Shown here: positions 1 through 33,238 of the stretch, one piece after another | Position numbering within the stretch: the first letter of the stretch is position 1 | Layout of the letters: every line of letters begins with the position of its first letter | DNA from: a phage | DNA: 33,238 nucleotides | Reading direction: 5' to 3' (one strand) | Assembly (NCBI GenBank): GCA_018175035.1 | Contig: GCA_018175035.1_4099.2 | Made by a program: the position numbers and the translations under genes | The notes under the pieces: generated by a model | What the model was told of the DNA's origin: nothing | The model's input: only the letters and a program-made list of their open reading frames with translations | The model's database searches: none

Positions 1-69
1 GTGGAGTACTTTGATGATGGTGATGATAGTATCTATATCGATCTAGATGACGATGACGACGATGAATAA
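1..69 (+). CDS. 3' end of an upstream gene (5'-partial); acidic Asp-rich C-terminus
   Basis: Frame-1 open from window edge to TAA at 67-69 (...DDGDDSIYIDLDDDDDDE*); terminator hairpin follows. Confidence 0.3.
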   Translation: MEYFDDGDDSIYIDLDDDDDDE

Positions 70-74
70 TGTAC

Positions 75-105
75 ATAGCCCGACATAAGTTCGGGCTATT
101 TTTGT
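75..105 (+). terminator. Rho-independent terminator
   Basis: Stem 75-83 / 91-99 (9 bp, core AGCCCGA/TCGGGCT), 7-nt loop, then TTTTT. Confidence 0.6.
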
Positions 106-115
106 AAGGGGATAT

Positions 116-391
116 ATGAATTATAAAGTTCTACAATATACATACAGTGTTTTGTTTGATTTACATCACAATGGAAGATATCTCAATACAATACGAGAAA
201 ACACATTCACTCATACTATCTGGATTAATCACTTAATAATGATACGTGAATATTTTGTTAATAGTGAGATAATCATTCGTGGTAAAAAACAGAAGATAGA
301 ACAAGTTAATAGTTTTGGTGGTAAATTAGTACTATCATTTATAGATAGTAATACTAATGAAAGATATAGTATAGATTTGGTGGACATATGA
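116..391 (+). CDS. Hypothetical small protein, paralog family A (N-terminal xxTYK motif)
   Basis: ATG with AAGGGG SD; N-terminus MNYKVLQYTYSVLFDL resembles neighbouring ORFs. Confidence 0.6.
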   Translation: MNYKVLQYTYSVLFDLHHNGRYLNTIRENTFTHTIWINHLIMIREYFVNSEIIIRGKKQKIEQVNSFGGKLVLSFIDSNTNERYSIDLVDI

Positions 392-654
392 ATTATAAAG
401 ATTTCCTACTAACATACAAGATTATTCGAGATTTAGCACACGACAATGATAGCCCTAGTCTAGAAGACACATGCACTGAAATGATTCATACGATTCGTGG
501 TAAGATTAAAAAAAAATTCAGTACTGTTATTATTGGTGATGACCATGCAGAATTTTCTGATATAATCATTAGACGTGATGGTAAAGTTGAGGTTCAGTAC
601 TACACTGATTTTGGATTTACCAGTATTCCGTTGGAGATATTCCCTTGGGATTAA
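388..654 (+). CDS. Hypothetical small protein, paralog family A
   Basis: ATGA overlap with upstream gene; N-terminus MNYKDFLLTYKIIRDL. Confidence 0.6.
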   Translation: MNYKDFLLTYKIIRDLAHDNDSPSLEDTCTEMIHTIRGKIKKKFSTVIIGDDHAEFSDIIIRRDGKVEVQYYTDFGFTSIPLEIFPWD

Positions 655-956
655 ATTTAAATGATATACAATTCACTTATAAGATCCTATATGATTTGTA
701 TGATGTATACCTTGTTAGTAACAAAATAGGTTCACATAACCCATACAAAGAACAACCATTTATTGATTTATATATTGAGTACTTAGATTCAGTAGGTGAA
801 TATATAAAAAAGAATTACAGTACTTTTATCGACGGAAATGATATATTCGAGTTCTCTGGAGTTAAATCATACAATGGGATTATCCATGTTGAATTTCTTG
901 AAATAACCGATAGGGGATTTATCGAGATTAAAGTTGTGAAGTTGGTGAATTTATAA
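645..956 (+). CDS. Hypothetical small protein, paralog family A
   Basis: TTG start (no in-frame ATG), GGAG 8 nt upstream; N-terminus ...DIQFTYKILYDL. Confidence 0.5.
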   Translation: MGLNLNDIQFTYKILYDLYDVYLVSNKIGSHNPYKEQPFIDLYIEYLDSVGEYIKKNYSTFIDGNDIFEFSGVKSYNGIIHVEFLEITDRGFIEIKVVKLVNL

Positions 957-966
957 GAGGTTACAT

Positions 967-1278
967 ATGTTATTAAATGATATACAATTCACATACAAAT
1001 TTTTGTATATCCAATACGCTACGGTTGATGCTGGAGAATATCTCTACGGTGAAATCTATCGTTCGGTATGGATAAAGTTTTTGGATGAATTACATGAATA
1101 TTACCATGATTTGTGTATAGTTCGTGATAATAAAATATACAAATTCCGCGATATTGTTAGTCATAGCGGTAAGCTACGATTGGAATTAAGTACTGATAGT
1201 GATGTTGATTGGATTGGTGTAAATTTACTGGAGTTGGAGAATGAAAAACAACTTAAAGGAAATACAAGTATTTTATAA
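967..1278 (+). CDS. Hypothetical small protein, paralog family A
   Basis: ATG with AGAGG SD; N-terminus MLLNDIQFTYKFLY. Confidence 0.6.
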   Translation: MLLNDIQFTYKFLYIQYATVDAGEYLYGEIYRSVWIKFLDELHEYYHDLCIVRDNKIYKFRDIVSHSGKLRLELSTDSDVDWIGVNLLELENEKQLKGNTSIL

Positions 1279-1525
1279 ATTCTTATACTTGTCATATGTA
1301 AAAGATGAGTACTATGAAAGTGTGTATTATTTTTTATGGCAACATTACCGTACTATAGTAAGAGATTTATATATAGGAAAATCTATCATATCCAATGGTG
1401 AAAAATGTATATGTACTGATGTTGTTAGTTTTAATGGTTCTTTAACACTGTGTTTCAGATGCGATAATAATAATGGGTCATTTTCATTAAACGTATATCA
1501 GTTAGAAGGAATAAATTTTGAATAA
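1241..1525 (+). CDS. Hypothetical small protein, paralog family A
   Basis: ATG with GGAGTTGGAGA SD; N-terminus ...EIQVFYKFLY, later LYIGKS; overlaps previous ORF by 38 nt. Confidence 0.55.
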   Translation: MKNNLKEIQVFYKFLYLSYVKDEYYESVYYFLWQHYRTIVRDLYIGKSIISNGEKCICTDVVSFNGSLTLCFRCDNNNGSFSLNVYQLEGINFE

Positions 1526-1718
1526 ATGTCCATATTGTAACAGTACTCAATTAGCTCGTTTCCGTTTAGATTCAGACTGGGCGACTGGTGCTGGTGATTT
1601 CTTCCCTATTAATGATGATGCAGAATACACCGAAGAACAGCACAAAGATTTTGATAAATCATGGCGACCTGACATTGAGTGCATTTATTGCCTTAATTGT
1701 GAGCGTGTTCATGACTAA
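1518..1718 (+). CDS. Small zinc-ribbon protein (CxxC...CxxC)
   Basis: TTG start with GAAGGA SD; CPYC near N-terminus and CLNC near C-terminus. Confidence 0.45.
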   Translation: MNKCPYCNSTQLARFRLDSDWATGAGDFFPINDDAEYTEEQHKDFDKSWRPDIECIYCLNCERVHD

Positions 1719-1974
1719 AGCTGAACTAATAGTTCATACATATAAAATGATATCAAGTACTGAGTTATCATATAGTGCAGATAATCCAGTACTAGATTAT
1801 TTTGTTGAATTATTGAAAGAGCATTATATTGGTAAATCACTGATTCTTAATAATATTAATTTCACGGTAAAGGATGTAGCACCTGGAAAAAACGTACTAA
1901 TAGTATGTGTTACTTCATCTGATAACCCAGTATACCCAATATCAATAATTTTTGAGATATTAGGAGATTTATGA
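1711..1974 (+). CDS. Hypothetical small protein, paralog family A
   Basis: Internal ATG 1711 of track ORF 1588..1974 chosen (the longer form would fully overlap the zinc-ribbon ORF); contains HTYK and HYIGKS motifs. Confidence 0.5.
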   Translation: MTKAELIVHTYKMISSTELSYSADNPVLDYFVELLKEHYIGKSLILNNINFTVKDVAPGKNVLIVCVTSSDNPVYPISIIFEILGDL

Positions 1975-2261
1975 ATATCATTTTAATGCAGAAAACATAT
2001 GCTATATTGGTGAAAGATTATTCCATTACTTTCGATTCACAAGAAAGTGCTCTACAGAACCTATACAAAAACGTAACACAAGAATACAGAAATATGTTTT
2101 CTGACTTAGTAGTAGGAAGGTATTTCAGTACTAGAAAATACCCAAAACTTCAAATAGTTGATGTTTCTTTTTATTTCAATGGTCATATTACTATTCATAG
2201 TTTAGACCAAGATTCAACAACGTACTTAAACTTTTCATTTGATGAGGTAACATTTTTATGA
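1971..2261 (+). CDS. Hypothetical small protein, paralog family A
   Basis: ATGA overlap; N-terminus MNIILMQKTYAILVKDY. Confidence 0.6.
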   Translation: MNIILMQKTYAILVKDYSITFDSQESALQNLYKNVTQEYRNMFSDLVVGRYFSTRKYPKLQIVDVSFYFNGHITIHSLDQDSTTYLNFSFDEVTFL

Positions 2262-2431
2262 GAACAGTATTTTTTATCTGGAGTCTTTTTTCATTGGCAG
2301 TACTGACAGTATGTGGGATTTGTTTACTTTCGACAATGAATGTCTGGTACATTAATTTACTATTCCCATTCGTAGGTGTAGGTTTAGGATTTACTTTACA
2401 TAGTGTTTGTAAGGATTTTAATGGCAAATAA
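2258..2431 (+). CDS. Small hydrophobic membrane protein (57 aa, two predicted TM segments); not in ORF track
   Basis: ATG 2258 overlapping upstream stop (ATGA); translation MRTVFFIWSLFSLAVLTVCGICLLSTMNVWYINLLFPFVGVGLGFTLHSVCKDFNGK*. Confidence 0.4.
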   Translation: MRTVFFIWSLFSLAVLTVCGICLLSTMNVWYINLLFPFVGVGLGFTLHSVCKDFNGK

Positions 2432-2705
2432 ATCGAATGAAGTACTTGTTGCTGAAACAATGAAGATGGTTTATGCCATAACAACTAGTAATGATTTGTC
2501 TTACCCAATTAAGTCCAAGTTGAGGGATATAACTCTTCAGGTTATACAGCAGTACTACAAATCTAAACACAAAAGTATTATTAATGTTTATCGTGACTAT
2601 GAAAGGATTCGCATTTTGTTCTGGAACAAGAATCGAGTTCGTTCGGAATGTGATATAGAAAACTTTAAATTTGAGAATCTTTATTGTTACAAAGCGGGAC
2701 AATAG
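2421..2705 (+). CDS. Hypothetical protein
   Basis: First ATG (MANKSNEV...) inside track ORF 2403..2705, which starts at GTG. Confidence 0.5.
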   Translation: MANKSNEVLVAETMKMVYAITTSNDLSYPIKSKLRDITLQVIQQYYKSKHKSIINVYRDYERIRILFWNKNRVRSECDIENFKFENLYCYKAGQ

Positions 2706-2723
2706 CTCAAGTAGTGATATAAT
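2694..2723 (+). promoter_or_regulatory. Sigma70-like promoter with extended -10 (GTGATATAAT), weak -35
   Basis: TGaTATAAT at 2715-2723; -35 position reads CGGGAC; same 10-mer recurs at 11433 and 19136. Confidence 0.35.
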
Positions 2724-2763
2724 ATTGGATGAGGAACAATAACTAACACAAGGAGTGTGTAAA

Positions 2764-3687
2764 GTGCCAAGTAAAAAGCCAGATTCTGAAGTATTCAGAC
2801 TGGTTGATGAAAAATTGAGTTCAATTGGTTCATCGGTAAAAATGGATAGAACAACATACACTACTATATCAAACAAATCAACTTTTTTCTGTGATGAATG
2901 TGGGTTTAGTAAAAATATCATAGTTAGGAATGTGTACAAAAATGGAATATTTTGTCACTGTCCCACATTTAAAACTTTATATAATAAATTGGGTGAAATT
3001 AATTCAAAATTAAAATTAGATATTTCCACATTCACAACTACAAAAAACAAATCTAGATTTTATTGTGACGATTGTGCGTTTGAAAGATATATGACGGTGC
3101 ATGATGTTAAGTCTAGAGGTTCATATTGTAAATGTCATTCATCATATTGTATGCCGTTAGATATCGACGAAGCATATAACACTATTATGAATAAAATAAA
3201 AGATTACTCAAATACAATATATATGGATAAATCTACATACCGTGGTACACAATATAAGGTTAGATTTTATTGTACAGCGTGTAATTTTGACAAATATATT
3301 AATTATAGTAGAGTTAAATGTGGATCTCTTAACTGCAATTGTATCAGACCAATCCCAGAAGAAAGTAAATTATATATTTTAGGAATATATGAACAAAATA
3401 TTTTAATAAAATATAAAGTTGGTATTTCTACAAAGATTGATAAATCAAGACTAATTAGTATTAGGTCAAAAACTAATTTTATAGTAGAGGAATTATATTA
3501 TTTTACTGGAAATACCGAAGTTATTAAAAGTGTAGAATATAATATTTTAAATCTGCTTAAAAATAGTAGTAAATTGCCAAAGGATTATTTTGGTGATGGG
3601 TATACTGAAACATTTGATTTACAAGACATAAATCTTGTTATTGATTATGTATGTAAATGTTTACTCGAAAATAAATTAAAAATATGA
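2764..3687 (+). CDS. Cys-rich protein with three zinc-ribbon-like repeats and a C-terminal T5orf172/GIY-YIG-like domain (tentative)
   Basis: GTG start 8 nt after AGGAG (track start 2755 is also GTG); three repeats of (R)F(F/Y)C(D/T)xC...C(H/K/N)C; C-terminus YILGIY...KVGIS...GDGYTETFDL. Confidence 0.55.
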   Translation: MPSKKPDSEVFRLVDEKLSSIGSSVKMDRTTYTTISNKSTFFCDECGFSKNIIVRNVYKNGIFCHCPTFKTLYNKLGEINSKLKLDISTFTTTKNKSRFYCDDCAFERYMTVHDVKSRGSYCKCHSSYCMPLDIDEAYNTIMNKIKDYSNTIYMDKSTYRGTQYKVRFYCTACNFDKYINYSRVKCGSLNCNCIRPIPEESKLYILGIYEQNILIKYKVGISTKIDKSRLISIRSKTNFIVEELYYFTGNTEVIKSVEYNILNLLKNSSKLPKDYFGDGYTETFDLQDINLVIDYVCKCLLENKLKI

Positions 3688-3712
3688 AAATCATAAACAC
3701 AAGGAATGTGAA

Positions 3713-4441
3713 ATGATAGATAATATAAAATTTGCAACAGAAATGGCGAATCAACTCAATATTGCAAATTTCCAAATGTTAACATCTGTTATGGCTGAAC
3801 ATGCTGCGGCATATTCATCTAGCGGTATACAATGTGGACAAGCTAACATGTTAGCTGATGTTTATAGTGAAGTTCAAAGCAAACAATATAGCGTAAAGAC
3901 ATACAAGGATAAGTTCGTAAGTCTTTATATGAATGAAGATATTTCAGAAGACCGCAAATTCACCGATTTTATTATTGAACGCCGTATTAGTGGGGTTTCA
4001 GACCCAAATGCAGCAAGTGATATTGTATTCGATGAGGTATTAAAAGATATATATGAAAATGAATTGAAAAGTAAGAATCATTACAATGTACGTGAAACTA
4101 ACACAGTGCTAGTTGGATATGATGAAGACGACCAATATTTCTATTTTCGTATAACAGAAGTTCCATTTGAATATAAAAAACCATCCACTACATCGGTAAA
4201 AGAATTCACTGAGAAGAGTAAAAACTTCAAGAAACACGAAGGAAACCGTTGTAGTATTAATGGTTATGATGAAAATGGTGTTCATGTTTATGAATGGGTT
4301 TCACCTAATTGCCAAACATACACTCGTTGCTTGAAAAAACGTTATAATTTAGAAGAGCATGAATCATTCTATTTTAAAGTTAAGAAGCAAGGTTACACTC
4401 GCCCCGCCGATTCTGAATTGATGGGTATGATATATTTCTAA
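3713..4441 (+). CDS. Hypothetical protein
   Basis: ATG with AAGGA SD; 242-aa ORF. Confidence 0.65.
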   Translation: MIDNIKFATEMANQLNIANFQMLTSVMAEHAAAYSSSGIQCGQANMLADVYSEVQSKQYSVKTYKDKFVSLYMNEDISEDRKFTDFIIERRISGVSDPNAASDIVFDEVLKDIYENELKSKNHYNVRETNTVLVGYDEDDQYFYFRITEVPFEYKKPSTTSVKEFTEKSKNFKKHEGNRCSINGYDENGVHVYEWVSPNCQTYTRCLKKRYNLEEHESFYFKVKKQGYTRPADSELMGMIYF

Positions 4442-4451
4442 GGAAACTTCT

Positions 4452-4733
4452 ATGGATTTTTATCTACACACATGGACATACGAACAATATATTACATTAT
4501 ATCTTGAAATTATTAACACAGAACCTAGGTGTGGTTGTTGGTTCGCAGATATCATAAAAGAGTATGCTGACGAGTTCGAGTTTGTGTATCTTGGGTCTGA
4601 TATATTTGTAAAAAGTGTAGGTAAAACCGGACGAATCACTGATATAGATTACGACACTGTTAGTGTGAATTTCTATGTTGATTTTCCTGATGCTGGCGTT
4701 GATGGTGTATATTGTCTATATGAAATAATTTAA
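4452..4733 (+). CDS. Hypothetical protein
   Basis: ATG with AGGAAA SD; followed by terminator. Confidence 0.6.
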   Translation: MDFYLHTWTYEQYITLYLEIINTEPRCGCWFADIIKEYADEFEFVYLGSDIFVKSVGKTGRITDIDYDTVSVNFYVDFPDAGVDGVYCLYEII

Positions 4734-4740
4734 ATTTTAA

Positions 4741-4764
4741 GGCCAGCGTTTGCTGGTCTTTTTT
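4741..4764 (+). terminator. Rho-independent terminator
   Basis: Stem GGCCAGC / GCTGGTC (7 bp incl. one G-U), loop GTTT, then TTTTTT. Confidence 0.6.
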
Positions 4765-4777
4765 CGCAGGTACAAAG

Positions 4778-5080
4778 ATGCTCAGTATAGATTTAATTAA
4801 CAGTACTATCAAAATGTTGGCTGATTTGGTGAGACAATCAAATGGAACTTTATATTCTGCAATGTATAAAATGTTTGACCGATATATCAAGGATTGTAAC
4901 ATATCATTATATGGACTTGCTGTTGATATAGACGATTACTATGGAATTAATACTTCATATAAAACAGGAATTTTAATTGGTATTAATATAAAGATGGGGT
5001 ATTTCCCTTATTACTGTATAGGATTACCAGATAATACTTTGGTAGAATATCCAGCCAGTACTATTAAATTAAGAGGATAA
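4778..5080 (+). CDS. Hypothetical protein
   Basis: ATG ORF, 100 aa. Confidence 0.5.
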   Translation: MLSIDLINSTIKMLADLVRQSNGTLYSAMYKMFDRYIKDCNISLYGLAVDIDDYYGINTSYKTGILIGINIKMGYFPYYCIGLPDNTLVEYPASTIKLRG

Positions 5081-5087
5081 AACTAAA

Positions 5088-5666
5088 ATGAATGTATTAG
5101 AATTAAGTACTAAGCTGATTAGTATGCGTAATGAGTGGTACGATTGGTTTTATAATGGTACTGATATGGATTTTTCAAAATATCCATTTATGGAATCAGG
5201 ATGTGATGCAAGATACCGCTGGTTGAGCAAAGATTGTTCTGGTTTACATATTCTAGTTGACGATAGTGGTCAGGGAATTATAAAAGATTTACTTCAAGTT
5301 GAACAACTCGTCCATGATAATTGGTGTGATAACGATCCATACCTTGGAAATATGATTTATGTAAGTGAAGATGATTGCATATTCGTTATCCAGCGTCATG
5401 GTAATTCTATGTTTTATGTAGCAGACAGCAGTACTCCAGAAGGTGCAGCAGCCGATGGTCTTATGCCTAAGATTGATATATTGGAATTTGGATTACCTGA
5501 GCACTTCCAGATTAGTACTTTATACGATATTCCACCACTTGAGTTCTTTGAAGAATTTAAATTGTACTACAATGATCTTCAAAAATTGAGTACTGATCGA
5601 CGCATTGAAATAACTGTTAAGTACATGGACGGAACGAAATTAACTGATACGGGGATAGAATTTTGA
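5088..5666 (+). CDS. Hypothetical protein
   Basis: ATG with AAGAGGA SD; 192 aa. Confidence 0.65.
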   Translation: MNVLELSTKLISMRNEWYDWFYNGTDMDFSKYPFMESGCDARYRWLSKDCSGLHILVDDSGQGIIKDLLQVEQLVHDNWCDNDPYLGNMIYVSEDDCIFVIQRHGNSMFYVADSSTPEGAAADGLMPKIDILEFGLPEHFQISTLYDIPPLEFFEEFKLYYNDLQKLSTDRRIEITVKYMDGTKLTDTGIEF

Positions 5667-6352
5667 TTAAAGATTTAGATAGAATTTTATATGTACTAAG
5701 GGGTGTAATTACATTACATCCACAAATCAATCGAATTGAAAGTACATTTCAGTTGGAGTCAAGAGAAACTCCATATTCACATATATCAAATGTAGTTGGT
5801 TCACTCAGTACTGAAGACTCGCCTTACGATATTTGTGTATGTGAAGTACAACCAAGTTCGGATCTTGGATTTGCTATTTTTGATAAAAATCAAAATCTCA
5901 TTAGTATGTTTCAGTGCAATAATCCTTTTTGGAAAACATGCCTGTATCCAGAGTGGGCGATGCTTGATCCAACCAAGAGTACCATTAAAGTTTATGACTC
6001 TAAAAATGATGAAGTCGTTATTGATTTGGATGAGTCAATGTCAGAGGAAGAACACTTTCAGCTAATGATGATGCGTGCTATGCCTGAGTACAATGCAATG
6101 ATTAACACTGTGCAATACATTAAGGATACTATGCCATCATTGCGTACACATGAGTTTTGTCATCCTGTATTGTATGAACATTTGGATTTAGATTTCAGTA
6201 CTATTAAATTTAAAGATAGTGTTATTAGATATATCCAAGAGGTTACTAAATTTGATTTTATTAGTACTATGAACAATAATCCAAAAACTAATTTTAGGCA
6301 TCAGTACAATGAATCTTTGTCCGGTGGACGCGATACAAGTTGGTGGAAATAA
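5663..6352 (+). CDS. Hypothetical protein
   Basis: TTG start overlapping upstream stop, GGGGA SD 8 nt upstream; 229 aa. Confidence 0.55.
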   Translation: MIKDLDRILYVLRGVITLHPQINRIESTFQLESRETPYSHISNVVGSLSTEDSPYDICVCEVQPSSDLGFAIFDKNQNLISMFQCNNPFWKTCLYPEWAMLDPTKSTIKVYDSKNDEVVIDLDESMSEEEHFQLMMMRAMPEYNAMINTVQYIKDTMPSLRTHEFCHPVLYEHLDLDFSTIKFKDSVIRYIQEVTKFDFISTMNNNPKTNFRHQYNESLSGGRDTSWWK

Positions 6353-6353
6353 T

Positions 6354-6617
6354 ATGAATATTAAAGATAGATTACAATTACTATACACTATTGAACAGGC
6401 TGCTTTTGAACTTGTTAATAAAATCTCCGAAGAACTTCCCAAAGGAACTATAGTTCGTGTAATTGAGAGGGATTATGAATCTGGAGAAATTGAAGAACTA
6501 GTACTAACCGTGAATAAAGTAACATACTATGAATCTGAGTTGGCTATCCAATGTATATCGGAAGATGGTAAAATATACTATTATGACACTGGTGTAGATA
6601 TAGAGGTAATAAAATGA
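6354..6617 (+). CDS. Hypothetical small protein
   Basis: ATG 6354 directly after upstream TAA, GGTGGAAA upstream; track start 6309 would overlap upstream gene by 44 nt. Confidence 0.5.
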   Translation: MNIKDRLQLLYTIEQAAFELVNKISEELPKGTIVRVIERDYESGEIEELVLTVNKVTYYESELAIQCISEDGKIYYYDTGVDIEVIK

Positions 6618-7756
6618 CCCTTTTACAAATATATGAAGATTTAATGCACTTATGTAATACAAACGATGCGTTTTTTTATGTGGATCATAAAAGTCCTGCT
6701 GGTGGTACGTATCGTGTATTCAGTTATCGTCTAGCATCATACACTGATTTCATGCAACCAAATGCGTTGGAAACCCGTGGCTCTATGTGGGAAATTGATG
6801 AAGAAGGTGACATGATACGTTGTGCAGCACGTACAATGAAAAAGTTCTTCAATGCTTACGAGAATCCTGCTACAATGTTCCCTGCTAACACCACATGCGA
6901 TGACATTGCGGTAGTGATGCCTAAGTTGGATGGTTCGATTATCAGTACTTATCGTGATAATGATGGTGAGATTCGTTGTAAATCACATACTGCATTGTAT
7001 TCTGACCATGCGATTAACAGTACTCGACTTATTAACGAGAACCAGAATTTGTACCAGTACATCGACGAAGCGGAACGTTTAGGTTACACAGTTAATATGG
7101 AGTATACAAGCCCAGAGTACCGAATTGTATTACCATATCAGGTAGAACAACTGTTTGTACTGAACGTTCGACATCGTGTGAGTGGTGAGTTGCTATGTGG
7201 TAAAGCACTACGTGATAAGTTTCCATGTCTTGCACAGTACAGTACTAATATGACTGGAAAAGATATTCATCACACTTTTCCGGTACGAAATACCTTCCGT
7301 GAAAGCGTGGAGGAAGTTCATAAAATGCTTGATATTGAGGGTTTTGTGTGCATCCTAAATAATGGGACAATGTGTAAAATAAAGACTGACTGGTACAGTT
7401 CATTACATCTTACAAAAGATAGTATTATTATTGATTCTCATTTATATGAAGCAGTATTAAATGGTTCAAGTGATGATTTAAAACAATTGTTCAGTACTGA
7501 TGAATATGCTATGCAAAAGATATTAAGAATGGAACAATTGGTATTTTCGTGCTATAATGCATTACAAGATGAAGTAGAAAGCTTCGTCAAGGAACACAAG
7601 CACTTGGAGCGAAAGGAATTCGCAATGAAGGTTCAGGAGTGTTTAACTAATGAACTGAATCGTCAGGGCTTGGCCTTTGCAATGTATAACAATAAGAAAG
7701 TTGATTACAAAGAGACTCTTATAAAATACATGAAAATTGTACTAAAGGATTTTTAG
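6614..7756 (+). CDS. rnlA: RNA ligase 1 (T4 Rnl1 / gp63 family)
   Basis: N-terminal region closely resembles T4 Rnl1 as I recall it (FFY..D...G.TYR.FSY..ASY.D...P.ALE.RG...E.D....R...R.M.KFFN..ENP.TM); KxDGS nucleotidyl-lysine motif (PKLDGS); ~380 aa. Confidence 0.9.
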   Translation: MTLLQIYEDLMHLCNTNDAFFYVDHKSPAGGTYRVFSYRLASYTDFMQPNALETRGSMWEIDEEGDMIRCAARTMKKFFNAYENPATMFPANTTCDDIAVVMPKLDGSIISTYRDNDGEIRCKSHTALYSDHAINSTRLINENQNLYQYIDEAERLGYTVNMEYTSPEYRIVLPYQVEQLFVLNVRHRVSGELLCGKALRDKFPCLAQYSTNMTGKDIHHTFPVRNTFRESVEEVHKMLDIEGFVCILNNGTMCKIKTDWYSSLHLTKDSIIIDSHLYEAVLNGSSDDLKQLFSTDEYAMQKILRMEQLVFSCYNALQDEVESFVKEHKHLERKEFAMKVQECLTNELNRQGLAFAMYNNKKVDYKETLIKYMKIVLKDF

Positions 7757-7786
7757 TACTATCTAGCCTAAGCACAAGGAGAAGTG

Positions 7787-8041
7787 ATGGCTAAACCTAA
7801 GTATAAAAATGACGGTTCCCTTTCTCCGACTGAGTTCAGGAAAATACAAGAAGAAATCGATGAATTACAGCACAAACGCTCAATGAAAGGTGTGAAGATA
7901 AGTAAGAAACGAATCGAGAATACCTTCGGATGTAGTAGTACTGAATACAAGAAGAAAAGGAAACCAAAAGGTGTTAAGCCGAGAATACATGATGTAACTC
8001 GCTATACATCGAAACGTGAAAATAAATTTGATCCACTATAA
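7787..8041 (+). CDS. Small highly basic (Lys/Arg-rich) protein, possible nucleic-acid binding
   Basis: ATG 5 nt after AAGGAG; track start 7784 is GTG. Confidence 0.55.
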   Translation: MAKPKYKNDGSLSPTEFRKIQEEIDELQHKRSMKGVKISKKRIENTFGCSSTEYKKKRKPKGVKPRIHDVTRYTSKRENKFDPL

Positions 8042-8050
8042 GGAGTTCAT

Positions 8051-8281
8051 ATGAAAGTTGAAGTTCAGCATAGTATTGTTCAGGATATGTCAGTAGTTAA
8101 ATTTCTTTCTCTGAAAGATTACTTCAGATGTATCAAGTTCCTAGAAGAATCTCAATTACAGTGGACCCCATTAAAGTACAGTTCATCCAATGATACTGCT
8201 AGTATTCGTTGTGATGAATCTGTACTTGTGAAAATCTCCAAGCGATTTGGAGTAGGAAAAGTTAATGAGCACAGTAAGTGA
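8051..8281 (+). CDS. Hypothetical small protein
   Basis: ATG with GGAG SD. Confidence 0.55.
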   Translation: MKVEVQHSIVQDMSVVKFLSLKDYFRCIKFLEESQLQWTPLKYSSSNDTASIRCDESVLVKISKRFGVGKVNEHSK

Positions 8282-8519
8282 CCTAAAATACTACAACAAA
8301 ACTGCGGATACGTTTATTACTCATTTATATGAAGAATTTAGTCGTATCCGTAAGGAATATACAGGTAAATGTATTTTATATAGTTCTTATCATAGTGGTG
8401 GAATTGAAAGTGCTTACATTACTAAAGTGAAGTTTTCTGATGACTATCAATTACTCTTTGAATTAGATGATTGTTTCGTTATTGAAGCTTGTTTGATAGT
8501 GGATGTTCTAGATAATTGA
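8265..8519 (+). CDS. Hypothetical small protein (paralog family B-like, YTGKCILY)
   Basis: ATG ORF overlapping upstream gene by 17 nt. Confidence 0.5.
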   Translation: MSTVSDLKYYNKTADTFITHLYEEFSRIRKEYTGKCILYSSYHSGGIESAYITKVKFSDDYQLLFELDDCFVIEACLIVDVLDN

Positions 8520-8525
8520 GGACAT

Positions 8526-8840
8526 ATGAATAAAGAACTTGTATTTGAGAGGATCGAAAAGTTAAAGTACATTGAAAAGGAACTAATAGAATCTGTCGAA
8601 TCAATGGTCGAAGATTACGTTTTCGATTTTAAGAAAACATTGATTGGATGTAAAGTTAAATGCTGGGATCATACAATCAGAGAATGGTTCAGTACTATAA
8701 TTCTTGATGTTAAAGTATCGCGTACTGCTATTGGTAATTTAGTAAATGGTGAATGCTTTGTATACACTGAATACAATAACGGAACAAGAAACCTTTCAAG
8801 AGGATGGCACAAACTCGAAGATGTAGAATTCATTGAGTAA
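8526..8840 (+). CDS. Hypothetical small protein (paralog family B-like, LIGCKVKCWD)
   Basis: ATG with GAGGA SD. Confidence 0.55.
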   Translation: MNKELVFERIEKLKYIEKELIESVESMVEDYVFDFKKTLIGCKVKCWDHTIREWFSTIILDVKVSRTAIGNLVNGECFVYTEYNNGTRNLSRGWHKLEDVEFIE

Positions 8841-8852
8841 CAAGGAGTAATA

Positions 8853-9785
8853 ATGCCAACTATTACACTAACAGTTGGATTACCTGGGTGTGGTAAAACC
8901 ACATGGGCAGTTCAAGAAATTAAAAATGCCAAATCCAAGACTATCAACATCAACCGTGATGATATTCGTGAATCTATGGCTGGGTCACATGATGCTTACA
9001 AATTCAACGATGCTAATGAGCAGTACGTAACTAATTTACAGTTCAGTGCAGCAAATTCAGCAGCAGAGAATGGTTGGAACATCATCATATCCGATACAAA
9101 CCTTAAACAACATTTCCGTAATCTCTGGAAAGTATGGGCTAAAGATAATGGTTATGATTACAAAGAAAAGAACTTCTATGATGATTTTGTACCTAATGAA
9201 GACCGTGGTGCAGATGTTCATGAATTCTTTAAGATTAAAGAGTTCGTAAAACTTTGTAAGAAATATAACCTCCAGCGTGAGCGTTCAGTACAAGATGATA
9301 TCATTGACACAATGGCAGATACGTACTATTATAGTAAGGCATTACACATTGGTTACTATGGTAATTCACGCGAAGCTGCTATCATCGTTGATATCGATGG
9401 AACTCTTGCTCATAAATGGGGTCGTAATCCTTACGATGAAAGTACTGTTCTTCAGGATACACCTGATGAAGAAGTTATTTTGTCTATTATCGCTGAAGCA
9501 GTTTTTCATAAACGCAAGATTATCGTCATGAGTGGGCGTACTGAAGGGTGTCGTGCTGATACCGAACAGTGGCTTAAGAATTGGGGTGTTCCTTACGATG
9601 CATTGTTTATGCGAGATATCGATGATAAACGTCCTGATGATGTTGTAAAATTCGACCTGTACATGAAAAATGTGGTTGATCATTACGATGTTAAAAAGGT
9701 ATATGATGACCGCGATCAAGTTGTATTCATGTGGCGTAAGCTACTTGGGTTGAAAGTTTTCCAAGTGGCTGAAGGAAATTTCTAA
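8853..9785 (+). CDS. pseT: Polynucleotide 5'-kinase / 3'-phosphatase (T4 PseT/Pnk family)
   Basis: AAGGAG SD; N-terminal P-loop GLPGCGKTT with NINRDD; C-terminal HAD phosphatase motif DIDGTL; C-terminus ...DDRDQVVFMWRKLLGLKVFQVAEGNF resembles T4 Pnk as I recall it. Confidence 0.9.
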   Translation: MPTITLTVGLPGCGKTTWAVQEIKNAKSKTININRDDIRESMAGSHDAYKFNDANEQYVTNLQFSAANSAAENGWNIIISDTNLKQHFRNLWKVWAKDNGYDYKEKNFYDDFVPNEDRGADVHEFFKIKEFVKLCKKYNLQRERSVQDDIIDTMADTYYYSKALHIGYYGNSREAAIIVDIDGTLAHKWGRNPYDESTVLQDTPDEEVILSIIAEAVFHKRKIIVMSGRTEGCRADTEQWLKNWGVPYDALFMRDIDDKRPDDVVKFDLYMKNVVDHYDVKKVYDDRDQVVFMWRKLLGLKVFQVAEGNF

Positions 9786-9789
9786 TACA

Positions 9790-9820
9790 AAAGGGATCAT
9801 ATATTGGTCCCTTTTTCTTT
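9790..9820 (+). terminator. Rho-independent terminator
   Basis: Stem AAAGGGATC / GGTCCCTTT (9 bp incl. one G-U), 7-nt loop, then T-rich tail. Confidence 0.55.
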
Positions 9821-9852
9821 TAAGGTACATTATAGTGAATGTAACAACACAG

Positions 9853-10011
9853 ATGTTATTACAAAAAGACTACTTAGAAAATATAGAACGATACTATAGA
9901 TTGTCTTTGTATGAAAATAAGCATAAAAATTATAGTTTTGATAAACTACTAAATTCCAGTACTGATGATTATCTATTTTCATCAATGTTTTATGTGAGAG
10001 GTTTATTATAA
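9853..10011 (+). CDS. Possible small ORF (52 aa); not in ORF track
   Basis: ATG 9853, stop TAA overlapping next ATG (TAATG); no clear SD. Confidence 0.3.
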   Translation: MLLQKDYLENIERYYRLSLYENKHKNYSFDKLLNSSTDDYLFSSMFYVRGLL

Positions 10012-10271
10012 TGGATAAATTTCACACAGATATAACACAGATAGGTAATCTTATCAATAGTCTAATTACTGATTTAGAAGAAAAGTACTTAGGTAGAAAT
10101 GTATACGTAGAAATGTATGAAACATATGGTGTTATTGATATGATTTATTACAGTGCATTGAAGTGTGAAATACGTTTAACAGTATGTTTGTTTGAAAAAA
10201 ATACATTCAACAGAAGTACTGCAATTCGCCAAGTTGGAGTTGATGATATAGAATTATACGAGGAACAATGA
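10011..10271 (+). CDS. Hypothetical small protein, paralog family B (KYLGRNV motif)
   Basis: ATG ORF; motif DLEEKYLGRNVYVE. Confidence 0.55.
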   Translation: MDKFHTDITQIGNLINSLITDLEEKYLGRNVYVEMYETYGVIDMIYYSALKCEIRLTVCLFEKNTFNRSTAIRQVGVDDIELYEEQ

Positions 10272-10522
10272 TGTTTGAGCAGGACTTAGAGATATTCAAA
10301 AGTTATATTGATTACTTGACTATATTAGAAAATGATTTAACTACAAAGTACAAAGGCATTCGTGTTCTGTGCTGGTATGATGATTGGGATTATAAACGTG
10401 AACTCACGATTGATCGAATTTATTTCAGTGACGGTGTACTAAATGTACATGGTGTAAATGATTTTGGTCATTCATATACATATTCTAATAATGCTAAATT
10501 TAAAAGGATCTACAATGAATGA
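10268..10522 (+). CDS. Hypothetical small protein, paralog family B
   Basis: ATGA overlap; motif DLTTKYKGIRVLCW. Confidence 0.55.
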   Translation: MMFEQDLEIFKSYIDYLTILENDLTTKYKGIRVLCWYDDWDYKRELTIDRIYFSDGVLNVHGVNDFGHSYTYSNNAKFKRIYNE

Positions 10523-10817
10523 ATATTATCATAATTTATTCGATTACATAAAACTAATAGATGATCTTTCTTTTGACTTTCTCAGTACTGAAAAAGTTCT
10601 TGAACCTCTCTATTATGATTGTATTAGTTCACTATGTTTAGATGAAAAAGAGATATTAGCAAACAACTTACCATCCACGGTCTGTACAATCAATGGTTCC
10701 AAGGCATTAGTGTGCGAGGTTAATTTTCATAAATCACTTAATACAATTGTTTACAAGTTCGATAACACTTGGGTAAATCATGTAACCAGTAATATTAAAT
10801 CTGTGAGATTTTTATGA
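10515..10817 (+). CDS. Hypothetical small protein
   Basis: ATG 10515 (MNEYYHNL...) chosen inside track ORF 10458..10817; 8-nt overlap with upstream stop. Confidence 0.5.
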   Translation: MNEYYHNLFDYIKLIDDLSFDFLSTEKVLEPLYYDCISSLCLDEKEILANNLPSTVCTINGSKALVCEVNFHKSLNTIVYKFDNTWVNHVTSNIKSVRFL

Positions 10818-11110
10818 ATATAAAAAAATTATTTGAACAAGTAAATTTATTGTACTGGTGTTCAGACGGGTCAGATAAAGAAAATAGTGAAGCTTTTTTA
10901 GAATTATTCAGAAATGAAATACACATAATTAGAAGATACTTAATTGATAATAAAACTGAAGTAAAAGTTAGATACCATAATGGTACTTTAAAGAATGGTA
11001 TAATTATTGGATTGATAGTTACACGAATGTCTAGTAATATTAAAGTTGCAGTAAGATTAATGACTGATGATGGTGTCTACACAATAGAAGCTAGTGAGAT
11101 TATATATTAA
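10814..11110 (+). CDS. Hypothetical small protein
   Basis: ATGA overlap. Confidence 0.55.
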   Translation: MNIKKLFEQVNLLYWCSDGSDKENSEAFLELFRNEIHIIRRYLIDNKTEVKVRYHNGTLKNGIIIGLIVTRMSSNIKVAVRLMTDDGVYTIEASEIIY

Positions 11111-11416
11111 ATGGATATACAAACATTCAATAAACTTAAGTACTATGATAATGGTTTTGCATTAATAATTAACGAACTTGATGGAATACCATACGAATAT
11201 CATAATCAATTAATGAAGATAATAAAATGTATATGTGAAGAATTAAAAAGTATATTTAAAAATGAATATGTTTATGATTTAGGTAATAGTAGCAAAAAAC
11301 TATACATAAAGAAATTCTGGGGAACGCATTGCGGTTTGATGGTCGATTTAGGTTTAAGTTTAGACGATAATTCTGAATCATGTTCATTATATATAGATGA
11401 AATGCGAATATCATGA
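11111..11416 (+). CDS. Hypothetical small protein
   Basis: ATG immediately after upstream TAA. Confidence 0.55.
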   Translation: MDIQTFNKLKYYDNGFALIINELDGIPYEYHNQLMKIIKCICEELKSIFKNEYVYDLGNSSKKLYIKKFWGTHCGLMVDLGLSLDDNSESCSLYIDEMRIS

Positions 11417-11456
11417 GACGTATCAGAATTCGGTGATATAATTTGATTACATCACC
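11414..11456 (+). promoter_or_regulatory. Sigma70-like promoter (extended -10 GTGATATAAT) embedded in inverted repeat GGTGAT-N13-ATCACC
   Basis: TGaTATAAT at 11434-11442; -35 position TGAGAC; inverted-repeat arms 11432-11437 and 11451-11456. Confidence 0.35.
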
Positions 11457-11473
11457 AATAGGGAGAAGTTGAA

Positions 11474-11800
11474 GTGAATGGTTCGTTTTTAACAATATTA
11501 GAAAAGACAACCGAGATGCTTTCTAGCTCGTTAATGCAGATTTTCAGTACTAATAATTTATACAATACCCAGGTGTTAGATTCAATTAATAATAACTATG
11601 TGGTAAGTATATCTGATGAAATATGTCCATTTAACGCGTATTCAATTTATAGTGTAGAAGAGTTTCGTATATCCGAGATTCGATGTGGTTTTGGTGCTTG
11701 GTTAGTTCTAAATGAACGTTCAGGGTTGTCTTTATACATCGAAGAAGTTAGTAAATTTATATACAAAGGAGTAGAATATGTTAACCCCAATTATTCTTAG
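11474..11800 (+). CDS. Hypothetical protein
   Basis: GTG start 7 nt after GGGAGA SD; 108 aa. Confidence 0.5.
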   Translation: MNGSFLTILEKTTEMLSSSLMQIFSTNNLYNTQVLDSINNNYVVSISDEICPFNAYSIYSVEEFRISEIRCGFGAWLVLNERSGLSLYIEEVSKFIYKGVEYVNPNYS

Positions 11801-12407
11801 CAGTGCATATGTAATCGGTATTATTATTTCTGGTATGCTTGCATATAACTATAACCGAAGTGTTCTAGGTTATGTAGTACTTGGTACAGTACTAAGTCCA
11901 GTGATTGCCATTGGTCTTCTTGTTATGCTAGGTGAGAAAAATACAAGCTTCTTTATTACTAAAGAACTTGATAAAATCACTCCAGCACCAGAAACAGTTA
12001 TTCCAGAAGTTAAAGAAGAAGTTAAAGAAGTTGAAGTTCAAATGCAAGTTAAAGTGTATAATACACTTGAAGAAACTGATCCTAAAGTTGTAGTGAATGT
12101 AGTTCCAGTCGTTGAAGATGTGAAACCAAAAGCTCCTAAAGTACAGAAAAATACTAAAACTGCAAAGAAAGCTCGTTACACTAAAGGTAAGAACAAAGGT
12201 AAATCTAAGGATGAACCACAACTAGGTGTTCATGACCATACTGCACAAATTGCAACGGCAGCGACCGCAGCAGCAATCGTAACATCACCAATCTACAACA
12301 ATGATGATTACAGTGATTATAGCCGTCACAGCAGTTCTTCCTCTGATTCTTGTTCCTATGATAGCTCTAGTTCTGATTCAAGTTCATCGTCTGGAAGTTG
12401 TGATTAA
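11778..12407 (+). CDS. Membrane-anchored protein with Lys/Glu/Val-rich linker and Ser-rich C-terminal tail
   Basis: Two hydrophobic N-terminal segments; C-terminus SSSSSDSCSYDSSSSDSSSSSGSCD. Confidence 0.6.
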   Translation: MLTPIILSSAYVIGIIISGMLAYNYNRSVLGYVVLGTVLSPVIAIGLLVMLGEKNTSFFITKELDKITPAPETVIPEVKEEVKEVEVQMQVKVYNTLEETDPKVVVNVVPVVEDVKPKAPKVQKNTKTAKKARYTKGKNKGKSKDEPQLGVHDHTAQIATAATAAAIVTSPIYNNDDYSDYSRHSSSSSDSCSYDSSSSDSSSSSGSCD

Positions 12408-12736
12408 TGTCAATGAAACCACTAATTCAACATAATATTTTTTATAGGTCATTATTCAAAATTCAAGATGATTTTTATCAGACGTTGAGTAATGATCTTA
12501 TAGGTAAAACTGTACGATATTCGGAACAATACATCAAACGTATGACAAGTCAGTATATTGACCCTGAATACGAATACGACATTGAACACATTAATCCCAA
12601 TACTAGAATGAAAATCATTGAGATATTTAAGAATGGGAGAACTATAGGTGCTGAAATTGAGTACTTGAATTGTGATTGTTACATAGATACAGAGTTGAGT
12701 TTGGATTATCTTGTTTTAGTGGATGATGAGGAATAA
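12407..12736 (+). CDS. Hypothetical small protein, paralog family B-like (LIGKTVRY)
   Basis: TAATG overlap. Confidence 0.55.
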   Translation: MSMKPLIQHNIFYRSLFKIQDDFYQTLSNDLIGKTVRYSEQYIKRMTSQYIDPEYEYDIEHINPNTRMKIIEIFKNGRTIGAEIEYLNCDCYIDTELSLDYLVLVDDEE

Positions 12737-12738
12737 TT

Positions 12739-12954
12739 ATGATAACATTTTTTGCAATATATGGATTTGTAGCATTTGTTACATTTATAACCAACTTTCT
12801 AGTACTTAATTGGGGTTGTTTTAAAGATGAAATCATGATTATCATGAATCTCCAAACAGCAGCACTGATGGCTATTATTTGGCCTGTAACATTAGTATAT
12901 ATTTTTATTTCACTTACCCAAGATATTATTAACAAATATAAGAGAAAGAAATAA
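12739..12954 (+). CDS. Small membrane protein (two predicted TM helices)
   Basis: ATG ORF; hydrophobic, C-terminus KYKRKK. Confidence 0.5.
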   Translation: MITFFAIYGFVAFVTFITNFLVLNWGCFKDEIMIIMNLQTAALMAIIWPVTLVYIFISLTQDIINKYKRKK

Positions 12955-13205
12955 TGTTCAACACTGACTTATCACATCTGCGATATCTTATGTCTTTGGC
13001 TGATGATTTTATAAATGATCTGAAGCCAAAATATATTGGTCAAGAAGTACGATTAATAAACTCCAGAGGGTATGGAAAGTATATTATTACTGATATGTAT
13101 ATTAGTGGTGGTGAATGGCGTTTTAAAATTAATACTTATCTTAAAGATGGTTCTTTTGCTGGAACACAAGTTACTAAACACACTAATATTATATGGTTGG
13201 AGTAA
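12954..13205 (+). CDS. Hypothetical small protein, paralog family B (KYIGQEV)
   Basis: TAATG overlap; motif DLKPKYIGQEVRLIN. Confidence 0.55.
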   Translation: MFNTDLSHLRYLMSLADDFINDLKPKYIGQEVRLINSRGYGKYIITDMYISGGEWRFKINTYLKDGSFAGTQVTKHTNIIWLE

Positions 13206-13207
13206 TA

Positions 13208-13951
13208 ATGAAACACTTCTTAGAAGTAACCGTACCTGATGATAAAGATTTATACATTGTAGGTGATTTGCATGGTAATGGTAAACTATGGGATGCTACA
13301 GTGAAAGAATTTGGTATTACACACAATGATTATGTTTTCAGTGTAGGTGATATTATCGACCGTGGAGAACAAAATTCAAAGCTCCTTTTTGAATTTTTGT
13401 TCGGAGAAAATCGTTACATGATTGCGGGTAATCATGAGATGATGTGCGTTGATTCGGAAACACTTCGAGATTGGTATCATTGTTGGATAAGTAATGGTGG
13501 TGATAAATTCCTTGATGAAGTTGGAGGAACAGGCATTCAATTCTTTCGTCAGTACTTAAAGGATCTCCCTATGATTATCCAAATCAATCACCGAGGATTG
13601 AAGATTGGGTTAGTTCATGCTGGTGTTCCGTTGGAATATACAACATGGGAACGATTTGTTAATGGGACAAAATCACTTAGTGCTGATATAATTGATAAGT
13701 GCTTGTGGGATAGAAAAACATTCGATTATTGTAGAACTAATAATACATATTATGCACCTAAGTTAGATGGAGTGCATTGTGTCTTTAGTGGACATACAGC
13801 AGTTACAGATCCACTCATTTACGGTAATCGCATTTGGATTGATAGTCAGTTCTTGACGGGTGACTTAACTCTCGCTACTCCACAAAGTGGTGGAATGAGA
13901 TACTTACGTAAAGAAAAAGATGAGTACTCATTCAATCGTTTCAAAAGGTAA
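13208..13951 (+). CDS. PPP-family Ser/Thr phosphatase-like metallophosphoesterase (lambda PPase / ApaH-like)
   Basis: Motifs GDLHG, GDIIDRG, GNHE; ATG 13208 with GGAG SD just after upstream stop (track start 13193 overlaps upstream gene). Confidence 0.8.
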   Translation: MKHFLEVTVPDDKDLYIVGDLHGNGKLWDATVKEFGITHNDYVFSVGDIIDRGEQNSKLLFEFLFGENRYMIAGNHEMMCVDSETLRDWYHCWISNGGDKFLDEVGGTGIQFFRQYLKDLPMIIQINHRGLKIGLVHAGVPLEYTTWERFVNGTKSLSADIIDKCLWDRKTFDYCRTNNTYYAPKLDGVHCVFSGHTAVTDPLIYGNRIWIDSQFLTGDLTLATPQSGGMRYLRKEKDEYSFNRFKR

Positions 13952-13956
13952 TAATT

Positions 13957-14199
13957 ATGCATGATGTAGTTAAAAAATATTTGAATGATAGATATATTAT
14001 GAAAAAATCTATTAATTCTATCCTAAAAGACCATGCTAATCAAATACGTGAGATTCTATCAAATAAACTTATTGGTTGTTCAGTTGAGTTCAACTACAAA
14101 AAGAATGTCGTGAAGATTGGAGTTATTAAACGTGTAGTTGCTGTTTATGACCAAAAGTATATGTTGAAATTGAATATGATGGTAAATTATCACAATTAA
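13957..14199 (+). CDS. Hypothetical small protein, paralog family B-like (LIGCSVEF)
   Basis: ATG with AAAAGG SD. Confidence 0.5.
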   Translation: MHDVVKKYLNDRYIMKKSINSILKDHANQIREILSNKLIGCSVEFNYKKNVVKIGVIKRVVAVYDQKYMLKLNMMVNYHN

Positions 14200-14235
14200 G
14201 TACTGAAGATTTAACATTTTTATAAGGAAATAGAA

Positions 14236-14463
14236 ATGAAAGTAATTCAAGTTATGGTAGAAAAATACCAAACTGAAGATGGTCGTATTTTTGATTCAGC
14301 TAAACAAGCTGAACACCATGAACGTATTATTTCGGGTGCACGTAAAGTATGTCCTACATGTAATGGAACACAACAAGTACCGTCAGAAGATTACCGCAGC
14401 TTTTATGCTTGTCCACACTGTGATGGGAAAGGCTACGTAGAAAAACAAGAGGTATGGAAATGA
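14236..14463 (+). CDS. Small zinc-ribbon protein (CPTC...CPHC)
   Basis: ATG with AAGGAAA SD; two CxxC pairs. Confidence 0.55.
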   Translation: MKVIQVMVEKYQTEDGRIFDSAKQAEHHERIISGARKVCPTCNGTQQVPSEDYRSFYACPHCDGKGYVEKQEVWK

Positions 14464-14873
14464 AATTGTATTGTTTAACTAATATGTACTGCCAAGGTGT
14501 CCAAGCTGGTATTCAAGCATTCCATGCTGGTGTTAAACTAATTAAAGAATATGAAGGTACTGCTTTCAGTACTATTATTGATGAATGGTACTATGAACAC
14601 GAAACTATTGTAGTACTAAATGCTGGTGGACATGATAAGTTAAATTCTTATTATAACAACCTTAGCAAACAGGGAAAAGTTCCGTTTGCCAAATTCAATG
14701 AAGCTGGATTGAATGATGCTATTACCTGTGTAGCAGTACTGTGTACGTCTGAAATGATTGAAGACATGGCTGTTATGCGTATGAATCTTCCTGCTGGTGA
14801 TCAACTAATGCAAGTAAAATATGGTGCATTGTTTGACACACTAAAAGCAATCAGTACAATGAGGACTATTTGA
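14460..14873 (+). CDS. Hypothetical protein
   Basis: ATG 14460 with AAGAGG SD at 7 nt (ATGA overlap); track start 14454 has no SD spacing. Confidence 0.55.
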   Translation: MKLYCLTNMYCQGVQAGIQAFHAGVKLIKEYEGTAFSTIIDEWYYEHETIVVLNAGGHDKLNSYYNNLSKQGKVPFAKFNEAGLNDAITCVAVLCTSEMIEDMAVMRMNLPAGDQLMQVKYGALFDTLKAISTMRTI

Positions 14874-16072
14874 TGGATTTTCCAGAGAAGTTATTTGTTG
14901 CACGTTCCTATGTAAACCACAACCAAGTTGATGGTTTTATTATCGATGCAACAAAATCACATACAAAAGCGTTTGAAACAAAGAAAGAGAGAGCAGAGTA
15001 CTGGGCAAAGAAGAACAATCTTCCATCGTTATATATTGACAACGTTCCAACTACTGGATTTTGTGTAGTTGATAAATTAACAATTCATGCACGAGAAACA
15101 TATTTCACAATCCGTCACCCAGAAGGATTTGAATTTATGATTAGTGCCAAAAACATGAATGATTTAATTATCAATAACGATATAATCAAAGGTGTTTTTG
15201 TAGACCCAATGTTTTTCAACAATAACTTAGAATTAATTAATGGTAAAACAAAAACATTTGCTAAGTTAGTTGAAAAAGAAAATAAAAAAGAACAACAAAA
15301 AGAAACTGTAGCAGGTCTTAAAGTTGGTGATGGTTTCACGTATCTCAAAGAAGATTACTATTACTGCGGTAAAGTACATGCAATTTGTATAAAGAAAACT
15401 AAAGAATTTGCATACCCCGACAAAAGTTCTGTTTATCATTTACTTTTTAACAGTACTCGTGGAACTTATGCATTGAATCAACGTTTGGATAATTACAATC
15501 TTGAACCTCGTGCACTCCTGAATAAGAAGACTACGGCAGATGAAGAAATTAAACTTGCTAATGAATTTTGGCAAAGCTATAGAACAAACAGACATAACCC
15601 ATTAGGTGAATCTAATATTCCAGTACTGGTACACAATAAATCATTTAAAGCAAAAGACCTTAAAATTAAATACGAAGAAATAAATGTTGATGATCTTATG
15701 AATAATGGACGTTTCAACGAGAACGTACCATTTATGACTAAAGATAATGAACAAACATATCGCGTATTTTTTGGTGTAAGTAATAATACAACGCGTAGTT
15801 ATTATGGGCGTAGTGGAGATTATAATATCCATTATAATGATAAATTTGAACGCTTTAGTGCATATCCAGTTCAAATTGATGATAATGGGATTATGGTAAT
15901 GGATGTTGATATTAATGAACACTCATCATTTAGTACATGGAATGGCTATCGTTCCCCATTCTTCCCACCAAATGAACGCAAAACATCAAGCACTCGTTAC
16001 TACCAAGACAAACCATGTCACGTCCAACTATCAATTAGTAATCCACTTTATATTGGAAAGTATTATCTATAA
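14873..16072 (+). CDS. Hypothetical protein (399 aa)
   Basis: ATG overlapping upstream TGA; GAGG SD 8 nt upstream; track start 14870 is TTG. Confidence 0.65.
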   Translation: MDFPEKLFVARSYVNHNQVDGFIIDATKSHTKAFETKKERAEYWAKKNNLPSLYIDNVPTTGFCVVDKLTIHARETYFTIRHPEGFEFMISAKNMNDLIINNDIIKGVFVDPMFFNNNLELINGKTKTFAKLVEKENKKEQQKETVAGLKVGDGFTYLKEDYYYCGKVHAICIKKTKEFAYPDKSSVYHLLFNSTRGTYALNQRLDNYNLEPRALLNKKTTADEEIKLANEFWQSYRTNRHNPLGESNIPVLVHNKSFKAKDLKIKYEEINVDDLMNNGRFNENVPFMTKDNEQTYRVFFGVSNNTTRSYYGRSGDYNIHYNDKFERFSAYPVQIDDNGIMVMDVDINEHSSFSTWNGYRSPFFPPNERKTSSTRYYQDKPCHVQLSISNPLYIGKYYL

Positions 16073-16083
16073 AGGAATATACA

Positions 16084-17502
16084 ATGAGCATTTTAGCAAT
16101 TCTTGAAAGCATTAAAAATACTAGCAGTACACTAGGCAAAAAAGCTATTCTTGAACAAAATAAAGATAATGTAACTTTACAAAAAGTACTGAAATATACA
16201 CTAGACCCTTCTATCGTTAGTGGCTATAAGAAGCTCCCTGCCGCTGATGACGTATATCAACATATGACGTTAGATGAAGCAATTGATAAGCTAGAATGCA
16301 TTTACAAGCGTGATGTGACAGGAAATGCGGGGCGTGATTTCATTGCTTCAGTACTGGGTTCAGTATCAGAAGATGATCAAGAAGTTCTCCGTAAAATGCT
16401 TACTAAAAACCTTGATTGTGGTATTCAAGAAAAGAACTGCAATGATGTATTTGGTAAAGGCTTTATTAAAGACGAACCATATATGCGTTGTTCTTTGATT
16501 GACAAAAAGACTGCAAAGAACATCAACTTCAAAGATTATGGTTACGCTATATCAGAAGTGAAAATGGATGGTCAGTACTTGAACCACGTTGTCATTAATG
16601 GTTCATTAACTTCTACATCCCGTAATGGTAAACTATACGACTTCCTGGGTTGTCGTGATGGTGAGATGGCAGGTCTTGCTCACATCATCCAAAGTAAAGA
16701 TGAACGTTTTAGTAGTGGTGTAGTCTTTATGGGTGAAGGTGTAGTACTGGACAATGATGGAGAAACCATTCTCCCACGCACTACTGGCAATGGTATAATT
16801 CAGAAAGCTGGAAAAGATAGTATCAGTCAGAATGAAGCAATGCGTACTGTATTTGTTCTATGGGATGTTGTTCCATATGATGCATTTTGTGAAGGTGTAT
16901 GGGATGTAAAACGTAAAGAACGTCGCGAGATCTTAGTAGATGCAATTAACGAACTCAGTAGTGATTTTGTTCGTATGGTTGGATTCCGTAAAGTTCTAAA
17001 CATCAAAGAAGCATTTGAGTACAATAGTGAACTAATGAGCGTAGGTGAAGAGGGTTCAGTACTGAAATGTGAAGATGGTATCTGGAAATCTCACACTTCT
17101 CCTAAGCAATTGAAAATGAAACTCAAAATGCAACTGGACTTGCGTATTGTTGGTTTCAATGAAGGTGAAGGTAAGCGTAAAGGTAGCCTTGGTTCTTTAC
17201 AACTGGAAAGTGCTTGTGGTACATTGAAAGTTAATGTAGGTACTGGAATTAAAGAGAAAGACGCAGAATGGACGTTTAAAACCATTTGGGAAAGAATGCA
17301 AGAACTCATCGGTCAAGTAGTAACAGTAGAGTGCAATGATATTGTATTCGATAAGCGTACTGGTGAGCCATCACTGTTCTTACCAGTGTTTATTGAATTT
17401 AGATTTGACAAAAACACTTGTGATGATTATACTCGTATCTTAGAAATTCGTGAGAGTGCAGTTGAAGTGTTCTCAAACAGTATTATTGACGCATTAGGTT
17501 AA
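16084..17502 (+). CDS. ATP-dependent DNA ligase (T4 gp30-like)
   Basis: N-terminus ...STLGKKAILEQNKDN resembles the T4 ligase N-terminus as I recall it; adenylation motif I KxDG (VKMDGQ); ~470 aa; AAAGGA SD. Confidence 0.9.
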   Translation: MSILAILESIKNTSSTLGKKAILEQNKDNVTLQKVLKYTLDPSIVSGYKKLPAADDVYQHMTLDEAIDKLECIYKRDVTGNAGRDFIASVLGSVSEDDQEVLRKMLTKNLDCGIQEKNCNDVFGKGFIKDEPYMRCSLIDKKTAKNINFKDYGYAISEVKMDGQYLNHVVINGSLTSTSRNGKLYDFLGCRDGEMAGLAHIIQSKDERFSSGVVFMGEGVVLDNDGETILPRTTGNGIIQKAGKDSISQNEAMRTVFVLWDVVPYDAFCEGVWDVKRKERREILVDAINELSSDFVRMVGFRKVLNIKEAFEYNSELMSVGEEGSVLKCEDGIWKSHTSPKQLKMKLKMQLDLRIVGFNEGEGKRKGSLGSLQLESACGTLKVNVGTGIKEKDAEWTFKTIWERMQELIGQVVTVECNDIVFDKRTGEPSLFLPVFIEFRFDKNTCDDYTRILEIRESAVEVFSNSIIDALG

Positions 17503-17521
17503 CCATTTATTGGAGGTAATT

Positions 17522-18313
17522 ATGAAATTTGTTGTAACATCTGATGTACACGGTGGGACTGATTACCTCCATAGTGGTGATTACAGTGATACAGTACTGA
17601 TTATTGCTGGGGACTTCGATGAAGTTAAACGCAGTCGTTACCGTACTGGTATCGAATCACTATGTAAGCAGTTTAAGAATGTAGTACTGGTTCCTGGCAA
17701 TCATGAATATTATGGTTCCAATATCCACAAAACGCATAAAGTACTGTCCGATATACAAGATGAGATTCCAAATTTCATCTTTTTGCAAAACAAATTTGTA
17801 TGGCTGGATGGAGTACTGCTTGTTGGTAGTACTCTGTGGACAGACTTCGATAAAGGTAATTCTTTGACGAAGTTTGATGCTCGTCAGAAGATGAACGATT
17901 ACAAACATATCCGTCATGGAACAACATCAGAGCCTTGGCGTAAGAAACTGACACCAGATGATACTGAGTTTATGCATCACAAAGATAAACAATTTATCAA
18001 AAATTCTATTGACACAGTTCGCTTTATGCATGATAATGATTTCAAGGTCATCGTGGTTACCCATCACGCACCAAGTTATCAAAGTATTTCACCAAAATAT
18101 AAAAATGATTCACTGAATGGTTGTTACTGTTCCGATATGGATCAGTACATTGAAGATTTGGGTGCTGATGTTTGGATTCATGGTCATGTTCATAGTAGCT
18201 TTGACTACCACATTGGTAAGACACGTATCATTTGTAATCCACGAGGCTATGAATCATACAGTGGAGCTTGTGAGAATTTTGATTACAATCCTAAATTTGT
18301 ATTTGAAATTTAA
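17522..18313 (+). CDS. Calcineurin-like metallophosphoesterase
   Basis: Motifs SDVHGG, AGDFDE, PGNHEYY, GHVH; ATG 17522 after GGAGGT (track start 17510 is TTG). Confidence 0.75.
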   Translation: MKFVVTSDVHGGTDYLHSGDYSDTVLIIAGDFDEVKRSRYRTGIESLCKQFKNVVLVPGNHEYYGSNIHKTHKVLSDIQDEIPNFIFLQNKFVWLDGVLLVGSTLWTDFDKGNSLTKFDARQKMNDYKHIRHGTTSEPWRKKLTPDDTEFMHHKDKQFIKNSIDTVRFMHDNDFKVIVVTHHAPSYQSISPKYKNDSLNGCYCSDMDQYIEDLGADVWIHGHVHSSFDYHIGKTRIICNPRGYESYSGACENFDYNPKFVFEI

Positions 18314-18325
18314 TGAGAGGATATT

Positions 18326-18709
18326 GTGTCATTAATTTATTTTGAACTACCAGAATATACCAATTATCCAAGCCGAGTTATTTGCTCAGTTTATAGTAAT
18401 GCATATCATCACTTGTTAGTGAATAGTAATAAAGCTGTGCATTATTATCGAAATAAAGAACCACGTACATTAAAGAATCGTTATGGTTTTGACCCAACTA
18501 ACACTGAAGTTGAACTCTGTGATCTGTTTGGGGAAGTAATGGTGGTGTTGAAACGAGATATTCATCTTTTCCATACATACAAACTTAATCAGTACTTTAT
18601 GGAAACACTGTCTATACGTTCCCATGCTCCGATGATTAAAGTTGATTTGAATTATGTTGATGATAAATTGAAATATGATTTTATAAATTCACTTGTTTAT
18701 TTGGAGTAA
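18326..18709 (+). CDS. Hypothetical protein
   Basis: GTG start 5 nt after GAGAGG SD; 127 aa. Confidence 0.5.
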   Translation: MSLIYFELPEYTNYPSRVICSVYSNAYHHLLVNSNKAVHYYRNKEPRTLKNRYGFDPTNTEVELCDLFGEVMVVLKRDIHLFHTYKLNQYFMETLSIRSHAPMIKVDLNYVDDKLKYDFINSLVYLE

Positions 18710-18710
18710 T

Positions 18711-19115
18711 ATGAATATACGTTCAGTACGAATATTTTCATTTGTTGACATGAATGAAAAACACTCTTATGTGTTTGAAACTGTCAATAAGTTAAATCCT
18801 CATACGGCAAAAATGATTGAAACCATGAAGATCTTGAGTTTGCATATAGAAGTTTACTATCTTCATGACGATTCTGTTTTTGTATATGATGATGGATGGT
18901 ATGACGGTGTGTTTTATGATGACATTAGCACTACTGCTGATTACTACTTTCTAGTGAGTAATCCACTATTCAGTACTAAAACTTTGTTTGACATTACCGA
19001 TACAAGCGTGTATGATACAAGTCATGTTGAGTTACTTAAGTTTGATCCAGTATTATTCAACAAAGAGACGGCGTATTGGATGACTGATTTCTTTTCAAAT
19101 ATTCCAGTAAAATAG
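18711..19115 (+). CDS. Hypothetical protein
   Basis: ATG 18711 after TGGAG SD, directly after upstream TAA. Confidence 0.5.
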   Translation: MNIRSVRIFSFVDMNEKHSYVFETVNKLNPHTAKMIETMKILSLHIEVYYLHDDSVFVYDDGWYDGVFYDDISTTADYYFLVSNPLFSTKTLFDITDTSVYDTSHVELLKFDPVLFNKETAYWMTDFFSNIPVK

Positions 19116-19116
19116 T

Positions 19117-19145
19117 TTGGACATTTTAAATCTTAGTGATATAAT
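19117..19145 (+). promoter_or_regulatory. Sigma70-type promoter TTGGAC-N17-TATAAT with extended -10
   Basis: -35 TTGGAC 19117-19122; 17-bp spacer; TGaTATAAT 19137-19145; about 35 nt upstream of the ClpP gene. Confidence 0.6.
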
Positions 19146-19179
19146 ACTCACAACAACGAAATAATAGAGGAAATTAATA

Positions 19180-19875
19180 ATGGTTGAACAATTCATGTTT
19201 GGTGGTTATGCTAATGGCGAAGTACGTAACATTTCTATTCCTTACGTAGTTGAGAAAGTTAATGGTTCAGAACGTACATATGATCTAGCATCTCGTATGA
19301 TGCAAGACCGTATCATTTTCCTTGATACTGATTTCAATGATCAAATGGCACATATCATCAAACAACAATTGGTATGGTTAGACTCACAAGGTGATTCCCC
19401 TATTACATTCTACATTAGTTCACCGGGTGGTTCAGTACACGCAGGTTTGGGTATTGCAGATGTTGCTAAGTCTTGTATTTCCCCAATTCGCACTGTAGTT
19501 ATGGGTTATGCAGCATCAATGGGTTGCTATACACAATCTGTTATTGGGACTAAAGGTTTCCGTTTAGGTGGTAAACGCTCATACTTCATGTGTCACCAAG
19601 TAAGTTCTGGTACACAAGGTCTAATTACTGACCAGAAGATTTCACTTAAACATTCTGATGCCCTAAACACTCTATTGACTAAAGAAATTGCAGAAGCAGT
19701 TGGTGTATCACACGAACAACTACTGAAAGATGCGGATCGTGACCTGTGGTTGAACGCTGAAGAAGCACTCGAATACGGTGAACATGGTTTCATTGATGGT
19801 ATCATCCTCGGACCACGCAACGAAGAAGGTAAGTATCTCGTCAAACGTCGCGGTGGCGTTGAAGAGTGGGTCTAA
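19180..19875 (+). CDS. clpP: ClpP-family serine protease proteolytic subunit
   Basis: Strong ClpP pattern: YSRMMQDRIIFL, SSPGGSV.AG, catalytic Ser in GYAASMG, His in MCHQ, Asp in DRDLW, C-terminal EALEYG. Confidence 0.85.
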   Translation: MVEQFMFGGYANGEVRNISIPYVVEKVNGSERTYDLASRMMQDRIIFLDTDFNDQMAHIIKQQLVWLDSQGDSPITFYISSPGGSVHAGLGIADVAKSCISPIRTVVMGYAASMGCYTQSVIGTKGFRLGGKRSYFMCHQVSSGTQGLITDQKISLKHSDALNTLLTKEIAEAVGVSHEQLLKDADRDLWLNAEEALEYGEHGFIDGIILGPRNEEGKYLVKRRGGVEEWV

Positions 19876-19889
19876 TTTGAATTTCATTT

Positions 19890-19916
19890 GATGCCTCATT
19901 TGGGGCATCTTATTTC
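19890..19916 (+). terminator. Rho-independent terminator after clpP
   Basis: Stem GATGCCTC / GGGGCATC (8 bp, one G-U), loop ATTT, T-rich tail. Confidence 0.5.
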
Positions 19917-19926
19917 TGGAGATTTT

Positions 19927-20217
19927 ATGAAAGTTCTTGTACGTAATAATACTGAAGTCAATGATGTGTTAGATGATTCAGAGTTTATTAATACCGCATT
20001 AGATCAGATTAGTGCAGTGGCTATTGAATTGAAAGGTGTTGACGAGGCAGAACGAGTACTCAATGGTTTTTCTATTGTTCTCGAATTAATGCAAGAAGTT
20101 CTTATTAAAAAGAACATTAATCCAATTAACGCAGTTCAACACGCAGAAGCTATGCGTCAAGAACATGGCACATTCTCAGATAAAAAATTCATCAGTACTG
20201 ACGAGGGGAAAGAATAA
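19927..20217 (+). CDS. Hypothetical protein
   Basis: ATG 19927 (MKVLVRNN...) after GGAG SD; track start 19888 is TTG inside the terminator. Confidence 0.5.
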   Translation: MKVLVRNNTEVNDVLDDSEFINTALDQISAVAIELKGVDEAERVLNGFSIVLELMQEVLIKKNINPINAVQHAEAMRQEHGTFSDKKFISTDEGKE

Positions 20218-20218
20218 T

Positions 20219-20665
20219 ATGTCTAATGCACAATACAAAGAAGGTTCTGCCGCGTTTAAAAACAAAGTAGTTTTTAACAATGAACAGCTAAAATCACAGC
20301 ACCCATTATTCCGTCAAGGATATCGTGCTGCACAAGCTGAAGCTATGAAGAAAAATAACGTAACCTTCCCAACAACTCTGTATGATATTCCCAAACGTCC
20401 TTCAGTGTTTAAAGCAGAATGGACTGACATTATGGCAGCGACAAAGCGTCCACGTTTTGCTAAATTACACACCGATGAAGGTCGCTGGTTGCTAATGGGG
20501 ATTATGAAAGCAGTTGAGAATCAATCTCATAAGATTGTTCGTTATAAAGATGTTGTTGCTATGGTTGATAAAGCATTTGACCTTGTACTTCAATATGGTT
20601 ATGATGAAGGTGTCCTAACTGTTTCTGATTGTGAAAAATATCAGTACACCCCATATCAAAAATAA
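20219..20665 (+). CDS. Hypothetical protein
   Basis: ATG 20219 directly after upstream TAA, GAGGGGAAAG SD; track start 20165 overlaps upstream gene. Confidence 0.55.
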   Translation: MSNAQYKEGSAAFKNKVVFNNEQLKSQHPLFRQGYRAAQAEAMKKNNVTFPTTLYDIPKRPSVFKAEWTDIMAATKRPRFAKLHTDEGRWLLMGIMKAVENQSHKIVRYKDVVAMVDKAFDLVLQYGYDEGVLTVSDCEKYQYTPYQK

Positions 20666-20676
20666 TATTACAAATA

Positions 20677-20704
20677 GGAATCCAGTACTGGATTCCTCTT
20701 TTTA
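20677..20704 (+). terminator. Rho-independent terminator
   Basis: Perfect inverted repeat GGAATCCAGTACTGGATTCC (centre CAGTACTG) followed by TCTTTTTATT. Confidence 0.6.
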
Positions 20705-20789
20705 TTGCTGTATATCAATTTTCATCGATCAAAAAATGATCTATATAAGCTAAATACCCAAGGAATCATTGTTACTAGGGTAGGTGAAT

Positions 20790-21338
20790 ATGCAGCAATA
20801 TAATTTAACTGAAGAACAAAGTGATATTTTTTATCATCATATGTTTTTAATTGATGAGTTTGCTTTGAAAATTAATTCTGAAGCAATTGATATATTGAAG
20901 AAATGGTATTCATGTTATAATAAAAACAAAAAGTGGTATTGGTTTAATAGAAATTTAAAGTCATTTTTAAAAACAATAACACAAGTTGATAGTGTAGAAA
21001 TGATACATAGTTCAATTGGATATAGTTATTTGACTAAACACAATAATACTATGATGTTATCAGGGTTTAAAGTTGAAAGAATTTCCAAGTTAACAGGTTT
21101 GTCATTAGAAACAATTCTATATGATATTGAGAAAATTTGGAAAACTATAGAATTAATGCATAAAAATATGTCATTCATATATAGAAATTATGATATATTC
21201 ACTGATGTACGACAATATCATAATAAACCGTATGTATTGGATGAAAAGTACTATAATCATATGGAAGTTTGTTCTAAACTCGTTGATGATTGGAATCTAG
21301 AGGGACATAATGAAATACACACACCTAAGTATAGATGA
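20790..21338 (+). CDS. Hypothetical protein (very AT-rich gene)
   Basis: ATG 20790 after GGTAGGTG; track start 20784 is GTG. Confidence 0.5.
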   Translation: MQQYNLTEEQSDIFYHHMFLIDEFALKINSEAIDILKKWYSCYNKNKKWYWFNRNLKSFLKTITQVDSVEMIHSSIGYSYLTKHNNTMMLSGFKVERISKLTGLSLETILYDIEKIWKTIELMHKNMSFIYRNYDIFTDVRQYHNKPYVLDEKYYNHMEVCSKLVDDWNLEGHNEIHTPKYR

Positions 21339-21834
21339 TACTAATATCTGGTTAGATAACATAATCAAGACATTAGAATTAATTAAACTTACATTACAAA
21401 AAACTACAGATATTGAAATTAATATTAAAAAAGAAATATTAAACTATTATCATAGAAACAACTATAGCACGTTTATCTCTAAATTAATTTATGGATTATA
21501 TGATATTGAAGATATTTGCATCGGTTACAGTACTGGTATTTGCTTCACTGTTAATGGTTTAAAAAATGATTTAAATTTCAGACTTTCCGATGAAGAGCAA
21601 GATTTTCGTAGATTTTGTGATAATATTATGGATACAGATAAAATTACATTTGTTATTGAATTAAATCAAACGTGGTCTACATATGCAGATAAACCATTTG
21701 AAATTAATGAAACAGATGTGTTAAACTATATTCGAGTTATGAAAATTCATGATTTGTGTAAAAACGCATTGTTAAGTATTGGAGCTTATAATGAAACATA
21801 CGACTTGGTTGAAGATAGCAGAAGTAGTTGCTGA
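21310..21834 (+). CDS. Hypothetical protein (very AT-rich gene)
   Basis: ATG ORF overlapping both neighbours (29 nt upstream, 44 nt downstream). Confidence 0.45.
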   Translation: MKYTHLSIDDTNIWLDNIIKTLELIKLTLQKTTDIEINIKKEILNYYHRNNYSTFISKLIYGLYDIEDICIGYSTGICFTVNGLKNDLNFRLSDEEQDFRRFCDNIMDTDKITFVIELNQTWSTYADKPFEINETDVLNYIRVMKIHDLCKNALLSIGAYNETYDLVEDSRSSC

Positions 21835-22270
21835 GGAAAGTAAATGTATTTCACAAAAAGTTGGTTGTGTTATTGTTAAAAATAACCGAGTATTGAGTAC
21901 TGGATACAATGGTACTCCATCAAAACAACCAAATTGCTGTGATGTGAATCAACACTTAGTCAATGATGGGCGTTTTCAAGACTGGGTTAGTGATGAAGCA
22001 AAGCATGAACATCATGAGTGGAGTAATATTCATGAAATCCATGCTGAAATGAACGCTTTACTCTATAGTTCTCCTACTGAACGTCAAGGTGCTACTCTTT
22101 ACACAACACTACAACCATGTTATACTTGTTCTAAGTTGATCGCAGGTAGTGGGATTTCACGTGTAATTTATCACAAAAGTTATCCACGAACACCACCTGA
22201 AGCGATTAAAGTACTGGAAGATGCTGGGATTATTGTTAACTGCATTTATGACAAGGGTATGAATCAATGA
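21791..22270 (+). CDS. cd: Deoxycytidylate (dCMP) deaminase
   Basis: Zinc-deaminase motifs HAEMNAL and PCYTCSKLI; N-terminus ...ESKC.S.KVGCVIVKNNRVLSTGYNG resembles T4 Cd as I recall it; ATG after GGAG SD (track start 21779 is TTG). Confidence 0.85.
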   Translation: MKHTTWLKIAEVVAEESKCISQKVGCVIVKNNRVLSTGYNGTPSKQPNCCDVNQHLVNDGRFQDWVSDEAKHEHHEWSNIHEIHAEMNALLYSSPTERQGATLYTTLQPCYTCSKLIAGSGISRVIYHKSYPRTPPEAIKVLEDAGIIVNCIYDKGMNQ

Positions 22271-22521
22271 CATTTATGATTGTTGGATTTCTATCAATAT
22301 TAGTATTATTTTTTATAACAGTAATGTTTGTTATTGATGATAATGACATTTCTCAACGAAACTATGAAGTGCGTTTTTCTGCACAAAATAATAAGTACTA
22401 TATTGTAAACTGTATACACCGTAGTGAGAAAAGGGTAACAAGTAGATTTGGATTTACCATTTATTATAAAGACCGAGTAGAAGCTGACATGATTTGTCAG
22501 AAGCTTAATACTGTAGAATAA
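22267..22521 (+). CDS. Small membrane-anchored protein
   Basis: ATGA overlap with cd; hydrophobic N-terminus. Confidence 0.5.
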   Translation: MTFMIVGFLSILVLFFITVMFVIDDNDISQRNYEVRFSAQNNKYYIVNCIHRSEKRVTSRFGFTIYYKDRVEADMICQKLNTVE

Positions 22522-22550
22522 AAAAAAGGAGCCACAAGGCTCCTTTTTTG
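22520..22550. terminator. Bidirectional Rho-independent terminator between convergent genes
   Basis: A-run, stem AGGAGCC / GGCTCCT, loop ACAA, T-run; symmetric so functional on either strand. Confidence 0.65.
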
Positions 22551-22928
22551 TTAACCAGGGATGTTACAATAATACAAATCCCAAGGGTGATATTTCATTT
22601 CTCCAGTACTCAATTTAATTTTATGAAACTGGAATGATTCGGCAAATGCACTATCATCAATCTTAATACAAAAAGTATTTTTTGCTAAAGTTGGTGCAAT
22701 CTCTAGTGCAGTTTTAGATGCATCTAATCTGATTTTATCTTTATCAAAACTTGTTATAGTTACAAAACGATAAACATTAAAATCAGTGTCGATAAGATCG
22801 TAAACACAACTAGAACGTTGATTAAAGATGTTCAAGTTATATTTCAATTCACCGTTTATATTAGCGGCGGTTACACAAAAGCCGCCGATATTGAATGGTA
22901 ATTTACCTTGTGCTGCTATAGCTTTCAT
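22551..22928 (-). CDS. Hypothetical protein (125 aa); the only convincing minus-strand gene
   Basis: ATG preceded on the minus strand by AGAGGA at 8 nt; stop abuts the bidirectional terminator; competing + strand ORFs here lack SD. Confidence 0.55.
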   Translation of the reverse strand: MKAIAAQGKLPFNIGGFCVTAANINGELKYNLNIFNQRSSCVYDLIDTDFNVYRFVTITSFDKDKIRLDASKTALEIAPTLAKNTFCIKIDDSAFAESFQFHKIKLSTGEMKYHPWDLYYCNIPG

Positions 22929-23080
22929 ATTTTATTTCCTCTTATTAATAAACAACTACTTTTACAGATTGTTGTACCTTTTATATTTACACCGTCAACT
23001 AAATATCCACCTAAAGTGAATGGAAATTGGTCTTGTCCTGCGATTGGTTTTCCCATTAAGGGCACTCCTTATAAAAAAGC

Positions 23081-23110
23081 TTTACATTTGGTATGTGTTT
23101 GTGATAGAAT
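23081..23110 (+). promoter_or_regulatory. Candidate sigma70 promoter TTTACA-N18-TGaTAGAAT
   Basis: -35 TTTACA 23081-23086; extended -10 TGaTAGAAT 23102-23110. Confidence 0.4.
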
Positions 23111-23175
23111 CTTCACAGTGATTGTACTAAGGGGATTATCAGATGAGGGAAATTTGAGTTAAGTACAGAAAAAGT

Positions 23176-23204
23176 TTGACTTAAGTGTTTAAGTACTATA
23201 TTAT
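23176..23204 (+). promoter_or_regulatory. Candidate sigma70 promoter TTGACT-N17-TATTAT
   Basis: -35 TTGACT 23176-23181; -10 TATTAT 23199-23204; about 35 nt upstream of the 23238 gene. Confidence 0.45.
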
Positions 23205-23237
23205 TTATATCTTCCTAACCAAAATTAAGGATTTGTT

Positions 23238-23846
23238 ATGAAAAGACTATGGCTTGAGGTAGTACAAGCAGTAATGCTTCTGATGTTGATAAATTTTCCA
23301 GCCAGTGCTGGTATTGAAAGTAAAAATGTGATAAAGTACAATCCTGAAACACGTAATGTATATTTCATCTCAGATATTACGGATGGGTCACTAAAGCGTA
23401 TGATGGAGTTGTATGATAAAGAACACTATGATACCATTACCATCACATCGCCAGGTGGTGATTTTGATGCTGGGATTAAAATGGCAAACTTCGTTAGAGA
23501 CAATGGTATAAATTTAATTGTTTCTAGGTATTGCAACTCAGCATGTACTGTGGTATTCTTCAGTGTAGCTTTTGAAAAGCGATACATGATAAATCGCTCA
23601 GTACTGGGTCTTCATAACATTTCGATTAAAAGTAATGTTACTGATGGTGATAATTCATTTGTGTCTGTAAGACAGCTATCAACTTTTACCGAAGAAATGG
23701 CAACAAAGGTAGGTTTCCTTTTTTCACTATATGCAGCAAATGGAATCCCACCAGAAGTTCTATTTAGAGTTAGTCGTTCTCGTGGTGAAGATGTTGTAAT
23801 ATTAACAAAACCAGAACTGGTTTTTTACGGTTCAGTCAAACAATAA
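23238..23846 (+). CDS. Secreted (signal-peptide) ClpP/S49-like serine peptidase-fold protein
   Basis: N-terminal hydrophobic signal (LLMLINFPASAG); ClpP-like SPGGDFDAG, then CNSAC and GLHN in ClpP Ser/His positions; AAGGA SD. Confidence 0.55.
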   Translation: MKRLWLEVVQAVMLLMLINFPASAGIESKNVIKYNPETRNVYFISDITDGSLKRMMELYDKEHYDTITITSPGGDFDAGIKMANFVRDNGINLIVSRYCNSACTVVFFSVAFEKRYMINRSVLGLHNISIKSNVTDGDNSFVSVRQLSTFTEEMATKVGFLFSLYAANGIPPEVLFRVSRSRGEDVVILTKPELVFYGSVKQ

Positions 23847-23916
23847 AAATAATTAAAATAACAGGATGATTATGATGTACTTCCTTTGTTATTAATTATA
23901 TTGAGATTATATAACT

Positions 23917-24177
23917 ATGACAAACATCCAAAACTTGACATCTATTATTTTTTATGCTACTGTAGTAATGTATGCTACAGTTATTTTTCTAACAGTTTTC
24001 ATTTACAAAGATTATCGTAATGGCTTTATTGATCCAACTACAATGAAGTTCAATTCAAAATTCGAAGCAATAATTTATTATGTACTATCAACTTCATACT
24101 TGGTGTGCCTAATGTTGTTAGGAGCACTAATTTATATCTTATACACAACATTATTTGCAATTGGAGCTATTTTATGA
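23917..24177 (+). CDS. Small integral membrane protein (two TM helices)
   Basis: ATG ORF; hydrophobic segments. Confidence 0.5.
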   Translation: MTNIQNLTSIIFYATVVMYATVIFLTVFIYKDYRNGFIDPTTMKFNSKFEAIIYYVLSTSYLVCLMLLGALIYILYTTLFAIGAIL

Positions 24178-24767
24178 CCTGTATTATTGCACACACTGAC
24201 GGAGTAAGTTCTTTTATTGCTGGGGATAAGTTAGGAAGCAATGGATTTACAAAAACTGTTCAAACTGAGCCAAAGGTATTCGAGAAAGAATTTATCAAGT
24301 TACATGATGATGGACTAACTAGAACTAAAGAAGTAATGGCATTGGGTTATACTACATCATTTCGTATGGGTCAGTTGTTAAATTATAACCTTAATTTACC
24401 TGAACAAGATGCTAGTCAAACATTTTCACAATATTTGGTTCTTAAAGTTATTCCAATCATTCGTCAAATGTTTAAAGAAGAATGGGGTGCACGAGATGCA
24501 TCACAAGATGTAGGTGGTGGACAATTTATCATTCTCCACAATCATACAATCTATGAAGTTCAAGAAGACTTTTCAGTACTACAACCTAAAACAAGAATTA
24601 CCGCAGTAGGTAGTGGGACATATCATGCAATTGCAGCAATGCAAGCATATATTGAAGTTGAGAACGAATCTAAAAAACCACTACACGAACGTATCAAATC
24701 AATTTTTAAAATTGTTAGTGATAATGTAACAAGCGTAAGCGAAGAGTTTGATGTTTTAAAATATTAA
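24174..24767 (+). CDS. HslV/proteasome beta-subunit-like N-terminal-nucleophile hydrolase
   Basis: ATG 24174 (ATGA overlap, GGAG SD); N-terminus MTCIIAHTDG...IAGD parallels HslV MTTIVSV...IAGD with Thr at position 2; C-terminal AVGSGTYHAIAA parallels HslV AIGSGG.YA.AAA. Confidence 0.7.
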   Translation: MTCIIAHTDGVSSFIAGDKLGSNGFTKTVQTEPKVFEKEFIKLHDDGLTRTKEVMALGYTTSFRMGQLLNYNLNLPEQDASQTFSQYLVLKVIPIIRQMFKEEWGARDASQDVGGGQFIILHNHTIYEVQEDFSVLQPKTRITAVGSGTYHAIAAMQAYIEVENESKKPLHERIKSIFKIVSDNVTSVSEEFDVLKY

Positions 24768-24794
24768 AAGTACTAATATTATAAGAGAGAATAG

Positions 24795-24989
24795 ATGATG
24801 GCATACACAATTTATGAATGGGTTTTGAGTTTTTTTATAGTTTTTTCTATTGTTGTAATTTATAACAATGCTAAATGCTTATATAGAGACTTGAAATCCA
24901 ATGGTTATCACAAAGATAATAATTTTATGTATGCCTATCATATTGGAATCATTCTGTTATTATCAATATATTTAATTGTTTTTTTATAA
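24795..24989 (+). CDS. Small membrane protein
   Basis: ATG ORF; two hydrophobic segments. Confidence 0.4.
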   Translation: MMAYTIYEWVLSFFIVFSIVVIYNNAKCLYRDLKSNGYHKDNNFMYAYHIGIILLLSIYLIVFL

Positions 24990-24998
24990 GGATTGAAT

Positions 24999-25751
24999 AT
25001 GATATCAGAAAAATTTATAAGCAATGAAGGTAAAAAGCGATTACTGATTATATCAGGTGCAGGACTTTCTGTTGAAAGTGGTATGGAACCTTTTCGATTT
25101 GATGATGGTTTGTGGGATACATTTAAAATTAATGATGTATGTAACATTGCTAGTTTAACTACGAAATATCACGTTGTTCATTCCTTCTATAATACATTAC
25201 GTGTAAAATTGGGACAATGCGAACCCAATGCAATGCATTATTTTATAAAATCGTTAGAAGATCAATATGGTGATTGCTTCCTTCATATGACTTCTAACAT
25301 GGACGATCTTTATACTCGTATTGGTGGTCATGAGCTTAAACTTCATGGAAACTTGTGCGAAGTTATTGAAAATTATAGTATCAATTCCGATGATTATAAT
25401 GTTATTAACTGCGGATACGAACCATACATACCAAAACATGATGTTTTTGCTAAACCAAATGTAGTAATGATTGGAGAATATCATCGTTATGTTGATGGTA
25501 TTCGCTTACCAATTTACGAAGAACGAAATAATGTGTTGAAATCTCTTAATGAAAATGATACAGTTATTGTAATTGGTAGTAGCGATACAGTACTGGTATG
25601 GTCGAGATTAGCAGCAGCATTACCATGTTATAGTGTTAATGTTAACATTCGTAAAAATGATAATGATTTTTTGTTTAATGAAAAAGTTATCAAGCCAGCA
25701 ACCAAAGCAATACCGCATCTAGAGACTATAATTAAGGAACGTATGAAATGA
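24999..25751 (+). CDS. Sir2 (sirtuin) family protein, NAD-dependent deacylase / ADP-ribosyltransferase fold
   Basis: Sir2 motifs GAGLSVESGMEPFR (GAGxS...SGxPxFR), TSNMDDL (T/QNxDxL), LHGN, VVMIGE, VIVIGSS; no obvious 4-Cys zinc ribbon; ATG after AAGGA (track start 24993 is TTG). Confidence 0.75.
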   Translation: MISEKFISNEGKKRLLIISGAGLSVESGMEPFRFDDGLWDTFKINDVCNIASLTTKYHVVHSFYNTLRVKLGQCEPNAMHYFIKSLEDQYGDCFLHMTSNMDDLYTRIGGHELKLHGNLCEVIENYSINSDDYNVINCGYEPYIPKHDVFAKPNVVMIGEYHRYVDGIRLPIYEERNNVLKSLNENDTVIVIGSSDTVLVWSRLAAALPCYSVNVNIRKNDNDFLFNEKVIKPATKAIPHLETIIKERMK

Positions 25752-26299
25752 GTGTTAAAGAAGTTCCCTTTGGTGAATATGGCACACGTGCAAATTTTGT
25801 ATTTTGTTATTTCTTTGCAAGAAAATGCAACCCTTACAAAAACTATGAGTTGAATGATATACCAGAAGTAAATTTAGTATTACTGCAATTACGATGGGAT
25901 GGTCTTCTTGGTGGATGTGGTGGAACCGTAGAAAGTACTGATATCTCACTAGAAGATGCGTTGCGTCGTGAAGTTCAAGAAGAAATGGATTACAATATTT
26001 TTGTTTCCCATCTTCGACCACTCAAAACTTTTGAAATTTACCCAGGTGCAAACAGTCACAGTTTTAGCTATGAAGTAACCTATGACGAGTTGAAACACAT
26101 TAGAGATGGATACACTAATGCTAAACATGCAAGTGCAGAAGTTGCTGGTGTAAATTTATGTCATATTTCTCGTTATTCTAAGGGACAAAATCGAGAAGCG
26201 GGATATAATAATCTTATGACACAGAACTTCATCGGTACAGCAAAACAAGAATTGGAGTATCTGGTTCAAAAAGAAAACTTACTAATTAGTTATCTATAG
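25748..26299 (+). CDS. Putative Nudix-fold hydrolase (divergent Nudix box)
   Basis: ATGA overlap with Sir2 gene; GGCGGTVE...LRREVQEEMDY resembles Nudix box Gx5Ex7REUxEExGU with a 4-residue insertion and D in place of the last G. Confidence 0.45.
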   Translation: MSVKEVPFGEYGTRANFVFCYFFARKCNPYKNYELNDIPEVNLVLLQLRWDGLLGGCGGTVESTDISLEDALRREVQEEMDYNIFVSHLRPLKTFEIYPGANSHSFSYEVTYDELKHIRDGYTNAKHASAEVAGVNLCHISRYSKGQNREAGYNNLMTQNFIGTAKQELEYLVQKENLLISYL

Positions 26300-26308
26300 G
26301 AGTTTAAC

Positions 26309-26629
26309 ATGTCTTACTCAATGTTTTTGGATGATATTCGTGATGCAAATCTATATTATCCAAACCAAGATATGGTGGTATGTCGTGACTTTAAAAGTGC
26401 ATGTGAATATGTTATTGAAAATGGAATTCCAGCATTTGTATCATTCGACCATGACTTGGGTGATGTGAGCGAAGACGAAAAGACTGGATATTCTTTTGCT
26501 AAGTTTCTTATTGATTATATGTTTGATAATAATATTAAAGAACCGTTTGAGTACTTTGTTCACAGTAGTAATCCTGTTGGTAAAATTAATATTGAAACAT
26601 ACTTAAACAATGGATTTAACTCATTATGA
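26309..26629 (+). CDS. Receiver-like domain protein resembling the cyclic-phosphate-processing receiver (CPR) family (tentative)
   Basis: Pattern FLDDIR...SFDHDLG...TGY...HSSNPVG matches my recollection of this family; AGGAG SD 8 nt upstream. Confidence 0.45.
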   Translation: MSYSMFLDDIRDANLYYPNQDMVVCRDFKSACEYVIENGIPAFVSFDHDLGDVSEDEKTGYSFAKFLIDYMFDNNIKEPFEYFVHSSNPVGKINIETYLNNGFNSL

Positions 26630-26928
26630 TTCAAACACACATCAAAAGTCTTATTTGTACTGTTCTGTTAGGTGCAGGAGTTCTTTGGTTCGGACAGTAT
26701 CACGAGAACACTAAGCGTACCAACATTCACTACAATACCGCAGAAGTTGTTAGTTTAGGACAATGTAGCGAGTCCAAATGTTCATTTATGTATAAAACCC
26801 AAAGTGGTGAAGTACGTAATGGACTATCAAGAGAACCAGTTTCAATTGGTCAACTTGTTTACCAGGAGTGCTGGGAAGAAAAGGTTCGAGGTTCACGTTG
26901 CTATGTTGAATACGAACCAAATATGTAA
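26626..26928 (+). CDS. Membrane-anchored / exported Cys-containing small protein
   Basis: ATGA overlap; N-terminal hydrophobic helix; four Cys. Confidence 0.5.
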   Translation: MIQTHIKSLICTVLLGAGVLWFGQYHENTKRTNIHYNTAEVVSLGQCSESKCSFMYKTQSGEVRNGLSREPVSIGQLVYQECWEEKVRGSRCYVEYEPNM

Positions 26929-26952
26929 TAATCCGAGTCAATAACATTAGTC

Positions 26953-26985
26953 GAGTACAAGGATGTACTCATAACTCAAGGATGT
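26953..26985 (+). promoter_or_regulatory. Hairpin plus 9-bp direct repeat CAAGGATGT overlapping the PhoH ribosome-binding site
   Basis: Stem GAGTACA / TGTACTC with loop AGGA (26953-26970); CAAGGATGT at 26958-26966 and 26977-26985, second copy carries the SD. Confidence 0.3.
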
Positions 26986-26988
26986 TTT

Positions 26989-28428
26989 ATGAAAAAATAT
27001 ACAATTGACACAAACGTACTACTATCTGACCCTAATGCATCTATTGCTTTTGATGGTGCTGCAATCATTCTACCATTTACAGTACTGGAAGAATTGGATT
27101 CAATTAAGAGTCGTAATGTAGATGTTTCACGCGATGCTCGTGTTGCTATTCGTAACATTGAAGCAATTATTGCAGATGCATCACATGATGAGATTAGTAG
27201 TACTGGTGTTAATATTGCTGATGTTCATACCAATATGAATCCTGATAGCAAATTGTTTGTTATTACAAACGAAGAAGCTGAAGCACTAATTCGTACTAAA
27301 GGTTCAGAAGAGAAAGTTCAAACCCTTCTCAAAAGCACAGTACCTGATGATAAAATCATTCTGGTAGCTTTAGCAACAGAATCAGTACTGGTAACTCGTG
27401 ATATCAACATGCGTATCAAAGCACTAAGTTATGGTGTCGAGGTACAAGATTATCGCCATGATATTGTTATTGGTGATAGTGATTTGATTCACATTGGTCA
27501 ACACCATTTGGAAATTAATTTTTGGGAAGTATATAGCAACTTATCCAATACTAATATTCAATCCGAACAAGTTGGTCGTCGTTTGTATCATTACATTTCT
27601 AAAAGCTTGATTGAACATTTGCTTCCACAAAATCTATGCATCGGTGATTATCTATATGATGATGCAGACGTATTATTTGTGTACGAAGGTCAATCAGCAA
27701 TTGAGGAAGATGATGGAACACTAACACCAGAAGATATTTTGGTATTCCAAGATATTGGACAATCAGTAGCTTTACGTGCTAAAGTATGGGATATTAAAGC
27801 AAAGAATATCCAACAAGCACTCGCCATCAACAGTATTCTCGATCCTGATGTACATCTAACAGTACTGCTAGGTTCTGCTGGTACTGGTAAAACACTAATT
27901 ACGATTGCTACTGCATTAGAATTAGTACTGGAAAAACGTAAATACGACCGAATCATCTTCTCTAAAACTCAAGACTCACAGTTTGAAGATATTGGTTTCT
28001 TGCCAGGTTCAGAAGCAGAAAAAGTGATTCCATTCTGTGGAGCCGCAATTGACGCGTTAGAGTTTCTTCATAAAGATGATGCTAACCCACAAGGTAGTAT
28101 TGAAGAGATTATGAAACGTAATGTTATTCAATTTAAAGCACTAAACTTTGTACGTGGACGTTCATTCACCAACACTATTCTAGTAGTTGATGAATTCCAA
28201 AACATTACACCTGCACAAGCCAAAACAATCTTGACACGAGCAGGATTAAACTGTAAAGTAGTAATTATGGGTAACTTGAGTCAGATTGACAGTAAGTTTA
28301 TTAGTCCTGTTAACAGTGGTTTGACATATGTAACTGAGAAGTTTAAAGATTGGGCAGGTTGTCGTGTCATCGAACTAGAAGGTGTTGTTCGTTCACCACT
28401 TGCAGAATTTGCTGAAGAAAATATGTAA
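26989..28428 (+). CDS. phoH: PIN-domain PhoH-like ATPase (PhoH2/YlaK-type)
   Basis: N-terminal PIN-like region (YTIDTNVLLSDP...LEELD); Walker A GSAGTGKT, Walker B VVDEFQN; 479 aa. Confidence 0.85.
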   Translation: MKKYTIDTNVLLSDPNASIAFDGAAIILPFTVLEELDSIKSRNVDVSRDARVAIRNIEAIIADASHDEISSTGVNIADVHTNMNPDSKLFVITNEEAEALIRTKGSEEKVQTLLKSTVPDDKIILVALATESVLVTRDINMRIKALSYGVEVQDYRHDIVIGDSDLIHIGQHHLEINFWEVYSNLSNTNIQSEQVGRRLYHYISKSLIEHLLPQNLCIGDYLYDDADVLFVYEGQSAIEEDDGTLTPEDILVFQDIGQSVALRAKVWDIKAKNIQQALAINSILDPDVHLTVLLGSAGTGKTLITIATALELVLEKRKYDRIIFSKTQDSQFEDIGFLPGSEAEKVIPFCGAAIDALEFLHKDDANPQGSIEEIMKRNVIQFKALNFVRGRSFTNTILVVDEFQNITPAQAKTILTRAGLNCKVVIMGNLSQIDSKFISPVNSGLTYVTEKFKDWAGCRVIELEGVVRSPLAEFAEENM

Positions 28429-28431
28429 TAT

Positions 28432-28465
28432 TGTATGGGACATTATGTCCCATACATGATATAAT
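28432..28465 (+). promoter_or_regulatory. 25-bp near-perfect palindrome (12-bp arms) overlapping a promoter with extended -10
   Basis: Arms 28432-28443 / 28445-28456 (TGTATGGGACAT-T-ATGTCCCATACA); TGaTATAAT 28457-28465; -35 position GGGACA inside the palindrome. Confidence 0.4.
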
Positions 28466-28496
28466 GTTGTTATCATAATACAGAAGGAGATATAAA

Positions 28497-28685
28497 ATGG
28501 CTAAACAACCTAAGAAAAAAGAACCAGTAGCAAAAGTTAAGAAAGAGAAAGTTATTCAATCTAAAGAACAACGTATGTACGAACAACGTAAGAGTGAAAC
28601 CCTATCCGGTCTTCAAGCTCTACGCAAACAAGGTGTACTAACTCGTGCACAGTACCGTGAACTAGTAGCTCAGAAAGGTTTTTGA
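28497..28685 (+). CDS. Small basic protein with SHOCT-like C-terminus (tentative)
   Basis: AGGAGA SD; Lys-rich N-terminus; C-terminus LSGLQALRKQGVLTRAQYRELVAQ. Confidence 0.5.
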   Translation: MAKQPKKKEPVAKVKKEKVIQSKEQRMYEQRKSETLSGLQALRKQGVLTRAQYRELVAQKGF

Positions 28686-28704
28686 TTCATTTGAAGACAT
28701 ATTG

Positions 28705-28769
28705 TGGAGTTCTTAATAAATACTTTTATAAGAATAATAATACTTTTTATTAAATTAAAAAGAACTCCA
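28705..28769. repeat. 10-bp inverted repeat flanking a 45-nt A+T-rich segment with short direct repeats
   Basis: TGGAGTTCTT (28705-28714) / AAGAACTCCA (28760-28769); internal ATACTTTTAT and ATACTTTTTAT. Confidence 0.3.
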
Positions 28770-28788
28770 TGTGTTATTTCAGTTTTTC

Positions 28789-28816
28789 GTCCCTGTCTTT
28801 TGGCAGGGATTTTTTA
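28789..28816 (+). terminator. Rho-independent terminator
   Basis: Stem TCCCTG / CAGGGA, 8-nt loop, then TTTTTT. Confidence 0.6.
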
Positions 28817-28911
28817 TATCTATATCTTGACAAAAGGAACAAATCATGAGAACATGTATTAAAGGAAGAATGACTTTCCATTAGGTTATTTTAACTTAAA
28901 GGAGATTTCAT

Positions 28912-29469
28912 ATGTTTTTTGACCAAACATTTACGTTGTATCACGATTCTGGTAAAGTTGAGATTATTGATAATCTGTTAGAGTACATTGCGGAACATGA
29001 CGGTATAGACCGTTTCCACAGTAAGATGAAATTCGATTTAGCTGAATTCAACAAAAAGAATCGTGAAACATTTTGGAAGAACCGTTTCTATTACGAAATG
29101 TTTCCAGAAAAGTTTGTGGGTTATTATCTTTGTACTGAAAAAGGATTACTTGTATCTCCTGATTTACTTATGGGTGAATACATGATACTCTATAATGAGT
29201 ACTGGGAACATAAACGTAAAGCTCGTGATACGGAATGGCGACATAAGCGTTCGTATATGTACAAACATAACCACTCCCGATACAAGCGTCCTAAGACACA
29301 ACAAGAGCGTCGTATGGCTTGTGCAGTACTGAAGGATGAGGGGGAACCTGATATACGTGGAAGACGTAAGATGCGTTCATTACCATCGTATTGGGACGAT
29401 ATCAGAACAAGACATAGTACTGGCTGGAAATACAGTACTAAACGTAAACATCAATACAAAGGGAGCTAA
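28912..29469 (+). CDS. Hypothetical protein with Arg/Lys-rich C-terminal half
   Basis: AAGGAG SD; 185 aa. Confidence 0.6.
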   Translation: MFFDQTFTLYHDSGKVEIIDNLLEYIAEHDGIDRFHSKMKFDLAEFNKKNRETFWKNRFYYEMFPEKFVGYYLCTEKGLLVSPDLLMGEYMILYNEYWEHKRKARDTEWRHKRSYMYKHNHSRYKRPKTQQERRMACAVLKDEGEPDIRGRRKMRSLPSYWDDIRTRHSTGWKYSTKRKHQYKGS

Positions 29470-29496
29470 TGCTCCCTAATTTTATAGGTGAACTTT

Positions 29497-29826
29497 ATGA
29501 ACAAAATTGACGTTACTGTAGTGATTGGTTATATTGAAATTGAACCGTGTGGCATTGATACCTTTATTGACACTCTTAATAAGTATCGTGCTGAATATAA
29601 CGGTCACATTAGTCTTTCACCAGACAGTGGTTACGGCGGTTTTCATGGATACAATGTAATTTGGACCAGAGAAGAAACTGACGAAGAATATAATACACGA
29701 ATTGAAGCTGAATCTAAAAGATGTGAAGAAATTGAACGTCAAGAAATGAAACACTTAATGAACAAGAAATCATTAAGTACCGAAGAGAAATCTAAACTGC
29801 TAAAATACATCAAGGATTACATGTAA
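29497..29826 (+). CDS. Hypothetical protein
   Basis: ATG 29497 (MNKIDV...), GGTG 6 nt upstream; track start 29488 is GTG; small hairpin GGGAGC-TAAT-GCTCCC at 29461-29476 precedes. Confidence 0.5.
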   Translation: MNKIDVTVVIGYIEIEPCGIDTFIDTLNKYRAEYNGHISLSPDSGYGGFHGYNVIWTREETDEEYNTRIEAESKRCEEIERQEMKHLMNKKSLSTEEKSKLLKYIKDYM

Positions 29827-30476
29827 TGAAAAATGTAACTCAAGAAAAGATTCTGTACCTTGCAAAGTACAATGGTGGTTTCAATATCATTAGCCGTGAG
29901 TACAGTGGTAATTTGGCTAAGTTGATTGACAGTTTGTTAGAATTTGATTTCATTAAATGGGAAACTAATGAACTTTGGTACGAATATGCTGGTCAGAAAT
30001 GGGAAAGTGATTATGATAATGCAATACATTCATACACTATCACCAAAGCAGGTGAAGTTCGATTAGCCATTATGCGTTGTGCATATACTTACAAAAATCA
30101 TAAAGGTGAAGAAAAACATATTCGCAGAAATGAAGAGCTATTACTTCTCATGGAAGCAGCAAAAGTTACAATGCATGATTTGTTCCACCACCCACGTTGG
30201 TATGAAAATCTAACAAAAGCAGAGTACAAAGCTTTACGTTACATTGATGAACAAAACAACACCCCAGTTGAAGTTGATGATGTTAGTGATGATGAACTAA
30301 GCCTCAAAAATGTATTTGAAAGTACCAGTACTGAAAGTATTACAGACATTTCTGTACAGATGGCACTAAAAGCAATGGAACTTTTCAAGACACAATATGA
30401 AGGACACAGTGCTGAAGAAGTAGAGCGTGAGTTTATTACTCGTGTACAAATTGCGTTACATAAAAATAAAAAGTAG
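29826..30476 (+). CDS. Hypothetical protein
   Basis: TAATG overlap; 216 aa. Confidence 0.6.
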   Translation: MKNVTQEKILYLAKYNGGFNIISREYSGNLAKLIDSLLEFDFIKWETNELWYEYAGQKWESDYDNAIHSYTITKAGEVRLAIMRCAYTYKNHKGEEKHIRRNEELLLLMEAAKVTMHDLFHHPRWYENLTKAEYKALRYIDEQNNTPVEVDDVSDDELSLKNVFESTSTESITDISVQMALKAMELFKTQYEGHSAEEVEREFITRVQIALHKNKK

Positions 30477-30482
30477 GTTCAT

Positions 30483-30662
30483 ATGAAAATTTTACTTGTA
30501 CTAATAGCAGTAGTTATGGTATTATCTTGTTCAGTTAGTAATGGTAAGTACATTTACATGTCTGCTTTCGAAGAAGCACCGACAAACTGTGTACAAACTC
30601 ATTCAGGTATTATGCTAATTAATGGAAGACCTTCAATTGAATACTTATGTATAGGGGATTAA
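30483..30662 (+). CDS. Small exported protein, possible lipoprotein (59 aa); not in ORF track
   Basis: MKILLVLIAVVMVLSC... hydrophobic signal with Cys at position 16 (imperfect lipobox VLSC). Confidence 0.4.
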   Translation: MKILLVLIAVVMVLSCSVSNGKYIYMSAFEEAPTNCVQTHSGIMLINGRPSIEYLCIGD

Positions 30663-30665
30663 AAT

Positions 30666-30896
30666 ATGAAATTATTGTGTATTGCTATTGTTTCTTCTAT
30701 TGTATTTCTAAGTGGGTGTGCTCCTAAATTTGATGAGATGGATGCTGAAATTATCCGACAAGGTTTAACAAAACTAAATCACGAAGGAACACTTTATGCA
30801 TGTCATACTATGCGTCATGGTCAAGATCTGAACTTAATGTGTAGAAAGATTGTGAATCGCAAACGTCTTAATACTGTTCCGAAGGATGCACAATGA
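30666..30896 (+). CDS. Predicted lipoprotein (76 aa)
   Basis: Signal peptide with canonical lipobox LSGC (MKLLCIAIVSSIVFLSGCAP...). Confidence 0.55.
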   Translation: MKLLCIAIVSSIVFLSGCAPKFDEMDAEIIRQGLTKLNHEGTLYACHTMRHGQDLNLMCRKIVNRKRLNTVPKDAQ

Positions 30897-31063
30897 AAGA
30901 AGTAATTGGCTACAAATGTAAAAACTGCGGGAAAGATAAAGGAAAACATTCTATTCAAGGTCTGGCCTGCCCAAATCCAGGACGTGGTAACTTCAGAGGT
31001 TTCAGTACTGAAAAGTCGTATGAACCTGATAATACGAAACCTGTCATGGGCTACAAACTATGA
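30893..31063 (+). CDS. Small zinc-ribbon-like protein (56 aa); not in ORF track
   Basis: ATGA overlap at both ends; MKEVIGYKCKNCGKDKGKHSIQGLACPNPG... Confidence 0.4.
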   Translation: MKEVIGYKCKNCGKDKGKHSIQGLACPNPGRGNFRGFSTEKSYEPDNTKPVMGYKL

Positions 31064-31419
31064 GTGATTATGTTGCATTCCTATACCGATTTGGTGTTGC
31101 ACAAGAAAAGCACATTATCCGTATGCCAGCATATGGTGAGAAAGGATGGTATAAGAGTATTATTAGTGTAGGTGCATTTCGTGACCGCGAAGCAGAATAC
31201 TTCCTTAAAAGTCTCAATAATGAACCTATTCGCTTCTCGCTCCAGTGTTTATCAGAATGGGAGGCAAGTAATAAAATCACAGCAGAATCAATGCAAGCTG
31301 TATGTGGCATTCAAAATTATGTCCATCCATATGACAATCTTCCTTGCACTGTGCATAATTCAGTGTTTGACTTTTACAAAGCAGTAGGGTATGATTATAA
31401 AAAGAAACGTTATGTTTAG
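31060..31419 (+). CDS. Hypothetical protein
   Basis: ATGA overlap; 119 aa. Confidence 0.55.
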   Translation: MSDYVAFLYRFGVAQEKHIIRMPAYGEKGWYKSIISVGAFRDREAEYFLKSLNNEPIRFSLQCLSEWEASNKITAESMQAVCGIQNYVHPYDNLPCTVHNSVFDFYKAVGYDYKKKRYV

Positions 31420-31423
31420 CATT

Positions 31424-31451
31424 AGTACTGCCACAGTGGGCGGTACTTTTT
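31424..31451 (+). terminator. Rho-independent terminator
   Basis: Stem AGTACTGCC / GGCGGTACT (9 bp, one G-U), 6-nt loop, then TTTTT. Confidence 0.6.
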
Positions 31452-31464
31452 AATTGGGGATAAT

Positions 31465-32079
31465 ATGACAACATCTGAAAAGTACTGGTGGATTTTGGGT
31501 CATCCTAAATTCATAAACAAAGATATGGTTCCAGCTAGGATTGATATAGAACCTCATGATGTGTGTCCAATGACAAATCGAATTGAAGATTTCAAAGCAT
31601 TGAATACAAAGACTCAATTTTGGGTAGAATTTCTTTCACCAATGTATATTGAGCAAGACGACGAATGGGTACAAGCACATGATTATCAATTGGATTGTGG
31701 TGGTGATACGTATGAAGAGGCCATTGATGAATTATACAAAAATGTGCTAAGAACATATGGTGATTACACCCAACAAGAAGCGGACGATGAATTTAATAAG
31801 ATCCATGTAGCTATTTCGACATCATCAATTTATAATCCCACTAAAACAGTTTGGGAGGAACGACACAGTTGGTGTTCATGTGTAATCGATGAAGAAACCA
31901 AAGAAAAAATCATCGATGACATAAAAAATTTAAAAAATACAATCCAAGCCTTGCGTGCATTCATAAAGTCTTGTACAATAGAAGAACAGCAAGAGGCAAA
32001 GATACATTTGGAGAGTGAAGAATGTAAACTTTGGGTTCTAGAAAAATCACTTGAAAAGGGTATAGACTTAGACTTATGA
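31465..32079 (+). CDS. Hypothetical protein (acidic, 204 aa)
   Basis: ATG with GGGGA SD. Confidence 0.6.
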   Translation: MTTSEKYWWILGHPKFINKDMVPARIDIEPHDVCPMTNRIEDFKALNTKTQFWVEFLSPMYIEQDDEWVQAHDYQLDCGGDTYEEAIDELYKNVLRTYGDYTQQEADDEFNKIHVAISTSSIYNPTKTVWEERHSWCSCVIDEETKEKIIDDIKNLKNTIQALRAFIKSCTIEEQQEAKIHLESEECKLWVLEKSLEKGIDLDL

Positions 32080-32444
32080 ATAGTAAATTGGAGAAACTTG
32101 TTGAAGAATTACGCCGGATGCCACCTATTGAGCAAGTAGGGAACTACAAGCGGTATCGTGTGATTGCTCGTGCACTGGATAAAAAAGGTCGAGTACTGGC
32201 AACTCGCACAAATTCTTATACACAGACTCACCCAGTACAGAAGGGTTTCGCCATTCGTGCTGGGCGACCGCAAGGTGAGTTTCTTCATGCTGAAATTTCA
32301 TGTTTACTGGCTGCTCGTGCTGATGTTCATACTTTACTGATTGCACGGATAAGTAAAGATGGAATTCCTGTTCCGGCTAAACCATGTGAAATTTGCTCAT
32401 TAGCAATAAAAGAATATGGGGTGAAAGAGATTATCCACACATGA
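32076..32444 (+). CDS. Small zinc-dependent deaminase-fold protein (CDA / dCMP-deaminase / TadA-like), second deaminase in the window
   Basis: HAEISCL and PCEICSLAI about 30 residues apart; N-terminal YRVIARALDKKGRVLATRTN like the deaminase substrate-loop region; ATGA overlap. Confidence 0.65.
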   Translation: MNSKLEKLVEELRRMPPIEQVGNYKRYRVIARALDKKGRVLATRTNSYTQTHPVQKGFAIRAGRPQGEFLHAEISCLLAARADVHTLLIARISKDGIPVPAKPCEICSLAIKEYGVKEIIHT

Positions 32445-32662
32445 AAATTGAAAGATATGCTAAGCATACTGTTGGGTGTGTAAATGATATATTCTATTAT
32501 TATATTTTTGCACCTGAACTACGTTTTCAAATCACAACATACAATGATGGCAGATTTAAAGATACAAACTTCCTCATAACCGACTTAGCAAAGTATGCGA
32601 ATACAGAACATTTTAATCATTTAGTATTTGTGTACTGTATACCAAACCCAAATAAAAAGTAG
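32441..32662 (+). CDS. Hypothetical small protein
   Basis: ATG 32441 overlapping deaminase stop (ATGA), chosen inside track ORF 32393..32662. Confidence 0.4.
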   Translation: MKIERYAKHTVGCVNDIFYYYIFAPELRFQITTYNDGRFKDTNFLITDLAKYANTEHFNHLVFVYCIPNPNKK

Positions 32663-32672
32663 GAGATTAAAA

Positions 32673-33032
32673 ATGGCTAAAACAATTTCTTTAAAAAATG
32701 AAAATGTAGGACAACGCAAAGATGGTTTCTTTGGTTTTTCTTGGACAACATTATTCTTTGGACCGTTCCCTGCATTGTTTCGTGGTGACTTTATTACGTT
32801 CATCGGTGCATTCGTAATTTACTTCATCCTCAACGCAGTGTCATTTTGGATTGTGGGTACAATTGCAATGGTTGTATGGGCATTTCTTTATAATAAGTAC
32901 TACACCGTGAATCTCATCAAGAATGGGTATAAATTCAATGGCACACATGAAGAAAATGCTGAAGCTGCAATGGCTTTGCAAATTGATTTGAATAAAAACA
33001 ACACAGTTGATAAAAATAAAGATCCTGAATAA
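32673..33032 (+). CDS. Membrane protein with DUF2628-like motif (tentative)
   Basis: ATG 32673 after AGGAG SD; GFSWTTLFFGPFPALFRGDF followed by hydrophobic helices. Confidence 0.5.
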   Translation: MAKTISLKNENVGQRKDGFFGFSWTTLFFGPFPALFRGDFITFIGAFVIYFILNAVSFWIVGTIAMVVWAFLYNKYYTVNLIKNGYKFNGTHEENAEAAMALQIDLNKNNTVDKNKDPE

Positions 33033-33238
33033 ATGGAAAAATATGACATAATTTACGATTATTATGGTAAGGCTTATATGAAGTGTGGGCGTTATGTTGA
33101 ACTCTCTAATAGAGAATCAATAGATCCCCACACTCTTATAACAATTCATAATTCGTACTATAAAAAAGTTACAATAGCTAATTTCGCTACATACGTGAAT
33201 AATCCATTATTTCCTTACATTATTCAGTACTACTGTAG
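33033..33238 (+). CDS. Hypothetical protein, 5' end only (runs off window)
   Basis: ATG directly after upstream TAA; open to window end. Confidence 0.35.
   Translation, partial: MEKYDIIYDYYGKAYMKCGRYVELSNRESIDPHTLITIHNSYYKKVTIANFATYVNNPLFPYIIQYYC

Follow-up and report, generated by a model that had tools for sequence, protein, structure and literature searches.

An AGTACT palindrome at about nine times its chance frequency in the genomes of RaK2-like jumbo phages: a putative DNA-level recognition word

Why would a phage genome accumulate hundreds of copies of a 6-bp palindrome when palindromic hexamers are generally depleted in such genomes? This question is raised by a 33,238-nucleotide stretch of DNA (GCA_018175035.1_4099.2 from assembly GCA_018175035.1; hereafter, the window, positions 1 to 33238) from an Asteriusvirus, a jumbo phage of Escherichia coli in the PBECO4/121Q group. 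An initial annotation, made from the sequence alone, estimated about 90 copies of AGTACT and about 20 copies of the 8-bp palindrome CAGTACTG in this window and interpreted them as a positively selected DNA-level signal. Exact counting confirmed the observation, yielding 96 AGTACT (1 per 346 bp) and 22 CAGTACTG. Since the hexamer is palindromic, each site reads the same on both strands; the sites start at positions 5, 328, 520, 596, 778, 819, 1189, 1308, 1542, 1756, 1788, 2127, 2299, 2441, 2551, 4802, 5057, 5106, 5430, 5514, 5589, 5807, 6197, 6263, 6500, 6944, 7019, 7241, 7493, 7755, 7937, 8691, 9441, 9958, 10084, 10215, 10584, 11139, 11546, 11876, 11888, 12660, 12801, 13551, 13923, 14199, 14568, 14612, 14735, 14997, 15452, 15622, 16185, 16350, 16574, 16743, 17058, 17593, 17683, 17740, 17812, 17828, 18591, 18972, 20055, 20194, 20684, 21247, 21529, 21896, 22210, 22394, 22605, 23192, 23600, 24575, 24769, 25589, 25934, 26550, 27081, 27199, 27384, 27861, 27924, 29198, 29325, 29416, 29434, 30327, 31004, 31424, 31481, 32192, 32896, and 33226. 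The 22 octamers, which span 519-31010, start at 519, 2298, 5806, 7492, 9957, 10583, 14734, 15621, 16349, 17057, 17592, 20193, 20683, 21528, 23599, 25588, 27080, 27383, 27860, 29324, 30326, and 31003.

The first step was to determine whether composition, codon usage, or protein sequence could account for these counts. Markov models of order 0, 1, 2, and 3 predicted 11.1, 9.1, 16.9, and 31.7 copies of AGTACT, respectively, and 100 dinucleotide-preserving shuffles yielded 9.35 +/- 2.9 copies with a maximum of 16. Shuffling of synonymous codons, which keeps every protein and the codon usage, yielded 28.0 +/- 4.0 copies (maximum 39), while shuffling of codon order yielded 22.0 +/- 3.3. For CAGTACTG, 0.3-2.1 copies were expected under orders 0-3 and 0.61 +/- 0.76 in shuffles. 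The order-4 model predicted 82.7 copies of AGTACT, a ratio of 1.16, and a ratio near 1 under a higher-order model had been set beforehand as grounds for rejecting the observation. It should be noted, however, that this condition is satisfied only formally, since the order-4 model is conditioned on the 5-mers AGTAC and GTACT, which are themselves made almost entirely of the motif, and it is therefore not an independent null. The enrichment survived every null model that does not already contain the motif. AGTACT was the most deviant of all 4096 hexamers and the only enriched palindrome, the next best being at 1.9x. The copies are not part of a longer repeat, and their spacing is close to Poisson (CV 0.93). 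All three reading frames are used, with 37 copies as AGT-ACT (Ser-Thr), 19 as nAG-TAC-Tnn, 32 as nnA-GTA-CTn, and 8 outside called open reading frames.

The sequence surrounding the hexamer is also non-random. The flanks are T,T,C on the left and G,A,A on the right at about 40-50% each, defining the extended, two-fold symmetric consensus TTCAGTACTGAA, and the flanks are symmetric in PBECO4. In the window, C at -1 occurs in 47 of 94 sites and G at +1 in 45 of 94, and the two are independent (22 observed together, 22.5 expected); this independence fits two half-sites rather than hairpin formation. Perfect copies of the 12-bp consensus TTCAGTACTGAA are present at 17055-17066, inside the DNA ligase gene, and at 31001-31012, and PBECO4 has 15 such 12-mers against 0.04-0.44 expected. 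The 10-bp palindrome TCAGTACTGA occurs six times in the window, at 5805-5814 and at sites starting at 7491, 10582, 17056, 20192, and 31002. Closely spaced pairs are found at 11876-11893 (12 bp start to start), 17812/17828 (16 bp), and 29416/29434 (18 bp). The longest site-free stretch, 2557-4801 (2.25 kb), includes a 921-bp segment (2768-3688, GC 0.26) that is absent from PBECO4 and encodes a Cys-rich ORF, although its statistical weight is weak (P of about 0.0015 for one gap but about 0.14 over all gaps). The initial annotation placed the motif at the tips of two terminator hairpins, and this holds for only one of them. On the forward strand, 20676-20697 is a terminator-like perfect palindrome, AGGAATCCAGTACTGGATTCCT, followed by a T-run, with AGTACT at the loop or tip. 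The forward-strand hairpin at 31424-31447, AGTACTGCC-ACAGTG-GGCGGTACT followed by TTTTT, is also terminator-like, but here the motif is at the base of the 5' arm.

Is the enrichment a property of the window or of the phage? In PBECO4, 891 copies are present genome-wide against about 100 expected, roughly nine times chance, making AGTACT the top hexamer by far. Of 1699 synonymous opportunities to form the motif, 754 (44%) are realized, fairly evenly along the genome at 0.26-0.61 per 10-kb bin, and AGT-ACT is used for 363 of 708 Ser-Thr pairs (51%) against 104 expected from codon usage. Further, the proteome itself is bent towards motif-compatible peptides, which are enriched while their reversed controls are not: ST 1.44 against TS 1.01, VL 1.35 against LV 0.96, and [KQE]Y[FLSYCW] 1.44 against 0.92. 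This stands against a background in which 23 of the 64 palindromic hexamers are absent altogether from PBECO4 and in which GCGC is totally absent from the same genomes. A 50-kb sample of E. coli K-12 contained 0.06 AGTACT sites per kb, against 2.56 per kb in the phage.

Comparison among related phages indicates that individual sites are maintained. In 121Q, 92% of sites are kept against 80% of all hexamers; in JNE01, at 78% identity, the values are 69% against 30%; and in EJP2 they are 54% against 18%, with gains and losses balanced. Enrichment of 10-14x was found in every RaK2-like genus sampled, namely in Asteriusvirus, Alcyoneusvirus, Mimasvirus, Eneladusvirus, Salmonella phage Munch, and XbC2, but not in the next outgroups, Vibrio phage 2.275.O and PA5oct.

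Two further observations were not part of the initial annotation. First, the motif is built into the core of clade-conserved sigma70 early promoters, where two phased copies bracket the -35 element and spacer in the layout AAAAGTAC-TTGCAA/TTGACA-N8-9-AGTACT-(G/T)-TATAAT. PBECO4 has 19 copies of AGTACT-N-TATAAT and 26 of AGTACTTGCA, and the same layout occurs in an Erwinia Eneladusvirus whose ligase is 61% identical. Genome-wide, distances between sites peak at 20-23 bp, about two helical turns. In the window, this layout is found once, at 23176-23204 on the forward strand, where a sigma70-type promoter, TTGACT-N17-TATTAT, has AGTACT (23192-23197) filling the 3' end of the spacer one base before the -10 hexamer. 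A weaker promoter-like site, TTTAAA-N16-TATTAT, at 24755-24782 on the forward strand has AGTACT (24769-24774) in the spacer two bases before the -10 hexamer, but this is a consensus match only. Second, a conserved 7.7-kb island elsewhere in the genome uses a one-sided variant, TGTACT, instead, with T in 44 of at most 47 GTACT copies. The flanks of the altered half are still selected there (+1 G in 21 of 47, +3 A in 23 of 47), and a weaker island of opposite polarity lies 2.7 kb away, although both are transcribed in the same direction.

Collectively, these results support the interpretation in the initial annotation only in part. That AGTACT is a DNA-level signal rather than codon or amino-acid bias, that it is under positive or purifying selection (site conservation is 2-3 times background and the enrichment is clade-wide), that it runs against the general depletion of palindromes, and that it is not a described phage signal, insofar as literature searches returned no published description, are all supported. 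Of the three functions proposed there, a modification target, a binding site for a dimeric protein, and a nicking site, none could be shown and none excluded.

The explanation favored here, albeit tentatively, is that AGTACT, in its extended form TTCAGTACTGAA, is a positively selected recognition word of the RaK2-like jumbo phages, packed into the genome almost to the limit that the proteins allow and read on double-stranded DNA by a clade-conserved, phage-encoded protein with two-fold symmetry. The analyses themselves establish that the word is real, at the DNA level, symmetric, selected site by site, clade-wide, nearly absent from the host sample, and built into early promoters; that a protein dimer reads it, that such binding represses early promoters, and that intragenic copies serve as a self-mark are inferences from sequence alone, as would be any methylation of the sites. 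Several observations sit uneasily with this reading. No reader protein was identified, and Pfam found no helix-turn-helix protein among the candidates scanned. A fully specified central hexamer with weaker outer flanks, in which single changes at the inner positions abolish enrichment while changes at the outer positions do not, looks more like the specificity of a restriction or modification enzyme than that of a typical dimeric transcription factor. Additionally, the TGTACT island, which keeps both flanks, needs a second specificity or an enzyme acting on the outer adenine, and about 850 intragenic sites would titrate a repressor. It is possible that the reader is methylation-coupled, as a private Dam/SeqA-like system using the clade's own Dam-family methyltransferase, but this variant of the model is considered unlikely.

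Among the alternatives, methylation target, processing site, and Chi-like signal remain open. The one that survives best, though still unlikely, is that the word is mainly the target of a phage DNA methyltransferase, forming a private epigenetic mark that protects against a restriction enzyme of that specificity (ScaI/Eco255I type) or labels phage DNA, with no dedicated binding protein. A contiguous 6-bp palindrome is a classical restriction-modification specificity, and the clade carries its own Dam-family (PF05869) adenine methyltransferase, for which about 52 records match at 60% identity or more before identity drops below 40% outside the clade, as well as a C5 methyltransferase. RaK2 DNA is reported to behave as methylated (PMC3622015); host Dam could account for the GATC part. 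The island variant swaps only the outer A.T pair to T.A, which removes one target adenine while keeping the flanks. However, protection does not need more sites, and enrichment would be costly if modification were ever incomplete. Moreover, methyltransferases rarely impose flank preferences out to +/-3, the T1, HP1, and VT2 Dam members of this family are GATC enzymes, and the fixed positions in promoter cores are left unexplained without a reader.

Less likely is that the word is a processing site, whether for nicking or cleavage by a phage endonuclease, for a type II topoisomerase (A|GTAC|T, 4-bp stagger), or as an entry point for recombination-dependent replication or clamp loading. The compact palindromic specificity and the even, saturating density in which more appears to be better would be consistent with this, and the phage encodes T4-type topoisomerase II, endonuclease VII, gp46/47-like proteins, and several HNH or GIY-YIG-like nucleases, while the one-sided island would give strand-specific nicking. 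Yet symmetric nicking of a palindrome would break the genome, placement in the promoter core is not explained, and no evidence of nicks is reported in the papers examined. The one annotated "endonuclease" tested, gp306, is a sporadic homing-type gene found at 99% identity or more only in PBECO4.

Similarly doubtful is a Chi-like polar signal, read on one strand by a translocating helicase-nuclease or motor, for which the palindrome would be the most economical way to present the 5-mer (AGTAC/GTACT) in both orientations, protecting phage DNA while host DNA that lacks it is degraded. The roughly 43-fold contrast between host sample and phage, the saturating and evenly spread density, and an island carrying the word in one orientation only, with its weaker neighbor of opposite polarity, would fit this model. 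The exclusion of GCGC, which occurs at 6.8 per kb in the host sample, shows that word-based discrimination between self and host is possible in principle. However, the selected flanks of the mutated half in the island indicate that this half is still being read, single-orientation 5-mers are enriched only 1.4-2.4x against 9x for the palindrome, the island uses T rather than any non-A base, and no cognate enzyme is known.

An RNA-level signal, in which self-complementary AGUACU copies in one transcript pair or serve as a nuclease or processing site in mRNA, is very unlikely: although almost all genes are co-oriented, such that every site is transcribed, and the motif sits in two terminator hairpins, symmetric flanks are not expected of an RNA signal, sites occur at fixed positions upstream of transcription starts inside promoters, the two islands have opposite polarity despite a shared direction of transcription, and the independence of left and right flanks indicates that longer stems are not being selected. 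A binding array for a host protein is at least as improbable, a TrpR-like GTACT reader also having been considered. Binding by SlmA is contradicted: this nucleoid-occlusion protein, whose site GTGAGTACTCAC has an identical core (PMC3020112) and could have explained the filamentation seen during Sharanji infection, for which no division inhibitor has been identified (PMC11895373), needs G1, T2, a purine at position 3, A4, and G5, whereas the phage flanks are T, T, C, with G at -3 in only 7 of 94 sites, and PBECO4 has 1 match to GTNAGTACTNAC and 4 GAGTACTC against 191 CAGTACTG. Finally, the absence of any function, with the excess as a by-product of mutation bias, VSP-like repair of near-sites, codon-pair bias, or a spreading repeat, is equally improbable, with repeats, codon bias, and VSP-like repair rejected; it finds support only in the circular order-4 ratio and is countered by the protein-preserving shuffles, by the asymmetric peptide-order controls, by the lack of a longer repeat carrying the motif, by the absence of enrichment in outgroups of similar GC content, and by one-off neighbors that are not depleted (1.2-2.2x for all but one, including AATACT/AGTATT at 1.22).

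Several described systems offer partial parallels. Like Chi (GCTGGTGG) and other over-represented words such as DUS/USS and KOPS, AGTACT is a short word maintained by selection at many times its chance frequency, spread through coding DNA, and distinguishing one genome from foreign DNA; those words, however, are asymmetric, often strand-skewed, bacterial, and 10-100 times sparser, and AGTACT is a phage palindrome that also sits in promoter cores. Dam/GATC, with its readers SeqA and MutH, is a short palindrome that is both a methylation site and a protein-binding site, and paired sites on one helix face sequester promoters after replication; but GATC is not known to be enriched in E. coli and is depleted here at 0.61, and for AGTACT both methylation and a reader remain hypothetical. 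Nucleoid-occlusion arrays, the SlmA SBS and Noc NBS, are 12-14-bp palindromes bound by a dimer at many chromosomal sites, and the SBS shares the AGTACT core, but they have 24-70 sites rather than about 900 and different essential flanks, the SlmA determinants G1 and R3 being avoided here. Bacillus phage SPO1 TF1 and T4 hmC/Alc show that a phage can mark its own DNA and use the mark to bind or discriminate it and to turn off early or host transcription, although those marks are modified bases (hmU, hmC), while here the mark would be a sequence word in DNA for which only methylation has been reported (in RaK2). Restriction-site avoidance likewise acts on palindromic hexamers genome-wide, and does so in extreme form in these genomes, but with the opposite sign, as AGTACT is the only palindrome driven upwards. 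Lastly, the promoter-early stem-loop (PeSL) cassettes of T4-type phages, in which sigma70 early promoters are followed by a GC hairpin between tiny ORFs, resemble the terminal-repeat region, but PeSLs are not known to include an AGTACT pair and only about 5% of the sites lie in such cassettes.

If the favored explanation is correct, the hundreds of intragenic copies would mark or coat the DNA of these giant enterobacterial phages as distinct from that of the host, and the phased pairs that bracket the -35 element and fill the spacer of sigma70 early promoters would work as operators that gate early transcription, most simply by shutting it off.

The window is 97-98% identical to Asteriusvirus genomes, which are E. 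coli and Salmonella jumbo myoviruses of about 350 kb (PBECO4, 121Q, phAPEC6, Sharanji, and the SD phages), and it maps to PBECO4 at 57.6-90.8 kb on the minus strand. This is an early/middle region of small co-oriented genes that includes those for RNA ligase, polynucleotide kinase, DNA ligase, ClpP-like proteases, dCMP deaminase, Sir2, Nudix, and PhoH. Alignment to PBECO4 also showed that a 921-bp segment at window 2768-3688 is absent from that genome; the segment has a GC content of 0.26, carries no AGTACT, and encodes a 310-aa ORF with repeated Cys-x2-Cys motifs, and is possibly a mobile homing-endonuclease-type gene. Smaller unaligned segments lie at 8269-8852, 22951-23149, and 30486-30705, the last of which replaces the PBECO4 gene for a WGR-domain protein (gp086). 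Since that region is replaced in the phage of the window, gp086 was rejected as a candidate for the protein that reads the word.

The enrichment of AGTACT described in the initial annotation is confirmed by exact counts. A total of 96 AGTACT and 22 CAGTACTG were found in the window, whereas the expected number of AGTACT is 9-11 under Markov models of order 0 or 1, 17 under order 2, and 32 under order 3. Dinucleotide shuffles gave 9.35 +/- 2.9 copies, shuffling of synonymous codons while keeping every protein gave 28 +/- 4, and shuffling of codon order gave 22 +/- 3. The order-4 expectation (82.7) is circular, because it is computed from AGTAC and GTACT, which consist almost entirely of the motif. 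AGTACT is the most deviant of all hexamers and the only enriched palindrome. Sites fall in all three reading frames (37/19/32), with 8 outside called ORFs, and their spacing is near-Poisson. An origin of the copies in a dispersed repeat (REP, MITE, or promoter cassette) or a mobile element was rejected, since flank information stops at +/-3 and no repeat family of 16 nt or more carries the motif apart from chance seeds; of the 891 copies in PBECO4, about 45 lie in promoter cassettes. Two of the 96 copies, and only these two, lie in intrinsic terminator-type hairpins with a GC-rich stem followed by a T-run after a gene. The initial annotation placed the motif at the tip of both hairpins, but this is true only of that at 20676-20697, while in that at 31424-31447 the motif sits at the base of the stem. 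The accompanying interpretation, that this is a DNA-level signal under positive selection serving as a modification target, a binding site for a dimeric protein, or a nicking or processing site, is supported in part, namely for the DNA-level signal and its selection, whereas each of the three functions stays at the level of inference.

The flanks of the hexamer are symmetric, with T (-3), T (-2), and C (-1) on one side and G (+1), A (+2), and A (+3) on the other, each at about 40-50%, and the consensus is therefore TTCAGTACTGAA. The left and right flanks are independent of each other (22 octamers observed, 22.5 expected), which fits two half-sites and argues against selection for a hairpin or cruciform. 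In PBECO4, single changes at the inner positions of the hexamer remove the enrichment (about 1-2x), while variants at the outer positions stay enriched at 2.4-6.9x. The fully specified part is thus the compact central hexamer.

Across the whole PBECO4 genome there are 891 copies against about 100 expected (z about 79), 191 octamers against 3-24, and 15 perfect 12-mers against 0.04-0.44. Of 1699 positions where the protein sequence would allow the word, 754 (44%) actually carry it, and this fraction is fairly even along the genome, at 0.26-0.61 per 10-kb bin. AGT-ACT encodes 363 of 708 Ser-Thr pairs, against 104 expected from codon usage. The proteins themselves are bent towards the word: Ser-Thr is at 1.44x while Thr-Ser is at 1.01x, Val-Leu is at 1.35x while Leu-Val is at 0.96x, and [KQE]-Tyr-[FLSYCW] is at 1.44x while its reverse is at 0.92x. 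Codon or amino-acid bias was rejected as the source of the signal both because these reversed-peptide controls are flat and because the protein-preserving shuffles of the window give 28 copies against the 96 observed. VSP-type biased repair, as for CCWGG in E. coli, was likewise rejected, since it would deplete the deamination neighbours of the enriched site, whereas AATACT/AGTATT are at 1.22x and all one-off neighbours except one are at 1.2-2.2x; this argues against a VSP-like conversion mechanism and for a balance between selection and mutation.

Sites of the window are retained far more often than average hexamers, at 92% against 80% in 121Q, 69% against 30% in JNE01 (78% identity in the aligned parts), and 54% against 18% in EJP2, with gains and losses balanced. 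The enrichment is 10-14x in every RaK2-like genus sampled, represented by 121Q, JNE01, and EJP2, Salmonella phage Munch, Klebsiella KP13-7, Pectobacterium CBB, XbC2, and an Erwinia Eneladusvirus. It is absent from the next relatives by DNA polymerase identity, Vibrio phage 2.275.O (52%; 4 copies against 6.7 expected) and PA5oct (39%; 3 against 7.4), and a general property of AT-rich jumbo phages was rejected on this basis. PA5oct (206.6-228.7 kb) instead shows a 4-fold excess of CTGCA/TGCAG (56 and 46 against 14-15), with CTGCAG at 13 against 2.4, which may be an analogous but weaker word or a codon effect. A 50-kb sample of E. coli K-12 has 3 copies of AGTACT, or 0.06 per kb against 2.56 per kb in the phage.

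Other words are strongly avoided in the same genomes. GCGC is completely absent from the window, from the 348-kb PBECO4 genome (0 against 150-290 expected; segments L001-L007 of the analysis), and from every RaK2-like locus sampled (loci L008-L013, L016, and L020), whereas the E. coli sample has 6.8 per kb and the outgroup phages have 23-29 per 22 kb; the absence co-occurs exactly with the AGTACT enrichment. Restriction-site avoidance is extreme, in that 23 of the 64 palindromic hexamers have zero copies in PBECO4 (for example, CCATGG 0 against 46, TGGCCA 0 against 43, and GGTACC 0 against 32), as do type IIS-like words (GGTCTC/GAGACC, CTCCTC/GAGGAG, and CAGCTC/GAGCTG), although GAATTC, GATATC, CACGTG, and GTGCAC are not avoided. 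The window alone lacks 28 palindromic hexamers. The most under-represented hexamers in PBECO4 are TAAATA and TATTTA, and TATAAATA occurs 7 times against 30-43 expected, which fits avoidance of spurious T4-type late promoters, given that the phage encodes a gp55-like late sigma factor.

The density of AGTACT peaks at 45-67 per 10 kb at PBECO4 130-160 kb, and much of that stretch lies in the direct terminal repeat, which is inferred to span roughly 131-152 kb. Another record annotates its repeat over the segment matching PBECO4 140-141.5 kb, and a 20.7-kb repeat is reported for Sharanji (PMC11895373); the limits of 131-152 kb are extrapolated from where the longer records that seem to include the repeat begin and end. 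Here the motif sits at fixed positions in sigma70-type early promoters recognised from sequence, where one copy abuts or overlaps the -35 hexamer (AGTAC-TTGCAA or TTGACA) and a second fills the 3' end of the spacer, one base before -10 (AGTACT-G/T-TATAAT), the two being 20-22 bp apart. Genome-wide, inter-site distances peak at 20-23 bp. The layout, AGTAC-TTGCAA-N8-AGTACT-N-TATAAT, lies upstream of genes and is conserved between genera, since the same architecture occurs in the Erwinia Eneladusvirus, whose ligase is only 61% identical, and once in the window, at 23176-23204. Only about 5% of all copies are in such promoters. At PBECO4 132-158 kb the early promoters are followed directly by a GC hairpin (for example, GGGGAGAAATGATTCTCCCC) between very small ORFs, resembling the PeSL cassettes of T4-type phages, and the region has a higher GC content (0.37-0.38) than the rest of the genome. 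The E. coli Chi octamer GCTGGTGG, which in the window occurs at 6698 and 14622, is found in PBECO4 7 times on one strand and 15 times on the other, against about 1-8 expected per strand. Nine of the 15 lie within 133.8-152.8 kb, in or at the edge of the inferred terminal repeat, and two closely spaced pairs of opposite orientation sit at 145.8 and 152.85 kb; this could be protection of the genome ends against RecBCD.

Outside the window, PBECO4 116.6-124.3 kb (16608-24301 of segment L003 of that genome) is a 7.7-kb island with no AGTACT but 44 TGTACT against 3.7 expected. Read on the coding strand this is AGTACA, and the usual flanks are kept on both sides (island form TTCTGTACTGAA). The island has sharp borders, is conserved in 121Q and in ph0011 (75% identity), shows its own site conservation (50% against 30%), and shows no interconversion with AGTACT. 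A weaker island of opposite polarity lies 2.7 kb away, at 127.0-132.6 kb, while no sharp island was seen in the Erwinia phage. GC skew was examined as a clue to an origin at the island, but nothing was seen beyond gene orientation. Unexplained as it stands, the island requires either a second reading specificity or an enzyme acting on the outer adenine, since the change is always A.T to T.A.

The analyses demonstrate a symmetric word that acts at the level of DNA, is selected site by site, is specific to the clade, is nearly absent from the host sample, and is built into the cores of early promoters recognised by their sequence. What follows from this about mechanism is inference, and this extends to promoter activity, to methylation of AGTACT, and to the existence of a protein that reads it. 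Tentatively, the word is taken to be read on duplex DNA by a conserved phage-encoded protein with two-fold symmetry, where phased pairs at promoters would act as operators and the intragenic copies would mark or coat phage DNA. A regulator encoded next to the phage sigma factor was considered as the reading protein but rejected, with no Pfam hits. A methylation-coupled version of this model, similar to Dam/SeqA, is possible because the clade has its own Dam-family (PF05869) adenine methyltransferase. Such a system would combine a palindromic methylation site, clustered pairs on one helix face at regulated promoters, and a reader of hemimethylated DNA; pairs 20-23 bp apart at early promoters and a methyltransferase were found here, whereas methylation of AGTACT and a reader are inferred only. 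Its gene lies at PBECO4 92465-92986 (L001:42465-42986), about 1.6 kb beyond the left end of the window, next to that of a cytidylyltransferase, with synteny kept in 121Q and EJP2, and orthologues at 60% identity or more occur only in about 52 records, apparently the RaK2-like clade. Searches of PDB, NCBIfam, and the papers found returned no solved homologue and no indication of its specificity.

Among the alternatives, a target of methylation only is the best surviving, although unlikely. Both the Dam-family and a C5 methyltransferase are present, and the DNA of RaK2 is reported to be cut only by enzymes insensitive to Dam, Dcm, CpG, or EcoKI methylation (PMC3622015). No cognate endonuclease of a ScaI/Eco255I-type restriction-modification system is annotated in PBECO4. 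The one annotated "endonuclease" that was checked, gp306, is a sporadic homing-type gene and was rejected as a clade-wide enzyme. A nicking, topoisomerase, or recombination site is less likely still. A Chi-like or KOPS-like polar signal is doubtful, as the main word is a palindrome and not an asymmetric word with orientation bias, single-orientation 5-mers are enriched only 1.4-2.4x, and polarity is seen only in the 7.7-kb island, where both flanks are still selected. Titration of SlmA was rejected. The SlmA-binding site is a 12-bp palindrome requiring G1, T2, a purine at position 3, A4, G5, and a pyrimidine at position 6 (PMC3020112), whereas the phage flanks are T/T/C, G at -3 occurs in 7 of 94 sites, and PBECO4 has 1 match to GTNAGTACTNAC in 348 kb and 4 GAGTACTC against 191 CAGTACTG. 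Sharanji-infected cells do filament, with no division inhibitor known (PMC11895373). An RNA-level signal is very unlikely.

No mention of AGTACT, CAGTACTG, or ScaI was found in papers on PBECO4, 121Q, phAPEC6, Sharanji, CBB, RaK2, or PA5oct, in a jumbo-phage comparative review, or in full-text searches. The CBB paper describes RpoD-like, divergent (TGAAACG), and late (ATAAATA) promoters but not this word, and the only hit to TTCAGTACTGAA in a prokaryotic setting is a motif-finder output for TrpR-regulated promoters. The word is taken to belong to a kind already known, that of genome-wide recognition words maintained by selection. A stronger reading, unlikely on present evidence but not excluded, is that RaK2-like jumbo phages, which have no phage nucleus (as reported for Sharanji, the DNA of which fills the cell; PMC11895373) and for which only methylation has been reported (in RaK2), may tell their own DNA from that of the host by words alone. 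In this view there would be a positive mark (AGTACT, about 2.6 per kb in the phage against 0.06 in the host sample) read by a dedicated phage protein or enzyme, and a negative mark (GCGC, 0 in 348 kb against 6.8 per kb in the host sample), which would let phage factors repress, coat, replicate, or spare phage DNA while host DNA is attacked. The second dialect (TGTACT) would program a polar behaviour in one 7.7-kb region next to the terminal repeat. This would be a sequence-encoded self/non-self system in a virus, strong enough to have reshaped its codon choice and its proteins.

A palindromic restriction-type site pushed to about 9 times chance is, to the authors' knowledge, among the strongest oligonucleotide signals in any phage, as it uses nearly half of all synonymous opportunities and visibly biases amino-acid order across a whole clade of 350-kb phages. 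It offers a direct handle for finding the protein concerned, since an oligonucleotide (with, for example, TTCAGTTCTGAA as a control) is enough for a pull-down and one restriction enzyme is enough for a modification test. It also matters in practice, because these phages are being developed against E. coli, Klebsiella, Salmonella, and Erwinia, and about 900 ScaI/Eco255I-type sites are either a vulnerability or evidence of a protective modification. The signal implies an unidentified, abundant, sequence-specific reader or enzyme that is central to the biology of these phages and that could act in early-gene control, genome marking, protection, or processing. Together with the complete absence of GCGC and of 23 palindromic hexamers, it shows how far selection can sculpt a large phage genome at the word level.

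Follow-up and report, generated by a model that had tools for sequence, protein, structure and literature searches.

Pectobacterium phage CBB has a predicted promoter class, named 'Promoter 1' or 'divergent RpoD-like promoter', of the form TGAAACG-N13-TGnTATAAT (Buttimer et al. 2017, PMC5259590, Table S6), and the same divergent RpoD-like promoter was reported for Cronobacter phage GAP32; neither a reader nor a timing is named for it in that paper (PMC5259590). The predicted promoters described here, which we call class 2, are the Asteriusvirus counterpart of this CBB/GAP32 class, so that a sister version was already on record for related phages. The two share a 7-nt box, a 13-nt spacer and a (R)TGnTATAAT element in the same register, and both belong to a RaK2-like clade of jumbo myoviruses that encode a sigma-70-family factor. 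In both, the targets are DNA-synthesis genes and a gp55-like gene, and each phage group also has canonical RpoD-like promoters besides a late class of the ATAAATA type. The CBB sites of Table S6 align in register with ours, with TG(A/G)(A/G)A(C/T)N lying 13 nt before TGnTATAAT, except that two of our sites have a 14-nt gap, a variant spacer that occurs here. The box itself also differs, being TGGGACA (GGGAC, GAGAC or TGGAC) instead of TGAAACG. SPO1 gp28, phiEco32 gp36 and phage 7-11 (PMC8948821) provide a second comparison, since there an early phage sigma factor redirects the host core polymerase to phage promoters, as we propose below for class 2. Their promoters have no host resemblance, whereas in class 2 the -10 cannot be told from that of the host and the -35 alone is phage-specific (phage XaC1 excepted).

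Promoter modules in the window

The window is the whole 33,238-nucleotide stretch of phage DNA analysed (contig GCA_018175035.1_4099.2), which comes from an Asteriusvirus jumbo coliphage and is about 96.6% identical to G17/121Q; the G+C content of the genome is about 33%. An earlier note, made from the letters alone, had listed four copies of a recurring promoter module here. Its positions for the exact word GTGATATAAT are correct (2714, 11433 and 19136, + strand only), and 28456 carries the sequence variant ATGATATAAT. Three copies of GTGATATAAT compare with 0.33 expected, and none of 100 dinucleotide shuffles had three or more, so the word is far more frequent than chance would give. All four copies on the note's list fall between genes (2706-2754, 11417-11473, 19116-19179 and 28429-28496), and their -10 elements are 31, 31, 34 and 31 nt from the start codon. 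The hexamers at the -35 position are as the note described them: between the end of CGGGAC, TGAGAC or TTGGAC and TATAAT lie 17 nt; the box at 28436 is one base farther upstream than those of the other three.

The shorter word TGATATAAT occurs seven times in the window against 1.72 expected, the copies beyond the four listed being at 558, 13684 and 25047 (- strand). Those at 558 and 25047(-) were excluded from the class, as both are without a GGAC-type -35 box. When box and -10 were searched together, RRAC-N14-TGNTATAAT gave four matches and RRAC-N15-TGNTATAAT two, each against 0.06 expected, and this composite gave no match on the window's - strand with either spacer. The four-copy list thus holds as far as it goes, but three further members had been overlooked (7530-7558, 13663-13692 and 26181-26209), and the tGGGACa-N13/14-TGnTATAAT module has seven + strand copies in the window. 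They are given below, with bit scores for the match to a position-weight matrix built from 121Q.

2695..2723, + strand: predicted class-2 promoter; CGGGACA (2695-2701), 13-nt spacer, TGATATAAT (2715-2723); 27.3 bits; 31 nt before the GTG start of ORF 2755-3687; 121Q orthologous site 198847
7530..7558, + strand: predicted class-2 promoter; TGGAACA-N13-TGCTATAAT; 30.1 bits; within the 3'-terminal part of the RNA ligase gene (6614-7756; Pfam), next ORF start 7784; 121Q orthologue 202733
11414..11442, + strand: predicted class-2 promoter; TGAGACG-N13-TGATATAAT; 25.3 bits; 31 nt before ORF 11474-11800; 121Q orthologue 206617
13663..13692, + strand: predicted class-2 promoter with 14-nt spacer; TGGGACA-N14-TGATATAAT; 22.8 bits; within the calcineurin-like phosphatase gene 13193-13951 (Pfam Metallophos); 121Q orthologue 208867
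19117..19145, + strand: predicted class-2 promoter; TTGGACA-N13-TGATATAAT; 30.5 bits; 34 nt before the ClpP-like protease gene 19180-19875 (Pfam CLP_protease); retained in phage A4 as TGTAGACA..TGATATAAT
26181..26209, + strand: weaker candidate member; AGGGACA-N13-GGATATAAT, GG replacing TG; 17.4 bits; in the 3'-terminal part of the nudix hydrolase gene, 99 nt before ORF 26309-26629; 121Q orthologue 221377
28436..28465, + strand: predicted class-2 promoter with 14-nt spacer; TGGGACA-N14-TGATATAAT; 23.0 bits; 31 nt before ORF 28497-28685; 121Q orthologue 223633

These sites surround the RNA ligase, phosphatase, ClpP-like, nudix and PhoH-like genes, and the seven copies are predicted to head short + strand operons. 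The genes downstream are, in order, an endonuclease insert and the next gene, the genes after RNA ligase, gene 11474, the genes after the phosphatase, the ClpP-like protease, gene 26309 and gene 28497.

Two of the sites overlap inverted repeats.

11432..11456, no strand: inverted repeat GGTGAT-N13-ATCACC, covering both the extended -10 and the region of the predicted start; fold energy -6.6 kcal/mol
28432..28456, no strand: perfect 11-bp palindrome TGTATGGGACA-TTA-TGTCCCATACA, immediately 3' of the PhoH-like gene stop; -15.7 kcal/mol

The first had been pointed out in the note and is present, but it is not a feature of the class: inverted repeats of at least 6 bp occur at the equivalent position in 6 of 40 class members against 2.6 expected, a marginal enrichment (P ~0.01 before correction, 4 tests). 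The left arm of the second includes the -35 box of promoter 28436, and the palindrome looks like a terminator-type hairpin merged with a promoter. Comparable hairpin/-35 fusions are seen in 121Q at 10459 and in GGGTTGACTTCGGTCAGCCC promoters.

Members of the class across the 121Q genome

For the genome-wide motif search that the note had called for, we used the close relative 121Q, whose genome is complete. The position-weight-matrix scan found 40 + strand matches and none on the - strand, against 0-4 in shuffles. Of the 43 matches scoring at least 8 bits, 22 fall between genes by a crude gene call, and most class-2 sites are 14-46 nt upstream of a start codon. G[AG][AG]AC ends exactly 14 nt before the TG at 15 of the 85 + strand TGnTATAAT sites (0.26 expected) and is almost absent at other offsets. 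The class-2 layout is an A-rich stretch, the box, a spacer of 13 or 14 nt and a nearly invariant (G/A)TG(A/C)TATAAT; the box consensus is T-G-G-G-A-C-A, with G or A permitted at the second to fourth positions. Several positions are conserved though not selected on, namely a T before the box, an A after it, an upstream A-tract, a purine before TG, and a T then a purine at +7/+8. Transcription would start about 7-8 nt downstream of the -10. In 121Q, class-2 sites precede ssb, primase, exonuclease, topoisomerase II, the DNA polymerase region, a tRNA cluster and gene 591, the gp55-like late sigma gene.

Could the module be something other than a promoter, a dispersed repeat (a recombination or endonuclease target) or the chance recurrence of an AT-rich word? 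The genome is AT-rich, so TATAAT-like words are common, and a generic promoter scan stays at chance level (105 found, 114 expected). The composite motif, on the other hand, is about 50-fold over shuffles, its copies keep strictly to one strand and to a fixed distance from start codons, and its two-box geometry is the same from genus to genus with the sequence between the boxes free to vary; we consider a non-promoter origin very improbable. The 121Q scan instead agrees with the note in finding a phage-specific class that combines an extended -10 with a -35 of the non-canonical GGAC type. As judged from sequence, the GTGATATAAT modules are genuine promoters of one such class, with about 40 copies in this phage genus.

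Relation to canonical and late promoters

The note had called the class early, a label that is probably wrong. Perfect TTGACA-N16-18-TATAAT promoters form a separate class in 121Q (A-rich UP, TTGACA, N16-17, TATAAT), with 32 on the + strand and none on the - strand, against 0.25 in shuffles. The 75-175 kb small-ORF region holds 20 of these 32 but only 3 of 39 class-2 sites, and a search of the window for perfect canonical TTGACA/TATAAT promoters found none. Class 2 is elsewhere, before replication, nucleotide-metabolism and late sigma genes, and its -35 box co-varies with a phage sigma factor (below). Identity with canonical sigma-70 early promoters was rejected, the class-2 -35 having G/G where TT is expected and most of its sites lying outside the small-ORF region. 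Identity with T4-type late promoters was rejected as well: the -10 is not TATAAATA-like, and TAAATA-type words are a separate enriched class. The separate canonical class, the class-2 gene targets and the covariation together point to a putative middle class that would need a phage factor.

An alternative is that unmodified E. coli sigma-70 holoenzyme reads TGnTATAAT, with GGGACA as a degenerate -35, in an early or delayed-early class, while the phage sigma factor serves otherwise. The extended -10 is a perfect sigma-70 consensus, GGGACA matches TTGACA at 4 of 6 positions with a 16-nt spacing, and the register of the box is that of TTGAC before a spacer of this length. Furthermore, the ClpP gene orthologous to that at 19180 has a TTGACA-type promoter in EJP2 instead, which suggests that the two types are interchangeable. 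Class 2 does have what defines bacterial extended -10 (TGn) promoters, TG at -15/-14 with a TATAAT-like -10 (here the consensus TATAAT), and shares their poor match to TTGACA; unlike them, it has a specific, conserved and lineage-dependent box at the -35 position, which would be needless if recognition were -35-independent. In the class logo this box has a conserved G/G in place of TT, the best-conserved positions of the sigma-70 -35, although the genome retains its 32 perfect TTGACA promoters. Enriched k-mers in upstream regions comprise only TAAATA-type, TTGAC-type and TATAAT-type signals, so that no motif would remain for the phage sigma factor to read. As is established for extended -10 promoters, E. 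coli sigma-70 holoenzyme should use a perfect TGnTATAAT on naked DNA whatever acts in vivo, and the in vitro transcription with host RNA polymerase that the note suggested would not discriminate. With the lineage comparison that follows, we regard reading by the host factor by itself as possible but doubtful.

Covariation of the -35 box with the phage sigma factor

Protein gp167 of 121Q contains sigma-70 regions 2, 3 and 4 and has homologues in 91 phage records; gp591 is a late sigma factor by PHROGs. The sigma gene is outside the window; that the source phage has it is presumed from its 96-97% identical relatives. We aligned the recognition helices of six lineages to E. coli R584-Q589 (RERIRQ) and compared them with the boxes.

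121Q: helix RSSIHR; box GGGAC/GAGAC/TGGAC
7t3: helix RTSLHR; box TTGGGAC
EJP2: helix RCTIHR; box TTGAGAC/T
RaK2: helix RGTLHY; box (T/C)TGAAC
CBB: helix KATLSR; box TGAAACG
XaC1: helix KPTLSR; box TGAAAC(A/G)

RxSxHR pairs with GGGAC and KxTLSR with GAAAC. The 7t3 sigma factor is nearer that of CBB (45-47%) than that of 121Q (38-40%), yet its helix type and box are as in 121Q, and the RaK2 factor is closest to that of 121Q, yet helix and box are both different. Boxes predicted from the helix before the promoters were read matched in XaC1 and came close in EJP2. By this correlation the -35 box appears to track the phage sigma recognition helix, not overall sigma relatedness or host; the six lineages represent perhaps two or three independent changes. 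To our knowledge, region 4.2 of host sigma-70 is essentially invariant among the hosts of these phages. That the box varies between phage genera in step with the phage helix, and host region 4.2 does not, argues against the host factor as its reader. The -10 is altered too in XaC1, where TGAAAC-N13-nnCTATACT, without TG, is invariant though expected to be poor for sigma-70; the XaC1 sigma alone has N replacing V at the E458 equivalent and R at the Q437 equivalent.

Some observations fit the host factor better. The phage factor lacks the residues with which sigma-70 recognises -12 and TG, and in 121Q has S/T for W433/W434, Y/V for H455/E458 and M/Y for Q437/T440; lineages that differ at these -10-reading residues still share TGnTATAAT, so -10 recognition by the phage factor is not explained. 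The RaK2 box TTGAAC resembles TTGACA, and as a 4/6 match at 17-18 nt spacing it would work with host sigma.

It is also conceivable, though we find it improbable, that host sigma-70 is appropriated as at T4 middle promoters; it would read the -10, and a DNA-binding activator from the phage, alone or together with an AsiA-like region 4 remodeller, would bind the GGGAC box. A host-type -10 with a phage-specific upstream box is the established logic of T4 MotA/AsiA. T4 middle promoters likewise serve replication genes and gene 55, which encodes the late sigma factor, and the proposed place of class 2 between early and late would be the same. The T4 MotA box, (a/t)(a/t)(a/t)TGCTTtA, is centred at -30, however, whereas TGGGACA is in the -35 register, and this clade, unlike T4, encodes a full-length sigma-70-family factor. 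A tblastn search of 121Q with T4 MotA and AsiA sequences, a weak test that remote homologues could escape, gave only E >= 0.055, and its single weak match is without a Pfam AsiA match. Finally, covariation of the box with the sigma region-4.2 helix is not what an unrelated activator would predict, although the reader could be another phage protein that co-evolves with the box instead of sigma. Overall, the phage's own sigma factor probably reads the class-2 promoters.

A proposed transcription cascade

What the sequences show is the motif, how often it recurs, its preference for strand and position, the genes it precedes, its separation from the canonical class and its covariation with the phage sigma helix across lineages; from this the model below infers which protein reads the box, when it does so and where transcription starts. 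Host sigma-70 holoenzyme would start with the separate canonical TTGACA/TATAAT early promoters; perfect and near-perfect promoters of this kind precede the sigma operon of 121Q (87672 and 87993). One early operon would encode the sigma-70-family factor (the homologue of 121Q gp167), which would bind host core RNA polymerase and read the class-2 promoters, its divergent region-4.2 helix recognising the GGGAC box. Class-2 promoters would then express the gp55-like factor, the putative reader of TAAATA-type late promoters. We lean toward this reading, in which class 2 would be the middle-type phage promoters of a cascade from host sigma-70 through phage sigma to a gp55-like factor, and it is from the present analysis that we infer the link between 'Promoter 1'-type boxes and the recognition helix of the phage sigma factor.

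Promoter motifs in the window

The first 25 kb of the window are 96-97% identical over 96% to G17, Sharanji, 121Q, PBECO4 and phAPEC6, Escherichia jumbo phages of the genus Asteriusvirus with ~350 kb genomes, and its 121Q counterpart is a plus-strand block at 196-229 kb that carries RNA ligase, polynucleotide kinase, phosphatase, DNA ligase, ClpP-like protease, dCMP deaminase, Sir2, nudix and PhoH-like genes. An earlier note on this DNA had proposed a recurring early promoter module in its few intergenic gaps, and that observation is confirmed and extended by our analysis. The exact 10-mer GTGATATAAT occurs three times, all on the + strand (0.33 expected; no shuffle reached three), and the upstream elements at these sites (CGGGAC, TGAGAC and TTGGAC) end 17 nt before TATAAT. 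The fourth site noted has ATGATATAAT at 28456, with its box (site at 28436) one base further from TATAAT than at the other three. All four do lie in intergenic gaps, and their -10 elements are 31, 31, 34 and 31 nt from the start codon. More generally, the 9-mer TGATATAAT has seven window copies (1.72 expected), and the composite RRAC-N14-TGNTATAAT has four matches and its N15 form two (0.06 expected for each), with none of either on the - strand. We call promoters of this type class 2 (GGGAC-type -35 box, 13/14-nt spacer, extended -10 TGnTATAAT). The sites, including three that had been missed, are:

2714, + strand: GTGATATAAT, intergenic
7530-7558: class-2 member missed earlier, in the 3' part of a gene
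11433, + strand: GTGATATAAT, intergenic
13663-13692: class-2 member missed earlier, in the 3' part of a gene
19136, + strand: GTGATATAAT, intergenic
26181-26209: weaker class-2 member missed earlier, in the 3' part of a gene
28456: ATGATATAAT, intergenic

Copies of TGATATAAT at 558 and 25047 (-) were rejected as members because the upstream box is absent. A generic sigma-70 scan of the window gave totals at chance (105 vs 114; 85 vs 78) and so cannot serve to define the class; in it, our sites reach only 10-11 of 12 matches.

The sole clear minus-strand gene in the window, ORF 22551-22928 (-), encodes an Ig-domain virion protein in 121Q and forms a late-gene islet within the plus-strand block; a strong bidirectional terminator hairpin of 12 bp (AAAAAAGGAGCC-TTGT-GGCTCCTTTTTT) flanks it at 22522-22549. 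No family reached the gathering score in an Rfam scan of the window.

Class 2 across the 121Q genome

The complete genome of the close relative 121Q was assembled for genome-wide motif tests. G[AG][AG]AC ends exactly 14 nt 5' of 15 of the 85 plus-strand TGnTATAAT sites (0.26 expected), and virtually none is found at other offsets or on the - strand. The genome-wide search that the earlier note had suggested was run on 121Q with a weight matrix derived from 24 seeds. At a cut-off of at least 10 bits it recovered 40 sites, every one on the + strand, and shuffled genomes gave 0-4; each of the six strong sites of the window has a conserved counterpart in 121Q. Several positions are conserved in the 121Q logo though they were not selected on: a T before and an A after the box, an upstream A-rich stretch, a purine before TG, a G after TATAAT, and T then purine at +7/+8, the last of which fits a predicted start ~8 nt downstream. 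Class-2 targets include ssb (two sites in tandem), gene 11, primase, exonuclease, topoisomerase II, methyltransferase, the tRNA cluster, a ClpA-like gene and the DNA polymerase region, and a class-2 site also precedes gene 591, which encodes the gp55-like late sigma. The offset, strand bias, unselected conserved positions and gene targets fit promoters rather than a dispersed repeat, and it is very probable that the sites are functional promoters of a distinct class.

Perfect host-type (canonical) promoters, TTGACA-N16-18-TATAAT, number 32 on the + strand of 121Q and 0 on the - strand (0.25 in shuffles), and many are accompanied by an A-rich UP-like stretch. The 75-175 kb region, with small ORFs and gaps between them, holds 20 of these 32 and just 3 of 39 class-2 sites, and the window has no perfect canonical promoter. 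Gene 167, which encodes a sigma-70-family factor with regions 2, 3 and 4, closes an operon behind canonical promoters at 87672 and 87993. K-mer enrichment in 121Q upstream regions recovered just three signal types: TAAATA-like (late), TTGAC-like and TATAAT-like. At 135-155 kb nearly identical canonical promoters (aaaaaatagtTTGACA-N13-cTGTATAAT) are densely arrayed, one before almost every small ORF, with TG directly adjoining TATAAT where class 2 has TGn; this is presumably the immediate-early region.

Covariation of the -35 box with a phage sigma helix

Three promoter classes have been predicted in the related jumbo phage CBB (PMC5259590): an RpoD-like class that has an UP element and clusters in a presumed early region holding the sigma gene; a "divergent RpoD-like" class, TGAAACG-N13-(R)TGnTATAAT, seen also in GAP32, whose 18 copies mostly lie close to genes for DNA synthesis and ahead of the gp55-like gene; and a late ATAAATA class. 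The divergent class aligns base for base with the window motif, except that the box is TGGGACA in the window and TGAAACG in CBB. The window class represents in Asteriusvirus a type of promoter that had been predicted before in sister genera. The literature searched yielded neither a promoter analysis of any Asteriusvirus phage nor transcriptome, start-site or time-course data for RaK2-like enterobacterial phages; the RaK2 paper contains no promoter analysis, and TTGAC/TATAATA promoters are the only ones reported in the PA5oct RNA-seq paper. New here are the full class-2 catalogue for Asteriusvirus and a covariation that points to a phage sigma.

We aligned the phage sigmas with E. coli sigma-70 and compared the helix at the -35-reading residues R584-Q589 (RERIRQ) with class-2 boxes, which for CBB were taken from the published table and for the other phages from 50-kb replication modules. 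The replication module took the place of the promoter of the ClpP-like gene, since that promoter is not conserved throughout: the window, 121Q and A4 have a class-2 promoter at this gene, EJP2 has a canonical TTGACA-N16-TATAAT promoter instead, and RaK2, CBB and 7t3 have no promoter before it, a case of promoter turnover at one orthologous gene.

Table. Phage sigma recognition helices and class-2 -35 boxes.
121Q: helix RSSIHR; box GGGAC / GAGAC / TGGAC
A4: helix RSSVHR; box survey covers two sites
BF17: helix RSSLHR; box survey covers one site
7t3: helix RTSLHR; box TTGGGAC
EJP2: helix RCTIHR; box TTGAGA(C/T)
RaK2: helix RGTLHY; box (T/C)TGAAC
CBB: helix KATLSR; box TGAAACG
XaC1: helix KPTLSR; box TGAAAC(A/G)

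Predictions for EJP2 and XaC1 were recorded with only the helices in view; the XaC1 box matches its prediction exactly, and the EJP2 box falls within the predicted G-containing group. The 7t3 sigma is 45-47% identical to that of CBB and 38-40% to that of 121Q, yet its box and helix type are those of 121Q; the RaK2 sigma is closest to 121Q, yet its box and helix both differ. Because of these two cases we conclude that the box tracks the helix and not overall sigma similarity. A one-residue-to-one-base code fails, as RaK2 carries the His but has an A-rich box, and covariation is therefore claimed at group level only. To our knowledge, host sigma-70 region 4.2 is essentially invariant among these hosts. 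Phages that match the window at 96% DNA identity in this region, BF17 among them, carry a sigma only 59% identical to that of 121Q, and the recognition helix is preserved despite this (RSSLHR vs RSSIHR); from these comparisons the sigma gene appears to be exchanged or fast-evolving within Asteriusvirus.

Reader and timing of class 2

This covariation, together with the match in number between promoter classes (three) and sigma-type factors (host sigma-70, gp167 and the gp55-like protein), makes the phage sigma the most likely reader of class 2, and the class "middle" rather than "early". The earlier note's phage-specific class with an extended -10 stands, but its label "early" is probably wrong, since the canonical class is separate and the -35 box follows the phage sigma helix. 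Class-2 promoters probably depend on a phage-encoded factor; that this factor is the phage sigma itself we favor by a slight margin over its not being so. The window promoters would then be the regulon of a phage sigma-70-family factor, the middle stage of a three-sigma cascade.

Host sigma-70 may also use these promoters, at least early or in vitro, because the class-2 -10 matches the host extended -10 perfectly, W433/W434, H455/E458 and, in 121Q, Q437/T440 are missing from the phage sigma, the same -10 is common to lineages whose sigmas differ at these positions, and the RaK2 box is a good fit for the host sigma. In the alignment the phage sigma keeps the A-11 pocket residues F419, K426, F427, T429 and Y430, which makes its recognition of TAnnnT plausible but does not account for that of TG. 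A MotA-like activator may instead work at the class-2 box; tblastn of the 121Q genome with T4 MotA and AsiA, a weak test, found nothing convincing.

RaK2-like jumbo phages might carry naturally diversified sigma/promoter pairs, each genus with a sigma-70-family factor whose region-4.2 recognition helix co-evolved with a private -35 box, a proposal whose chances we judge evenly balanced. The pairs would be R-x-S-x-H-R with GGGAC, K-x-T-L-S-R with GAAAC and R-G-T-L-H-Y with TTGAAC, and the host-type extended -10 would have been retained across lineages except XaC1, where the -10 would have switched as well. The XaC1 -10 is an invariant CTATACT with no TG, and the XaC1 sigma is the only one in which N replaces V at the position equivalent to E458 and R stands at that equivalent to Q437.

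Inverted repeats, hairpins and neighboring features

The inverted repeat GGTGAT-N13-ATCACC at 11432-11456, in which the earlier note had placed one promoter copy, is real (-6.6 kcal/mol) but is not part of the promoter module. Among the 40 class members, permutation tests of repeats with one arm at the extended -10 and the other within +1 to +22 gave 6 that reach 6 bp or more (2.6 expected; P=0.011, four tests run), whereas the 11 that reach 5 bp or more are at chance (9.4 expected; P=0.26), and repeats between the -35 region and downstream sequence were not enriched; inverted repeats were rejected as a class feature on these tests. Three of the six longer repeats lie in the window region, where a local regulator possibly acts at them.

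After the PhoH-like gene, a perfect 11-bp palindrome at 28432-28456 (-15.7 kcal/mol) has the -35 box within it and looks like a terminator-type hairpin fused to a promoter. Comparable fusions are present elsewhere in 121Q. The repeated unit aaaGGGTTGACTTCGGTCAGCCCtttt-TGCTATAAT (121Q 98698, 109279, 110561 and 112729, and downstream of the BF17 and A4 sigma genes), whose TTGACT -35 hexamer sits in the 5' arm of a terminator-type hairpin, shares this fusion logic.

At 121Q 90232-90955, directly 3' of the sigma gene, a terminator hairpin and a class-2 promoter are followed by ~700 bp without an annotated gene, within which some sequence is conserved among 121Q, BF17 and A4 (e.g. GCGAACAGCAAAAGAAACCCGTTAGATGTGGGCATAGTTTGAACC); RaK2 shares this layout. 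An Rfam scan of this non-coding stretch in 121Q found only terminator-like sRNA tails, and the stretch could be a non-coding RNA of the phage.

Compared with 121Q, the window carries an extra ~960 bp (2768-3733) immediately after the class-2 promoter at 2695-2723. The product of ORF 2755-3687 is an endonuclease-like protein of 310 aa (phrog_681, E=6e-21; no Pfam match); the insert has taken over the original Shine-Dalgarno sequence and start, and re-creates ACACAAGGA(A/G)TGTG before the displaced gene (3713). This arrangement suggests that a free-standing homing endonuclease has captured the promoter.

Significance

These results provide a concrete transcription map for Asteriusvirus jumbo coliphages (121Q, PBECO4, G17, phAPEC6, Sharanji and others), with about 32 or more canonical early promoters, about 40 of the GGGAC type and one late class. 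For annotation, the motif flags operon starts, including internal promoters within genes, and reveals what looks like a homing-endonuclease-like insert with a captured class-2 promoter. The map suggests a job for a conserved, uncharacterized sigma-70-like phage factor, and the cross-genus covariation turns the question of what reads the box into a simple swap experiment. If the phage sigma is the reader, these phages would supply a naturally occurring range of -35 specificities built on one shared scaffold; and if the sigma/promoter pairs have indeed co-evolved, they would provide ready-made orthogonal sigma/promoter parts and a readable amino-acid-to-base code for -35 recognition.

Follow-up and report, generated by a model that had tools for sequence, protein, structure and literature searches.

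Our analysis of a 33,238-nucleotide stretch of phage DNA (here called the window) indicates that the open reading frame at positions 2764 to 3687 is very likely one of the free-standing homing endonuclease genes (HEGs) that make up the T5orf172 class in phages, and that it was recently mobile between related Asteriusviruses. Three features by which a HEG is recognized are found at this locus: the gene occupies a precise presence/absence site in collinear genomes, it is surrounded by a tract of the kind left by co-conversion, and it is associated with neither an intron nor an intein. With respect to the encoded protein, three internal repeats carrying paired cysteines are followed by a C-terminal domain in which the motif of a nuclease is intact. 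The preliminary description of this DNA had recognized both parts of the protein and had passed over the mobile, sporadically distributed nature of its gene.

The features on which the argument depends are the following (coordinates, strand, description, basis).

2764..3687, + strand, putative homing endonuclease ORF of 307 aa with a GTG start (ORF; "endonuclease" in vB_Ec-M-J; phrog_681)
2791..2964, + strand, predicted zinc-finger repeat 1, aa 10-67, with C43, C46, C64 and C66, CapR/DUF4379-like (repeat HMM, hhalign)
2965..3138, + strand, predicted zinc-finger repeat 2, aa 68-125, with C101, C104, C122 and C124 (repeat HMM, hhalign)
3172..3345, + strand, predicted zinc-finger repeat 3, aa 137-194, with C170, C173, C191 and C193 (repeat HMM, hhalign; aligns to Pfam-verified CapR segments in P0014 and P0021)
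3358..3684, + strand, predicted T5orf172/MUG113-type GIY-YIG nuclease domain, aa 199-307 (profile searches, hhalign, model)
2738..2762, + strand, direct repeat, left copy, 25 nt; resident translation-initiation region (AACACAAGGAGTGTG) now used by the putative HEG
3689..3713, + strand, direct repeat, right copy, 80% identical and 951 nt downstream; putative new ribosome-binding site for the displaced 242-aa gene
2696..2723, + strand, promoter-like site with an extended -10 element (TGATATAAT; consensus match only)
3713..4441, + strand, 242-aa gene of unknown function, phrog_16105 (PHROG)
2300..4300, no strand, putatively imported, co-conversion-like tract (identity profiles against HEG-positive phages and G17)

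The gene and its genomic setting

The reading frame is intact and consists of 307 codons and a stop. Its GTG start at 2764 lies 8 nt past the sequence AAGGAG (2750-2755), and since the GTG at 2755, with which a program-made list of reading frames begins, overlaps this Shine-Dalgarno sequence, GTG 2764 was taken as the plausible start. The resulting coordinates coincide with a coding sequence annotated with the same start in phages vB_Ec-M-J, where it is named "endonuclease," and EC.P1. The GC content of the gene is 26%, versus 33% for the window.

Over 20 kb, the window shares 95-97% identity with Asteriusvirus jumbo coliphages, among them G17, Sharanji, 121Q, PBECO4, and slurp01, whose genomes measure about 350 kb; judged by this identity, its source is an Asteriusvirus jumbo coliphage. 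The gene is one of a series of small ORFs on the same strand that have no known function, and downstream of them lie genes for an RNA ligase, a polynucleotide kinase, and a DNA ligase. When the flanking genes were compared with Pfam and PHROG, all matches were to families of unknown function, and no link to an essential gene emerged.

A C-terminal domain of the GIY-YIG superfamily

The strings LYILGIY, YKVGIS, and GDGYTETFDL are all present in the C-terminal part of the protein, for which the preliminary description had proposed a domain resembling T5orf172 or GIY-YIG proteins. Profile support for this proposal was absent from direct Pfam scans and emerged in profile-profile comparison and deep HMMER searches. 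Neither T5orf172 (PF10544) nor MUG113 (PF13455) was listed for the protein by hmmscan at E<=10, a scan of NCBIfam gave nothing meaningful for either domain, and a search of PDB sequences with the C-terminal profile yielded nothing significant, with a UPF0213 protein (E 0.55) as the best GIY-YIG entry. Among the PHROGs, phrog_681, labeled "endonuclease," matched residues 31-303 with an E value of 7.5e-21. When the C-terminal domain of the protein's own subfamily was aligned by hhalign with six Pfam-verified T5orf172/MUG113 domains, the match reached 99.6% probability (E 1.4e-23), in agreement with the earlier proposal. A profile search of 1.8 billion proteins furthermore matched the relatives P0007 (E 2.6e-10) and P0008 (E 2.8e-10), and these two together with P0009, P0014, P0016, and P0047 pass the T5orf172 or MUG113 gathering scores over the segment that aligns to residues ~196-303.

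Throughout the domains of 45 relatives with 21-34% identity, Y204, K218, G220, R229, E258, G279, and E282 are invariant, and T281 is conserved in at least 90% of them. In the alignment, the invariant residues correspond to the tyrosine of "GIY," the glycine of "YIG," the catalytic arginine and glutamate, and the family-specific G-x-T-E motif; E258 would be the equivalent of I-TevI E75 and Odn E180, as judged by motif position rather than by superposition. The AlphaFold model of the full-length protein is of moderate confidence (pLDDT 76.5). Modeled alone with the 45 aligned relatives, the C-terminal domain reached a pLDDT of 95.4 and a pTM of 0.87, and it contains the beta-beta-alpha-beta-alpha core that defines the GIY-YIG fold. 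Alignment and model therefore both identify the C terminus as a predicted T5orf172/MUG113 domain with a GIY-YIG fold and with the conserved Tyr, Gly, Arg, and Glu intact. By analogy, this predicted nuclease domain would be expected to cleave DNA in a metal-dependent manner; Odn, a site-directed nuclease with a T5orf172 domain, depends on the conserved glutamate (Barth et al. 2021, PMC8263062).

Three repeats of the CapR/DUF4379 type

The three CxxC...CxC repeats that had been described from the sequence alone are confirmed, with a length of 58 aa each. Their pairwise local alignment scores are 83-132, versus approximately 25 +/- 5 for shuffled sequences (z = 11.5-23.8), and none of 300 shuffles matched the observed repeat score. 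The limits listed above were set by an HMM built from the repeats themselves. Every repeat contains a CxxC pair and, 17 residues on, a CxC pair, and homologues with as little as 55% identity retain all 12 of these cysteines.

Direct hmmscan comparison of the protein with the Pfam models CapR, DUF4379, and DUF723 gave no match. The sole Pfam trace on the repeats was a sub-threshold CoiA_N match on repeat 1 (17.1 bits versus a cutoff of 26.3), and a full-length sequence-profile search of the PDB placed a GATA zinc finger on the same repeat with a nonsignificant E value of 0.012. A profile of 12 repeat copies aligned by hhalign both with CapR-verified segments (95.0%, E 3.9e-8) and with DUF4379-verified segments (95.3%, E 2.1e-8), in a register that superimposes the first cysteine pair and the first cysteine of the second pair. 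In relatives of the protein, P0014 and P0021 among them, Pfam matches to CapR and DUF4379 cover the segments aligned to the repeats. The repeats fold in the full-length AlphaFold model as a helix, then three strands, and a short helix.

On the strength of these alignments, the repeats are assigned to the CapR/DUF4379-type (treble-clef-like) zinc fingers. Of the earlier label "zinc ribbon," the zinc-binding type thus stands, while the generic ribbon gives way to a more specific class. Zinc binding and sequence-specific DNA binding by the repeats are implied by analogy and remain predictions of this assignment. The CapR module itself consists of CxxC and CxC separated by 24-26 aa, and its cysteines are required for DNA binding, as demonstrated in EMSA experiments that included a Cys-to-Ser mutant (Netter et al. 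2021, PMC8096241); CapR-related modules were also recognized in putative ICP1 homing endonucleases with a C-terminal T5orf172 domain (PMC8096241).

Relatives of the protein

A word-indexed protein search retrieved just three relatives, with 98%, 74%, and 55% identity, and the C-terminal motif residues are invariant in their alignment. When the same alignment served as the query for an exhaustive HMMER search of 1.8 billion representatives, 52 proteins were retrieved at E<=1e-3, in which Pfam recognizes DUF4379 (24 proteins), CapR (23), MUG113 (19), T5orf172 (17), and DUF723 (16). Current Pfam models evidently miss divergent members of the T5orf172/CapR class of HEGs. Foldseek comparison with predicted viral structures (BFVD) gave 199 matches at E<=1e-3; the top matches listed extend over nearly the full length, and the names of the matches comprise CapR-homology, T5 Orf172, GIY-YIG, and zinc-ribbon proteins. 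RaK2 and the Asteriusvirus phage UB are among the phages represented.

The six frames of the window contain no paralogue of either domain. A known defense system was dropped as a candidate, as the PADLOC defense models gave 0 families at E<=0.1. Likewise, Rfam families, those of group I and group II introns included, have no match anywhere in the window, and the gene lies between other genes and has a start and a stop of its own, on which grounds an intron-encoded HEG was rejected. A search of the literature for Asteriusvirus homing endonucleases returned no title or abstract that concerned this gene.

Sporadic occurrence at a single insertion site

By tblastn, the gene is present in 3 of 36 related phage records, namely, EC.P1, TH47, and vB_Ec-M-J (97.7-99.7% protein identity). 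The remaining 33 match both flanks and possess an intact empty site without the gene. Alignment of filled with empty sites allowed us to map the junctions to the base: the cassette comprises 951 bp and in every case adjoins the start codon of one particular 242-aa gene. Where the cassette is absent, the sequence is ...AACACAAGGAGTGTGT(G/A)AA(A/G)TG up to the junction and CTTGACCGT... beyond it, the ATG or GTG being the start of the conserved 242-aa gene. In 23 records, Salmonella phages among them, the 141 nt of the empty site agree at 99% identity or better; identity to the HEG-positive allele is only 77%. The 74%- and 55%-identical homologues, which come from metagenomic contigs, are found at the same site, directly upstream of the 242-aa gene and in the same gene order.

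In the HEG-positive genomes, the same ribosome-binding box and GTG start the endonuclease (...GGAGTGTGTAAAGTG up to the junction, then CCAAGT...), and a second, slightly diverged box (AACACAAGGAATGTGAAATG) that follows the endonuclease stop starts the displaced 242-aa gene. Together the two boxes form the 25-nt direct repeat. No further copy of the box was found in the 33-kb window, and the idea that the flanking repeat is a general ribosome-binding motif of the phage was rejected in view of its occurrence at the two junctions only.

Upstream of the gene, the -10 element of the promoter-like site is kept at the empty sites too, and the cassette therefore probably rides on a resident promoter. 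By this consensus match, the resident promoter probably drives both the HEG and the downstream gene; promoter-like sites are no more numerous in the region than in shuffled sequences. The position of the gene directly on a conserved promoter-like and ribosome-binding region raises another explanation, in which the protein is a domesticated DNA-binding regulator with a degenerate nuclease, acting as a CapR-like repressor or an I-TevI-like autorepressor on the promoter and initiation region that it occupies. CapR is indeed a repressor derived from the same zinc-finger module (PMC8096241), and I-TevI joins both functions (PMC10448857). CapR, however, is without a nuclease domain, whereas the domain encoded here is full-length, its core Tyr, Gly, Arg, and Glu are invariant in relatives of 21-34% identity and also in the 55% orthologue, and 33 of 36 relatives do without the gene. 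We consider such a domesticated regulator quite improbable.

The distribution of the gene also bears on the proposal, made in the preliminary description, that the protein is a candidate reader of CAGTACTG, which outnumbers every other 8-mer palindrome in the window by a wide margin (22 sites versus 0.61 expected). In favor of a protein that reads or nicks this palindrome are its strong over-representation and the plausibility of the protein as a sequence-specific DNA binder. Nevertheless, G17 lacks the gene and carries CAGTACTG at the same positions, the gene occurs in only the 3 records named above, and there is no CAGTACTG in the region of the insertion site, the nearest in the window being at 2298. 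This proposal is hardly credible on such evidence, and we regard the palindrome as what appears, from its presence in genomes lacking the gene, to be a lineage-wide feature with another cause.

A mosaic tract centered on the gene

We profiled sequence identity in 100- to 150-nt intervals along the window. Compared with G17 and slurp01, the window is 99-100% identical almost everywhere outside ~2300-4300. Within these limits, which are centered on the gene, identity to G17 falls to 56-87%, and the diverged patch reaches ~500 bp beyond the left end of the insert and ~600 bp beyond its right end. The same tract is 98-100% identical to at least one of the HEG-positive phages vB_Ec-M-J, EC.P1, and TH47, and to all three from ~2700 to 4300, while the backbones of these phages beside the tract are 44-90% identical to the window. 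The right-hand part (3700-4300) is common to all four HEG-positive genomes at 97-100% identity, and the end point of the left-hand part varies by phage; CMSTMSU, which lacks the HEG, has a left flank like that of the window (97-100%). Such a pattern would be expected if the cassette had entered a G17-like genome by recombinational repair accompanied by co-conversion of flanking donor sequence.

Elsewhere in the window, diverged patches at 751-900 and 6087-6686 contain no nuclease gene. A further presence/absence polymorphism, at 5101-5600, likewise has no nuclease attached to it.

These comparisons permit an alternative in which the gene is passive cargo, inactive or irrelevant, that was moved by ordinary homologous recombination, its surroundings reflecting nothing but the general mosaicism of these phages. 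That mosaicism not linked to nucleases exists in the window, in the form of the patches and the polymorphism just described, is compatible with this alternative. Against it, the ORF is intact and constrained, having kept its 12 putative zinc-ligand cysteines and its catalytic motif at 55% identity, and the imported tract is centered on the nuclease gene, a pattern that has been reported for the T5orf172 class of HEGs (PMC10448857). An inert passenger is, accordingly, a very improbable account of this locus.

Alleles of the downstream gene and the predicted target

The start of the 242-aa gene differs consistently, at codons 2-7, between genomes with and without the HEG. HEG-positive alleles, including those at the loci of the 74% and 55% homologues, begin with ATGAT(A/T)GATAA(T/C)AT(A/T)AAATTT (MIDNIKF), and the HEG-less alleles examined begin with (A/G)TG(C/A)TTGACCGTATC(C/A)G(T/A)TT (LDRIRF; IDRIRF in phage A4). 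The substitutions that separate all HEG-positive from all HEG-less alleles fall within the first ~50 nt (3713-3765). Compared with G17, the window shows 12 differences in the first 30 nt of the gene and only 2 in nt 61-90; across the comparisons, 12-13 of the first 30 nt differ, and these differences are shared by the alleles that accompany HEGs of 100%, 74%, and 55% identity. At the two metagenomic loci, the next stretch of the 242-aa gene is HEG-less-like in part or in whole.

This arrangement leads us to predict a recognition or cleavage site that, in phages without the HEG, coincides at least in part with the translation-initiation region of the 242-aa gene and the codons that follow it. 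In the HEG-less allele, cut sites would be expected to lie within ~50 bp of (A/G)TGCTTGACCGTATCCGTTT, and 3713-3765 is the candidate recognition or immunity region. It should be kept in mind that the HEG-linked substitutions lie less than 50 bp from the insert, and tight physical linkage alone could explain the association.

The linkage between gene, site, and allele also bears on the choice between homing and a role in conflict. In the latter case, the protein would be a nuclease that, in the manner of ICP1 Odn, cuts the DNA of competitors (phages, satellites, or plasmids) to the advantage of the phage encoding it, and no significance would attach to where the gene lies. The recruitment of T5orf172 nucleases to anti-satellite defense has a precedent (PMC8263062), domain swapping that involves HEGs and conflict genes has been described (Barth et al. 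2023, PMC10448857), and the cutting of HEG-less relatives would amount to marker exclusion too, and to that extent the two roles overlap. The specificity of Odn, on the other hand, resides in a RepA_N domain and not in CapR fingers, PADLOC returned no match, and three diverged versions of the gene always occupy the same site beside the same linked allele, as site-specific homing predicts. A nuclease dedicated to conflict is, in our judgment, improbable.

A model for homing at this locus

Homing is favored because the nuclease motif is intact, because diverged copies of the gene are faithful to one site, and because the mosaic tract is centered on the gene. [quoted passage not shown] During a mixed infection, the HEG-less allele would be cleaved at or near the start of the 242-aa gene. 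Repair from the HEG-positive genome would then copy the 951-bp cassette along with several hundred base pairs of flanking donor sequence. In its new position, the cassette would take over the promoter, the Shine-Dalgarno sequence, and the GTG of the 242-aa gene, and the duplicate ribosome-binding box would keep the displaced gene translated. HEG-positive genomes are predicted to be immune, as the insert splits the site and the downstream gene carries 12-13 substitutions in its first 30 nt. Domain homology, fold, conserved residues, the anatomy of the insertion, the sporadic distribution, and the mosaic tract are observations; that the protein acts as a nuclease, where its target lies, and that the gene homes are what we infer.

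Besides the lack of direct Pfam, NCBIfam, and significant PDB matches and the tight linkage of the substitutions to the insert, other considerations weigh against homing. Mosaicism is general among these phages, and ordinary recombination could have moved the cassette, which we see as a minor alternative. The flanking genes, moreover, are of no known function, which does not agree with the tendency of HEGs to be located near essential genes (PMC10448857).

The homing model could be extended to what may be called "start-codon capture." The cassette would land on the initiation codon of a conserved gene, use the promoter, Shine-Dalgarno sequence, and GTG of that gene, and bring a spare ribosome-binding box for it; the three fingers would read ~30 bp across that same translation-initiation region. 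The protein could in addition be an autoregulator of the operon and, in mixed infection, a means of excluding competing jumbo phages that lack the HEG. We consider this extension doubtful.

With homing as the preferred reading, a "hypothetical protein" of jumbo coliphages becomes a specific, testable homing endonuclease with a predicted target in the promoter-proximal start of the 242-aa gene of HEG-less Asteriusviruses, and the T5orf172/CapR class of HEGs would be extended to the Asteriusvirus (121Q/PBECO4/RaK2-like) jumbo phages. The locus offers a clean natural example of HEG-linked co-conversion that may be used for studies of recombination and marker exclusion in jumbo phages, and nuclease engineering might draw some benefit from a modular reader of three fingers whose target is long. 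No general concept is changed by these results; the element is of an ordinary kind, unusually well documented here.

Comparison with known systems

In T4, the SegA-G proteins and I-TevI belong to the GIY-YIG superfamily and are built of modular DNA-binding and nuclease parts, as is the protein described here. The seg genes are intergenic between conserved genes, markers on their flanks undergo co-conversion, and resistance polymorphisms are found in the allele that has the endonuclease.

Closer parallels exist in lytic phages that encode T5orf172 HEGs. A survey of 229 such phage genes found at least one zinc finger of the CapR, DUF723, or DUF4379 type, often repeated, in 87% of them (Barth, Dunham, and Seed 2023, PMC10448857). 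The genes were located at the boundaries of recombined sequence between phages, and the main text of that survey makes no mention of Asteriusviruses (PMC10448857). Like ICP1 Gp174, Gp165, and Gp121, the protein in the window has one or more N-terminal CxxC...CxC modules, often repeated in this group, followed by a C-terminal T5orf172 domain (PMC10448857, PMC8096241), and like the ICP1 HEGs, its gene is free-standing, carried by a lytic phage, sporadic in occurrence, and found at the edges of recombined sequence. Unlike the ICP1 HEGs, the protein is too divergent for a direct Pfam match to CapR, DUF4379, DUF723, T5orf172, or MUG113, it has three fingers, and it is encoded by an Asteriusvirus coliphage of ~350 kb among neighbors of no known function.

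Individual parts of the protein have counterparts with other roles. PLE CapR shares the same type of four-cysteine DNA-binding module (PMC8096241). CapR differs in being a satellite-encoded transcriptional repressor with a single module and without a nuclease domain, and the spacer between its cysteine pairs is reported as 24-26 aa, versus 17 aa here (PMC8096241). ICP1 Odn (Gp88), the only biochemically proven nuclease of the T5orf172 family that we found, resembles the protein in its C-terminal T5orf172 domain with conserved Arg and Glu (E180 in Odn and, by motif position, E258 here); it differs from it by targeting through RepA_N, by acting on the PLE satellite, and in that it is not known to home (PMC8263062). 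Considered together, these comparisons place the protein as an uncharacterized and rather divergent new member of the phage homing endonucleases that combine CapR-type fingers with a T5orf172 domain.

Conservation of the empty site and mosaicism near the proposed HEG locus

The allele that lacks the proposed homing endonuclease gene (HEG; 2764-3687, plus strand) offers a putative target, which lies at the start of the 242-aa gene found downstream of the HEG.

2300-2440 of phage G17 (L001), 141 nt: empty site, with equivalents in 23 records

This segment contains a putative promoter, a ribosome-binding site, and the initial 82 nt of the 242-aa gene, and it is 99-100% identical among Asteriusviruses of E. 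coli and Salmonella (23 records), while the DNA around it in those phages shows only ~86% identity to the window. The conservation of the putative HEG target is unusually strong.

Elsewhere, the backbone is 99-100% identical to G17, with lowered identity at 751-900 (91%) and 6087-6686 (85-92%). These patches reflect general mosaicism, with no recognisable nuclease gene at their centre. The 1700-2100 region (ORFs 1711-1974 and 1971-2261) occurs as two sharply distinct allelic types, the window being 99-100% identical to G17 versus 44-63% to J, EC.P1, TH47, CMSTMSU, and WPEC5; in slurp01, the type changes at ~2000. A second presence/absence polymorphism near the HEG locus, at 5101-5600 within ORF 5088-5666 (192 aa), has no attached nuclease gene; the segment is found in G17, slurp01, J, EC.P1, and TH47 and is missing from CMSTMSU and WPEC5.

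Abundance of the palindrome

The preliminary description had proposed CAGTACTG as a possible target of the HEG protein. It is by a wide margin the top 8-mer palindrome of the window, with 22 occurrences observed against 0.61 expected.

519 to 31003: 22 CAGTACTG sites, e.g., 2298-2305 and 5806-5813

The sites are scattered at ~1 per 1.5 kb, and the sequence flanking the 22 window sites yielded no extended consensus. Phage G17 keeps the palindrome at matching positions. Its abundance is independent of the HEG, and CAGTACTG could possibly be a modification or recognition site.

Nuclease modules on finger arrays

In P0031, a relative retrieved by a deep HMMER search, and in some other relatives, CapR/DUF4379 finger arrays are joined not to T5orf172 but to DUF559/MTES_1575 domains, which are Vsr-like PD-(D/E)XK nucleases. 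The occurrence of the same arrays with different nucleases indicates that nuclease modules have been shuffled onto a common DNA-binding array.

Follow-up and report, generated by a model that had tools for sequence, protein, structure and literature searches.

A putative RaK2-like jumbo-phage version of the T4 rnlA...pseT block, with two conserved small genes in its gap

We describe a six-gene block of an Asteriusvirus jumbo coliphage that is probably (we put it at roughly 80%) the counterpart, in RaK2-like jumbo phages, of the rnlA...pseT block of T4-like phages, in which a predicted RNA-repair pair, RNA ligase 1 (Rnl1) and polynucleotide kinase-phosphatase (Pnk), flanks small open reading frames (ORFs) of two kinds. 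The window, by which we mean the whole stretch of 33,238 nucleotides that was analysed, comes from a RaK2-like phage with an E. coli host and a 350-kb genome. It is 96.5–98.2% identical at the DNA level to vB_EcoM_G17, 121Q and Sharanji, with the six genes common to all, and ~98% identical to PBECO4. Both enzymes are already annotated in PBECO4, G17 and 121Q; the Rnl1 protein is 100% and Pnk 99% identical to the PBECO4 counterparts, and Pnk is 100% identical to that of G17.

The enzyme pair thus already has its annotation in near-identical genomes, and a role in repair has been proposed in print: the RaK2 paper named the two enzymes RNA repair proteins (PMC3622015), a jumbo-phage survey found ATP-grasp RNA ligases paired with PNK-HAD enzymes (PMC7824862) and the CBB paper suggested that its rnlA homologue possibly acts in tRNA repair (PMC5259590). 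The rnlA and pseT products annotated in RaK2-like phages (G17, 121Q, PBECO4, RaK2 gp464/gp470, GAP32_080/084 and CBB_83/87) show no substantive difference from those of the window. The new point is the conservation within the cassette of two small genes, ORF-A and ORF-B, which are labelled merely ‘hypothetical protein’ in the records and papers on relatives (the SE_PL record has no ORF-B annotation). This is a modest lead in an otherwise ordinary finding.

The block and its T4 counterpart

The sequence-only reading had set out Rnl1, four small ORFs and Pnk on one strand, a placement that proved exact to the base. All six genes lie on the + strand: Rnl1, an RNA ligase 1 of the RnlA family (6614-7756, 380 aa); ORF-A (7787-8041, 84 aa); ORF-B (8051-8281, 76 aa); the acidic ORF-C (8265-8519, 84 aa); ORF-D (8526-8840, 104 aa); and Pnk, a polynucleotide 5′-kinase/3′-phosphatase of the PseT type (8853-9785, 310 aa). 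Neighbouring genes overlap or are separated by at most 30 nt, and an AGGA/GGAG-type (Shine–Dalgarno) motif stands upstream of each of the six. A terminator-like hairpin (AAAAGGGATCATATATTGGTCCCTTTT, then a T-rich tail; 9789-9815, + strand) starts 4 nt past the Pnk stop, and the vB_EcoM_G17 record marks this element as a terminator too. Given this close packing on one strand and the hairpin at its end, the six genes are probably co-transcribed. A scan for sigma-70-type promoters was uninformative, since its matches were rarer than in shuffled sequence. Neither tRNA genes nor Rfam families were found within the window, and none of the six proteins of the block matched a PADLOC defence or anti-defence family.

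In T4, rnlA (gp63) and pseT encode a heal-and-seal pathway for tRNA, directed against the PrrC anticodon nuclease. The arrangement seen here had been thought to differ from that of T4, which is incorrect: T4 (NC_000866) has the order rnlA-alc-pseT.3-pseT.2-pseT.1-pseT on one strand, also with four small ORFs in between. Our synteny check found the same block of ligase, small ORFs and kinase in RB14, Klebsiella phage Roth79, Acinetobacter phage Apostate and Vibrio phage PG216. The layout of the block is therefore that of T4; the difference lies in which genes occupy the gap. We considered the T4-like gap genes (alc, pseT.3, pseT.2 and pseT.1, and their equivalents in the Vibrio, Acinetobacter and Klebsiella phages) as possible homologues of the small ORFs of the jumbo-phage cassettes (ORF-A, ORF-B, the ORF named X below and the paralog family that includes ORF-D) and rejected them, as phmmer and HMM comparisons returned no match in either direction between the two sets of gap ORFs. 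The layout of ligase, small ORFs and kinase is thus common to T4-like and RaK2-like jumbo phages, with the gap genes completely exchanged.

The enzymes themselves have the same domain architectures as those of T4, with nearly all catalytic residues common to both. The phage of the window lies outside the Straboviridae. The full-length Rnl1 and Pnk are ~36-38% identical to the proteins of the near-T4 phage RB14. Relative to T4, Rnl1 carries an insertion of ~12 residues and has a shorter C-terminus, and an insertion of 16 residues lies within the kinase domain of Pnk.

Two kinds of gap gene

Synteny was compared across RaK2-like genera and metagenomic contigs and summarized as 14 cassette layouts. 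The gap varies from two to five ORFs among relatives: four are present in the window, G17, 121Q and Turkey5, three in PBECO4, two in the SD phages, five in RaK2 and three in each of GAP32, CBB and SE_PL. The ancestral cassette was likely Rnl1-A-X-B-Pnk, where X denotes a third small ORF that is missing from the window, and ORF-C and ORF-D would be later insertions from a family of small genes present in multiple copies. ORF-D, which has a helix at its N-terminus and is beta-rich in its C-terminal part, is a clear member of this family by iterated HMM search, and further copies lie at 6309-6617, 10268-10522, 12407-12736 and 12954-13205. ORF-C is a weak member (family HMM E 2e-3 and 5e-4, from small local databases) and found no match in PHROG or Pfam. 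It is absent from PBECO4-type and SD-type Asteriusviruses (L002, L017-L020); in PBECO4 a divergent paralog takes the place of ORF-D, which the four SD phages lack. Between the window and Turkey5, ORF-C differs at 6 codons synonymously and at 8 nonsynonymously, and ORF-D at 9 and 7, respectively. Both belong to this dispersed set of paralogs and appear dispensable.

ORF-A and ORF-B are of the other kind. ORF-A had been called very basic, and so it is (pI 10.1; 24 K+R versus 11 D+E). Its start is likely the ATG at 7787 rather than the GTG at 7784, as AAGGAG stands 5 nt upstream of that ATG, and an AF2 prediction gives it one long helix (residues 14-45) followed by a short one (51-57). ORF-B is a single-copy, very strongly conserved gene for a small beta-beta-alpha-beta-beta-alpha domain, 65-66% identical to its counterparts in RaK2, CBB and GAP32; across the same three phages, identity is 57-64% for Rnl1 and 59-65% for Pnk (55-65% for Pnk with SE_PL included). 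Among the 22 small ORFs (<130 aa) between 2.4 and 14.3 kb of the window, these two alone have strong orthologues in other genera, defined as matches of E 1e-20 or better in the SE_PL, RaK2 and GAP32 loci; two further ORFs of the 22 have a single borderline match each (E 1e-4 and 3e-5). Against Turkey5, ORF-B has 21 codon changes, all of them synonymous. Taken together, the alignments indicate that ORF-A and ORF-B are specific to the lineage and subject to strong purifying selection, very strong in the case of ORF-B. Their conservation, including the 0 nonsynonymous changes of ORF-B, is compatible with any essential function.

The sequence-only reading had left the four small genes as either accessory factors or unrelated early genes. 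For ORF-C and ORF-D, the evidence points to dispensable, dispersed paralogs; ORF-A and ORF-B are conserved clade-wide and fixed in the cassette, and they may be linked to the repair enzymes. We give about even odds to the view that all four are functionally unrelated early genes lodged in a recombination-tolerant gap, as T4 alc and the spanin genes are. This view draws on the T4 layout and on the functions of the T4 gap genes, alc and the spanins pseT.3 and pseT.2 being unconnected with RNA repair, so position alone says little about ORF-A and ORF-B. It is also consistent with the coming and going of the ORF-C/ORF-D paralogs and with the variable gap size. It leaves unexplained, however, why ORF-A and ORF-B alone of ~20 neighbours are kept across genera, in fixed order and adjoining Rnl1 and Pnk, respectively, and why ORF-B has accumulated no nonsynonymous change.

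A more tentative possibility, one that we consider rather unlikely, is that the repair enzymes have dedicated partners in ORF-A, as a basic cofactor that binds Rnl1 or RNA (tRNA, for instance), and ORF-B, as a Pnk-binding or regulatory subunit, in a four-protein RNA-repair machine specific to RaK2-like jumbo phages. In its favour, ORF-A directly follows Rnl1 in 14/14 layouts and ORF-B is present in 13/14, and they are the sole small ORFs conserved across genera in a hyperplastic neighbourhood; the very strong purifying selection on ORF-B fits as well. In most genera, ORF-B abuts or overlaps the Pnk start (GAP32, CBB, SE_PL, Yersinia and Erwinia phages, and contigs L021 and L023), and the overlap is compatible with translational coupling. 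Neither family was found outside cassette-bearing genomes, and within these they are conserved across RaK2-like jumbo phages. A profile search with ORF-B against 1.84 billion representative proteins gave three clear matches (E 1.7e-28 or better); five weak ones (E 8e-6 to 2e-4) fell on long proteins in 4-7 separate stretches each and were judged spurious.

Additionally, two Salmonella Asteriusvirus records contain an in-frame ORF-B::Pnk fusion ORF, which would suit a partnership. These fusions are recent deletion products whose junctions vary by 2-8 nt among sibling genomes, and on that account they may reflect misassembly or neutral change in a gene that is not essential. Also against partnership are the T4 precedent, where the corresponding gap stably houses unrelated genes, and contig L015 (Rnl1-A-?-Pnk), in which ORF-B is not recognisable. 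Two small orphan proteins have been retained in a jumbo-phage cassette under strong selection. Were they cofactors of Rnl1 or Pnk, a textbook pathway of phage counter-defence would be extended, with cheap, testable targets to offer; with ORF-A working alongside Rnl1 and ORF-B alongside Pnk, RaK2-like jumbo phages would run a four-component heal-and-seal machine against the two-enzyme pathway of T4.

Predicted activities of Rnl1 and Pnk

The earlier assignment of the ligase as a T4-type Rnl1 is borne out by family, profile and structure matches. Rnl1 matches Pfam RNA_lig_T4_1 (PF09511; E 9e-16, 58.8 bits versus a cut-off of 28.3) and PHROG 562 (E 3e-109), and it passes the NCBIfam equivalog TIGR02308 ‘T4 RnlA family’ (292.6 bits versus 242.25); against the T4 Rnl1 structure 2c5u the match has E 1.5e-56, with the alignment reaching residue 342. 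The all-helical C-terminal domain that confers tRNA specificity in T4 Rnl1 is predicted to be present, as Pfam T4_Rnl1_C (PF20819; residues 268-379, E 6.6e-17, 62.4 bits versus a cut-off of 27). The nucleophile expected in a KxDG motif is there, in the adenylyltransferase domain, as Lys104 in K104-L-D106-G107 (T4 Lys99, Asp101 and Gly102), a motif unchanged in 7/7 aligned sequences. In the N-terminal subdomain, the Rnl1-specific residues R55, K77 and F79 correspond to T4 Arg54, Lys75 and Phe77, the role of whose equivalents has been described (PMC6379707). Motifs III, IV and V supply E163, E242-G243 and K255, K257 and Y261 (T4 Glu159; Glu227-Gly228; Lys240, Lys242 and Tyr246).

The sole clade-wide exception lies in motif Ia, where Rnl1 has K123-S124-H125 in place of T4 K117-S118-K119, so that Lys119 becomes His125; the remaining 11 mapped T4 active-site residues are conserved. 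K-S-H occurs in 6/6 RaK2-like ligases and K-S-K in 4/4 Straboviridae ligases, and Lys119 was reportedly essential in an alanine scan of T4 Rnl1. The closest structural relative of T4 Rnl1, the ligase domain of fungal Trl1 (Rnl6 clade), shares the Rnl1-type contacts of the N-terminal subdomain, made by its equivalents of Arg54, Lys75 and the Phe, and has both Lys and His in its motif Ia, ‘SKHS’ (PMC6379707). On the other hand, Trl1 has another C-domain and needs a 2′-PO4, and its Lys/His register is S-K-H-S as against K-S-H in the window; this is a resemblance, with no evidence of membership.

Pnk is likewise of the T4 type, as had been proposed, with an N-terminal P-loop kinase (Pfam AAA_33, residues 5-102) and a C-terminal HAD phosphatase with a DxDGT motif (HAD_PNKP, residues 175-310, E 9e-44). 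It aligns end to end with the T4 Pnk structure 1ltq (residues 2-310 against 2-301, E 2.7e-40). Both motifs on which the assignment hung are in place, the P-loop as GLPGCGKTT and the phosphatase Asp in D180-I-D182-G-T. Kinase residues K15, T16, D36 and R39 match T4 Lys15, Ser16 (a conservative change), Asp35 and Arg38; T4 Arg126 falls opposite Q141, the neighbour of R142, in a register made uncertain by the 16-residue insertion alongside. In the phosphatase domain, D180, D182, T184, R191, R229, D262, D285 and D286 match T4 Asp165, Asp167, Thr, Arg176, Arg213, Asp254, Asp277 and Asp278.

By homology to the T4 enzymes, Pnk would heal broken RNA ends, its HAD domain removing a 2′,3′-cyclic or 3′-phosphate and its P-loop domain phosphorylating the 5′-OH, and Rnl1 would reseal the break through a Lys104-AMP intermediate. 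The T4-type C-terminal domain would steer Rnl1 to tRNA anticodon loops, and the two enzymes would thereby reverse damage by host anticodon nucleases. T4 gp63 (Rnl1) has a second, ligase-independent activity in tail-fibre attachment, which is reflected in database names. That the ligase homologue here is likewise a non-catalytic attachment factor rather than chiefly a repair enzyme, or that its chemistry is altered by the motif Ia change seen throughout the clade, is nonetheless highly improbable, since the window offers no tail-fibre gene context, the gene is linked to an intact Pnk, the tRNA-specificity domain and the other 11 mapped active-site residues are kept, and Lys123 (T4 Lys117) is retained two residues before His125 on the same strand.

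Organization of the ligase–kinase block

The block that runs from RNA ligase 1 (Rnl1) to the polynucleotide kinase/phosphatase (Pnk) lies in an AT-rich window (~33% GC) and, as with all genes in the region studied, is encoded on the + strand. Rnl1 (6614–7756) is followed by four small ORFs, designated ORF-A (7787–8041), ORF-B (8051–8281), ORF-C (8265–8519) and ORF-D (8526–8840), and then by Pnk (8853–9785); all six ORFs proposed in the sequence-only reading were confirmed with exact coordinates, and the first small ORF, described there as very basic, has a computed pI of 10.1. Neighbouring genes overlap or are separated by ≤30 nt, AGGA/GGAG-type motifs stand upstream of all six start codons, and Pnk is followed by a hairpin and a T-rich tail (9789–9815). 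The tight packing together with the terminal hairpin suggests that the six genes form one transcription unit.

Over positions 6000–10500, the window shares 96.5–98.2% identity with Escherichia phages vB_EcoM_G17, Sharanji and 121Q, and is likewise matched by 30-odd further ~350 kb genomes in or near the genus Asteriusvirus. In the record of vB_EcoM_G17 all six genes are annotated as well, among them a ‘putative RNA ligase A’ and a ‘putative polynucleotide kinase’, with a terminator directly 3′ of the kinase gene. The gene pair is thus already known from the nearest genomes, and a repair role has been named or proposed for the relatives RaK2 (PMC3622015) and CBB (PMC5259590) and in a survey of jumbo phages (PMC7824862).

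The arrangement had been taken to differ from that of T4. This was mistaken, as the ligase and kinase genes of T4 itself are likewise separated by exactly four small ORFs, in the single-strand order rnlA, alc, pseT.3, pseT.2, pseT.1, pseT. The same block of ligase, small ORFs and kinase occurs in RB14 (with five intervening ORFs), in Klebsiella phage Roth79, Acinetobacter phage Apostate and Vibrio phage PG216, and in all the RaK2-like jumbo phages compared (PBECO4, Turkey5, SE_PL, RaK2, CBB and GAP32). The layout is common to the T4-like and RaK2-like phages, two groups whose distant kinship has been noted before (PMC5259590). Relative to T4, the window differs in gap content rather than layout: the T4 gap genes are annotated as a transcription inhibitor (alc) and two spanins (pseT.3 and pseT.2), and a search for similarity between the intervening proteins of T4-like phages and those of jumbo phages found none.

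Conserved residues and a motif Ia replacement

Rnl1 (380 aa) scores above the curated cut-offs of Pfam RNA_lig_T4_1, Pfam T4_Rnl1_C and the NCBIfam ‘T4 RnlA family’ equivalog, and aligns with the T4 Rnl1 structure 2c5u at E 1.5e-56. That the T4_Rnl1_C domain is kept speaks for tRNA as the probable substrate of the enzyme. T4 positions important for activity were mapped through the near-T4 protein of RB14. By this mapping, the nucleophile K104 is kept within KLDG, as are R55, K77, F79, D106, G107, E163, E242, G243, K255, K257 and Y261. The sole exception lies in motif Ia (K123-S124-H125, encoded at 6980–6988), where T4 Lys119 is replaced by His125; Lys123, equivalent to T4 Lys117 and two residues before the histidine, is kept. 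An accident of alignment is ruled out, since, among the ligases examined, the motif reads K-S-H in all six from RaK2-like phages and K-S-K in all four from the Straboviridae, the T4-like phages. Because the motif Ia lysine of a related fungal ligase touches the ATP γ-phosphate and probably also the RNA 5′-phosphate (PMC6379707), the replacement could matter for function.

Pnk (310 aa) combines an AAA_33 kinase domain with a HAD_PNKP phosphatase domain and aligns end to end with the T4 Pnk structure 1ltq. The kinase domain keeps K15, T16, D36 and R39, and the phosphatase domain keeps D180, D182, T184, R191, R229, D262, D285 and D286. T4 Arg126 aligns with Gln141, adjacent to Arg142, at a position made uncertain by a 16-residue insertion alongside. 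The assignment of the two genes as a T4-type repair pair withstood the refuting check set out in the sequence-only reading, with the ligase lysine, the kinase P-loop and the phosphatase DxDGT all found.

Two small ORFs conserved across genera

When family HMMs were used to classify the ORFs between the two enzymes in 14 cassettes, ORF-A was the first gene after Rnl1 in every case, and ORF-B was present in 13 of the 14. The order Rnl1-A-X-B-Pnk includes a third small ORF, X (~75 aa), which the window lacks; this order is found in SE_PL, CBB, GAP32 and three metagenomic contigs, and is probably ancestral. In these genomes, as well as in phages of Yersinia and Erwinia, the end of ORF-B meets or overlaps the Pnk start codon. 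The SE_PL orthologue of ORF-B, intact at positions 6662–6916 of comparison locus L004 (~235226–235480 of the record), is unannotated in GenBank and sits in an apparent annotation gap immediately 5′ of the kinase gene.

ORF-A was identified in 62 phage records, and for ORF-B the number was 71. Each is present as a single copy, and all the records are of jumbo phages of ~350 kb, with hosts among Escherichia, Salmonella, Klebsiella, Cronobacter, Pectobacterium, Erwinia, Yersinia, Serratia and Xanthomonas. Searches of sequence collections (5.8 billion sequences; 1.84 billion representatives) found neither ORF outside the RaK2-like clade; ORF-A returned 59 clusters, and ORF-B 30 clusters in all among the 5.8 billion sequences and three clear matches (E ≤ 1.7e-28) among the representatives. 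The window holds 22 small ORFs (<130 aa) at 2.4–14.3 kb; when these were compared with the corresponding loci of other genera, strong counterparts (E ≤ 1e-20) emerged for ORF-A and ORF-B only. Across genera, ORF-B (65–66% identity) is at least as conserved as Rnl1 (57–64%) and Pnk (55–65%). Codon changes relative to Turkey5 number 21 synonymous and 0 nonsynonymous in ORF-B, 15 and 7 in ORF-A and 107 and 53 in Rnl1. The predicted fold of ORF-A (mean pLDDT 79, pTM 0.46) comprises a long helix (residues 14–45), a short helix (51–57) and basic tails of low confidence; searches for a structural or family match to ORF-A found none, and neither ORF matched the PADLOC defence families.

ORF-A and ORF-B are co-located, conserved and under selection. 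We regard it as doubtful that they are true partners of Rnl1 and Pnk and, given the precedent of T4, estimate at about 0.5 the probability that they are conserved early genes unrelated to repair. Four near-identical Salmonella Asteriusviruses (SD-1_S14, SD-2_S15, SD-6_S16 and SD-15_S21) have no paralog ORFs between ORF-B and Pnk, and their ORF-B/Pnk junctions are all different: the records of SD-15_S21 (L017 2382–3533) and SD-1_S14 (L020 1291–2427) hold an in-frame ORF-B::Pnk fusion as a single ORF, and the other two junctions are those of L018 and L019. Such a fusion hints at functional compatibility. It may also be an assembly error or a neutral change in a non-essential gene, since the junctions differ by only 2–8 nt indels among these sibling genomes; behind the junction variation may lie a hot spot for deletions or else an artefact of assembly.

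Paralogous ORFs and neighbouring genes

ORF-D belongs to a multicopy paralog family with relatives in RaK2. Further copies lie at 6309–6617 (overlapping the Rnl1 start), 10268–10522, 12407–12736 and 12954–13205, with ORF-C and the ORF at 10011–10271 as weak members. These proteins of ~83–109 aa begin with a helix and have a beta-rich C-terminal part; their genes are scattered around the repair genes, and PHROGs splits the members among the uncharacterized families phrog_28139, 31355, 33398 and 37322. Copies come and go between close relatives: PBECO4-type genomes have one divergent paralog where the window has ORF-C and ORF-D, and four Salmonella-infecting Asteriusviruses have none at this position. 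With 6 synonymous and 8 nonsynonymous changes relative to Turkey5 in ORF-C, and 9 and 7 in ORF-D, both look to be under relaxed selection, and we read them as dispensable insertions in the ORF-B–Pnk gap.

In the records and papers examined, we found no mention of the conservation of ORF-A and ORF-B within the cassette, the complete swap of gap content relative to T4, the clade-wide Lys119-to-His replacement in Rnl1 or the recurrent loss of paralog ORFs. We regard these as modest leads, not discoveries.

A second, tandem paralog array spans 116–1525, where five consecutive small ORFs (116–391, 388–654, 645–956, 967–1278 and 1241–1525) are linked by chained pairwise phmmer matches (E 1e-4 to 3e-8). 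Divergence from Turkey5 (L005) around 6614–8840 is mosaic, with nucleotide differences of 18.4% in Rnl1, 39% in the ORF upstream and 5–9% from ORF-A to ORF-D, which suggests recombination breakpoints around the ligase gene. Further upstream, a 242-aa protein of the uncharacterized family phrog_16105 (3713–4441) is very strongly conserved, with counterparts in SE_PL, RaK2 and GAP32 (E 1e-104 to 1e-111), similarly placed 1.2–2.6 kb upstream of Rnl1; Pfam and PDB searches with it gave no match. A 310-aa ORF (2755–3687) matches the C-terminal half of phrog_681, a PHROG ‘endonuclease’ family (E 6e-21). The loci of SE_PL, RaK2 and GAP32 lack a counterpart of this ORF, which may encode an endonuclease of the mobile or homing type.

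Downstream of the repair cassette, auxiliary genes at 13193–28428 encode a PrpA-like Ser/Thr phosphatase (13193–13951), a weak Pth2-like match (14454–14873; E 4e-4, falling far short of the family cut-off), an ATP-dependent DNA ligase (16084–17502), a second metallophosphoesterase (17510–18313), ClpP (19180–19875), a dCMP deaminase (21779–22270), Sir2 (24993–25751), a Nudt16-like Nudix hydrolase (25748–26299) and a PIN-PhoH fusion protein (26989–28428). In T4-like phages, a dCMP deaminase gene likewise lies downstream of pseT.

What the first reader, a model, noticed from the sequence alone, without database searches (positions are those of the whole stretch)
8265..14199. Second dispersed small-protein family sharing a K(Y)xGxxV core (family B)
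At least eight small ORFs (8265, 8526, 10011, 10268, 12407, 12954, 13957, plus 1241 and 1711 of family A) contain a similar segment about 20-30 residues from the N-terminus: DLEEKYLGRNVYVE, DLTTKYKGIRVLCW, DLKPKYIGQEVRLIN, LLKEHYIGKSLIL, NDLIGKTVRYSE, KKTLIGCKVKCWD, SNKLIGCSVEFNY. Families A and B may therefore be one large, rapidly diverging superfamily that occupies a sizeable fraction of this region.
Basis: seen in the sequence. Interest (0 to 1): 0.45.

Follow-up and report, generated by a model that had tools for sequence, protein, structure and literature searches.

The report
Jumbo-phage family of small SH3-like proteins
The shared "KYxGxxV" segment is real: it marks where an N-terminal helix joins a small SH3-like beta-barrel in a fast-evolving family of about 17 tiny proteins found only in 121Q-like (Asteriusvirus) jumbo coliphages, whose function is still unknown.

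Summary
The window comes from an Asteriusvirus jumbo coliphage (121Q/PBECO4 group), not a T4-like phage in the strict sense.

- **Motif:** all nine named ORFs carry the quoted motif 25-44 residues from the N-terminus. A loose form, [YL]xGxx[VIL], occurs in 11 of 38 small window proteins, against 2.0±1.4 in shuffles.
- **Family B is real:** in leave-one-group-out profile tests every member scores p≤0.006.
- **Fold:** AlphaFold2 gives confident models for B (g12954, pLDDT 85) and A (g1241, pLDDT 89). Both have N-terminal helix(es) followed by an SH3/Tudor/KOW-like barrel of four to five strands. The motif sits at the helix-to-strand-1 junction in both.
- **A-B link:** direct profile-profile comparison is weak (hhalign 7.5%). 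Transitive profile searches join A and B in both directions, while 18 control seeds never leave their ortholog groups. The B model's second-best match among viral structure predictions is the family-A protein 121Q gp426.
- **Extent:** the superfamily has 17 genes here, about one third of the first 14 kb, plus gp376 elsewhere in 121Q. It was found nowhere outside this phage group.
- **Evolution:** the genes are under purifying but relaxed selection.
- **Function:** no known family matches. A role as small binding proteins is inference only.

The parts
8265..8519 (+). Family B member (84 aa), motif EYTGKCI at residues 31-37
   Evidence: Leave-one-out p=0.002. hhalign 62% to g12407. Recruited in the pooled iteration. 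dN/dS 0.25-0.30.
8526..8840 (+). Family B member (104 aa), motif TLIGCKV
   Evidence: Leave-one-out 21.1 bits against a best shuffle of 13.3. hhalign 70% to g12954.
10011..10271 (+). Family B member (86 aa), motif KYLGRNV
   Evidence: hhalign 84% to g12954. Leave-one-out p=0.006. Used as a seed it reaches all of B plus A members.
10268..10522 (+). Family B member (84 aa), motif KYKGIRV; the weakest B member
   Evidence: hhalign 60% to g12954. Leave-one-out p=0.003. Its Turkey5 and JNE01 orthologs are recruited in the pooled iteration, but the window copy itself reaches only E=0.011.
12407..12736 (+). Family B member (109 aa), motif DLIGKTV, with longer loops
   Evidence: Leave-one-out 22.3 bits against a best shuffle of 10.2.
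12954..13205 (+). Family B hub member (83 aa), motif KYIGQEV. This is the protein modelled.
13957..14199 (+). Family B member, motif KLIGCSV. Frameshifted here: a 1-nt deletion after about position 14156. Intact orthologs are 89 aa and would end at about 14224 with ...VYVEIEYDGKLSQLSTEDLTFL.
   Evidence: DNA alignment with 121Q and ph0011. Ortholog sequences P0016 and P0019. Leave-one-out p=0.002.
10814..11110 (+). Probable superfamily member (98 aa), without a clear G motif
   Evidence: Recruited in round 9 of the pooled iteration at E=1.9e-4. A-profile p=0.018. No structure model.
4452..4733 (+). Probable superfamily member (93 aa), motif VYLGSDI
   Evidence: Recruited in the pooled iteration at E=1.9e-4 and from the g10011 seed. 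p=0.03-0.04 with both profiles. Sub-threshold KOW hit.
4778..5080 (+). Probable superfamily member (100 aa), motif SLYGLAV
   Evidence: B-profile 10.0 bits, p=0.002. Recruited late in the pooled iteration.
116..391 (+). Family A member (91 aa)
   Evidence: hhalign 98.5% to g0967. Recruited from both the B seed and the A seed.
388..654 (+). Family A member (88 aa)
   Evidence: hhalign 94% to g0645..
645..956 (+). Family A member (103 aa)
   Evidence: hhalign 98% to g0967. phrog_21004.
967..1278 (+). Family A member (103 aa). Its Turkey5 ortholog is the B-to-A bridge.
   Evidence: L006_3455_3739 scores E=1.4e-4 against a B-only profile, over 40 residues of helix plus FIGKHV.
1241..1525 (+). Family A member (94 aa) with motif LYIGKSI; the A protein modelled. 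The long start is the right one: 121Q annotates only 78 aa.
1711..1974 (+). Family A member (87 aa) with motif HYIGKSL
   Evidence: B-profile 9.3 bits, p=0.002. hhalign 49% to g0967.
1971..2261 (+). Family A member (96 aa), motif LVVGRYF
6354..6617 (+). Possible distant member (87 aa); unresolved
   Evidence: B-profile p=0.004 and A-profile p=0.02. Recruited from the g10011 seed, but its own seed stays isolated and its final E-value is 0.044.
75..99 (+). Terminator-like hairpin just upstream of the family-A array
   Evidence: 9-bp stem, 5 GC pairs, T-run.
9789..9815 (+). Terminator-like hairpin after the polynucleotide kinase gene, ahead of the 9835-14199 small-gene array
   Evidence: 11-bp stem, T-rich tail.

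Best explanation
The K(Y)xGxxV segment is the structural hinge of one lineage-specific multigene family of small (80-110 aa), soluble, mostly acidic, non-virion proteins of Asteriusvirus jumbo phages.

**Architecture.** Each protein has one (B) or two (A) N-terminal alpha-helices followed by an SH3-like (Tudor/KOW-type) beta-barrel of four to five strands. The aromatic or aliphatic residue ends the helix, the glycine makes the turn, and the V/I begins strand 1.

**Evolution.** The genes arose by repeated tandem duplication. They sit in co-directional, tightly packed arrays interleaved with RNA-repair and nucleotide-metabolism genes. They diverge far faster than their neighbours, and are exchanged as cassettes between related phages. 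Only scaffold (core) positions are conserved. There are no conserved catalytic, metal-binding or basic residues.

**Inferred function (not shown).** They most likely act stoichiometrically as small binding or adaptor proteins. Each paralog would present a different surface to a host or phage macromolecule during infection, in host takeover or counter-defence.

**What is shown and what is inferred.** Shown: the motif, the reality of family B, the fold, the restriction to this phage group, and the selection regime. Well supported but not proven: common ancestry of A and B. Inferred: the binding function.
For: - **Motif enrichment:**
- **B coherence:**
- **A-B link:**
  - The pooled iterative search from g12954 alone converges on 90 sequences. 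These are A + B + 4452/4778/10814 + 121Q gp376, and no other of the 1499 ORFs of 121Q.
  - The reciprocal search from g1241 reaches g12954.
  - 18 control seeds stay within their orthologs.
  - The B model's rank-2 BFVD hit is A member gp426, TM 0.61/0.65 over 77 columns.
- **Real genes, fast evolving:** dN/dS 0.03-0.6, and 31-42% identity to A4 where the neighbours g7784 and g8051 are 93-96%.
- **Restricted distribution:** a full HMMER scan of 1.84 billion representatives finds only the family's own clusters. Divergent copies lie on syntenic 352-359 kb contigs.
- **Properties:** acidic to neutral pI, no transmembrane segments. None is labelled a virion protein in the 121Q annotation.
Against: - The direct merged profile comparison of A against B has only 7.5% probability.
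- A and B profiles do not cross-hit in the 121Q genome, and single-genome iteration from B stops at 8 members.
- The B-to-A bridge is one 40-residue helix-plus-motif segment of 18.7 bits.
- HMMER E-values here are about 10-fold optimistic, judging by the decoys.
- The SH3-like barrel is one of the commonest small folds, so shared fold alone does not prove homology.
- Foldseek E-values against BFVD are all above 1e-3.
- Only two members were modelled.
- Nothing bears directly on function. Expression timing is unknown: the sigma-70 scan found no more sites than in shuffles.
Confidence: 0.65

Rival explanations
1. A and B are two independent families. They share only a common fold (SH3-like barrel preceded by a helix) and a convergent G-x-x-V strand-1 start. 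This is the same physical solution seen in KOW motifs, so the 'superfamily' would be analogy, not homology.
For: - hhalign of merged A against merged B gives 7.5% probability.
- Genome-wide A and B profiles do not find each other.
- PHROGs keeps nearly every member in its own family.
- In four of the seven A members (116, 388, 645, 967) the glycine is absent.
Against: - Transitive searches link A and B in both directions, while 18 controls never drift.
- The weak hhalign match is in exactly the structurally equivalent register.
- The A member gp426 is the second-best full-length structural match of the B model among viral structure predictions.
- Both families lie in the same co-directional arrays of one phage lineage.
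Confidence: 0.2
2. The proteins are divergent members of a known RNA-polymerase-binding Tudor-like family (the CarD/TRCF RID domain, or the PcrA/UvrD C-terminal domain). They would work by docking on the host RNA polymerase beta subunit to redirect transcription.
For: - UvrD and PcrA C-terminal Tudor domains are hit by both models.
- From established knowledge: the phage relies on host RNA polymerase with phage sigma factors, which are annotated in 121Q.
Against: - No Pfam match to any Tudor, CarD or KOW family at E≤1, apart from one sub-threshold KOW hit.
- No PDB sequence match.
Confidence: 0.1
3. The shared segment is a chance or compositional artefact of AT-rich small ORFs, some of which are not genes.
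For: The genome is about 33% GC, and the small proteins are rich in I, K, N and Y. HMMER E-values are somewhat optimistic on decoys.
Against: - Motif count is 11 against 2.0±1.4 in shuffles.
- Leave-one-out scores exceed composition-matched shuffles.
- All members are conserved with dN/dS below 1 in four other phages.
- The AF2 models are confident.
Confidence: 0.02

Closest known systems
SH3-like beta-barrels of the Tudor / chromo / KOW type (e.g. ERCC6L2 Tudor 6hq9, Spt5 KOW 4ytl, NusG KOW 1m1g, R67 plasmid DHFR 1vie, HspQ 5ycq)
   Different: - No sequence-profile membership.
- An obligatory N-terminal helix or helical hairpin precedes the barrel.
- No G-x-x-K-G second half of the KOW motif.
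- No conserved aromatic cage was identified.
- The proteins are stand-alone and acidic rather than basic.
RNA-polymerase-interacting Tudor-like domains (CarD N-terminal domain 4l5g; UvrD/PcrA C-terminal domain 7egs_B, 5dma_A)
   Different: Similarity is at fold level only. There is no Pfam hit, and binding to RNA polymerase is untested.
Lineage-specific expansions of small domains in jumbo phages (e.g. about 35 zinc-ribbon copies in Bacillus phage G; PMC7824862). Also the RCC1-like array and the ~60-75-aa ORF arrays of 121Q itself.
   Same: A tandem, co-directional, rapidly diverging paralog array confined to one jumbo-phage lineage.
   Different: A different fold. This family is not mentioned in that survey or in the Asteriusvirus genome papers searched.
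PHROGs singleton-like families (phrog_37322, 29519, 33398, 31355, 29135, 38615, 21004, 32291 ...)
   Same: Each window protein matches its own PHROG end to end at E of 1e-42 to 1e-75. g8265 matches none, and g1241 matches only other members' PHROGs weakly.
   Different: PHROGs does not unite them; only g0645 and g0967 share phrog_21004. All are of 'unknown function'.

Membership tests
Asteriusvirus small-protein family B (defined here) | Each member is recognised by a profile built from the other members only | tested here: met
   Leave-one-group-out HMM: 8.3-23.0 bits, empirical p 0.001-0.006 against 1000 shuffles for all seven.
Asteriusvirus small-protein family B (defined here) | [YL]xGxx[VIL] at the end of an N-terminal helix, 25-45 residues from the start | tested here: met
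   G29 is invariant in 24 sequences. In the AF2 model the helix ends at residue 27 and strand 1 starts at 31.
A+B superfamily | Direct profile-profile similarity between merged A and merged B | tested here: inconclusive
   hhalign probability 7.5%, P=0.0047, 28 columns aligned on the motif. Genome-wide direct profiles do not cross-hit.
A+B superfamily | Reciprocal transitive (iterative) profile connection that controls do not show | tested here: met
   Searches give the links. One search gives 18 control seeds, none of which expands. One decoy passed the inclusion threshold in each of two family-seeded runs and in the g2403 control run.
A+B superfamily | Same fold and same position of the motif in the fold | tested here: met
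SH3-like barrel fold | Small antiparallel barrel (canonically five strands) that matches solved SH3-like domains | tested here: met
KOW motif (Pfam PF00467) | Sequence reaches the Pfam gathering score | tested here: not met
   Only g4452 gives a hit: 12.9 bits against a cut-off of 22.3, E=0.1. No other member hits.
CarD/TRCF RID and PcrA/UvrD Tudor-like domains | Sequence-family membership | tested here: not met
   No Pfam hit at E≤1. No PDB sequence hit at E≤10 to these proteins.
CarD/TRCF RID and PcrA/UvrD Tudor-like domains | Binds the RNA polymerase beta subunit | not testable with these tools
   Needs pull-down or co-structure experiments.
Royal-family Tudor/chromo readers | Aromatic cage for methyl-lysine or methyl-arginine | not tested
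No conserved cluster of aromatic residues is evident in alignment A3 beyond Y27 and Y40.
Sm/Hfq-like proteins (N-terminal helix plus five bent strands) | Sm1/Sm2 sequence motifs, or Sm/Hfq proteins among the best structural matches | tested here: not met

The most novel reading that the evidence does not exclude
The arrays are a phage-encoded 'binder library'. On this reading, a single helix-plus-Tudor-like scaffold has been duplicated about 17 times and its surfaces diversified. Each copy would neutralise or redirect a different host factor, such as the RNA polymerase beta subunit (as CarD and UvrD Tudor domains bind it), proteases, or anti-phage defence proteins. Cassette exchange between phages would tune host range. 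That would make it a previously unrecognised family of host-takeover or anti-defence proteins.
Probability: 0.2. Interest if true: 0.6.

Novelty: new member of a known kind. Interest (0 to 1): 0.35.

Why it matters
About 80% of the genes of 121Q-like jumbo phages have no known function. This analysis shows that at least 17 of these orphan genes are one diverging family with a defined fold, which:
- reduces the 'dark matter' of these genomes;
- gives a rational set of targets for interaction screens;
- adds a clear example of lineage-specific expansion and cassette exchange of a small binding scaffold in a therapeutic-candidate phage group.

It does not by itself reveal a new mechanism.

Tried and rejected
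- **Word-indexed homolog search, single protein (g12954):** returned only its own 90% cluster, so it was uninformative.
- **Sigma-70 promoter scan:** no more sites than in shuffles (85 against 90.8), so expression timing could not be inferred.
- **Pfam, PHROGs and PDB sequence searches:** no known family.
- **Stricter iteration (threshold 1e-4):** stalls at the orthologs. Single-genome iteration stops at 8 members. The superfamily link therefore needs divergent orthologs from other phages as intermediates.
- **g10515, g11111, g11474, g2403 and g32393:** considered as members because of weak p-values. Their own seeds never connect, so they are left unassigned.
- **The g1518-g14236 hhalign 'hit' (80%):** only an 8-column CPxC zinc-ribbon motif, so it was rejected as a family link.
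- **Procedural note:** I re-fetched two loci after wrongly concluding that loci fetched in parallel were missing from the sandbox. They were stored as multi-record files.
Full report
**Identity of the window.** Megablast of 8000-14300 finds 36 phage records, all Escherichia or Salmonella jumbo phages of 310-386 kb. The best match is ECO103 4-12-1 at 99.6%; 121Q is 96.9% identical and PBECO4 99%. These belong to the genus Asteriusvirus. They carry T4-like core genes but are not T4-like phages in the strict sense. The region holds RnlA RNA ligase (6614-7756), polynucleotide kinase/phosphatase (8853-9785) and a Ser/Thr phosphatase (13193-13951). Further on lie a DnaJ-like zinc finger, a PTH2-like hydrolase and a DNA ligase. 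Between them are many small co-directional ORFs, often overlapping by a few bases.

**Checking the observation.**
- The loose pattern [YL]xGxx[VIL], starting at residues 20-50, occurs in 11 of 38 small window proteins. In 2000 composition-preserving shuffles it occurs in 2.04±1.37 (maximum 7).
- The strict pattern occurs in 9 of 38 against 0.06, but it was defined after seeing the members.
- The loose pattern adds g4452 and g4778 to the list.

**Is family B a real family?** Raw pairwise similarity is weak. The best pair is 10011-12954 at E of about 2e-4 in a 38-sequence database. PHROGs puts each matched member in its own family, g8265 matches none, and Pfam has nothing.

To build profiles I fetched the syntenic regions of 121Q, ph0011, Turkey5, JNE01 and A4, where orthologs are 23-95% identical. 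The profile results were:
- **hhalign with ortholog alignments:** 10011-12954 84%, 8526-12954 70%, 8265-12407 62%, 12407-12954 61%, 10268-12954 60%. Unrelated small proteins of the same window stay at or below 7%. The one exception is a trivial 8-column CPxC match between two zinc-ribbon proteins.
- **Leave-one-group-out HMM test against 1000 shuffles of each target:** all seven members score p 0.001-0.006. Three are far above every shuffle: 8526 at 21.1 bits, 12407 at 22.3 and 12954 at 23.0, against best shuffles of 10-13.

Family B is therefore real.

**What the proteins look like.**
- **Position of the motif.** In both models it occupies the same structural position. The Y/L is the last helical residue, the G is the turn, and the V/I is in strand 1. 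In g12954 this is K26-V32; in g1241 it is L43-I49. The 'K(Y)xGxxV core' is thus the helix-to-barrel hinge.

**Are A and B one superfamily?** The direct tests are weak:
- Merged B against merged A by hhalign gives probability 7.5% and P=0.0047. The 28 aligned columns are exactly the helix-plus-motif register.
- An A-only profile scores B members at p 0.02-0.18, while controls are uniform.
- A B-only profile picks g1711 at p=0.002 and g1241 at p=0.038.
- I assembled the whole 121Q genome from seven further fetches (1499 ORFs on both strands). There the A profile finds only its seven members. The B profile finds its seven plus one new gene, gp376 (173592-173900, E=2e-6, motif EKYAGRKV), and weakly gp347.
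- Iteration inside 121Q alone stops at eight members.

The transitive tests are stronger:
- I pooled 2018 ORFs (the window, the whole 121Q genome, and the A4, JNE01, Turkey5 and ph0011 regions) with 6054 shuffled decoys. Iteration from g12954 alone at an inclusion threshold of 1e-3 converges on 90 sequences. These are all seven A groups, the B groups, g4452, g4778, g10814 and gp376. No other 121Q ORF is recruited.
- The first B-to-A bridge is the Turkey5 A-type protein L006_3455_3739. It scores E=1.4e-4 against a purely B profile, when the best decoy in that round was 0.027. The match runs over 40 residues of helix plus FIGKHV.
- The link is reciprocal. Iteration from g1241 recovers all of A and then g12954. 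Iteration from g10011 recovers all of B plus g0967, g1241, g4452, g6354 and gp376.
- Eighteen control seeds, run through the identical procedure, never left their ortholog groups.

There is also an independent structural line. Foldseek of the B model against BFVD returns no match with E≤1e-3. Its rank-2 hit (E 6.8e-3, TM 0.61/0.65 over 77 of 78 residues) is A0A097EY12. An exact-sequence look-up identifies this as 121Q gp426, the ortholog of family-A g1241.

Taken together, I consider common ancestry of A and B likely, at roughly 0.7. It is not proven, because the fold is ubiquitous and the sequence bridge is short.

**Extent and distribution.**
- In the window the superfamily comprises 17 genes: seven A, seven B, plus 4452, 4778 and 10814. 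They total about 4.8 kb, about 34% of the first 14.2 kb. Within 8265-14199 the fraction is about 32-37%.
- g6354 is borderline. g10515, g11111, g11474, g2403 and g32393 could not be connected.
- A full HMMER scan of 1.84 billion representative proteins with the B profile found nine clusters, all of them the family's own.
- The most divergent copies lie on syntenic 352-359 kb contigs in E. coli assemblies. The word-indexed searches likewise returned only Asteriusvirus-type sequences.
- I found no description of the family in Asteriusvirus genome papers or in the jumbo-phage comparative survey. That survey does document analogous lineage-specific expansions, for example about 35 zinc ribbons in phage G.

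**Evolutionary behaviour.**
- Members have dN/dS of 0.03-0.6, apart from one saturated comparison at 0.89. They are therefore real coding genes under purifying but relaxed selection. Neighbouring small genes have dN/dS of 0-0.19.
- Against phage A4 the B members are 31-42% identical, while the adjacent g7784 and g8051 are 96% and 93% identical.
- Divergence is mosaic. g1241, g1711 and g1971 are 92-95% identical to A4 but 28-59% identical to ph0011. g8265 and g8526 are 88% identical to ph0011 but 31-38% identical to A4. This implies cassette exchange.
- Copy number differs between phages. A4 carries extra paralogs between the kinase and phosphatase genes, and Turkey5 has fewer A copies.
- The window copy of g13957 has a 1-nt deletion that removes the last two strands of the barrel.

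**Mechanism (inference).**
- The conserved positions are hydrophobic core residues and the hinge glycine. No conserved His/Asp/Cys/Lys pattern suggests catalysis or metal binding.
- The proteins are soluble and mostly acidic to neutral, with pI 4.1-6.7 for 15 of 18 and no transmembrane segments. None is annotated as a virion protein in 121Q. Acidity argues against generic nucleic-acid binding.
- The most economical reading is a stable scaffold with freely varying surfaces. The proteins would be small stoichiometric binders or adaptors acting on host or phage proteins, diversified by duplication and recombination.
- Plus-strand terminator-like hairpins at 75-99 and 9789-9815 immediately precede two of the arrays. 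This suggests they are separate transcription units. Timing could not be inferred.

**Verdict.** This is a previously undescribed, lineage-restricted multigene family with a common fold. It is a new member of a known kind of phenomenon, namely small-domain expansions in jumbo phages. It is of moderate interest until a function is found.

Noticed in passing
window ~14156-14157 (within ORF 13957-14199): There is a single-base deletion after CCAAAA, relative to 121Q and ph0011. It frameshifts the gene: the product is 80 aa ending ...QKYMLKLNMMVNYHN, instead of 89 aa ending ...VYVEIEYDGKLSQLSTEDLTFL. The last two barrel strands are lost. An identical 80-aa product (P0013) is on two other contigs, so this may be a real variant or a homopolymer sequencing error.
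   Followed up: yes
window 2755-3687 (+): This 310-aa ORF is absent from 121Q, A4 and Turkey5 at this position; ph0011 has a different 494-aa ORF there. It contains three tandem repeats of a CxxC...CxC zinc-ribbon-like module (e.g. KSTFFCDECGFSK...GIFCHC) and a C-terminal domain of about 100 aa. There is no Pfam hit above threshold. It looks like an insertion hot spot, possibly holding a mobile gene.
   Followed up: partly
window 1241-1525 vs L001 3245-3481: 121Q annotates the g1241 ortholog (gp426) from a downstream start, giving 78 aa. The 94-aa form begins MKNNLKEIQVFYKFLY. That matches the family-A N-terminal signature, is conserved in orthologs P0050, P0051 and P0054, and is modelled as a confident helix. 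The longer start, which overlaps the previous gene by 38 nt, is probably correct.
   Followed up: partly
121Q genome 173592-173900 (gp376) and 162166-162552 (gp347); loci L011: Outside the window region there is one additional family-B member and one possible member. gp376 scores E=2e-6 and carries EKYAGRKV. gp347 is weak, carries SEKYKGTEF, and is 128 aa. They lie 23-35 kb upstream of the window-equivalent region, inside a long run of small hypothetical genes.
   Followed up: partly
window 116-2261 and 8265-8840 compared with L002 (A4) and L007 (ph0011): The divergence pattern is mosaic. g1241, g1711 and g1971 are 92-95% identical to A4 but 28-59% identical to ph0011. g8265 and g8526 are 88% identical to ph0011 but 31-38% identical to A4. 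This indicates recombinational exchange of small-gene cassettes among Asteriusviruses.
   Followed up: partly
window 11778-12407 (+): This 209-aa protein has N-terminal hydrophobic (membrane-like) segments, a Lys/Glu/Val-rich middle and a C-terminal Ser-rich low-complexity tail (SSSSSDSCSYDSSSSDSSSSSGSCD). There is no Pfam hit. A small two-transmembrane-like ORF (12739-12954) sits between two family-B genes.
   Followed up: no
121Q genome 117-131 kb (minus strand), 131-135 kb and 155-161 kb (L010, L011): There are other conspicuous paralog-like arrays in the same phage. About 14 consecutive RCC1-like genes lie on the minus strand. There are also two long runs of ~60-75-aa hypothetical ORFs (genes 249-265 and 319-341). 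Multigene arrays are a general feature of this genome.
   Followed up: no
L007 12996-13292 (ph0011 ortholog of window 10814-11110): This gene is annotated in GenBank as a 'Mononegavirus-type SAM-dependent 2'-O-MTase domain-containing protein'. For a 98-aa protein that joins the helix-plus-barrel family in iterative search, this name is almost certainly spurious.
   Followed up: no
window 1518-1718 and 14236-14463 (+): These are two small Cys-rich zinc-ribbon or DnaJ-like proteins that share a CPxC motif. The 80% hhalign probability rests on 8 columns only. One of them sits in the middle of the family-A array.
   Followed up: no
window 75-99 and 9789-9815 (+): These are the two best intrinsic-terminator-like hairpins of the first 14.6 kb. 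They lie immediately upstream of the family-A array and of the 9835-14199 small-gene array. Overall, 10 terminator-like sites were found against 4.2±1.8 in shuffles.
   Followed up: partly

Follow-up and report, generated by a model that had tools for sequence, protein, structure and literature searches.

What a ClpP peptidase does in a phage genome, and with which unfoldase it would work, is the question raised by the clpP gene at 19180..19875 (+ strand) of a 33,238-nt stretch of phage DNA, called the window here. An earlier note, made from the letters alone, had described the gene as a stand-alone proteolytic subunit forming its own promoter-to-terminator unit in a metabolic region, and had suggested that the product hijacks host unfoldases and is not a prohead protease. 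The window derives from an Asteriusvirus that is approximately 97% identical to known 121Q/PBECO4-type phages, with this level of identity spanning 23 kb. The existence of the gene is already known: a ClpP annotation is present in more than 30 deposited Asteriusvirus genomes, and the window protein shares 99.6% identity with annotated proteins. The Clp genes of Rak2-like phages have also been discussed in print (PMC6102473). Our literature search returned no paper containing "phage-encoded ClpP" or similar phrases, and neither transcriptome data nor biochemical or genetic results on this group of phages (Rak2-like/Asteriusvirus); the papers on Sharanji, phAPEC6, and CBB and the main text of that on PA5oct report nothing on the function or timing of Clp.

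The 231-residue product was identified as a cellular-type ClpP peptidase by its Pfam and structure matches, its triad, and its position in a tree. It matched Pfam CLP_protease (PF00574) at 141.6 bits (E = 3.3e-41; cut-off 20.2 bits) over profile positions 2-179 of 182, and the best matches among solved structures were bacterial ClpPs (E of approximately 5e-36 over residues 20-208). The NCBIfam ClpP models gave 152-155 bits, and neither the threshold of the bacterial ClpP equivalog TIGR00493 (152 bits versus a cut-off of 308.6) nor that of the subfamily model NF001368 (155 bits versus 249) was reached. Because both scores lie under their cut-offs, the phage protein is classed, on profile scores, as a divergent subfamily and not as a bacterial ClpP equivalog. 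The catalytic triad consists of Ser113 (AASMG), His139 (MCHQV), and Asp188 (DADRD) and is invariant in 66 of 66 phage-clade sequences and 43 of 43 cellular homologues; together with the Pfam match, these residues bear out the description of a full-length ClpP with an intact Ser-His-Asp triad. Across the 66 phage-clade sequences the oxyanion motif SPGG and the Met that follows the Ser (M98) are kept, as are the axial-loop residues P4, V6, E8, E14, R15, D18, S21, and R22 (E. coli numbering), and Y20 is replaced by A, P, or G. The N terminus comprises a leader of approximately 19 residues followed by the axial-loop motif IPYVVE...GSERTYD. In ClpP, this axial-loop region serves as the gate of the pore and as a contact site for the unfoldase. 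The leader is presumably removed, and the protein would assemble into the usual double-heptamer barrel. These matches identify clpP as a true ClpP protease gene, of the cellular type, in a 121Q/PBECO4-like jumbo coliphage.

The gene is flanked by genes for DNA ligase, a phosphoesterase, and dCMP deaminase, in agreement with its earlier assignment to a metabolic region and not to a head cluster. Klebsiella phage K64-1, with a ClpP 71% identical to that of the window, retains the order ligase, metallophosphoesterase, ClpP, dCMP deaminase, and so do GAP32 and metagenomic phage contigs with ClpPs that are only 45-59% identical. In the tree, the phage ClpPs form their own clade inside the cellular-type ClpPs, and the identity to E. 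coli ClpP is 35%. On the basis of this low identity, the separate clade, and the kept gene order, clpP is read as an old phage gene and not as a recent host capture. Recent capture of a host clpP was rejected on the same 35% identity, on the GC content of the open reading frame (41% in a 33%-GC phage), and on the deep synteny across phage genera. The gene would represent a long-standing, vertically inherited, non-structural component of the Rak2-like jumbo phages (Asteriusvirus and relatives).

The statement that no ClpX or ClpA gene lies nearby is true within the window, but "stand-alone" describes the local gene neighborhood only, as ClpA and ClpS are encoded elsewhere in the genomes of relatives. 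The 762-residue protein phAPEC6 gp246c (121Q gene 581), with AAA, AAA_2, and ClpB_D2-small domains, is a class-I, double-ring ClpA whose alignment with E. coli ClpA runs over the full length and takes in the N-domain, both Walker motifs, and the pore loops. Where ClpA has its IGL docking tripeptide, the phage proteins carry IGM (121Q), LGM (GAP32), or IGF (PA5oct). In 121Q, clpA is located approximately 84 kb from clpP, and the only GACA-N13-15-TGNTATAAT match in the 14.3 kb around it lies 41 nt upstream of its ATG (expected 0.01), which gives clpA a promoter of the class also present at clpP. The gene sits among tail and virion genes, where its product could act alone as an assembly chaperone. 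A ClpS domain was detected in the product of 121Q gene 48 (Pfam ClpS, 24.7 bits versus a gathering cut-off of 23) and in GAP32_314 (41.8 bits). No Asteriusvirus ClpX was present among the E. coli ClpX matches listed. Counted as phage records, and compared as counts and not as intersected accession lists, ClpP (at least 60% identity), such ClpA, and the ClpS-domain protein numbered 70, 71, and 72, respectively, from the same host genera and in nearly equal numbers per genus. Within a single phage lineage, such agreement in numbers could stem from common descent and not from function. Neither clpA nor clpS lies within the window, and we infer their presence in the window's own genome from the approximately 97%-identical relatives.

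The surface on which an unfoldase would dock was compared with the 16 residues of the E. coli ClpP ADEP/IGF-loop site listed in bioRxiv 10.1101/2023.03.01.530711. Thirteen of the 16 positions are conservative in the phage protein, including R22, L23 (M/L), V28 (I), L48, F49 (W/Y), Y62, I90, M92, and L189; with so many positions conservative, host ClpX or ClpA might still bind. Three positions are changed throughout the clade, where cellular homologues keep V, Y/F, and L, respectively: V44 is K in all 66 phage-clade ClpPs, F82 is N, S, G, or C, and L114 is G in 62 of the 66. The phage clade also possesses a clade-specific C-terminal tail (residues 211-231) containing a conserved 18-residue segment (..RNE.GQY.VKRRGG.EEWV) that is missing from cellular ClpPs. 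The remodeled docking face and the tail fit co-adaptation with a dedicated partner.

We consider it probable that the phage ClpP is a catalytically competent cellular-type peptidase that works with the phage's own ClpA as its most likely partner, modulated by ClpS, in a phage ClpS-ClpA-ClpP machine. The partner would be a ClpA-like hexamer of the phage and not a host unfoldase; it would dock on ClpP through its IGM loops, the ClpS-domain protein would modulate the choice of substrates, and the three components together would constitute a phage-encoded degradation machine. Its candidate substrates are proteins of the host, early proteins of the phage, or misfolded proteins. The alternative closest to the earlier suggestion is that host ClpX and/or ClpA drive the phage barrel, alone or besides the phage ClpA, so that host unfoldases are redirected to a phage-controlled chamber. 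Such redirection agrees with the retained axial-loop motif that contacts unfoldases, with the many conservative pocket positions, with a window devoid of unfoldase genes, and with the view of Iyer et al., who proposed an anti-host role for jumbo-phage ClpP with host proteins as targets and count ClpP among the peptidases likely deployed against the host (PMC7824862). It is nevertheless unlikely in our judgment, in view of the ClpA with a docking tripeptide and the ClpS-domain adaptor that the family itself encodes, both distributed like ClpP, the clade-wide, non-conservative changes at V44, F82, and L114, the C-terminal tail next to the pocket, and the 35% identity to the host ClpP. The idea of a stand-alone subunit that hijacks host unfoldases is thus not supported.

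Two further peptidase genes lie downstream of clpP on the + strand. A second ClpP-fold protein of 202 residues (23238..23846) bears a conserved N-terminal, signal-peptide-like hydrophobic helix with an FPASA motif and on that account looks exported. It was rejected as a ClpP1P2-type partner on the basis of this helix, its approximately 20% identity to ClpP, and its absence from GAP32. The second gene (24174..24767) encodes an HslV/BPH-like N-terminal-threonine peptidase of 197 residues. An HslU partner for it was sought by tblastn with E. coli HslU and rejected, as only 4 "Escherichia" phage records were obtained versus 33-34 for ClpP and ClpA. We tentatively entertain, as a possibility less probable than its opposite, a stronger form of the proposal for a phage-encoded machine, in which the rebuilt docking face of ClpP (V44K, F82N/S, L114G, and the 18-residue tail) would accept the phage ClpA (IGM loop) as its sole partner and be insulated from host ClpX and ClpA. 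The result would be a private machine, expressed from sigma-70-type promoters and removing selected host or defense proteins, alongside the orphan HslV/BPH-like peptidase and the putatively exported ClpP-fold protease 3.4-4.3 kb downstream.

A morphogenetic role is suggested by existing labels; ClpP would then be a protease that matures the head or virion, or ClpAP would process virion proteins or control their quality in the course of assembly. The best PHROG match of ClpP is PHROG 94, "head maturation protease" (3.9e-44), and RefSeq labels the ClpP of 121Q, GAP32, and others in the same way. The head-maturation model NF045542, however, gave 51.2 bits versus a cut-off of 120 and covered only residues 57-200. 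The head-protease profiles match ClpP only from residue 57-75 onward and thus are devoid of the axial-loop region. A search of the structural module for a separate prohead protease, as the earlier note had advised, located one in phAPEC6 (a 93%-identical relative): a T4 gp21-type protease (Pfam Peptidase_S77, 9.9e-21; 29% identical to T4 gp21) whose gene lies between the scaffold and portal genes, adjoins the major capsid gene, and is more than 100 kb from ClpP. The virion proteome of phAPEC6 (62 proteins) contains this protease, gp227c, and not ClpP, gp353c (PMC7247149). Virion mass spectrometry of CBB yielded one ClpP peptide, with 4.5% coverage (PMC5259590), which speaks for a morphogenetic role and is also an observation against a ClpS-ClpA-ClpP system. 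In 121Q, GAP32, and PA5oct, clpA is flanked by virion structural genes, which likewise favors morphogenesis. Against it, the phylogeny places ClpP inside the cellular-type ClpPs and at a great distance from two ClpP-like head proteases encoded next to portal genes, and the clpP promoter is of the sigma-70 type, whereas structural genes of CBB and GAP32 are reported to have a T4-late-like ATAAATA motif (PMC5259590). The prohead-protease reading was rejected on the model scores, the separate S77 protease in the head module, and the tree position, as the earlier note had anticipated; the label "head maturation protease" is very probably wrong for clpP, and we regard a morphogenetic role in the wider sense as improbable. 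A non-proteolytic decoy that poisons or titrates host Clp components without degrading substrates itself could in principle be built from the altered docking face and extra tail, with nothing direct in its favor, and is highly improbable given that the triad and oxyanion residues are strictly kept in 66 of 66 clade members over deep divergence, which argues for selection on catalysis.

Transcription of clpP would begin at a sigma-70-type promoter at 19118..19145 (+ strand), with a -35 element TGGACA (19118-19123), a 16-nt spacer, TATAAT (19140-19145), and the extended -10 element TGATATAAT (19137-19145), an 11/12 match with a TG extension. The promoter proposed earlier, TTGGAC-N17-TGaTATAAT, is real but is better read as TGGACA-N16-TATAAT; the hexamer TTGGAC agrees with TTGACA at only 3 of 6 positions. 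Generic sigma-70-like matches were not enriched in the region (50 observed versus 48.9 expected). The motif class GGACA-N13-15-TGNTATAAT was enriched, with four sites in the window versus 0.02 expected, all on the gene strand and three of them approximately 30-35 nt upstream of a start codon, and the clpP promoter belongs to this recurrent class in the form GGACA-N13-15-TGATATAAT. Four other Asteriusviruses (121Q, phAPEC6, G17, and UE-S1) have exactly this site; K64-1 carries a different, equally good TTGACA-N16-TGtTACAAT at the same place, and GAP32 has no intergenic gap at this position. A Shine-Dalgarno-like AGAGGA (19166..19171, + strand) is located 8 nt upstream of the ATG, where UE-S1 annotates a ribosome-binding site. 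Host sigma-70 RNA polymerase would presumably transcribe clpP from this recurrent phage promoter class ([T/G]GGACA-N13-TGATATAAT), probably with early or middle timing. Scans of the window for tRNA genes and Rfam families gave no matches.

Downstream of the clpP stop codon, a terminator-like hairpin (GAUGCCUC-AUUU-GGGGCAUC, followed by UUAUUUCU; 19890..19917, + strand) was recognized by its fold energy (-13 kcal/mol, z = -3.3 for 19890-19909) and by the corresponding position in relatives. K64-1 possesses a hairpin of different sequence at the same place (-14.5 kcal/mol, z = -3.0), and the UE-S1 sequence there, also different, folds no better than shuffles (z = -0.68). The hairpin is probably partial, that is, leaky and attenuating. 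Because the next ATG (19927) lies 18 nt past the hairpin with no promoter between, the T-tract after the hairpin is short, and a terminator is annotated after the third gene, the clpP unit is probably not self-contained; of the promoter-to-terminator unit proposed earlier, the promoter and the stable hairpin stand, but read-through probably extends into two small promoterless genes as far as a stronger terminator. This intrinsic terminator (20676..20706, + strand; hairpin 20676-20697, 9-bp stem, CUUUUUAUU tail; -12.5 kcal/mol, z = -3.3) also appears in the terminator annotations of G17 (ARNOLD) and UE-S1, and the transcription unit likely ends here. A tricistronic transcript is probable, in which the internal hairpin would lower read-through into the two downstream genes. 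The first of these (19927..20217, + strand), probably co-transcribed with clpP by read-through, encodes a conserved 96-residue protein that alignment and the Pfam matches of a distant orthologue (PRA-PH, 21.5 bits versus a cut-off of 21.3; MazG-like, 20.3 bits) relate to the MazG/PRA-PH-like all-alpha NTP pyrophosphatases, from which it has diverged; it is syntenic in K64-1, GAP32, and two metagenomic phage contigs. The second (20219..20665, + strand) encodes a conserved 148-residue protein of PHROG 16190 (function unknown) that is always a few genes downstream of clpP, and its alignment has 21 invariant columns across phages with ClpPs down to 45% identical to that of the window. Both genes were considered as Clp adaptors and found no support, the first being MazG/PRA-PH-like and the second having no detectable family.

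Comparison with E. coli ClpAPS revealed the same three components, matching triad, oxyanion, and axial-loop motifs in ClpP, a ClpA with an N-domain, D1 and D2 rings, pore loops, and an I/L-G-hydrophobic docking tripeptide, and an adaptor with a ClpS domain. The phage system differs in the 35% identity of its ClpP, the changes at V44, F82, and L114, the 18-residue C-terminal tail and longer leader, the size of the ClpS-domain protein (181 versus 106 residues), an insertion in the ClpA N-domain, and genes dispersed over the genome in contrast to the clpS-clpA and clpP-clpX operons. Other huge phages with genomes above 280 kb (Bacillus phage G gp257-258, Lak phages, Agrobacterium phage Atu_ph07, and Pseudomonas phage PA5oct) also carry cellular-type Clp genes, and Atu_ph07 and PA5oct likewise encode ClpA and ClpS. 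In phage G, clpP and clpX are adjacent, whereas the likely partner of the Asteriusvirus ClpP is a ClpA encoded far away. With 34% identity, the PA5oct-type ClpP occupies a separate branch among cellular ClpPs, which suggests independent acquisition. The head-maturation proteases of small tailed phages (NF045542; for example, Paenibacillus phage Tadhana gp4) share the ClpP/crotonase-type fold family, serine protease chemistry, and the PHROG and annotation labels. Unlike the Asteriusvirus clpP, which lies in a nucleotide-metabolism region of a phage with an S77 head protease, they are encoded between portal and major capsid, are 24-28% identical, and are without the N-terminal axial-loop region. 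Human mitochondrial ClpP possesses a 28-residue C-terminal extension that is reported to modulate ClpX binding. That extension emerges next to the unfoldase-docking pocket, as the phage tail presumably does, and its sequence is unrelated to that of the phage tail.

The useful outcome of this analysis is a phage ClpP subfamily with a distinctive docking surface and C-terminal tail, and clpP is best viewed as part of a single system together with clpA and clpS, which lie far away in the genome. Should the machine prove orthogonal to that of the host, it would exemplify a virus that brings its own regulated-proteolysis system and may be of use as a tool, in the form of orthogonal degradation tags for E. 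coli.

On the basis of its identity to Asteriusvirus phages, we place the window in a ∼350-kb "Rak2-like" jumbo coliphage genome. The 3-kb stretch around clpP matched 45 phage records, led by Escherichia phage 121Q (94.1% identity); phAPEC6 was 93.5% identical in nucleotide sequence over this stretch (99.6% for ClpP), and a 23-kb window stretch was 96.6-97.1% identical to Asteriusvirus E9.1, CRJP21, JP4, and others. Nearly all window genes are on the plus strand, gene order is colinear with 121Q genes 422-492, the GC content is 33%, and neither tRNAs nor Rfam families turned up in a scan of the window. The series DNA ligase, metallophosphoesterase, ClpP, dCMP deaminase also occurs in Klebsiella phage K64-1, in GAP32, and in two metagenomic phage contigs with ClpPs 45-59% identical to that of the window. 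From sequence comparison, clpP is an old phage gene, inherited vertically. DUF723-domain genes are inserted beside clpP in distant metagenomic relatives (contigs L018, 8727-10013, and L019, 5283-6035), one of them separating clpP from its two customary downstream genes in L018; we suspect that these are putative mobile homing-endonuclease-like elements interrupting the conserved clpP unit. Elsewhere in the window, a 75-aa protein with two CxxCxG motifs (14236-14463, plus strand), named "DnaJ-like" in 121Q and without a J domain, fell below the Pfam cut-offs for Anti-TRAP (30.7 bits; cut-off 32) and the DnaJ CXXCXGXG zinc finger (23.1; cut-off 32.7). The single minus-strand gene amid the plus-strand region (22551-22928), bounded by terminators at 22522-22549, is a structural gene of the late class lodged in the metabolic region; virions of phAPEC6 contain its orthologue, gp347 (75% peptide coverage), and an Ig domain is annotated in 121Q. 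The PhoH-like/PIN protein (26989-28428; gp341c) was also detected in virions.

The clpP ORF (19180-19875, plus strand) encodes 231 aa and, as the earlier note had described, a full-length ClpP with an intact Ser-His-Asp triad. The protein scored 141.6 bits against Pfam CLP_protease with almost the whole profile covered, and bacterial ClpP structures matched it at E ∼5e-36. Alignment with E. coli ClpP identified Ser113 (AASMG), His139 (MCHQV), and Asp188 (DADRD) as the triad and the first ∼19 residues as the leader; the axial-loop motif is IPYVVE...GSERTYD. Identity is 35% to the host ClpP and ∼45% to the nearest cellular homologues.

The premise that this ClpP has no partner does not hold for the phage family's genome in full, which encodes, elsewhere, both a ClpA and a ClpS-domain protein. 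The 762-aa ClpA (phAPEC6 gp246c, 121Q gene 581) contains AAA, AAA_lid_9, AAA_2, and ClpB_D2-small domains, and is alignable to E. coli ClpA from the N-domain through the C-terminus. Its Walker A and B motifs are both in place, as are the pore loops KYR and GYVG. Where ClpA has the IGL tripeptide for docking into ClpP, the phage protein carries IGM, with LGM in GAP32 and IGF in PA5oct. The ClpS-domain protein is encoded by 121Q gene 48 (Pfam ClpS 24.7 versus a gathering score of 23), and GAP32_314 scored 41.8 bits. In 121Q genes 47-49 (972-2651 of genome stretch L023), the ClpS-domain gene is directly 3' of a translation initiation factor IF3 homologue and is followed by a KTSC-domain protein labelled "DnaJ-like." Within the phage collection, ClpP at least 60% identical to that of the window occurred in 70 records, ClpA at least 60% identical to that of phAPEC6 in 71, and the ClpS-domain protein in 72; the host genera agree (Escherichia 33-34, Klebsiella 10-12, Salmonella 8-10, and Erwinia 8), agreement here meaning matching per-gene record counts, not intersected accession lists. 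The most likely reading is that these genes probably specify a phage-encoded ClpS-ClpA-ClpP protease that would work in the cytoplasm, with predicted expression from sigma-70-type promoters.

At the ADEP/IGF-loop site, as listed for E. coli ClpP (bioRxiv 10.1101/2023.03.01.530711), 13 of the 16 residues are conservative in the ClpPs of the phage clade, which form a subfamily of their own. The clade-wide changes, counted in an alignment of 120 ClpP homologues, are V44 to K (66/66), F82 to N/S/G/C, and L114 to G (62/66), and P115 and N116 beside the L114 site are likewise altered; cellular homologues retain V, Y/F, and L at positions 44, 82, and 114. An 18-aa C-terminal tail (..RNE.GQY.VKRRGG.EEWV) is conserved in all phage-clade ClpPs and absent from cellular ClpPs. 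In known structures the ClpP C-terminus emerges next to the docking pocket. Taking the altered residues, the tail, and this location together, it is reasonable to suppose that the docking face may have been remodelled by co-adaptation with the phage ClpA.

Use of host ClpX or ClpA by the phage ClpP, suggested by the earlier note, is compatible with the sequence and with a partnership with phage ClpA, and we regard it as rather unlikely. Both the gene and the anti-host hypothesis are already known, since Attai et al. (2018) listed ClpX, ClpA, ClpB, ClpP, and ClpS for Atu_ph07, a Rak2-like phage, and noted conservation of ClpA in most Rak2-like phages (PMC6102473), and Iyer et al. (2021) singled out ClpP as most prominent among the patchily distributed peptidases of jumbo phages, with the host as its likely target, and mentioned ClpS, ClpA, and ClpX in phages (PMC7824862). 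Our literature search found no functional study of these phage Clp proteins. In phage G, clpP and clpX are adjacent, and the Lak phages have both ClpP and ClpX.

A morphogenetic role for ClpP would fit the RefSeq/PHROG labels, the location of clpA amid tail and virion genes, and the detection of one peptide of ClpP (4.5% coverage) in virions of CBB (PMC5259590), the sole datum that runs counter to the evidence below; we consider it distinctly improbable. In phAPEC6 the head module holds gp225c (major head protein), gp226c (scaffold), gp230c (portal), and a separate T4 gp21-type protease, gp227c, which matches Pfam Peptidase_S77 (9.9e-21), is 29% identical to T4 gp21, and is encoded >100 kb from clpP. 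The phAPEC6 virion proteome (62 proteins) includes gp227c and lacks the ClpP, gp353c (PMC7247149). On NCBIfam models the window ClpP scored 152-155 bits for cellular ClpP versus 51 bits (cut-off 120) for the ClpP-related head-maturation model, and head-protease profiles aligned only from residue 57-75 on. A neighbor-joining tree placed it in a jumbo-phage clade within the cellular-type ClpPs, far from the ClpP-like proteases encoded between the portal and capsid genes of Tadhana and TPDSL_ph2 (a distant branch, 24-28% identity). The separate S77 protease, NCBIfam scores, tree, and virion proteome argue strongly against a head maturation protease, and on the scores and tree position the RefSeq/PHROG-94 label of that name looks like annotation carry-over. 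The earlier interpretation is half right: the protein is very probably not a prohead protease, yet it is probably not partnerless. The triad is invariant in the 66-member phage clade and 43 cellular sequences, which makes it very improbable that ClpP serves as a decoy lacking catalysis; the oxyanion and most axial-loop residues are invariant in both groups as well.

The clpP promoter noted earlier is real, but its TTGGAC-N17 spelling is better replaced by TGGACA-N16-TATAAT with the extended -10 TGATATAAT (11/12 match). Generic promoter-like matches are at chance level in the AT-rich DNA of the window; GGACA-N13-15-TGNTATAAT has four window sites, all on the coding strand, versus 0.02 expected. 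The class [G/T]GGACA-N13-15-TGATATAAT (pattern matches at 2697-2723, 13665-13692, 19119-19145, and 28438-28465, plus strand) lies 30-35 nt upstream of a start codon that has a Shine-Dalgarno sequence at three of the four sites and is unlike TGAAACG, the published -35 consensus of CBB and GAP32. The clpP site is identical in 121Q, phAPEC6, G17, and UE-S1, K64-1, whose ClpP is 71% identical, carries another near-consensus promoter in its place, TTGACA-N16-TGtTACAAT, and GAP32 has no intergenic gap there, so the promoter is confined to a subset of the group. The 121Q clpA gene forms its own promoter-to-terminator unit, with a strong bidirectional terminator after the gene. The 14.3 kb around it contain a single GACA-N13-15-TGNTATAAT match (expected 0.01), the candidate promoter tAGACA-N13-TGATATAAT, a mismatched class copy located 41 nt upstream of the ATG (5935-5960 of 121Q stretch L012). 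The same promoter class suggests that clpP and clpA may be co-expressed, a picture complicated by the tail and virion genes neighboring clpA in 121Q, GAP32, and PA5oct.

The terminator hairpin proposed for clpP (19890-19909) is also real and stable (-13 kcal/mol, z -3.3), but the gene is probably not a self-contained unit. K64-1 has a hairpin of other sequence and about equal folding at the same place (-14.5 kcal/mol, z -3.0); the UE-S1 site also differs in sequence, and its fold does not improve on shuffled sequences (z -0.68). Because the hairpin has a short T-tract, the next gene begins 18 nt past it without its own promoter, and a stronger terminator stands after the third gene (20676-20697, where annotators of G17 and UE-S1 set an equivalent one), we take the transcription unit to comprise clpP and two small genes and not to be strictly monocistronic, with a hairpin inside it that would act as an attenuator. 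These two genes (19927-20217 and 20219-20665, plus strand) are syntenic 3' of clpP in every genus examined. The first encodes a diverged protein of the MazG/PRA-PH-like type; one distant orthologue reaches the Pfam PRA-PH cut-off, but the window copy falls short; the second (148 aa, 21 invariant columns) has no detectable protein family.

Outside the clpP unit and within 5.6 kb of it are two further protease genes, both on the plus strand. The first (23238-23846, 202 aa) encodes a second ClpP-fold protein, whose AF2 model (pLDDT 70) has its best matches among ClpP chains (7m1l, E 5.6e-7, TM 0.55-0.60) and in which SPGGDFD, YCNS101, and GLH126N are invariant. With a conserved, signal-peptide-like N-terminal hydrophobic helix and FPASA motif, it is probably an exported serine protease; only 13 homologues were found among 5.8 billion proteins. 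K64-1 has a syntenic gene that carries the annotation "protease," and GAP32 has no counterpart there. The second (24174-24767, 197 aa) is an HslV/BPH-like N-terminal-threonine (Thr1) peptidase (BPH, betaproteobacterial proteasome homologue) with M1-T2, D18, K34, and G146/G148 invariant in 35 sequences and an AF2 model (pLDDT 92) best matching HslV (6kr1, 3.5e-10) and BPH (5ovs, TM 0.68-0.70) in the PDB. Asteriusvirus genomes showed no detectable HslU homologue, so this protein is an orphan compartmental peptidase. With these two extra genes near clpP, the phage has an unusually rich protease set.

What the first reader, a model, noticed from the sequence alone, without database searches (positions are those of the whole stretch)
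22520..22942. Single convergent minus-strand gene bracketed by a bidirectional terminator
In a window where every other gene is on the + strand, one 125-aa ORF on the minus strand has a strong SD (AGAGGA-8 nt-ATG) and ends at a symmetric A-run/hairpin/T-run terminator shared with the upstream + strand genes. About 300 bp of non-coding DNA carrying two + strand promoters separates it from the next gene. This insertion-like arrangement is typical of a moron or accessory gene.
Basis: seen in the sequence. Interest (0 to 1): 0.4.

Follow-up and report, generated by a model that had tools for sequence, protein, structure and literature searches.

The report
Lone late gene for virion protein
The single backward-facing gene in this stretch of a giant E. 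coli phage is not a foreign insert: it is a conserved gene, very probably switched on late, for a small and abundant virus-particle protein, and near-identical copies are already annotated and detected in related phages.

Summary
The window comes from an Asteriusvirus jumbo phage, about 94% identical to 121Q. The 125-aa minus-strand ORF (22551-22928), its AGAGGA Shine-Dalgarno and the symmetric terminator (22522-22549) are all real. It is the orthologue (99% aa) of 121Q gp471 and phAPEC6 gp347. That protein was found in virions by mass spectrometry, with 75% coverage, the highest of 62 proteins, and it ranked 4th of 49 by abundance in phage JP4. dN/dS is 0.03.

The "300 bp non-coding" spacer is not empty. 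It holds a 43-codon stub ORF, which is the 5' end of a deleted upstream paralogue. It also holds the window's only TATAAATA (T4-type late promoter motif), oriented toward the gene.

The same slot, between dCMP deaminase and a ClpP-like protease, carries an opposite-strand homologue in three genera. Content ranges from no gene to three tandem genes. The shared part is an N-terminal domain of about 120 aa, followed by 0-7 Ig-like domains. The window's protein is that N-terminal domain alone, and it has no solved structural counterpart.

Best reading: a late transcription unit for a virion surface (decoration-type) protein, not a moron. Whether it sits on the head or the tail is unresolved. The gene is already known and of low to moderate interest.

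The parts
22522..22549 (.). Bidirectional intrinsic terminator: A8, GGAGCC, ACAA loop, GGCTCC, T6. It is shared by the upstream + strand operon (stop codon at 22519-22521) and the minus-strand unit (stop codon at 22551-22553).
   Evidence: Terminator scan. RNA folds on both strands: -17.6 and -18.4 kcal/mol, z -3.96 and -4.25. The stem is conserved in 121Q and PBECO4, and also in WPEC5 where the gene is gone.
22551..22928 (-). 125-aa gene, orthologue of 121Q gp471, phAPEC6 gp347 and JP4_CDS0554. It is a virion protein consisting only of the family's N-terminal domain of about 120 aa.
   Evidence: Matches phrog_33171 at E 3e-88. 99% aa identity to 121Q and 97.6% to the PBECO4 group. dN/dS 0.03. 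Virion mass spectrometry of orthologues. AF2 model with pLDDT 81.
22937..22942 (-). Shine-Dalgarno AGAGGA, 8 nt upstream of the ATG of the 125-aa gene.
   Evidence: Read from the sequence.
22925..23056 (-). 43-codon stub ORF (equivalent to 121Q gp472). Its first 27 codons (23056..22977) are the 5' end of a deleted upstream paralogue. Its TGA stop overlaps the ATG of the 125-aa gene (ATGA).
   Evidence: 48% aa identity to residues 2-26 of the 125-aa protein (E 1e-5). Matches the N-terminus of phrog_10468. 77.5% nt identity over 80 nt, and 20 of the first 27 aa identical, to the start of the 637-aa first gene of the tandem array in metagenomic locus L013. The segment is found only in 121Q among 50,697 phage records and is replaced by unrelated DNA in PBECO4.
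23065..23070 (-). Shine-Dalgarno AAGGAG, 8 nt upstream of the stub ORF's ATG.
   Evidence: Read from the sequence.
23202..23209 (-). TATAAATA, the T4-type late-promoter motif, oriented toward the minus-strand genes. Its first base lies 153 nt upstream of the stub ATG.
   Evidence: It is the only copy in 33,238 bp, against 7.4 +/- 2.7 expected, and every shuffle had at least 1. It is conserved in 121Q, PBECO4 and phAPEC6 and sits 44 nt upstream of the UE-S1 homologue. In 121Q's structural region all 6 copies lie 38-64 nt upstream of same-strand starts, including MCP, scaffold and baseplate hub genes. A gp55-like late sigma factor is annotated in 121Q (gp591). An ATAAATA late motif is described for CBB and GAP32 (PMC5259590).
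23176..23204 (+). Neighbouring element, not part of the unit: sigma-70-like promoter TTGACT-17-TATTAT for the ClpP-like protease gene (23238-23846). Its -10 hexamer overlaps the late promoter on the other strand.
   Evidence: Promoter scan, 10/12 matches. Conserved in PBECO4 and WPEC5.

Best explanation
The locus is a small late transcription unit embedded, in reverse orientation, in a block of co-directional genes whose annotated functions are mostly metabolic or unknown, presumably early or middle genes, of an Asteriusvirus jumbo phage.

How it most likely works:
1. Transcription starts at a T4-type late promoter (TATAAATA, 23209..23202). This is inferred from motif behaviour, not measured.
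2. It runs through a ~140-nt leader and a 43-codon stub ORF.
3. It then reads the 125-aa gene, whose start overlaps the stub's stop (ATGA). That makes translational coupling possible, in addition to the gene's own AGAGGA Shine-Dalgarno.
4. It ends at the symmetric hairpin that also terminates the converging + strand operon.

Shown for 97.6%-identical orthologues: the product is an abundant component of the virion.

Inferred: the protein is the virion-binding module of a modular surface-protein family, made of an N-terminal domain of about 120 aa plus 0-7 C-terminal Ig-like domains. Here that module occurs without any display domain, so it would act as a decoration-type protein bound to the outside of the particle. 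A site on the capsid, for example the unassigned density at hexamer centres of 121Q and phAPEC6, is favoured over a tail site, but only weakly.

The stub ORF is the leftover 5' end of an upstream tandem paralogue lost by deletion in the 121Q lineage.
For: Identity and expression:
- Orthologue of 121Q gp471.
- phAPEC6 gp347 (14.1 kDa): 8 unique peptides and 75.2% coverage, the highest of 62 virion proteins; the MCP has 74.9% (PMC7247149 Table 1).
- JP4 orthologue: 4 peptides, 12 PSMs, abundance 8.9e7. This ranks 4th of 49, after the MCP at 6.6e8, a 24-kDa protein at 1.4e8 and the sheath at 1.2e8 (PMC12648861 suppl. 2).
- The CBB syntenic homologue gp112 is also in virions (PMC5259590 Table 4).
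- dN/dS is 0.03.

Late unit:
- The single TATAAATA in the window is correctly oriented.
- The same motif precedes the MCP, scaffold and baseplate-hub genes in 121Q.
- Late-like motifs sit upstream of every homologue examined.
- A late sigma factor is annotated in 121Q.
- The terminator folds on both strands.

Family architecture:
- 105 clusters contain the domain, at residues 1 to about 123 in nearly all confident matches, in proteins of 102-1859 aa.
- The C-terminal parts are Big_2 x1-7, Big_1/Invasin_D3, HYDIN/VesB-like Ig and Fn3-like domains.
- The window protein has no Pfam domain.

Conserved slot with variable content.

Stub origin.

Unassigned capsid decoration densities in 121Q and phAPEC6: PMC5646251 and PMC7247149.
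Against: - There is no transcript data for any Asteriusvirus, so late timing rests on a motif.
- The motif lies 153 nt from the first start codon, whereas canonical cases in 121Q lie 38-64 nt away.
- Mass spectrometry of whole virions cannot distinguish head from tail, or surface from interior.
- phAPEC6 also shows an unassigned decoration protein on the tail.
- My rough copy-number reasoning from JP4 intensities (a few hundred copies) is compatible with hexamer centres (270 in T=28), but also with a 1:1 sheath partner (150).
- The binding role of the N-terminal domain is inferred from architecture alone.
Confidence: 0.7

Rival explanations
1. Moron or horizontally acquired accessory cargo gene. 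On this view a self-contained promoter-gene-terminator cassette was inserted between phage genes and serves host or phage fitness rather than virion structure.
For: It is an autonomous, oppositely oriented unit with its own terminator. The slot content is variable among close relatives and is empty in the WPEC5 group.
Against: A homologue sits in the same slot in three genera. GC content is ordinary. The product is an abundant virion protein. The promoter motif is the phage's own late-gene signal. The variation is explained by tandem duplication and deletion within one family, not by import of unrelated genes.
Confidence: 0.05
2. Tail-associated protein: a decoration or collar-like protein on the contractile tail, or the 'major tail protein' named in RefSeq for the RaK2, GAP32 and CBB homologues.
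For: RefSeq labels. The phAPEC6 tail reconstruction shows an unassigned decoration protein at two levels and unassigned fibre bases (PMC7247149). The JP4 abundance is close to that of the sheath.
Against: The 'major tail protein' name traces only to the Big_2 domain. All PDB hits of RaK2 gp039, including T5 tube protein pb6, lie at residues 76 onward, nearly all from 123, and none covers the N-terminal domain. The window protein lacks that domain. The N-terminal domain shows no tail-tube or sheath fold. Sheath and tube genes are assigned elsewhere.
Confidence: 0.2
3. Internal or incidentally packaged protein (an inner-body or core component), not a surface protein.
For: 121Q and phAPEC6 have an inner body whose proteins are unidentified (PMC7247149). 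Virion mass spectrometry cannot tell inside from outside.
Against: Family members carry 1-7 Ig-like adhesin-type domains. In phages such domains are characteristically on exposed structural proteins (Fraser et al. 2006, as cited in PMC5259590). No N-terminal extension or propeptide is evident: the domain starts at residue 1 in nearly all clusters.
Confidence: 0.05

Closest known systems
121Q gp471 / phAPEC6 gp347 / PBECO4 gp098 (phrog_33171, 'virion structural protein')
   Same: Orthologues with 97.6-99% aa identity, the same slot, the same strand and the same terminator. phAPEC6 gp347 and the JP4 orthologue were detected in virions.
   Different: Nothing material. The window and 121Q additionally carry the 43-codon stub, which the PBECO4 group lacks. 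The 121Q note 'Ig domain' is not borne out for this 125-aa protein.
T5 pb10 and T4 Hoc (Ig-bearing, dispensable capsid decoration proteins at hexamer centres)
   Same: As I recall it (not tested here), pb10 is an N-terminal capsid-binding domain plus a C-terminal Ig-like domain. That is the same layout as the RaK2, CBB, GAP32 and UE-S1 members of this family. All are late virion proteins, and the slot is empty in some relatives.
   Different: No sequence or fold similarity between the N-terminal domain and any solved decoration protein. The window's protein has no Ig domain at all. Its location on the particle is unknown.
Ig-like domains on phage structural proteins (Fraser et al. 2006; Big_2 on lambda gpV and T5 pb6)
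   Same: Longer family members carry Big_2, Big_1 and related Ig-like domains.
   Different: In this family the Ig domains are appended to a dedicated module of about 120 aa, not to a tube or capsid protein. The window member has lost or never had them.
Phage morons (lambda/HK97-type)
   Same: A promoter-gene-terminator unit placed between genes, with variable presence.
   Different: The phage is described as lytic, the slot is conserved across genera, the promoter is a late one, the product is a virion protein and the composition is native.
T4 late genes embedded in early regions (for example soc), from my own knowledge and not tested here
   Same: A small late gene for a capsid decoration protein, transcribed against the surrounding early genes from a TATAAATA promoter.
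   Different: No homology; the analogy concerns genome organisation only.

Membership tests
phrog_33171 / 121Q gp471 orthologue group | Full-length sequence match | tested here: met
   E 3.3e-88 over residues 1-125 of a 125-position profile. 99.2% aa identity to 121Q gp471.
phrog_33171 / 121Q gp471 orthologue group | Same genomic slot and orientation | tested here: met
   Lies between the gp470-like ORF and dCMP deaminase on one side and the ClpP-like protease on the other, on the opposite strand.
N-terminal-domain + Ig-like display family of RaK2-like jumbo phages (phrog_10468, RaK2 gp496, CBB gp112) | Conserved domain of about 120 aa at the extreme N-terminus | tested here: met
   phrog_10468 at E 8.7e-13. 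32-42% identity to the more distant family members. A profile search finds 105 clusters, with the domain at residues 1 to about 123 in nearly all confident matches. BFVD fold matches are only to family members.
N-terminal-domain + Ig-like display family of RaK2-like jumbo phages | C-terminal Ig-like (Big_2, Big_1 or related) domains | tested here: not met
Capsid decoration protein (Hoc / pb10-like) | Present in purified virions | tested here: met
   From published proteomes of 97.6%-identical orthologues, not from this phage itself.
Capsid decoration protein (Hoc / pb10-like) | Binds the outer capsid surface at defined lattice sites | not testable with these tools
   Unassigned hexamer-centre and inter-capsomer densities exist in 121Q and phAPEC6, but nothing links them to this protein.
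Capsid decoration protein (Hoc / pb10-like) | Sequence or fold similarity to a solved decoration protein | tested here: not met
Capsid decoration protein (Hoc / pb10-like) | Dispensable | tested here: inconclusive
   The slot is empty in the WPEC5 group, but a 385-aa paralogue is kept elsewhere in those genomes.
T4-type late transcription unit | TATAAATA at -10 upstream, on the coding strand | tested here: met
   23209..23202 (-), the only copy in the window. It lies farther from the start codon (153 nt) than the canonical 38-64 nt.
T4-type late transcription unit | Phage encodes a gp55-like late sigma factor | tested here: met
   121Q gp591 is annotated 'sigma factor for late transcription', and CBB_244 is gp55-like. 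The factor lies outside this window.
T4-type late transcription unit | Transcript appears late in infection | not testable with these tools
   No transcript-timing data were found in the two Asteriusvirus papers checked.
Moron | Own promoter and terminator, inserted between genes | tested here: met
Moron | Sporadic presence of an unrelated gene among otherwise collinear relatives, with atypical composition | tested here: not met
   The same family occupies the slot in three genera. GC is 31.7% against 33.3% for the window, the 31st percentile.
Moron | Non-structural function | tested here: not met
   Abundant virion protein.
Major tail (tube) protein | Tail-tube fold or homology in the core domain | tested here: not met
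   PDB hits of RaK2 gp039 to tube proteins fall in the C-terminal part containing Big_2 (residues 92-205 and 144-205). There are no tube-fold hits for the N-terminal domain.
Bidirectional intrinsic terminator | GC-rich hairpin with a U-tract on both strands between convergent genes | tested here: met
   Activity itself was not measured.

The most novel reading that the evidence does not exclude
The N-terminal module of about 120 aa is a previously unrecognised virion-anchoring fold with no solved counterpart. It defines a late-expressed, rapidly remodelled display-cassette slot in RaK2-like jumbo phages, holding 0-3 tandem genes that carry 0-7 Ig-like domains. The Ig-less 125-aa version in 121Q-like phages would then be the abundant protein behind the still-unassigned hexamer-centre (fibre-anchoring) density on their T=28 capsids. 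It might compete with, or template, its 384-aa paralogue (121Q gp155, phAPEC6 gp077).
Probability: 0.3. Interest if true: 0.5.

Novelty: already known. Interest (0 to 1): 0.25.

Why it matters
As a gene it is already annotated and proteomically confirmed in sister phages, so the finding itself is ordinary. The modest value lies in four points:
1. It corrects misleading labels. 'Ig domain' on 121Q gp471 and 'major tail protein' on the RaK2, GAP32 and CBB homologues both derive only from a Big_2 domain, which this protein lacks.
2. It nominates a small, very abundant protein as a candidate for the decoration densities left unassigned in the 121Q and phAPEC6 cryo-EM maps.
3. It shows that TATAAATA behaves as a clean late-gene marker in Asteriusviruses. 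The motif is strongly avoided in this window, and in the 121Q structural region examined every copy precedes a gene. This is useful for annotating these genomes, which are about 80% of unknown function.
4. It documents a hot spot where one surface-protein family expands, shrinks and leaves stubs.

Tried and rejected
- Pfam on the 125-aa and 43-aa products: no families.
- PDB sequence search: only E of about 0.4 to the mitoribosomal protein mL38, which is noise.
- Fold searches of a confident AF2 model (pLDDT 81):
  - Foldseek against PDB: best E 0.34.
  - BFVD: only family members, plus weak unnamed hits.
  - So no function could be read from the fold.
- Rfam on 22300-23400: only sub-threshold hits driven by the terminator hairpin.
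- The ~147-nt leader is not unusually structured (z -0.18).
- A search for the origin of the stub segment by blastn in 50,697 phage records found only 121Q. The source type was instead found in a metagenomic contig.
- I looked for the 3' end of the deleted long gene just upstream of the 125-aa ATG. The local alignment scored 27 against shuffles of 24 +/- 4, which is not significant, so no claim is made.
- No transcript-timing data in the two Asteriusvirus papers checked, and no cryo-EM assignment of this protein was found.
- phiKp24 capsid paper: a different capsid type, not informative.
- Spurious-ORF reading: rejected by dN/dS and mass spectrometry.
- GC content as a signal of foreign origin: none.

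Full report
**What the window is.**
Megablast of 21500-24500 finds 22 phage records (21 distinct phages) that cover at least 80% of it. All are Asteriusvirus jumbo myoviruses of about 310-385 kb. 121Q matches at 94.3% over the full length. The PBECO4/phAPEC6/JP4 group matches at about 95.5%, but with one segment missing. In the 121Q annotation of the equivalent 33.6 kb, 75 of 77 CDS are on the + strand. The two exceptions are gp471 and gp472, which lie at the finding's position.

**Checking the observation.**
- The ORF is at 22551..22928 (-), 125 aa, with an ATG start.
- AGAGGA at 22942..22937 lies 8 nt from the ATG.
- The hairpin A8-GGAGCC-ACAA-GGCTCC-T6 occupies 22522-22549. It sits one base after the stop codons of both converging genes.
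- As RNA it folds on both strands, at -17.6 and -18.4 kcal/mol (z about -4 against shuffles).
- The stem is kept in PBECO4 and even in WPEC5, where the minus-strand gene is gone.

The claim of about 300 bp of non-coding spacer is not. The spacer contains a second minus-strand ORF (23056..22925, 43 aa). That ORF has an AAGGAG Shine-Dalgarno 8 nt upstream, and its TGA stop overlaps the ATG of the 125-aa gene (ATGA). It is annotated as 121Q gp472.

The two + strand promoter-like sites exist (23081-23110 and 23176-23204). However, consensus matches in this AT-rich region are not above shuffled expectation. Only the second site is conserved in relatives.

**The ORF is a real, expressed gene.**
- Against PBECO4, phAPEC6 and JP4 there are 20-22 synonymous and 3 non-synonymous differences, giving dN/dS of about 0.03.
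- The phAPEC6 orthologue is gp347 (97.6% identical). It was detected in purified virions with 8 unique peptides and 75.2% coverage. That is the highest coverage of all 62 virion proteins; the major capsid protein (MCP) has 74.9% (PMC7247149 Table 1).
- In the JP4 virion LC-MS/MS table the identical 125-aa protein has 4 peptides, 12 PSMs and abundance 8.9e7. This is fourth of 49, after the MCP (6.6e8), a 24-kDa protein (1.4e8) and the tail sheath (1.2e8) (PMC12648861 suppl. 2).
- The syntenic CBB homologue gp112 is also a virion protein (PMC5259590 Table 4).

**Not an insertion: a conserved slot with variable content.**
The position between the dCMP deaminase gene (plus one small ORF) and a ClpP-like protease or cytidyltransferase gene holds an opposite-strand homologue in several lineages:

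| Phage or locus | Content of the slot |
|---|---|
| RaK2 (gp496) | 212 aa |
| GAP32 | 303 aa |
| CBB | 218 aa |
| UE-S1 | 633 aa |
| PBECO4 group | 125 aa |
| WPEC5/Ecwhy_1 group | empty; terminator and promoter region retained |
| Metagenomic contig L014 | two tandem family genes, 129 + 343 aa |
| Metagenomic contig L013 | three tandem genes, 637 + 162 + 162 aa; the second is 67-68% identical to the window's protein |

The GC content of the ORF is 31.7%, against 33.3% for the window (31st percentile). These facts rule out a moron in the usual sense. They also confirm that the locus is an evolutionary hot spot.

**The stub.**
- Residues 3-27 of the 43-aa ORF are 48% identical to residues 2-26 of the 125-aa protein (E 1e-5 within the window).
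- They match the consensus N-terminus of the wider family (MGKPIAG...) better than the resident gene does.
- At DNA level, 23056..22977 aligns to the first 80 nt of the 637-aa first gene of L013 at 77.5% (E 3e-13). 20 of the first 27 residues are identical.
- 22898..22556 aligns to the second L013 gene at about 70%.

The window, like 121Q, is therefore a deletion derivative of a tandem array. It keeps only the first about 27 codons of the upstream paralogue. This segment is found in no other phage record, and in the PBECO4 group it is replaced by about 125 bp of unrelated DNA. Whether the stub is translated, or matters for coupling, is unknown.

**Promoter.**
- TATAAATA, the T4 late-promoter consensus, occurs once in the 33,238-bp window, against 7.4 +/- 2.7 expected. 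All 100 shuffles had at least one copy.
- That copy is at 23209..23202 on the minus strand, pointing at the two minus-strand ORFs.
- As a positive control I examined 121Q's 30.5-kb structural region. It has six copies, and all six are intergenic and 38-64 nt upstream of a same-strand start codon. The genes are virion protein gp590, endonuclease VII, baseplate hub, scaffold, MCP and gp614.
- 121Q encodes an annotated late sigma factor, gp591.
- The CBB paper reports an ATAAATA motif before 35 structural genes and a gp55-like sigma factor.
- Late-like motifs precede every homologue examined:
  - UE-S1: TATAAATA 44 nt upstream.
  - GAP32 and CBB: ATAAATA...TATAAAT, 25-45 nt upstream.
  - The WPEC5 paralogue: ATAAATA, about 35 nt upstream.
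  - PBECO4 and phAPEC6: TATAAATA 195 nt upstream.
  - RaK2 has only a near-match.
- L013 has TATAAATA about 187 nt upstream.

Late transcription is thus well supported by inference, but it has not been measured. The long leader in the 121Q, PBECO4 and L013 types is unexplained. It has no Rfam match and no unusual structure.

The late motif overlaps the -10 hexamer of the conserved + strand sigma-70-like promoter of the protease gene. This gives a back-to-back arrangement of a + strand sigma-70-like (presumably early) promoter and the late promoter.

**What the protein is.**
- PHROGs places it in phrog_33171. It also matches the first 126 positions of phrog_10468, a 384-aa 'virion structural protein'.
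- That longer paralogue is 121Q gp155, equivalent to phAPEC6 gp077. It too is a virion protein and also a lone opposite-strand gene.
- A profile of Ig-less members finds 105 clusters among 1.84 billion representatives. In nearly all confident matches the domain sits at residues 1 to about 123, in proteins of 102-1859 aa.
- The C-terminal parts are Big_2 (1-7 copies), Big_1/Invasin_D3, HYDIN/VesB-like Ig or Fn3-like domains.
- The window's protein is the N-terminal module alone. It has no Pfam domain.
- In BFVD it matches only relatives.

Two existing labels are not supported. All PDB hits of RaK2 gp039 lie at residues 76 onward, nearly all from 123, and none covers the N-terminal domain.

**Mechanistic reading.**
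The family pairs a constant N-terminal module with interchangeable Ig-like display domains, and its members are found in virions. The simplest inference is that the module anchors the protein to the particle and the Ig domains project outward. I recall this layout from T5 pb10; that comparison was not tested here.

The 125-aa protein would then be an anchor-only decoration protein. Its high abundance and strong purifying selection imply that the module has a role of its own, such as occupying or stabilising a lattice site.

The cryo-EM studies of 121Q and phAPEC6 leave several densities unassigned (PMC5646251, PMC7247149):
- a protein at each hexamer centre that anchors fibres;
- an elongated protein at 1:1 with the MCP;
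- a tail decoration protein.

My rough per-peptide comparison of the JP4 intensities suggests a few hundred copies per virion. This is compatible with 270 hexamer centres in T=28, but also with 150 sheath subunits. Head versus tail therefore remains open. I favour the capsid, but only weakly.

**Verdict.**
The gene is already annotated and proteomically confirmed in near-identical phages. New here are the late-promoter assignment, the stub's origin, the family architecture and the correction of the labels. Interest is low to moderate.

Noticed in passing
window 1-33238; 121Q structural region L015: TATAAATA is strongly avoided in this window: 1 copy against 7.4 +/- 2.7 expected. In 121Q's structural region all 6 copies are intergenic and lie 38-64 nt upstream of same-strand start codons. 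The motif could serve as a simple genome-wide marker of late genes in Asteriusviruses.
   Followed up: partly
window 23176-23209: The minus-strand late motif (23209..23202) overlaps the -10 hexamer (TATTAT, 23199-23204) of the conserved + strand sigma-70-like promoter of the ClpP-like protease gene. The two promoters, one presumably early and one late, sit back to back and may compete.
   Followed up: no
window 23057-23195 (-): The leader between the late motif and the first start codon is unusually long, about 140 nt here, compared with 195 nt in PBECO4 and about 187 nt in L013. Canonical late genes have 38-64 nt. There is no Rfam hit and no unusual fold, so its purpose is unknown.
   Followed up: partly
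L013 2077-4974; L014 4001-5495: Metagenomic relatives carry 3 and 2 tandem opposite-strand genes in the same slot. The third L013 gene (162 aa, TTG start) showed no obvious resemblance to the family by eye and was not characterised. P0002 has a C-terminal extension that looks like a partial internal repeat of its own residues 95-115.
   Followed up: partly
L011 2501-3655 (phAPEC6 gp077); L005 3495-4652 (WPEC5): The 384/385-aa paralogue (121Q gp155) is also a lone gene on the opposite strand to all its neighbours. It is preceded by an AATAAATA or ATAAATA motif and is present in virions. Its C-terminal part of about 260 aa has no Pfam match.
   Followed up: partly
window 19180-19875, 23238-23846, 24105-24767: Three protease-like genes cluster here: a ClpP-like 'head maturation protease', a second gene with only weak ClpP (Pfam E 0.007) and NfeD (E 0.14) resemblance, and an HslV-like peptidase. 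Orthologues of the first and third (JP4_199 and JP4_209) appear in the JP4 virion mass-spectrometry table.
   Followed up: no
window 21779-22270 and about 32076-32444: There are two deaminase genes in one window: a dCMP deaminase, and a second gene that 121Q annotates as dCMP deaminase (gp490).
   Followed up: no
window 23081-23110 (+): A good extended -10 sigma-70-like match (TTTACA-18-TG-TAGAAT) lies inside the 121Q-lineage-specific stub segment and reads toward the protease gene. It is absent from PBECO4-type phages, and its significance is unknown.
   Followed up: no
L012 508-621 (JP4_CDS0555): JP4 annotates a 37-aa ORF on the opposite strand that overlaps the start of the 125-aa gene. It is probably a spurious call.
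   Followed up: no
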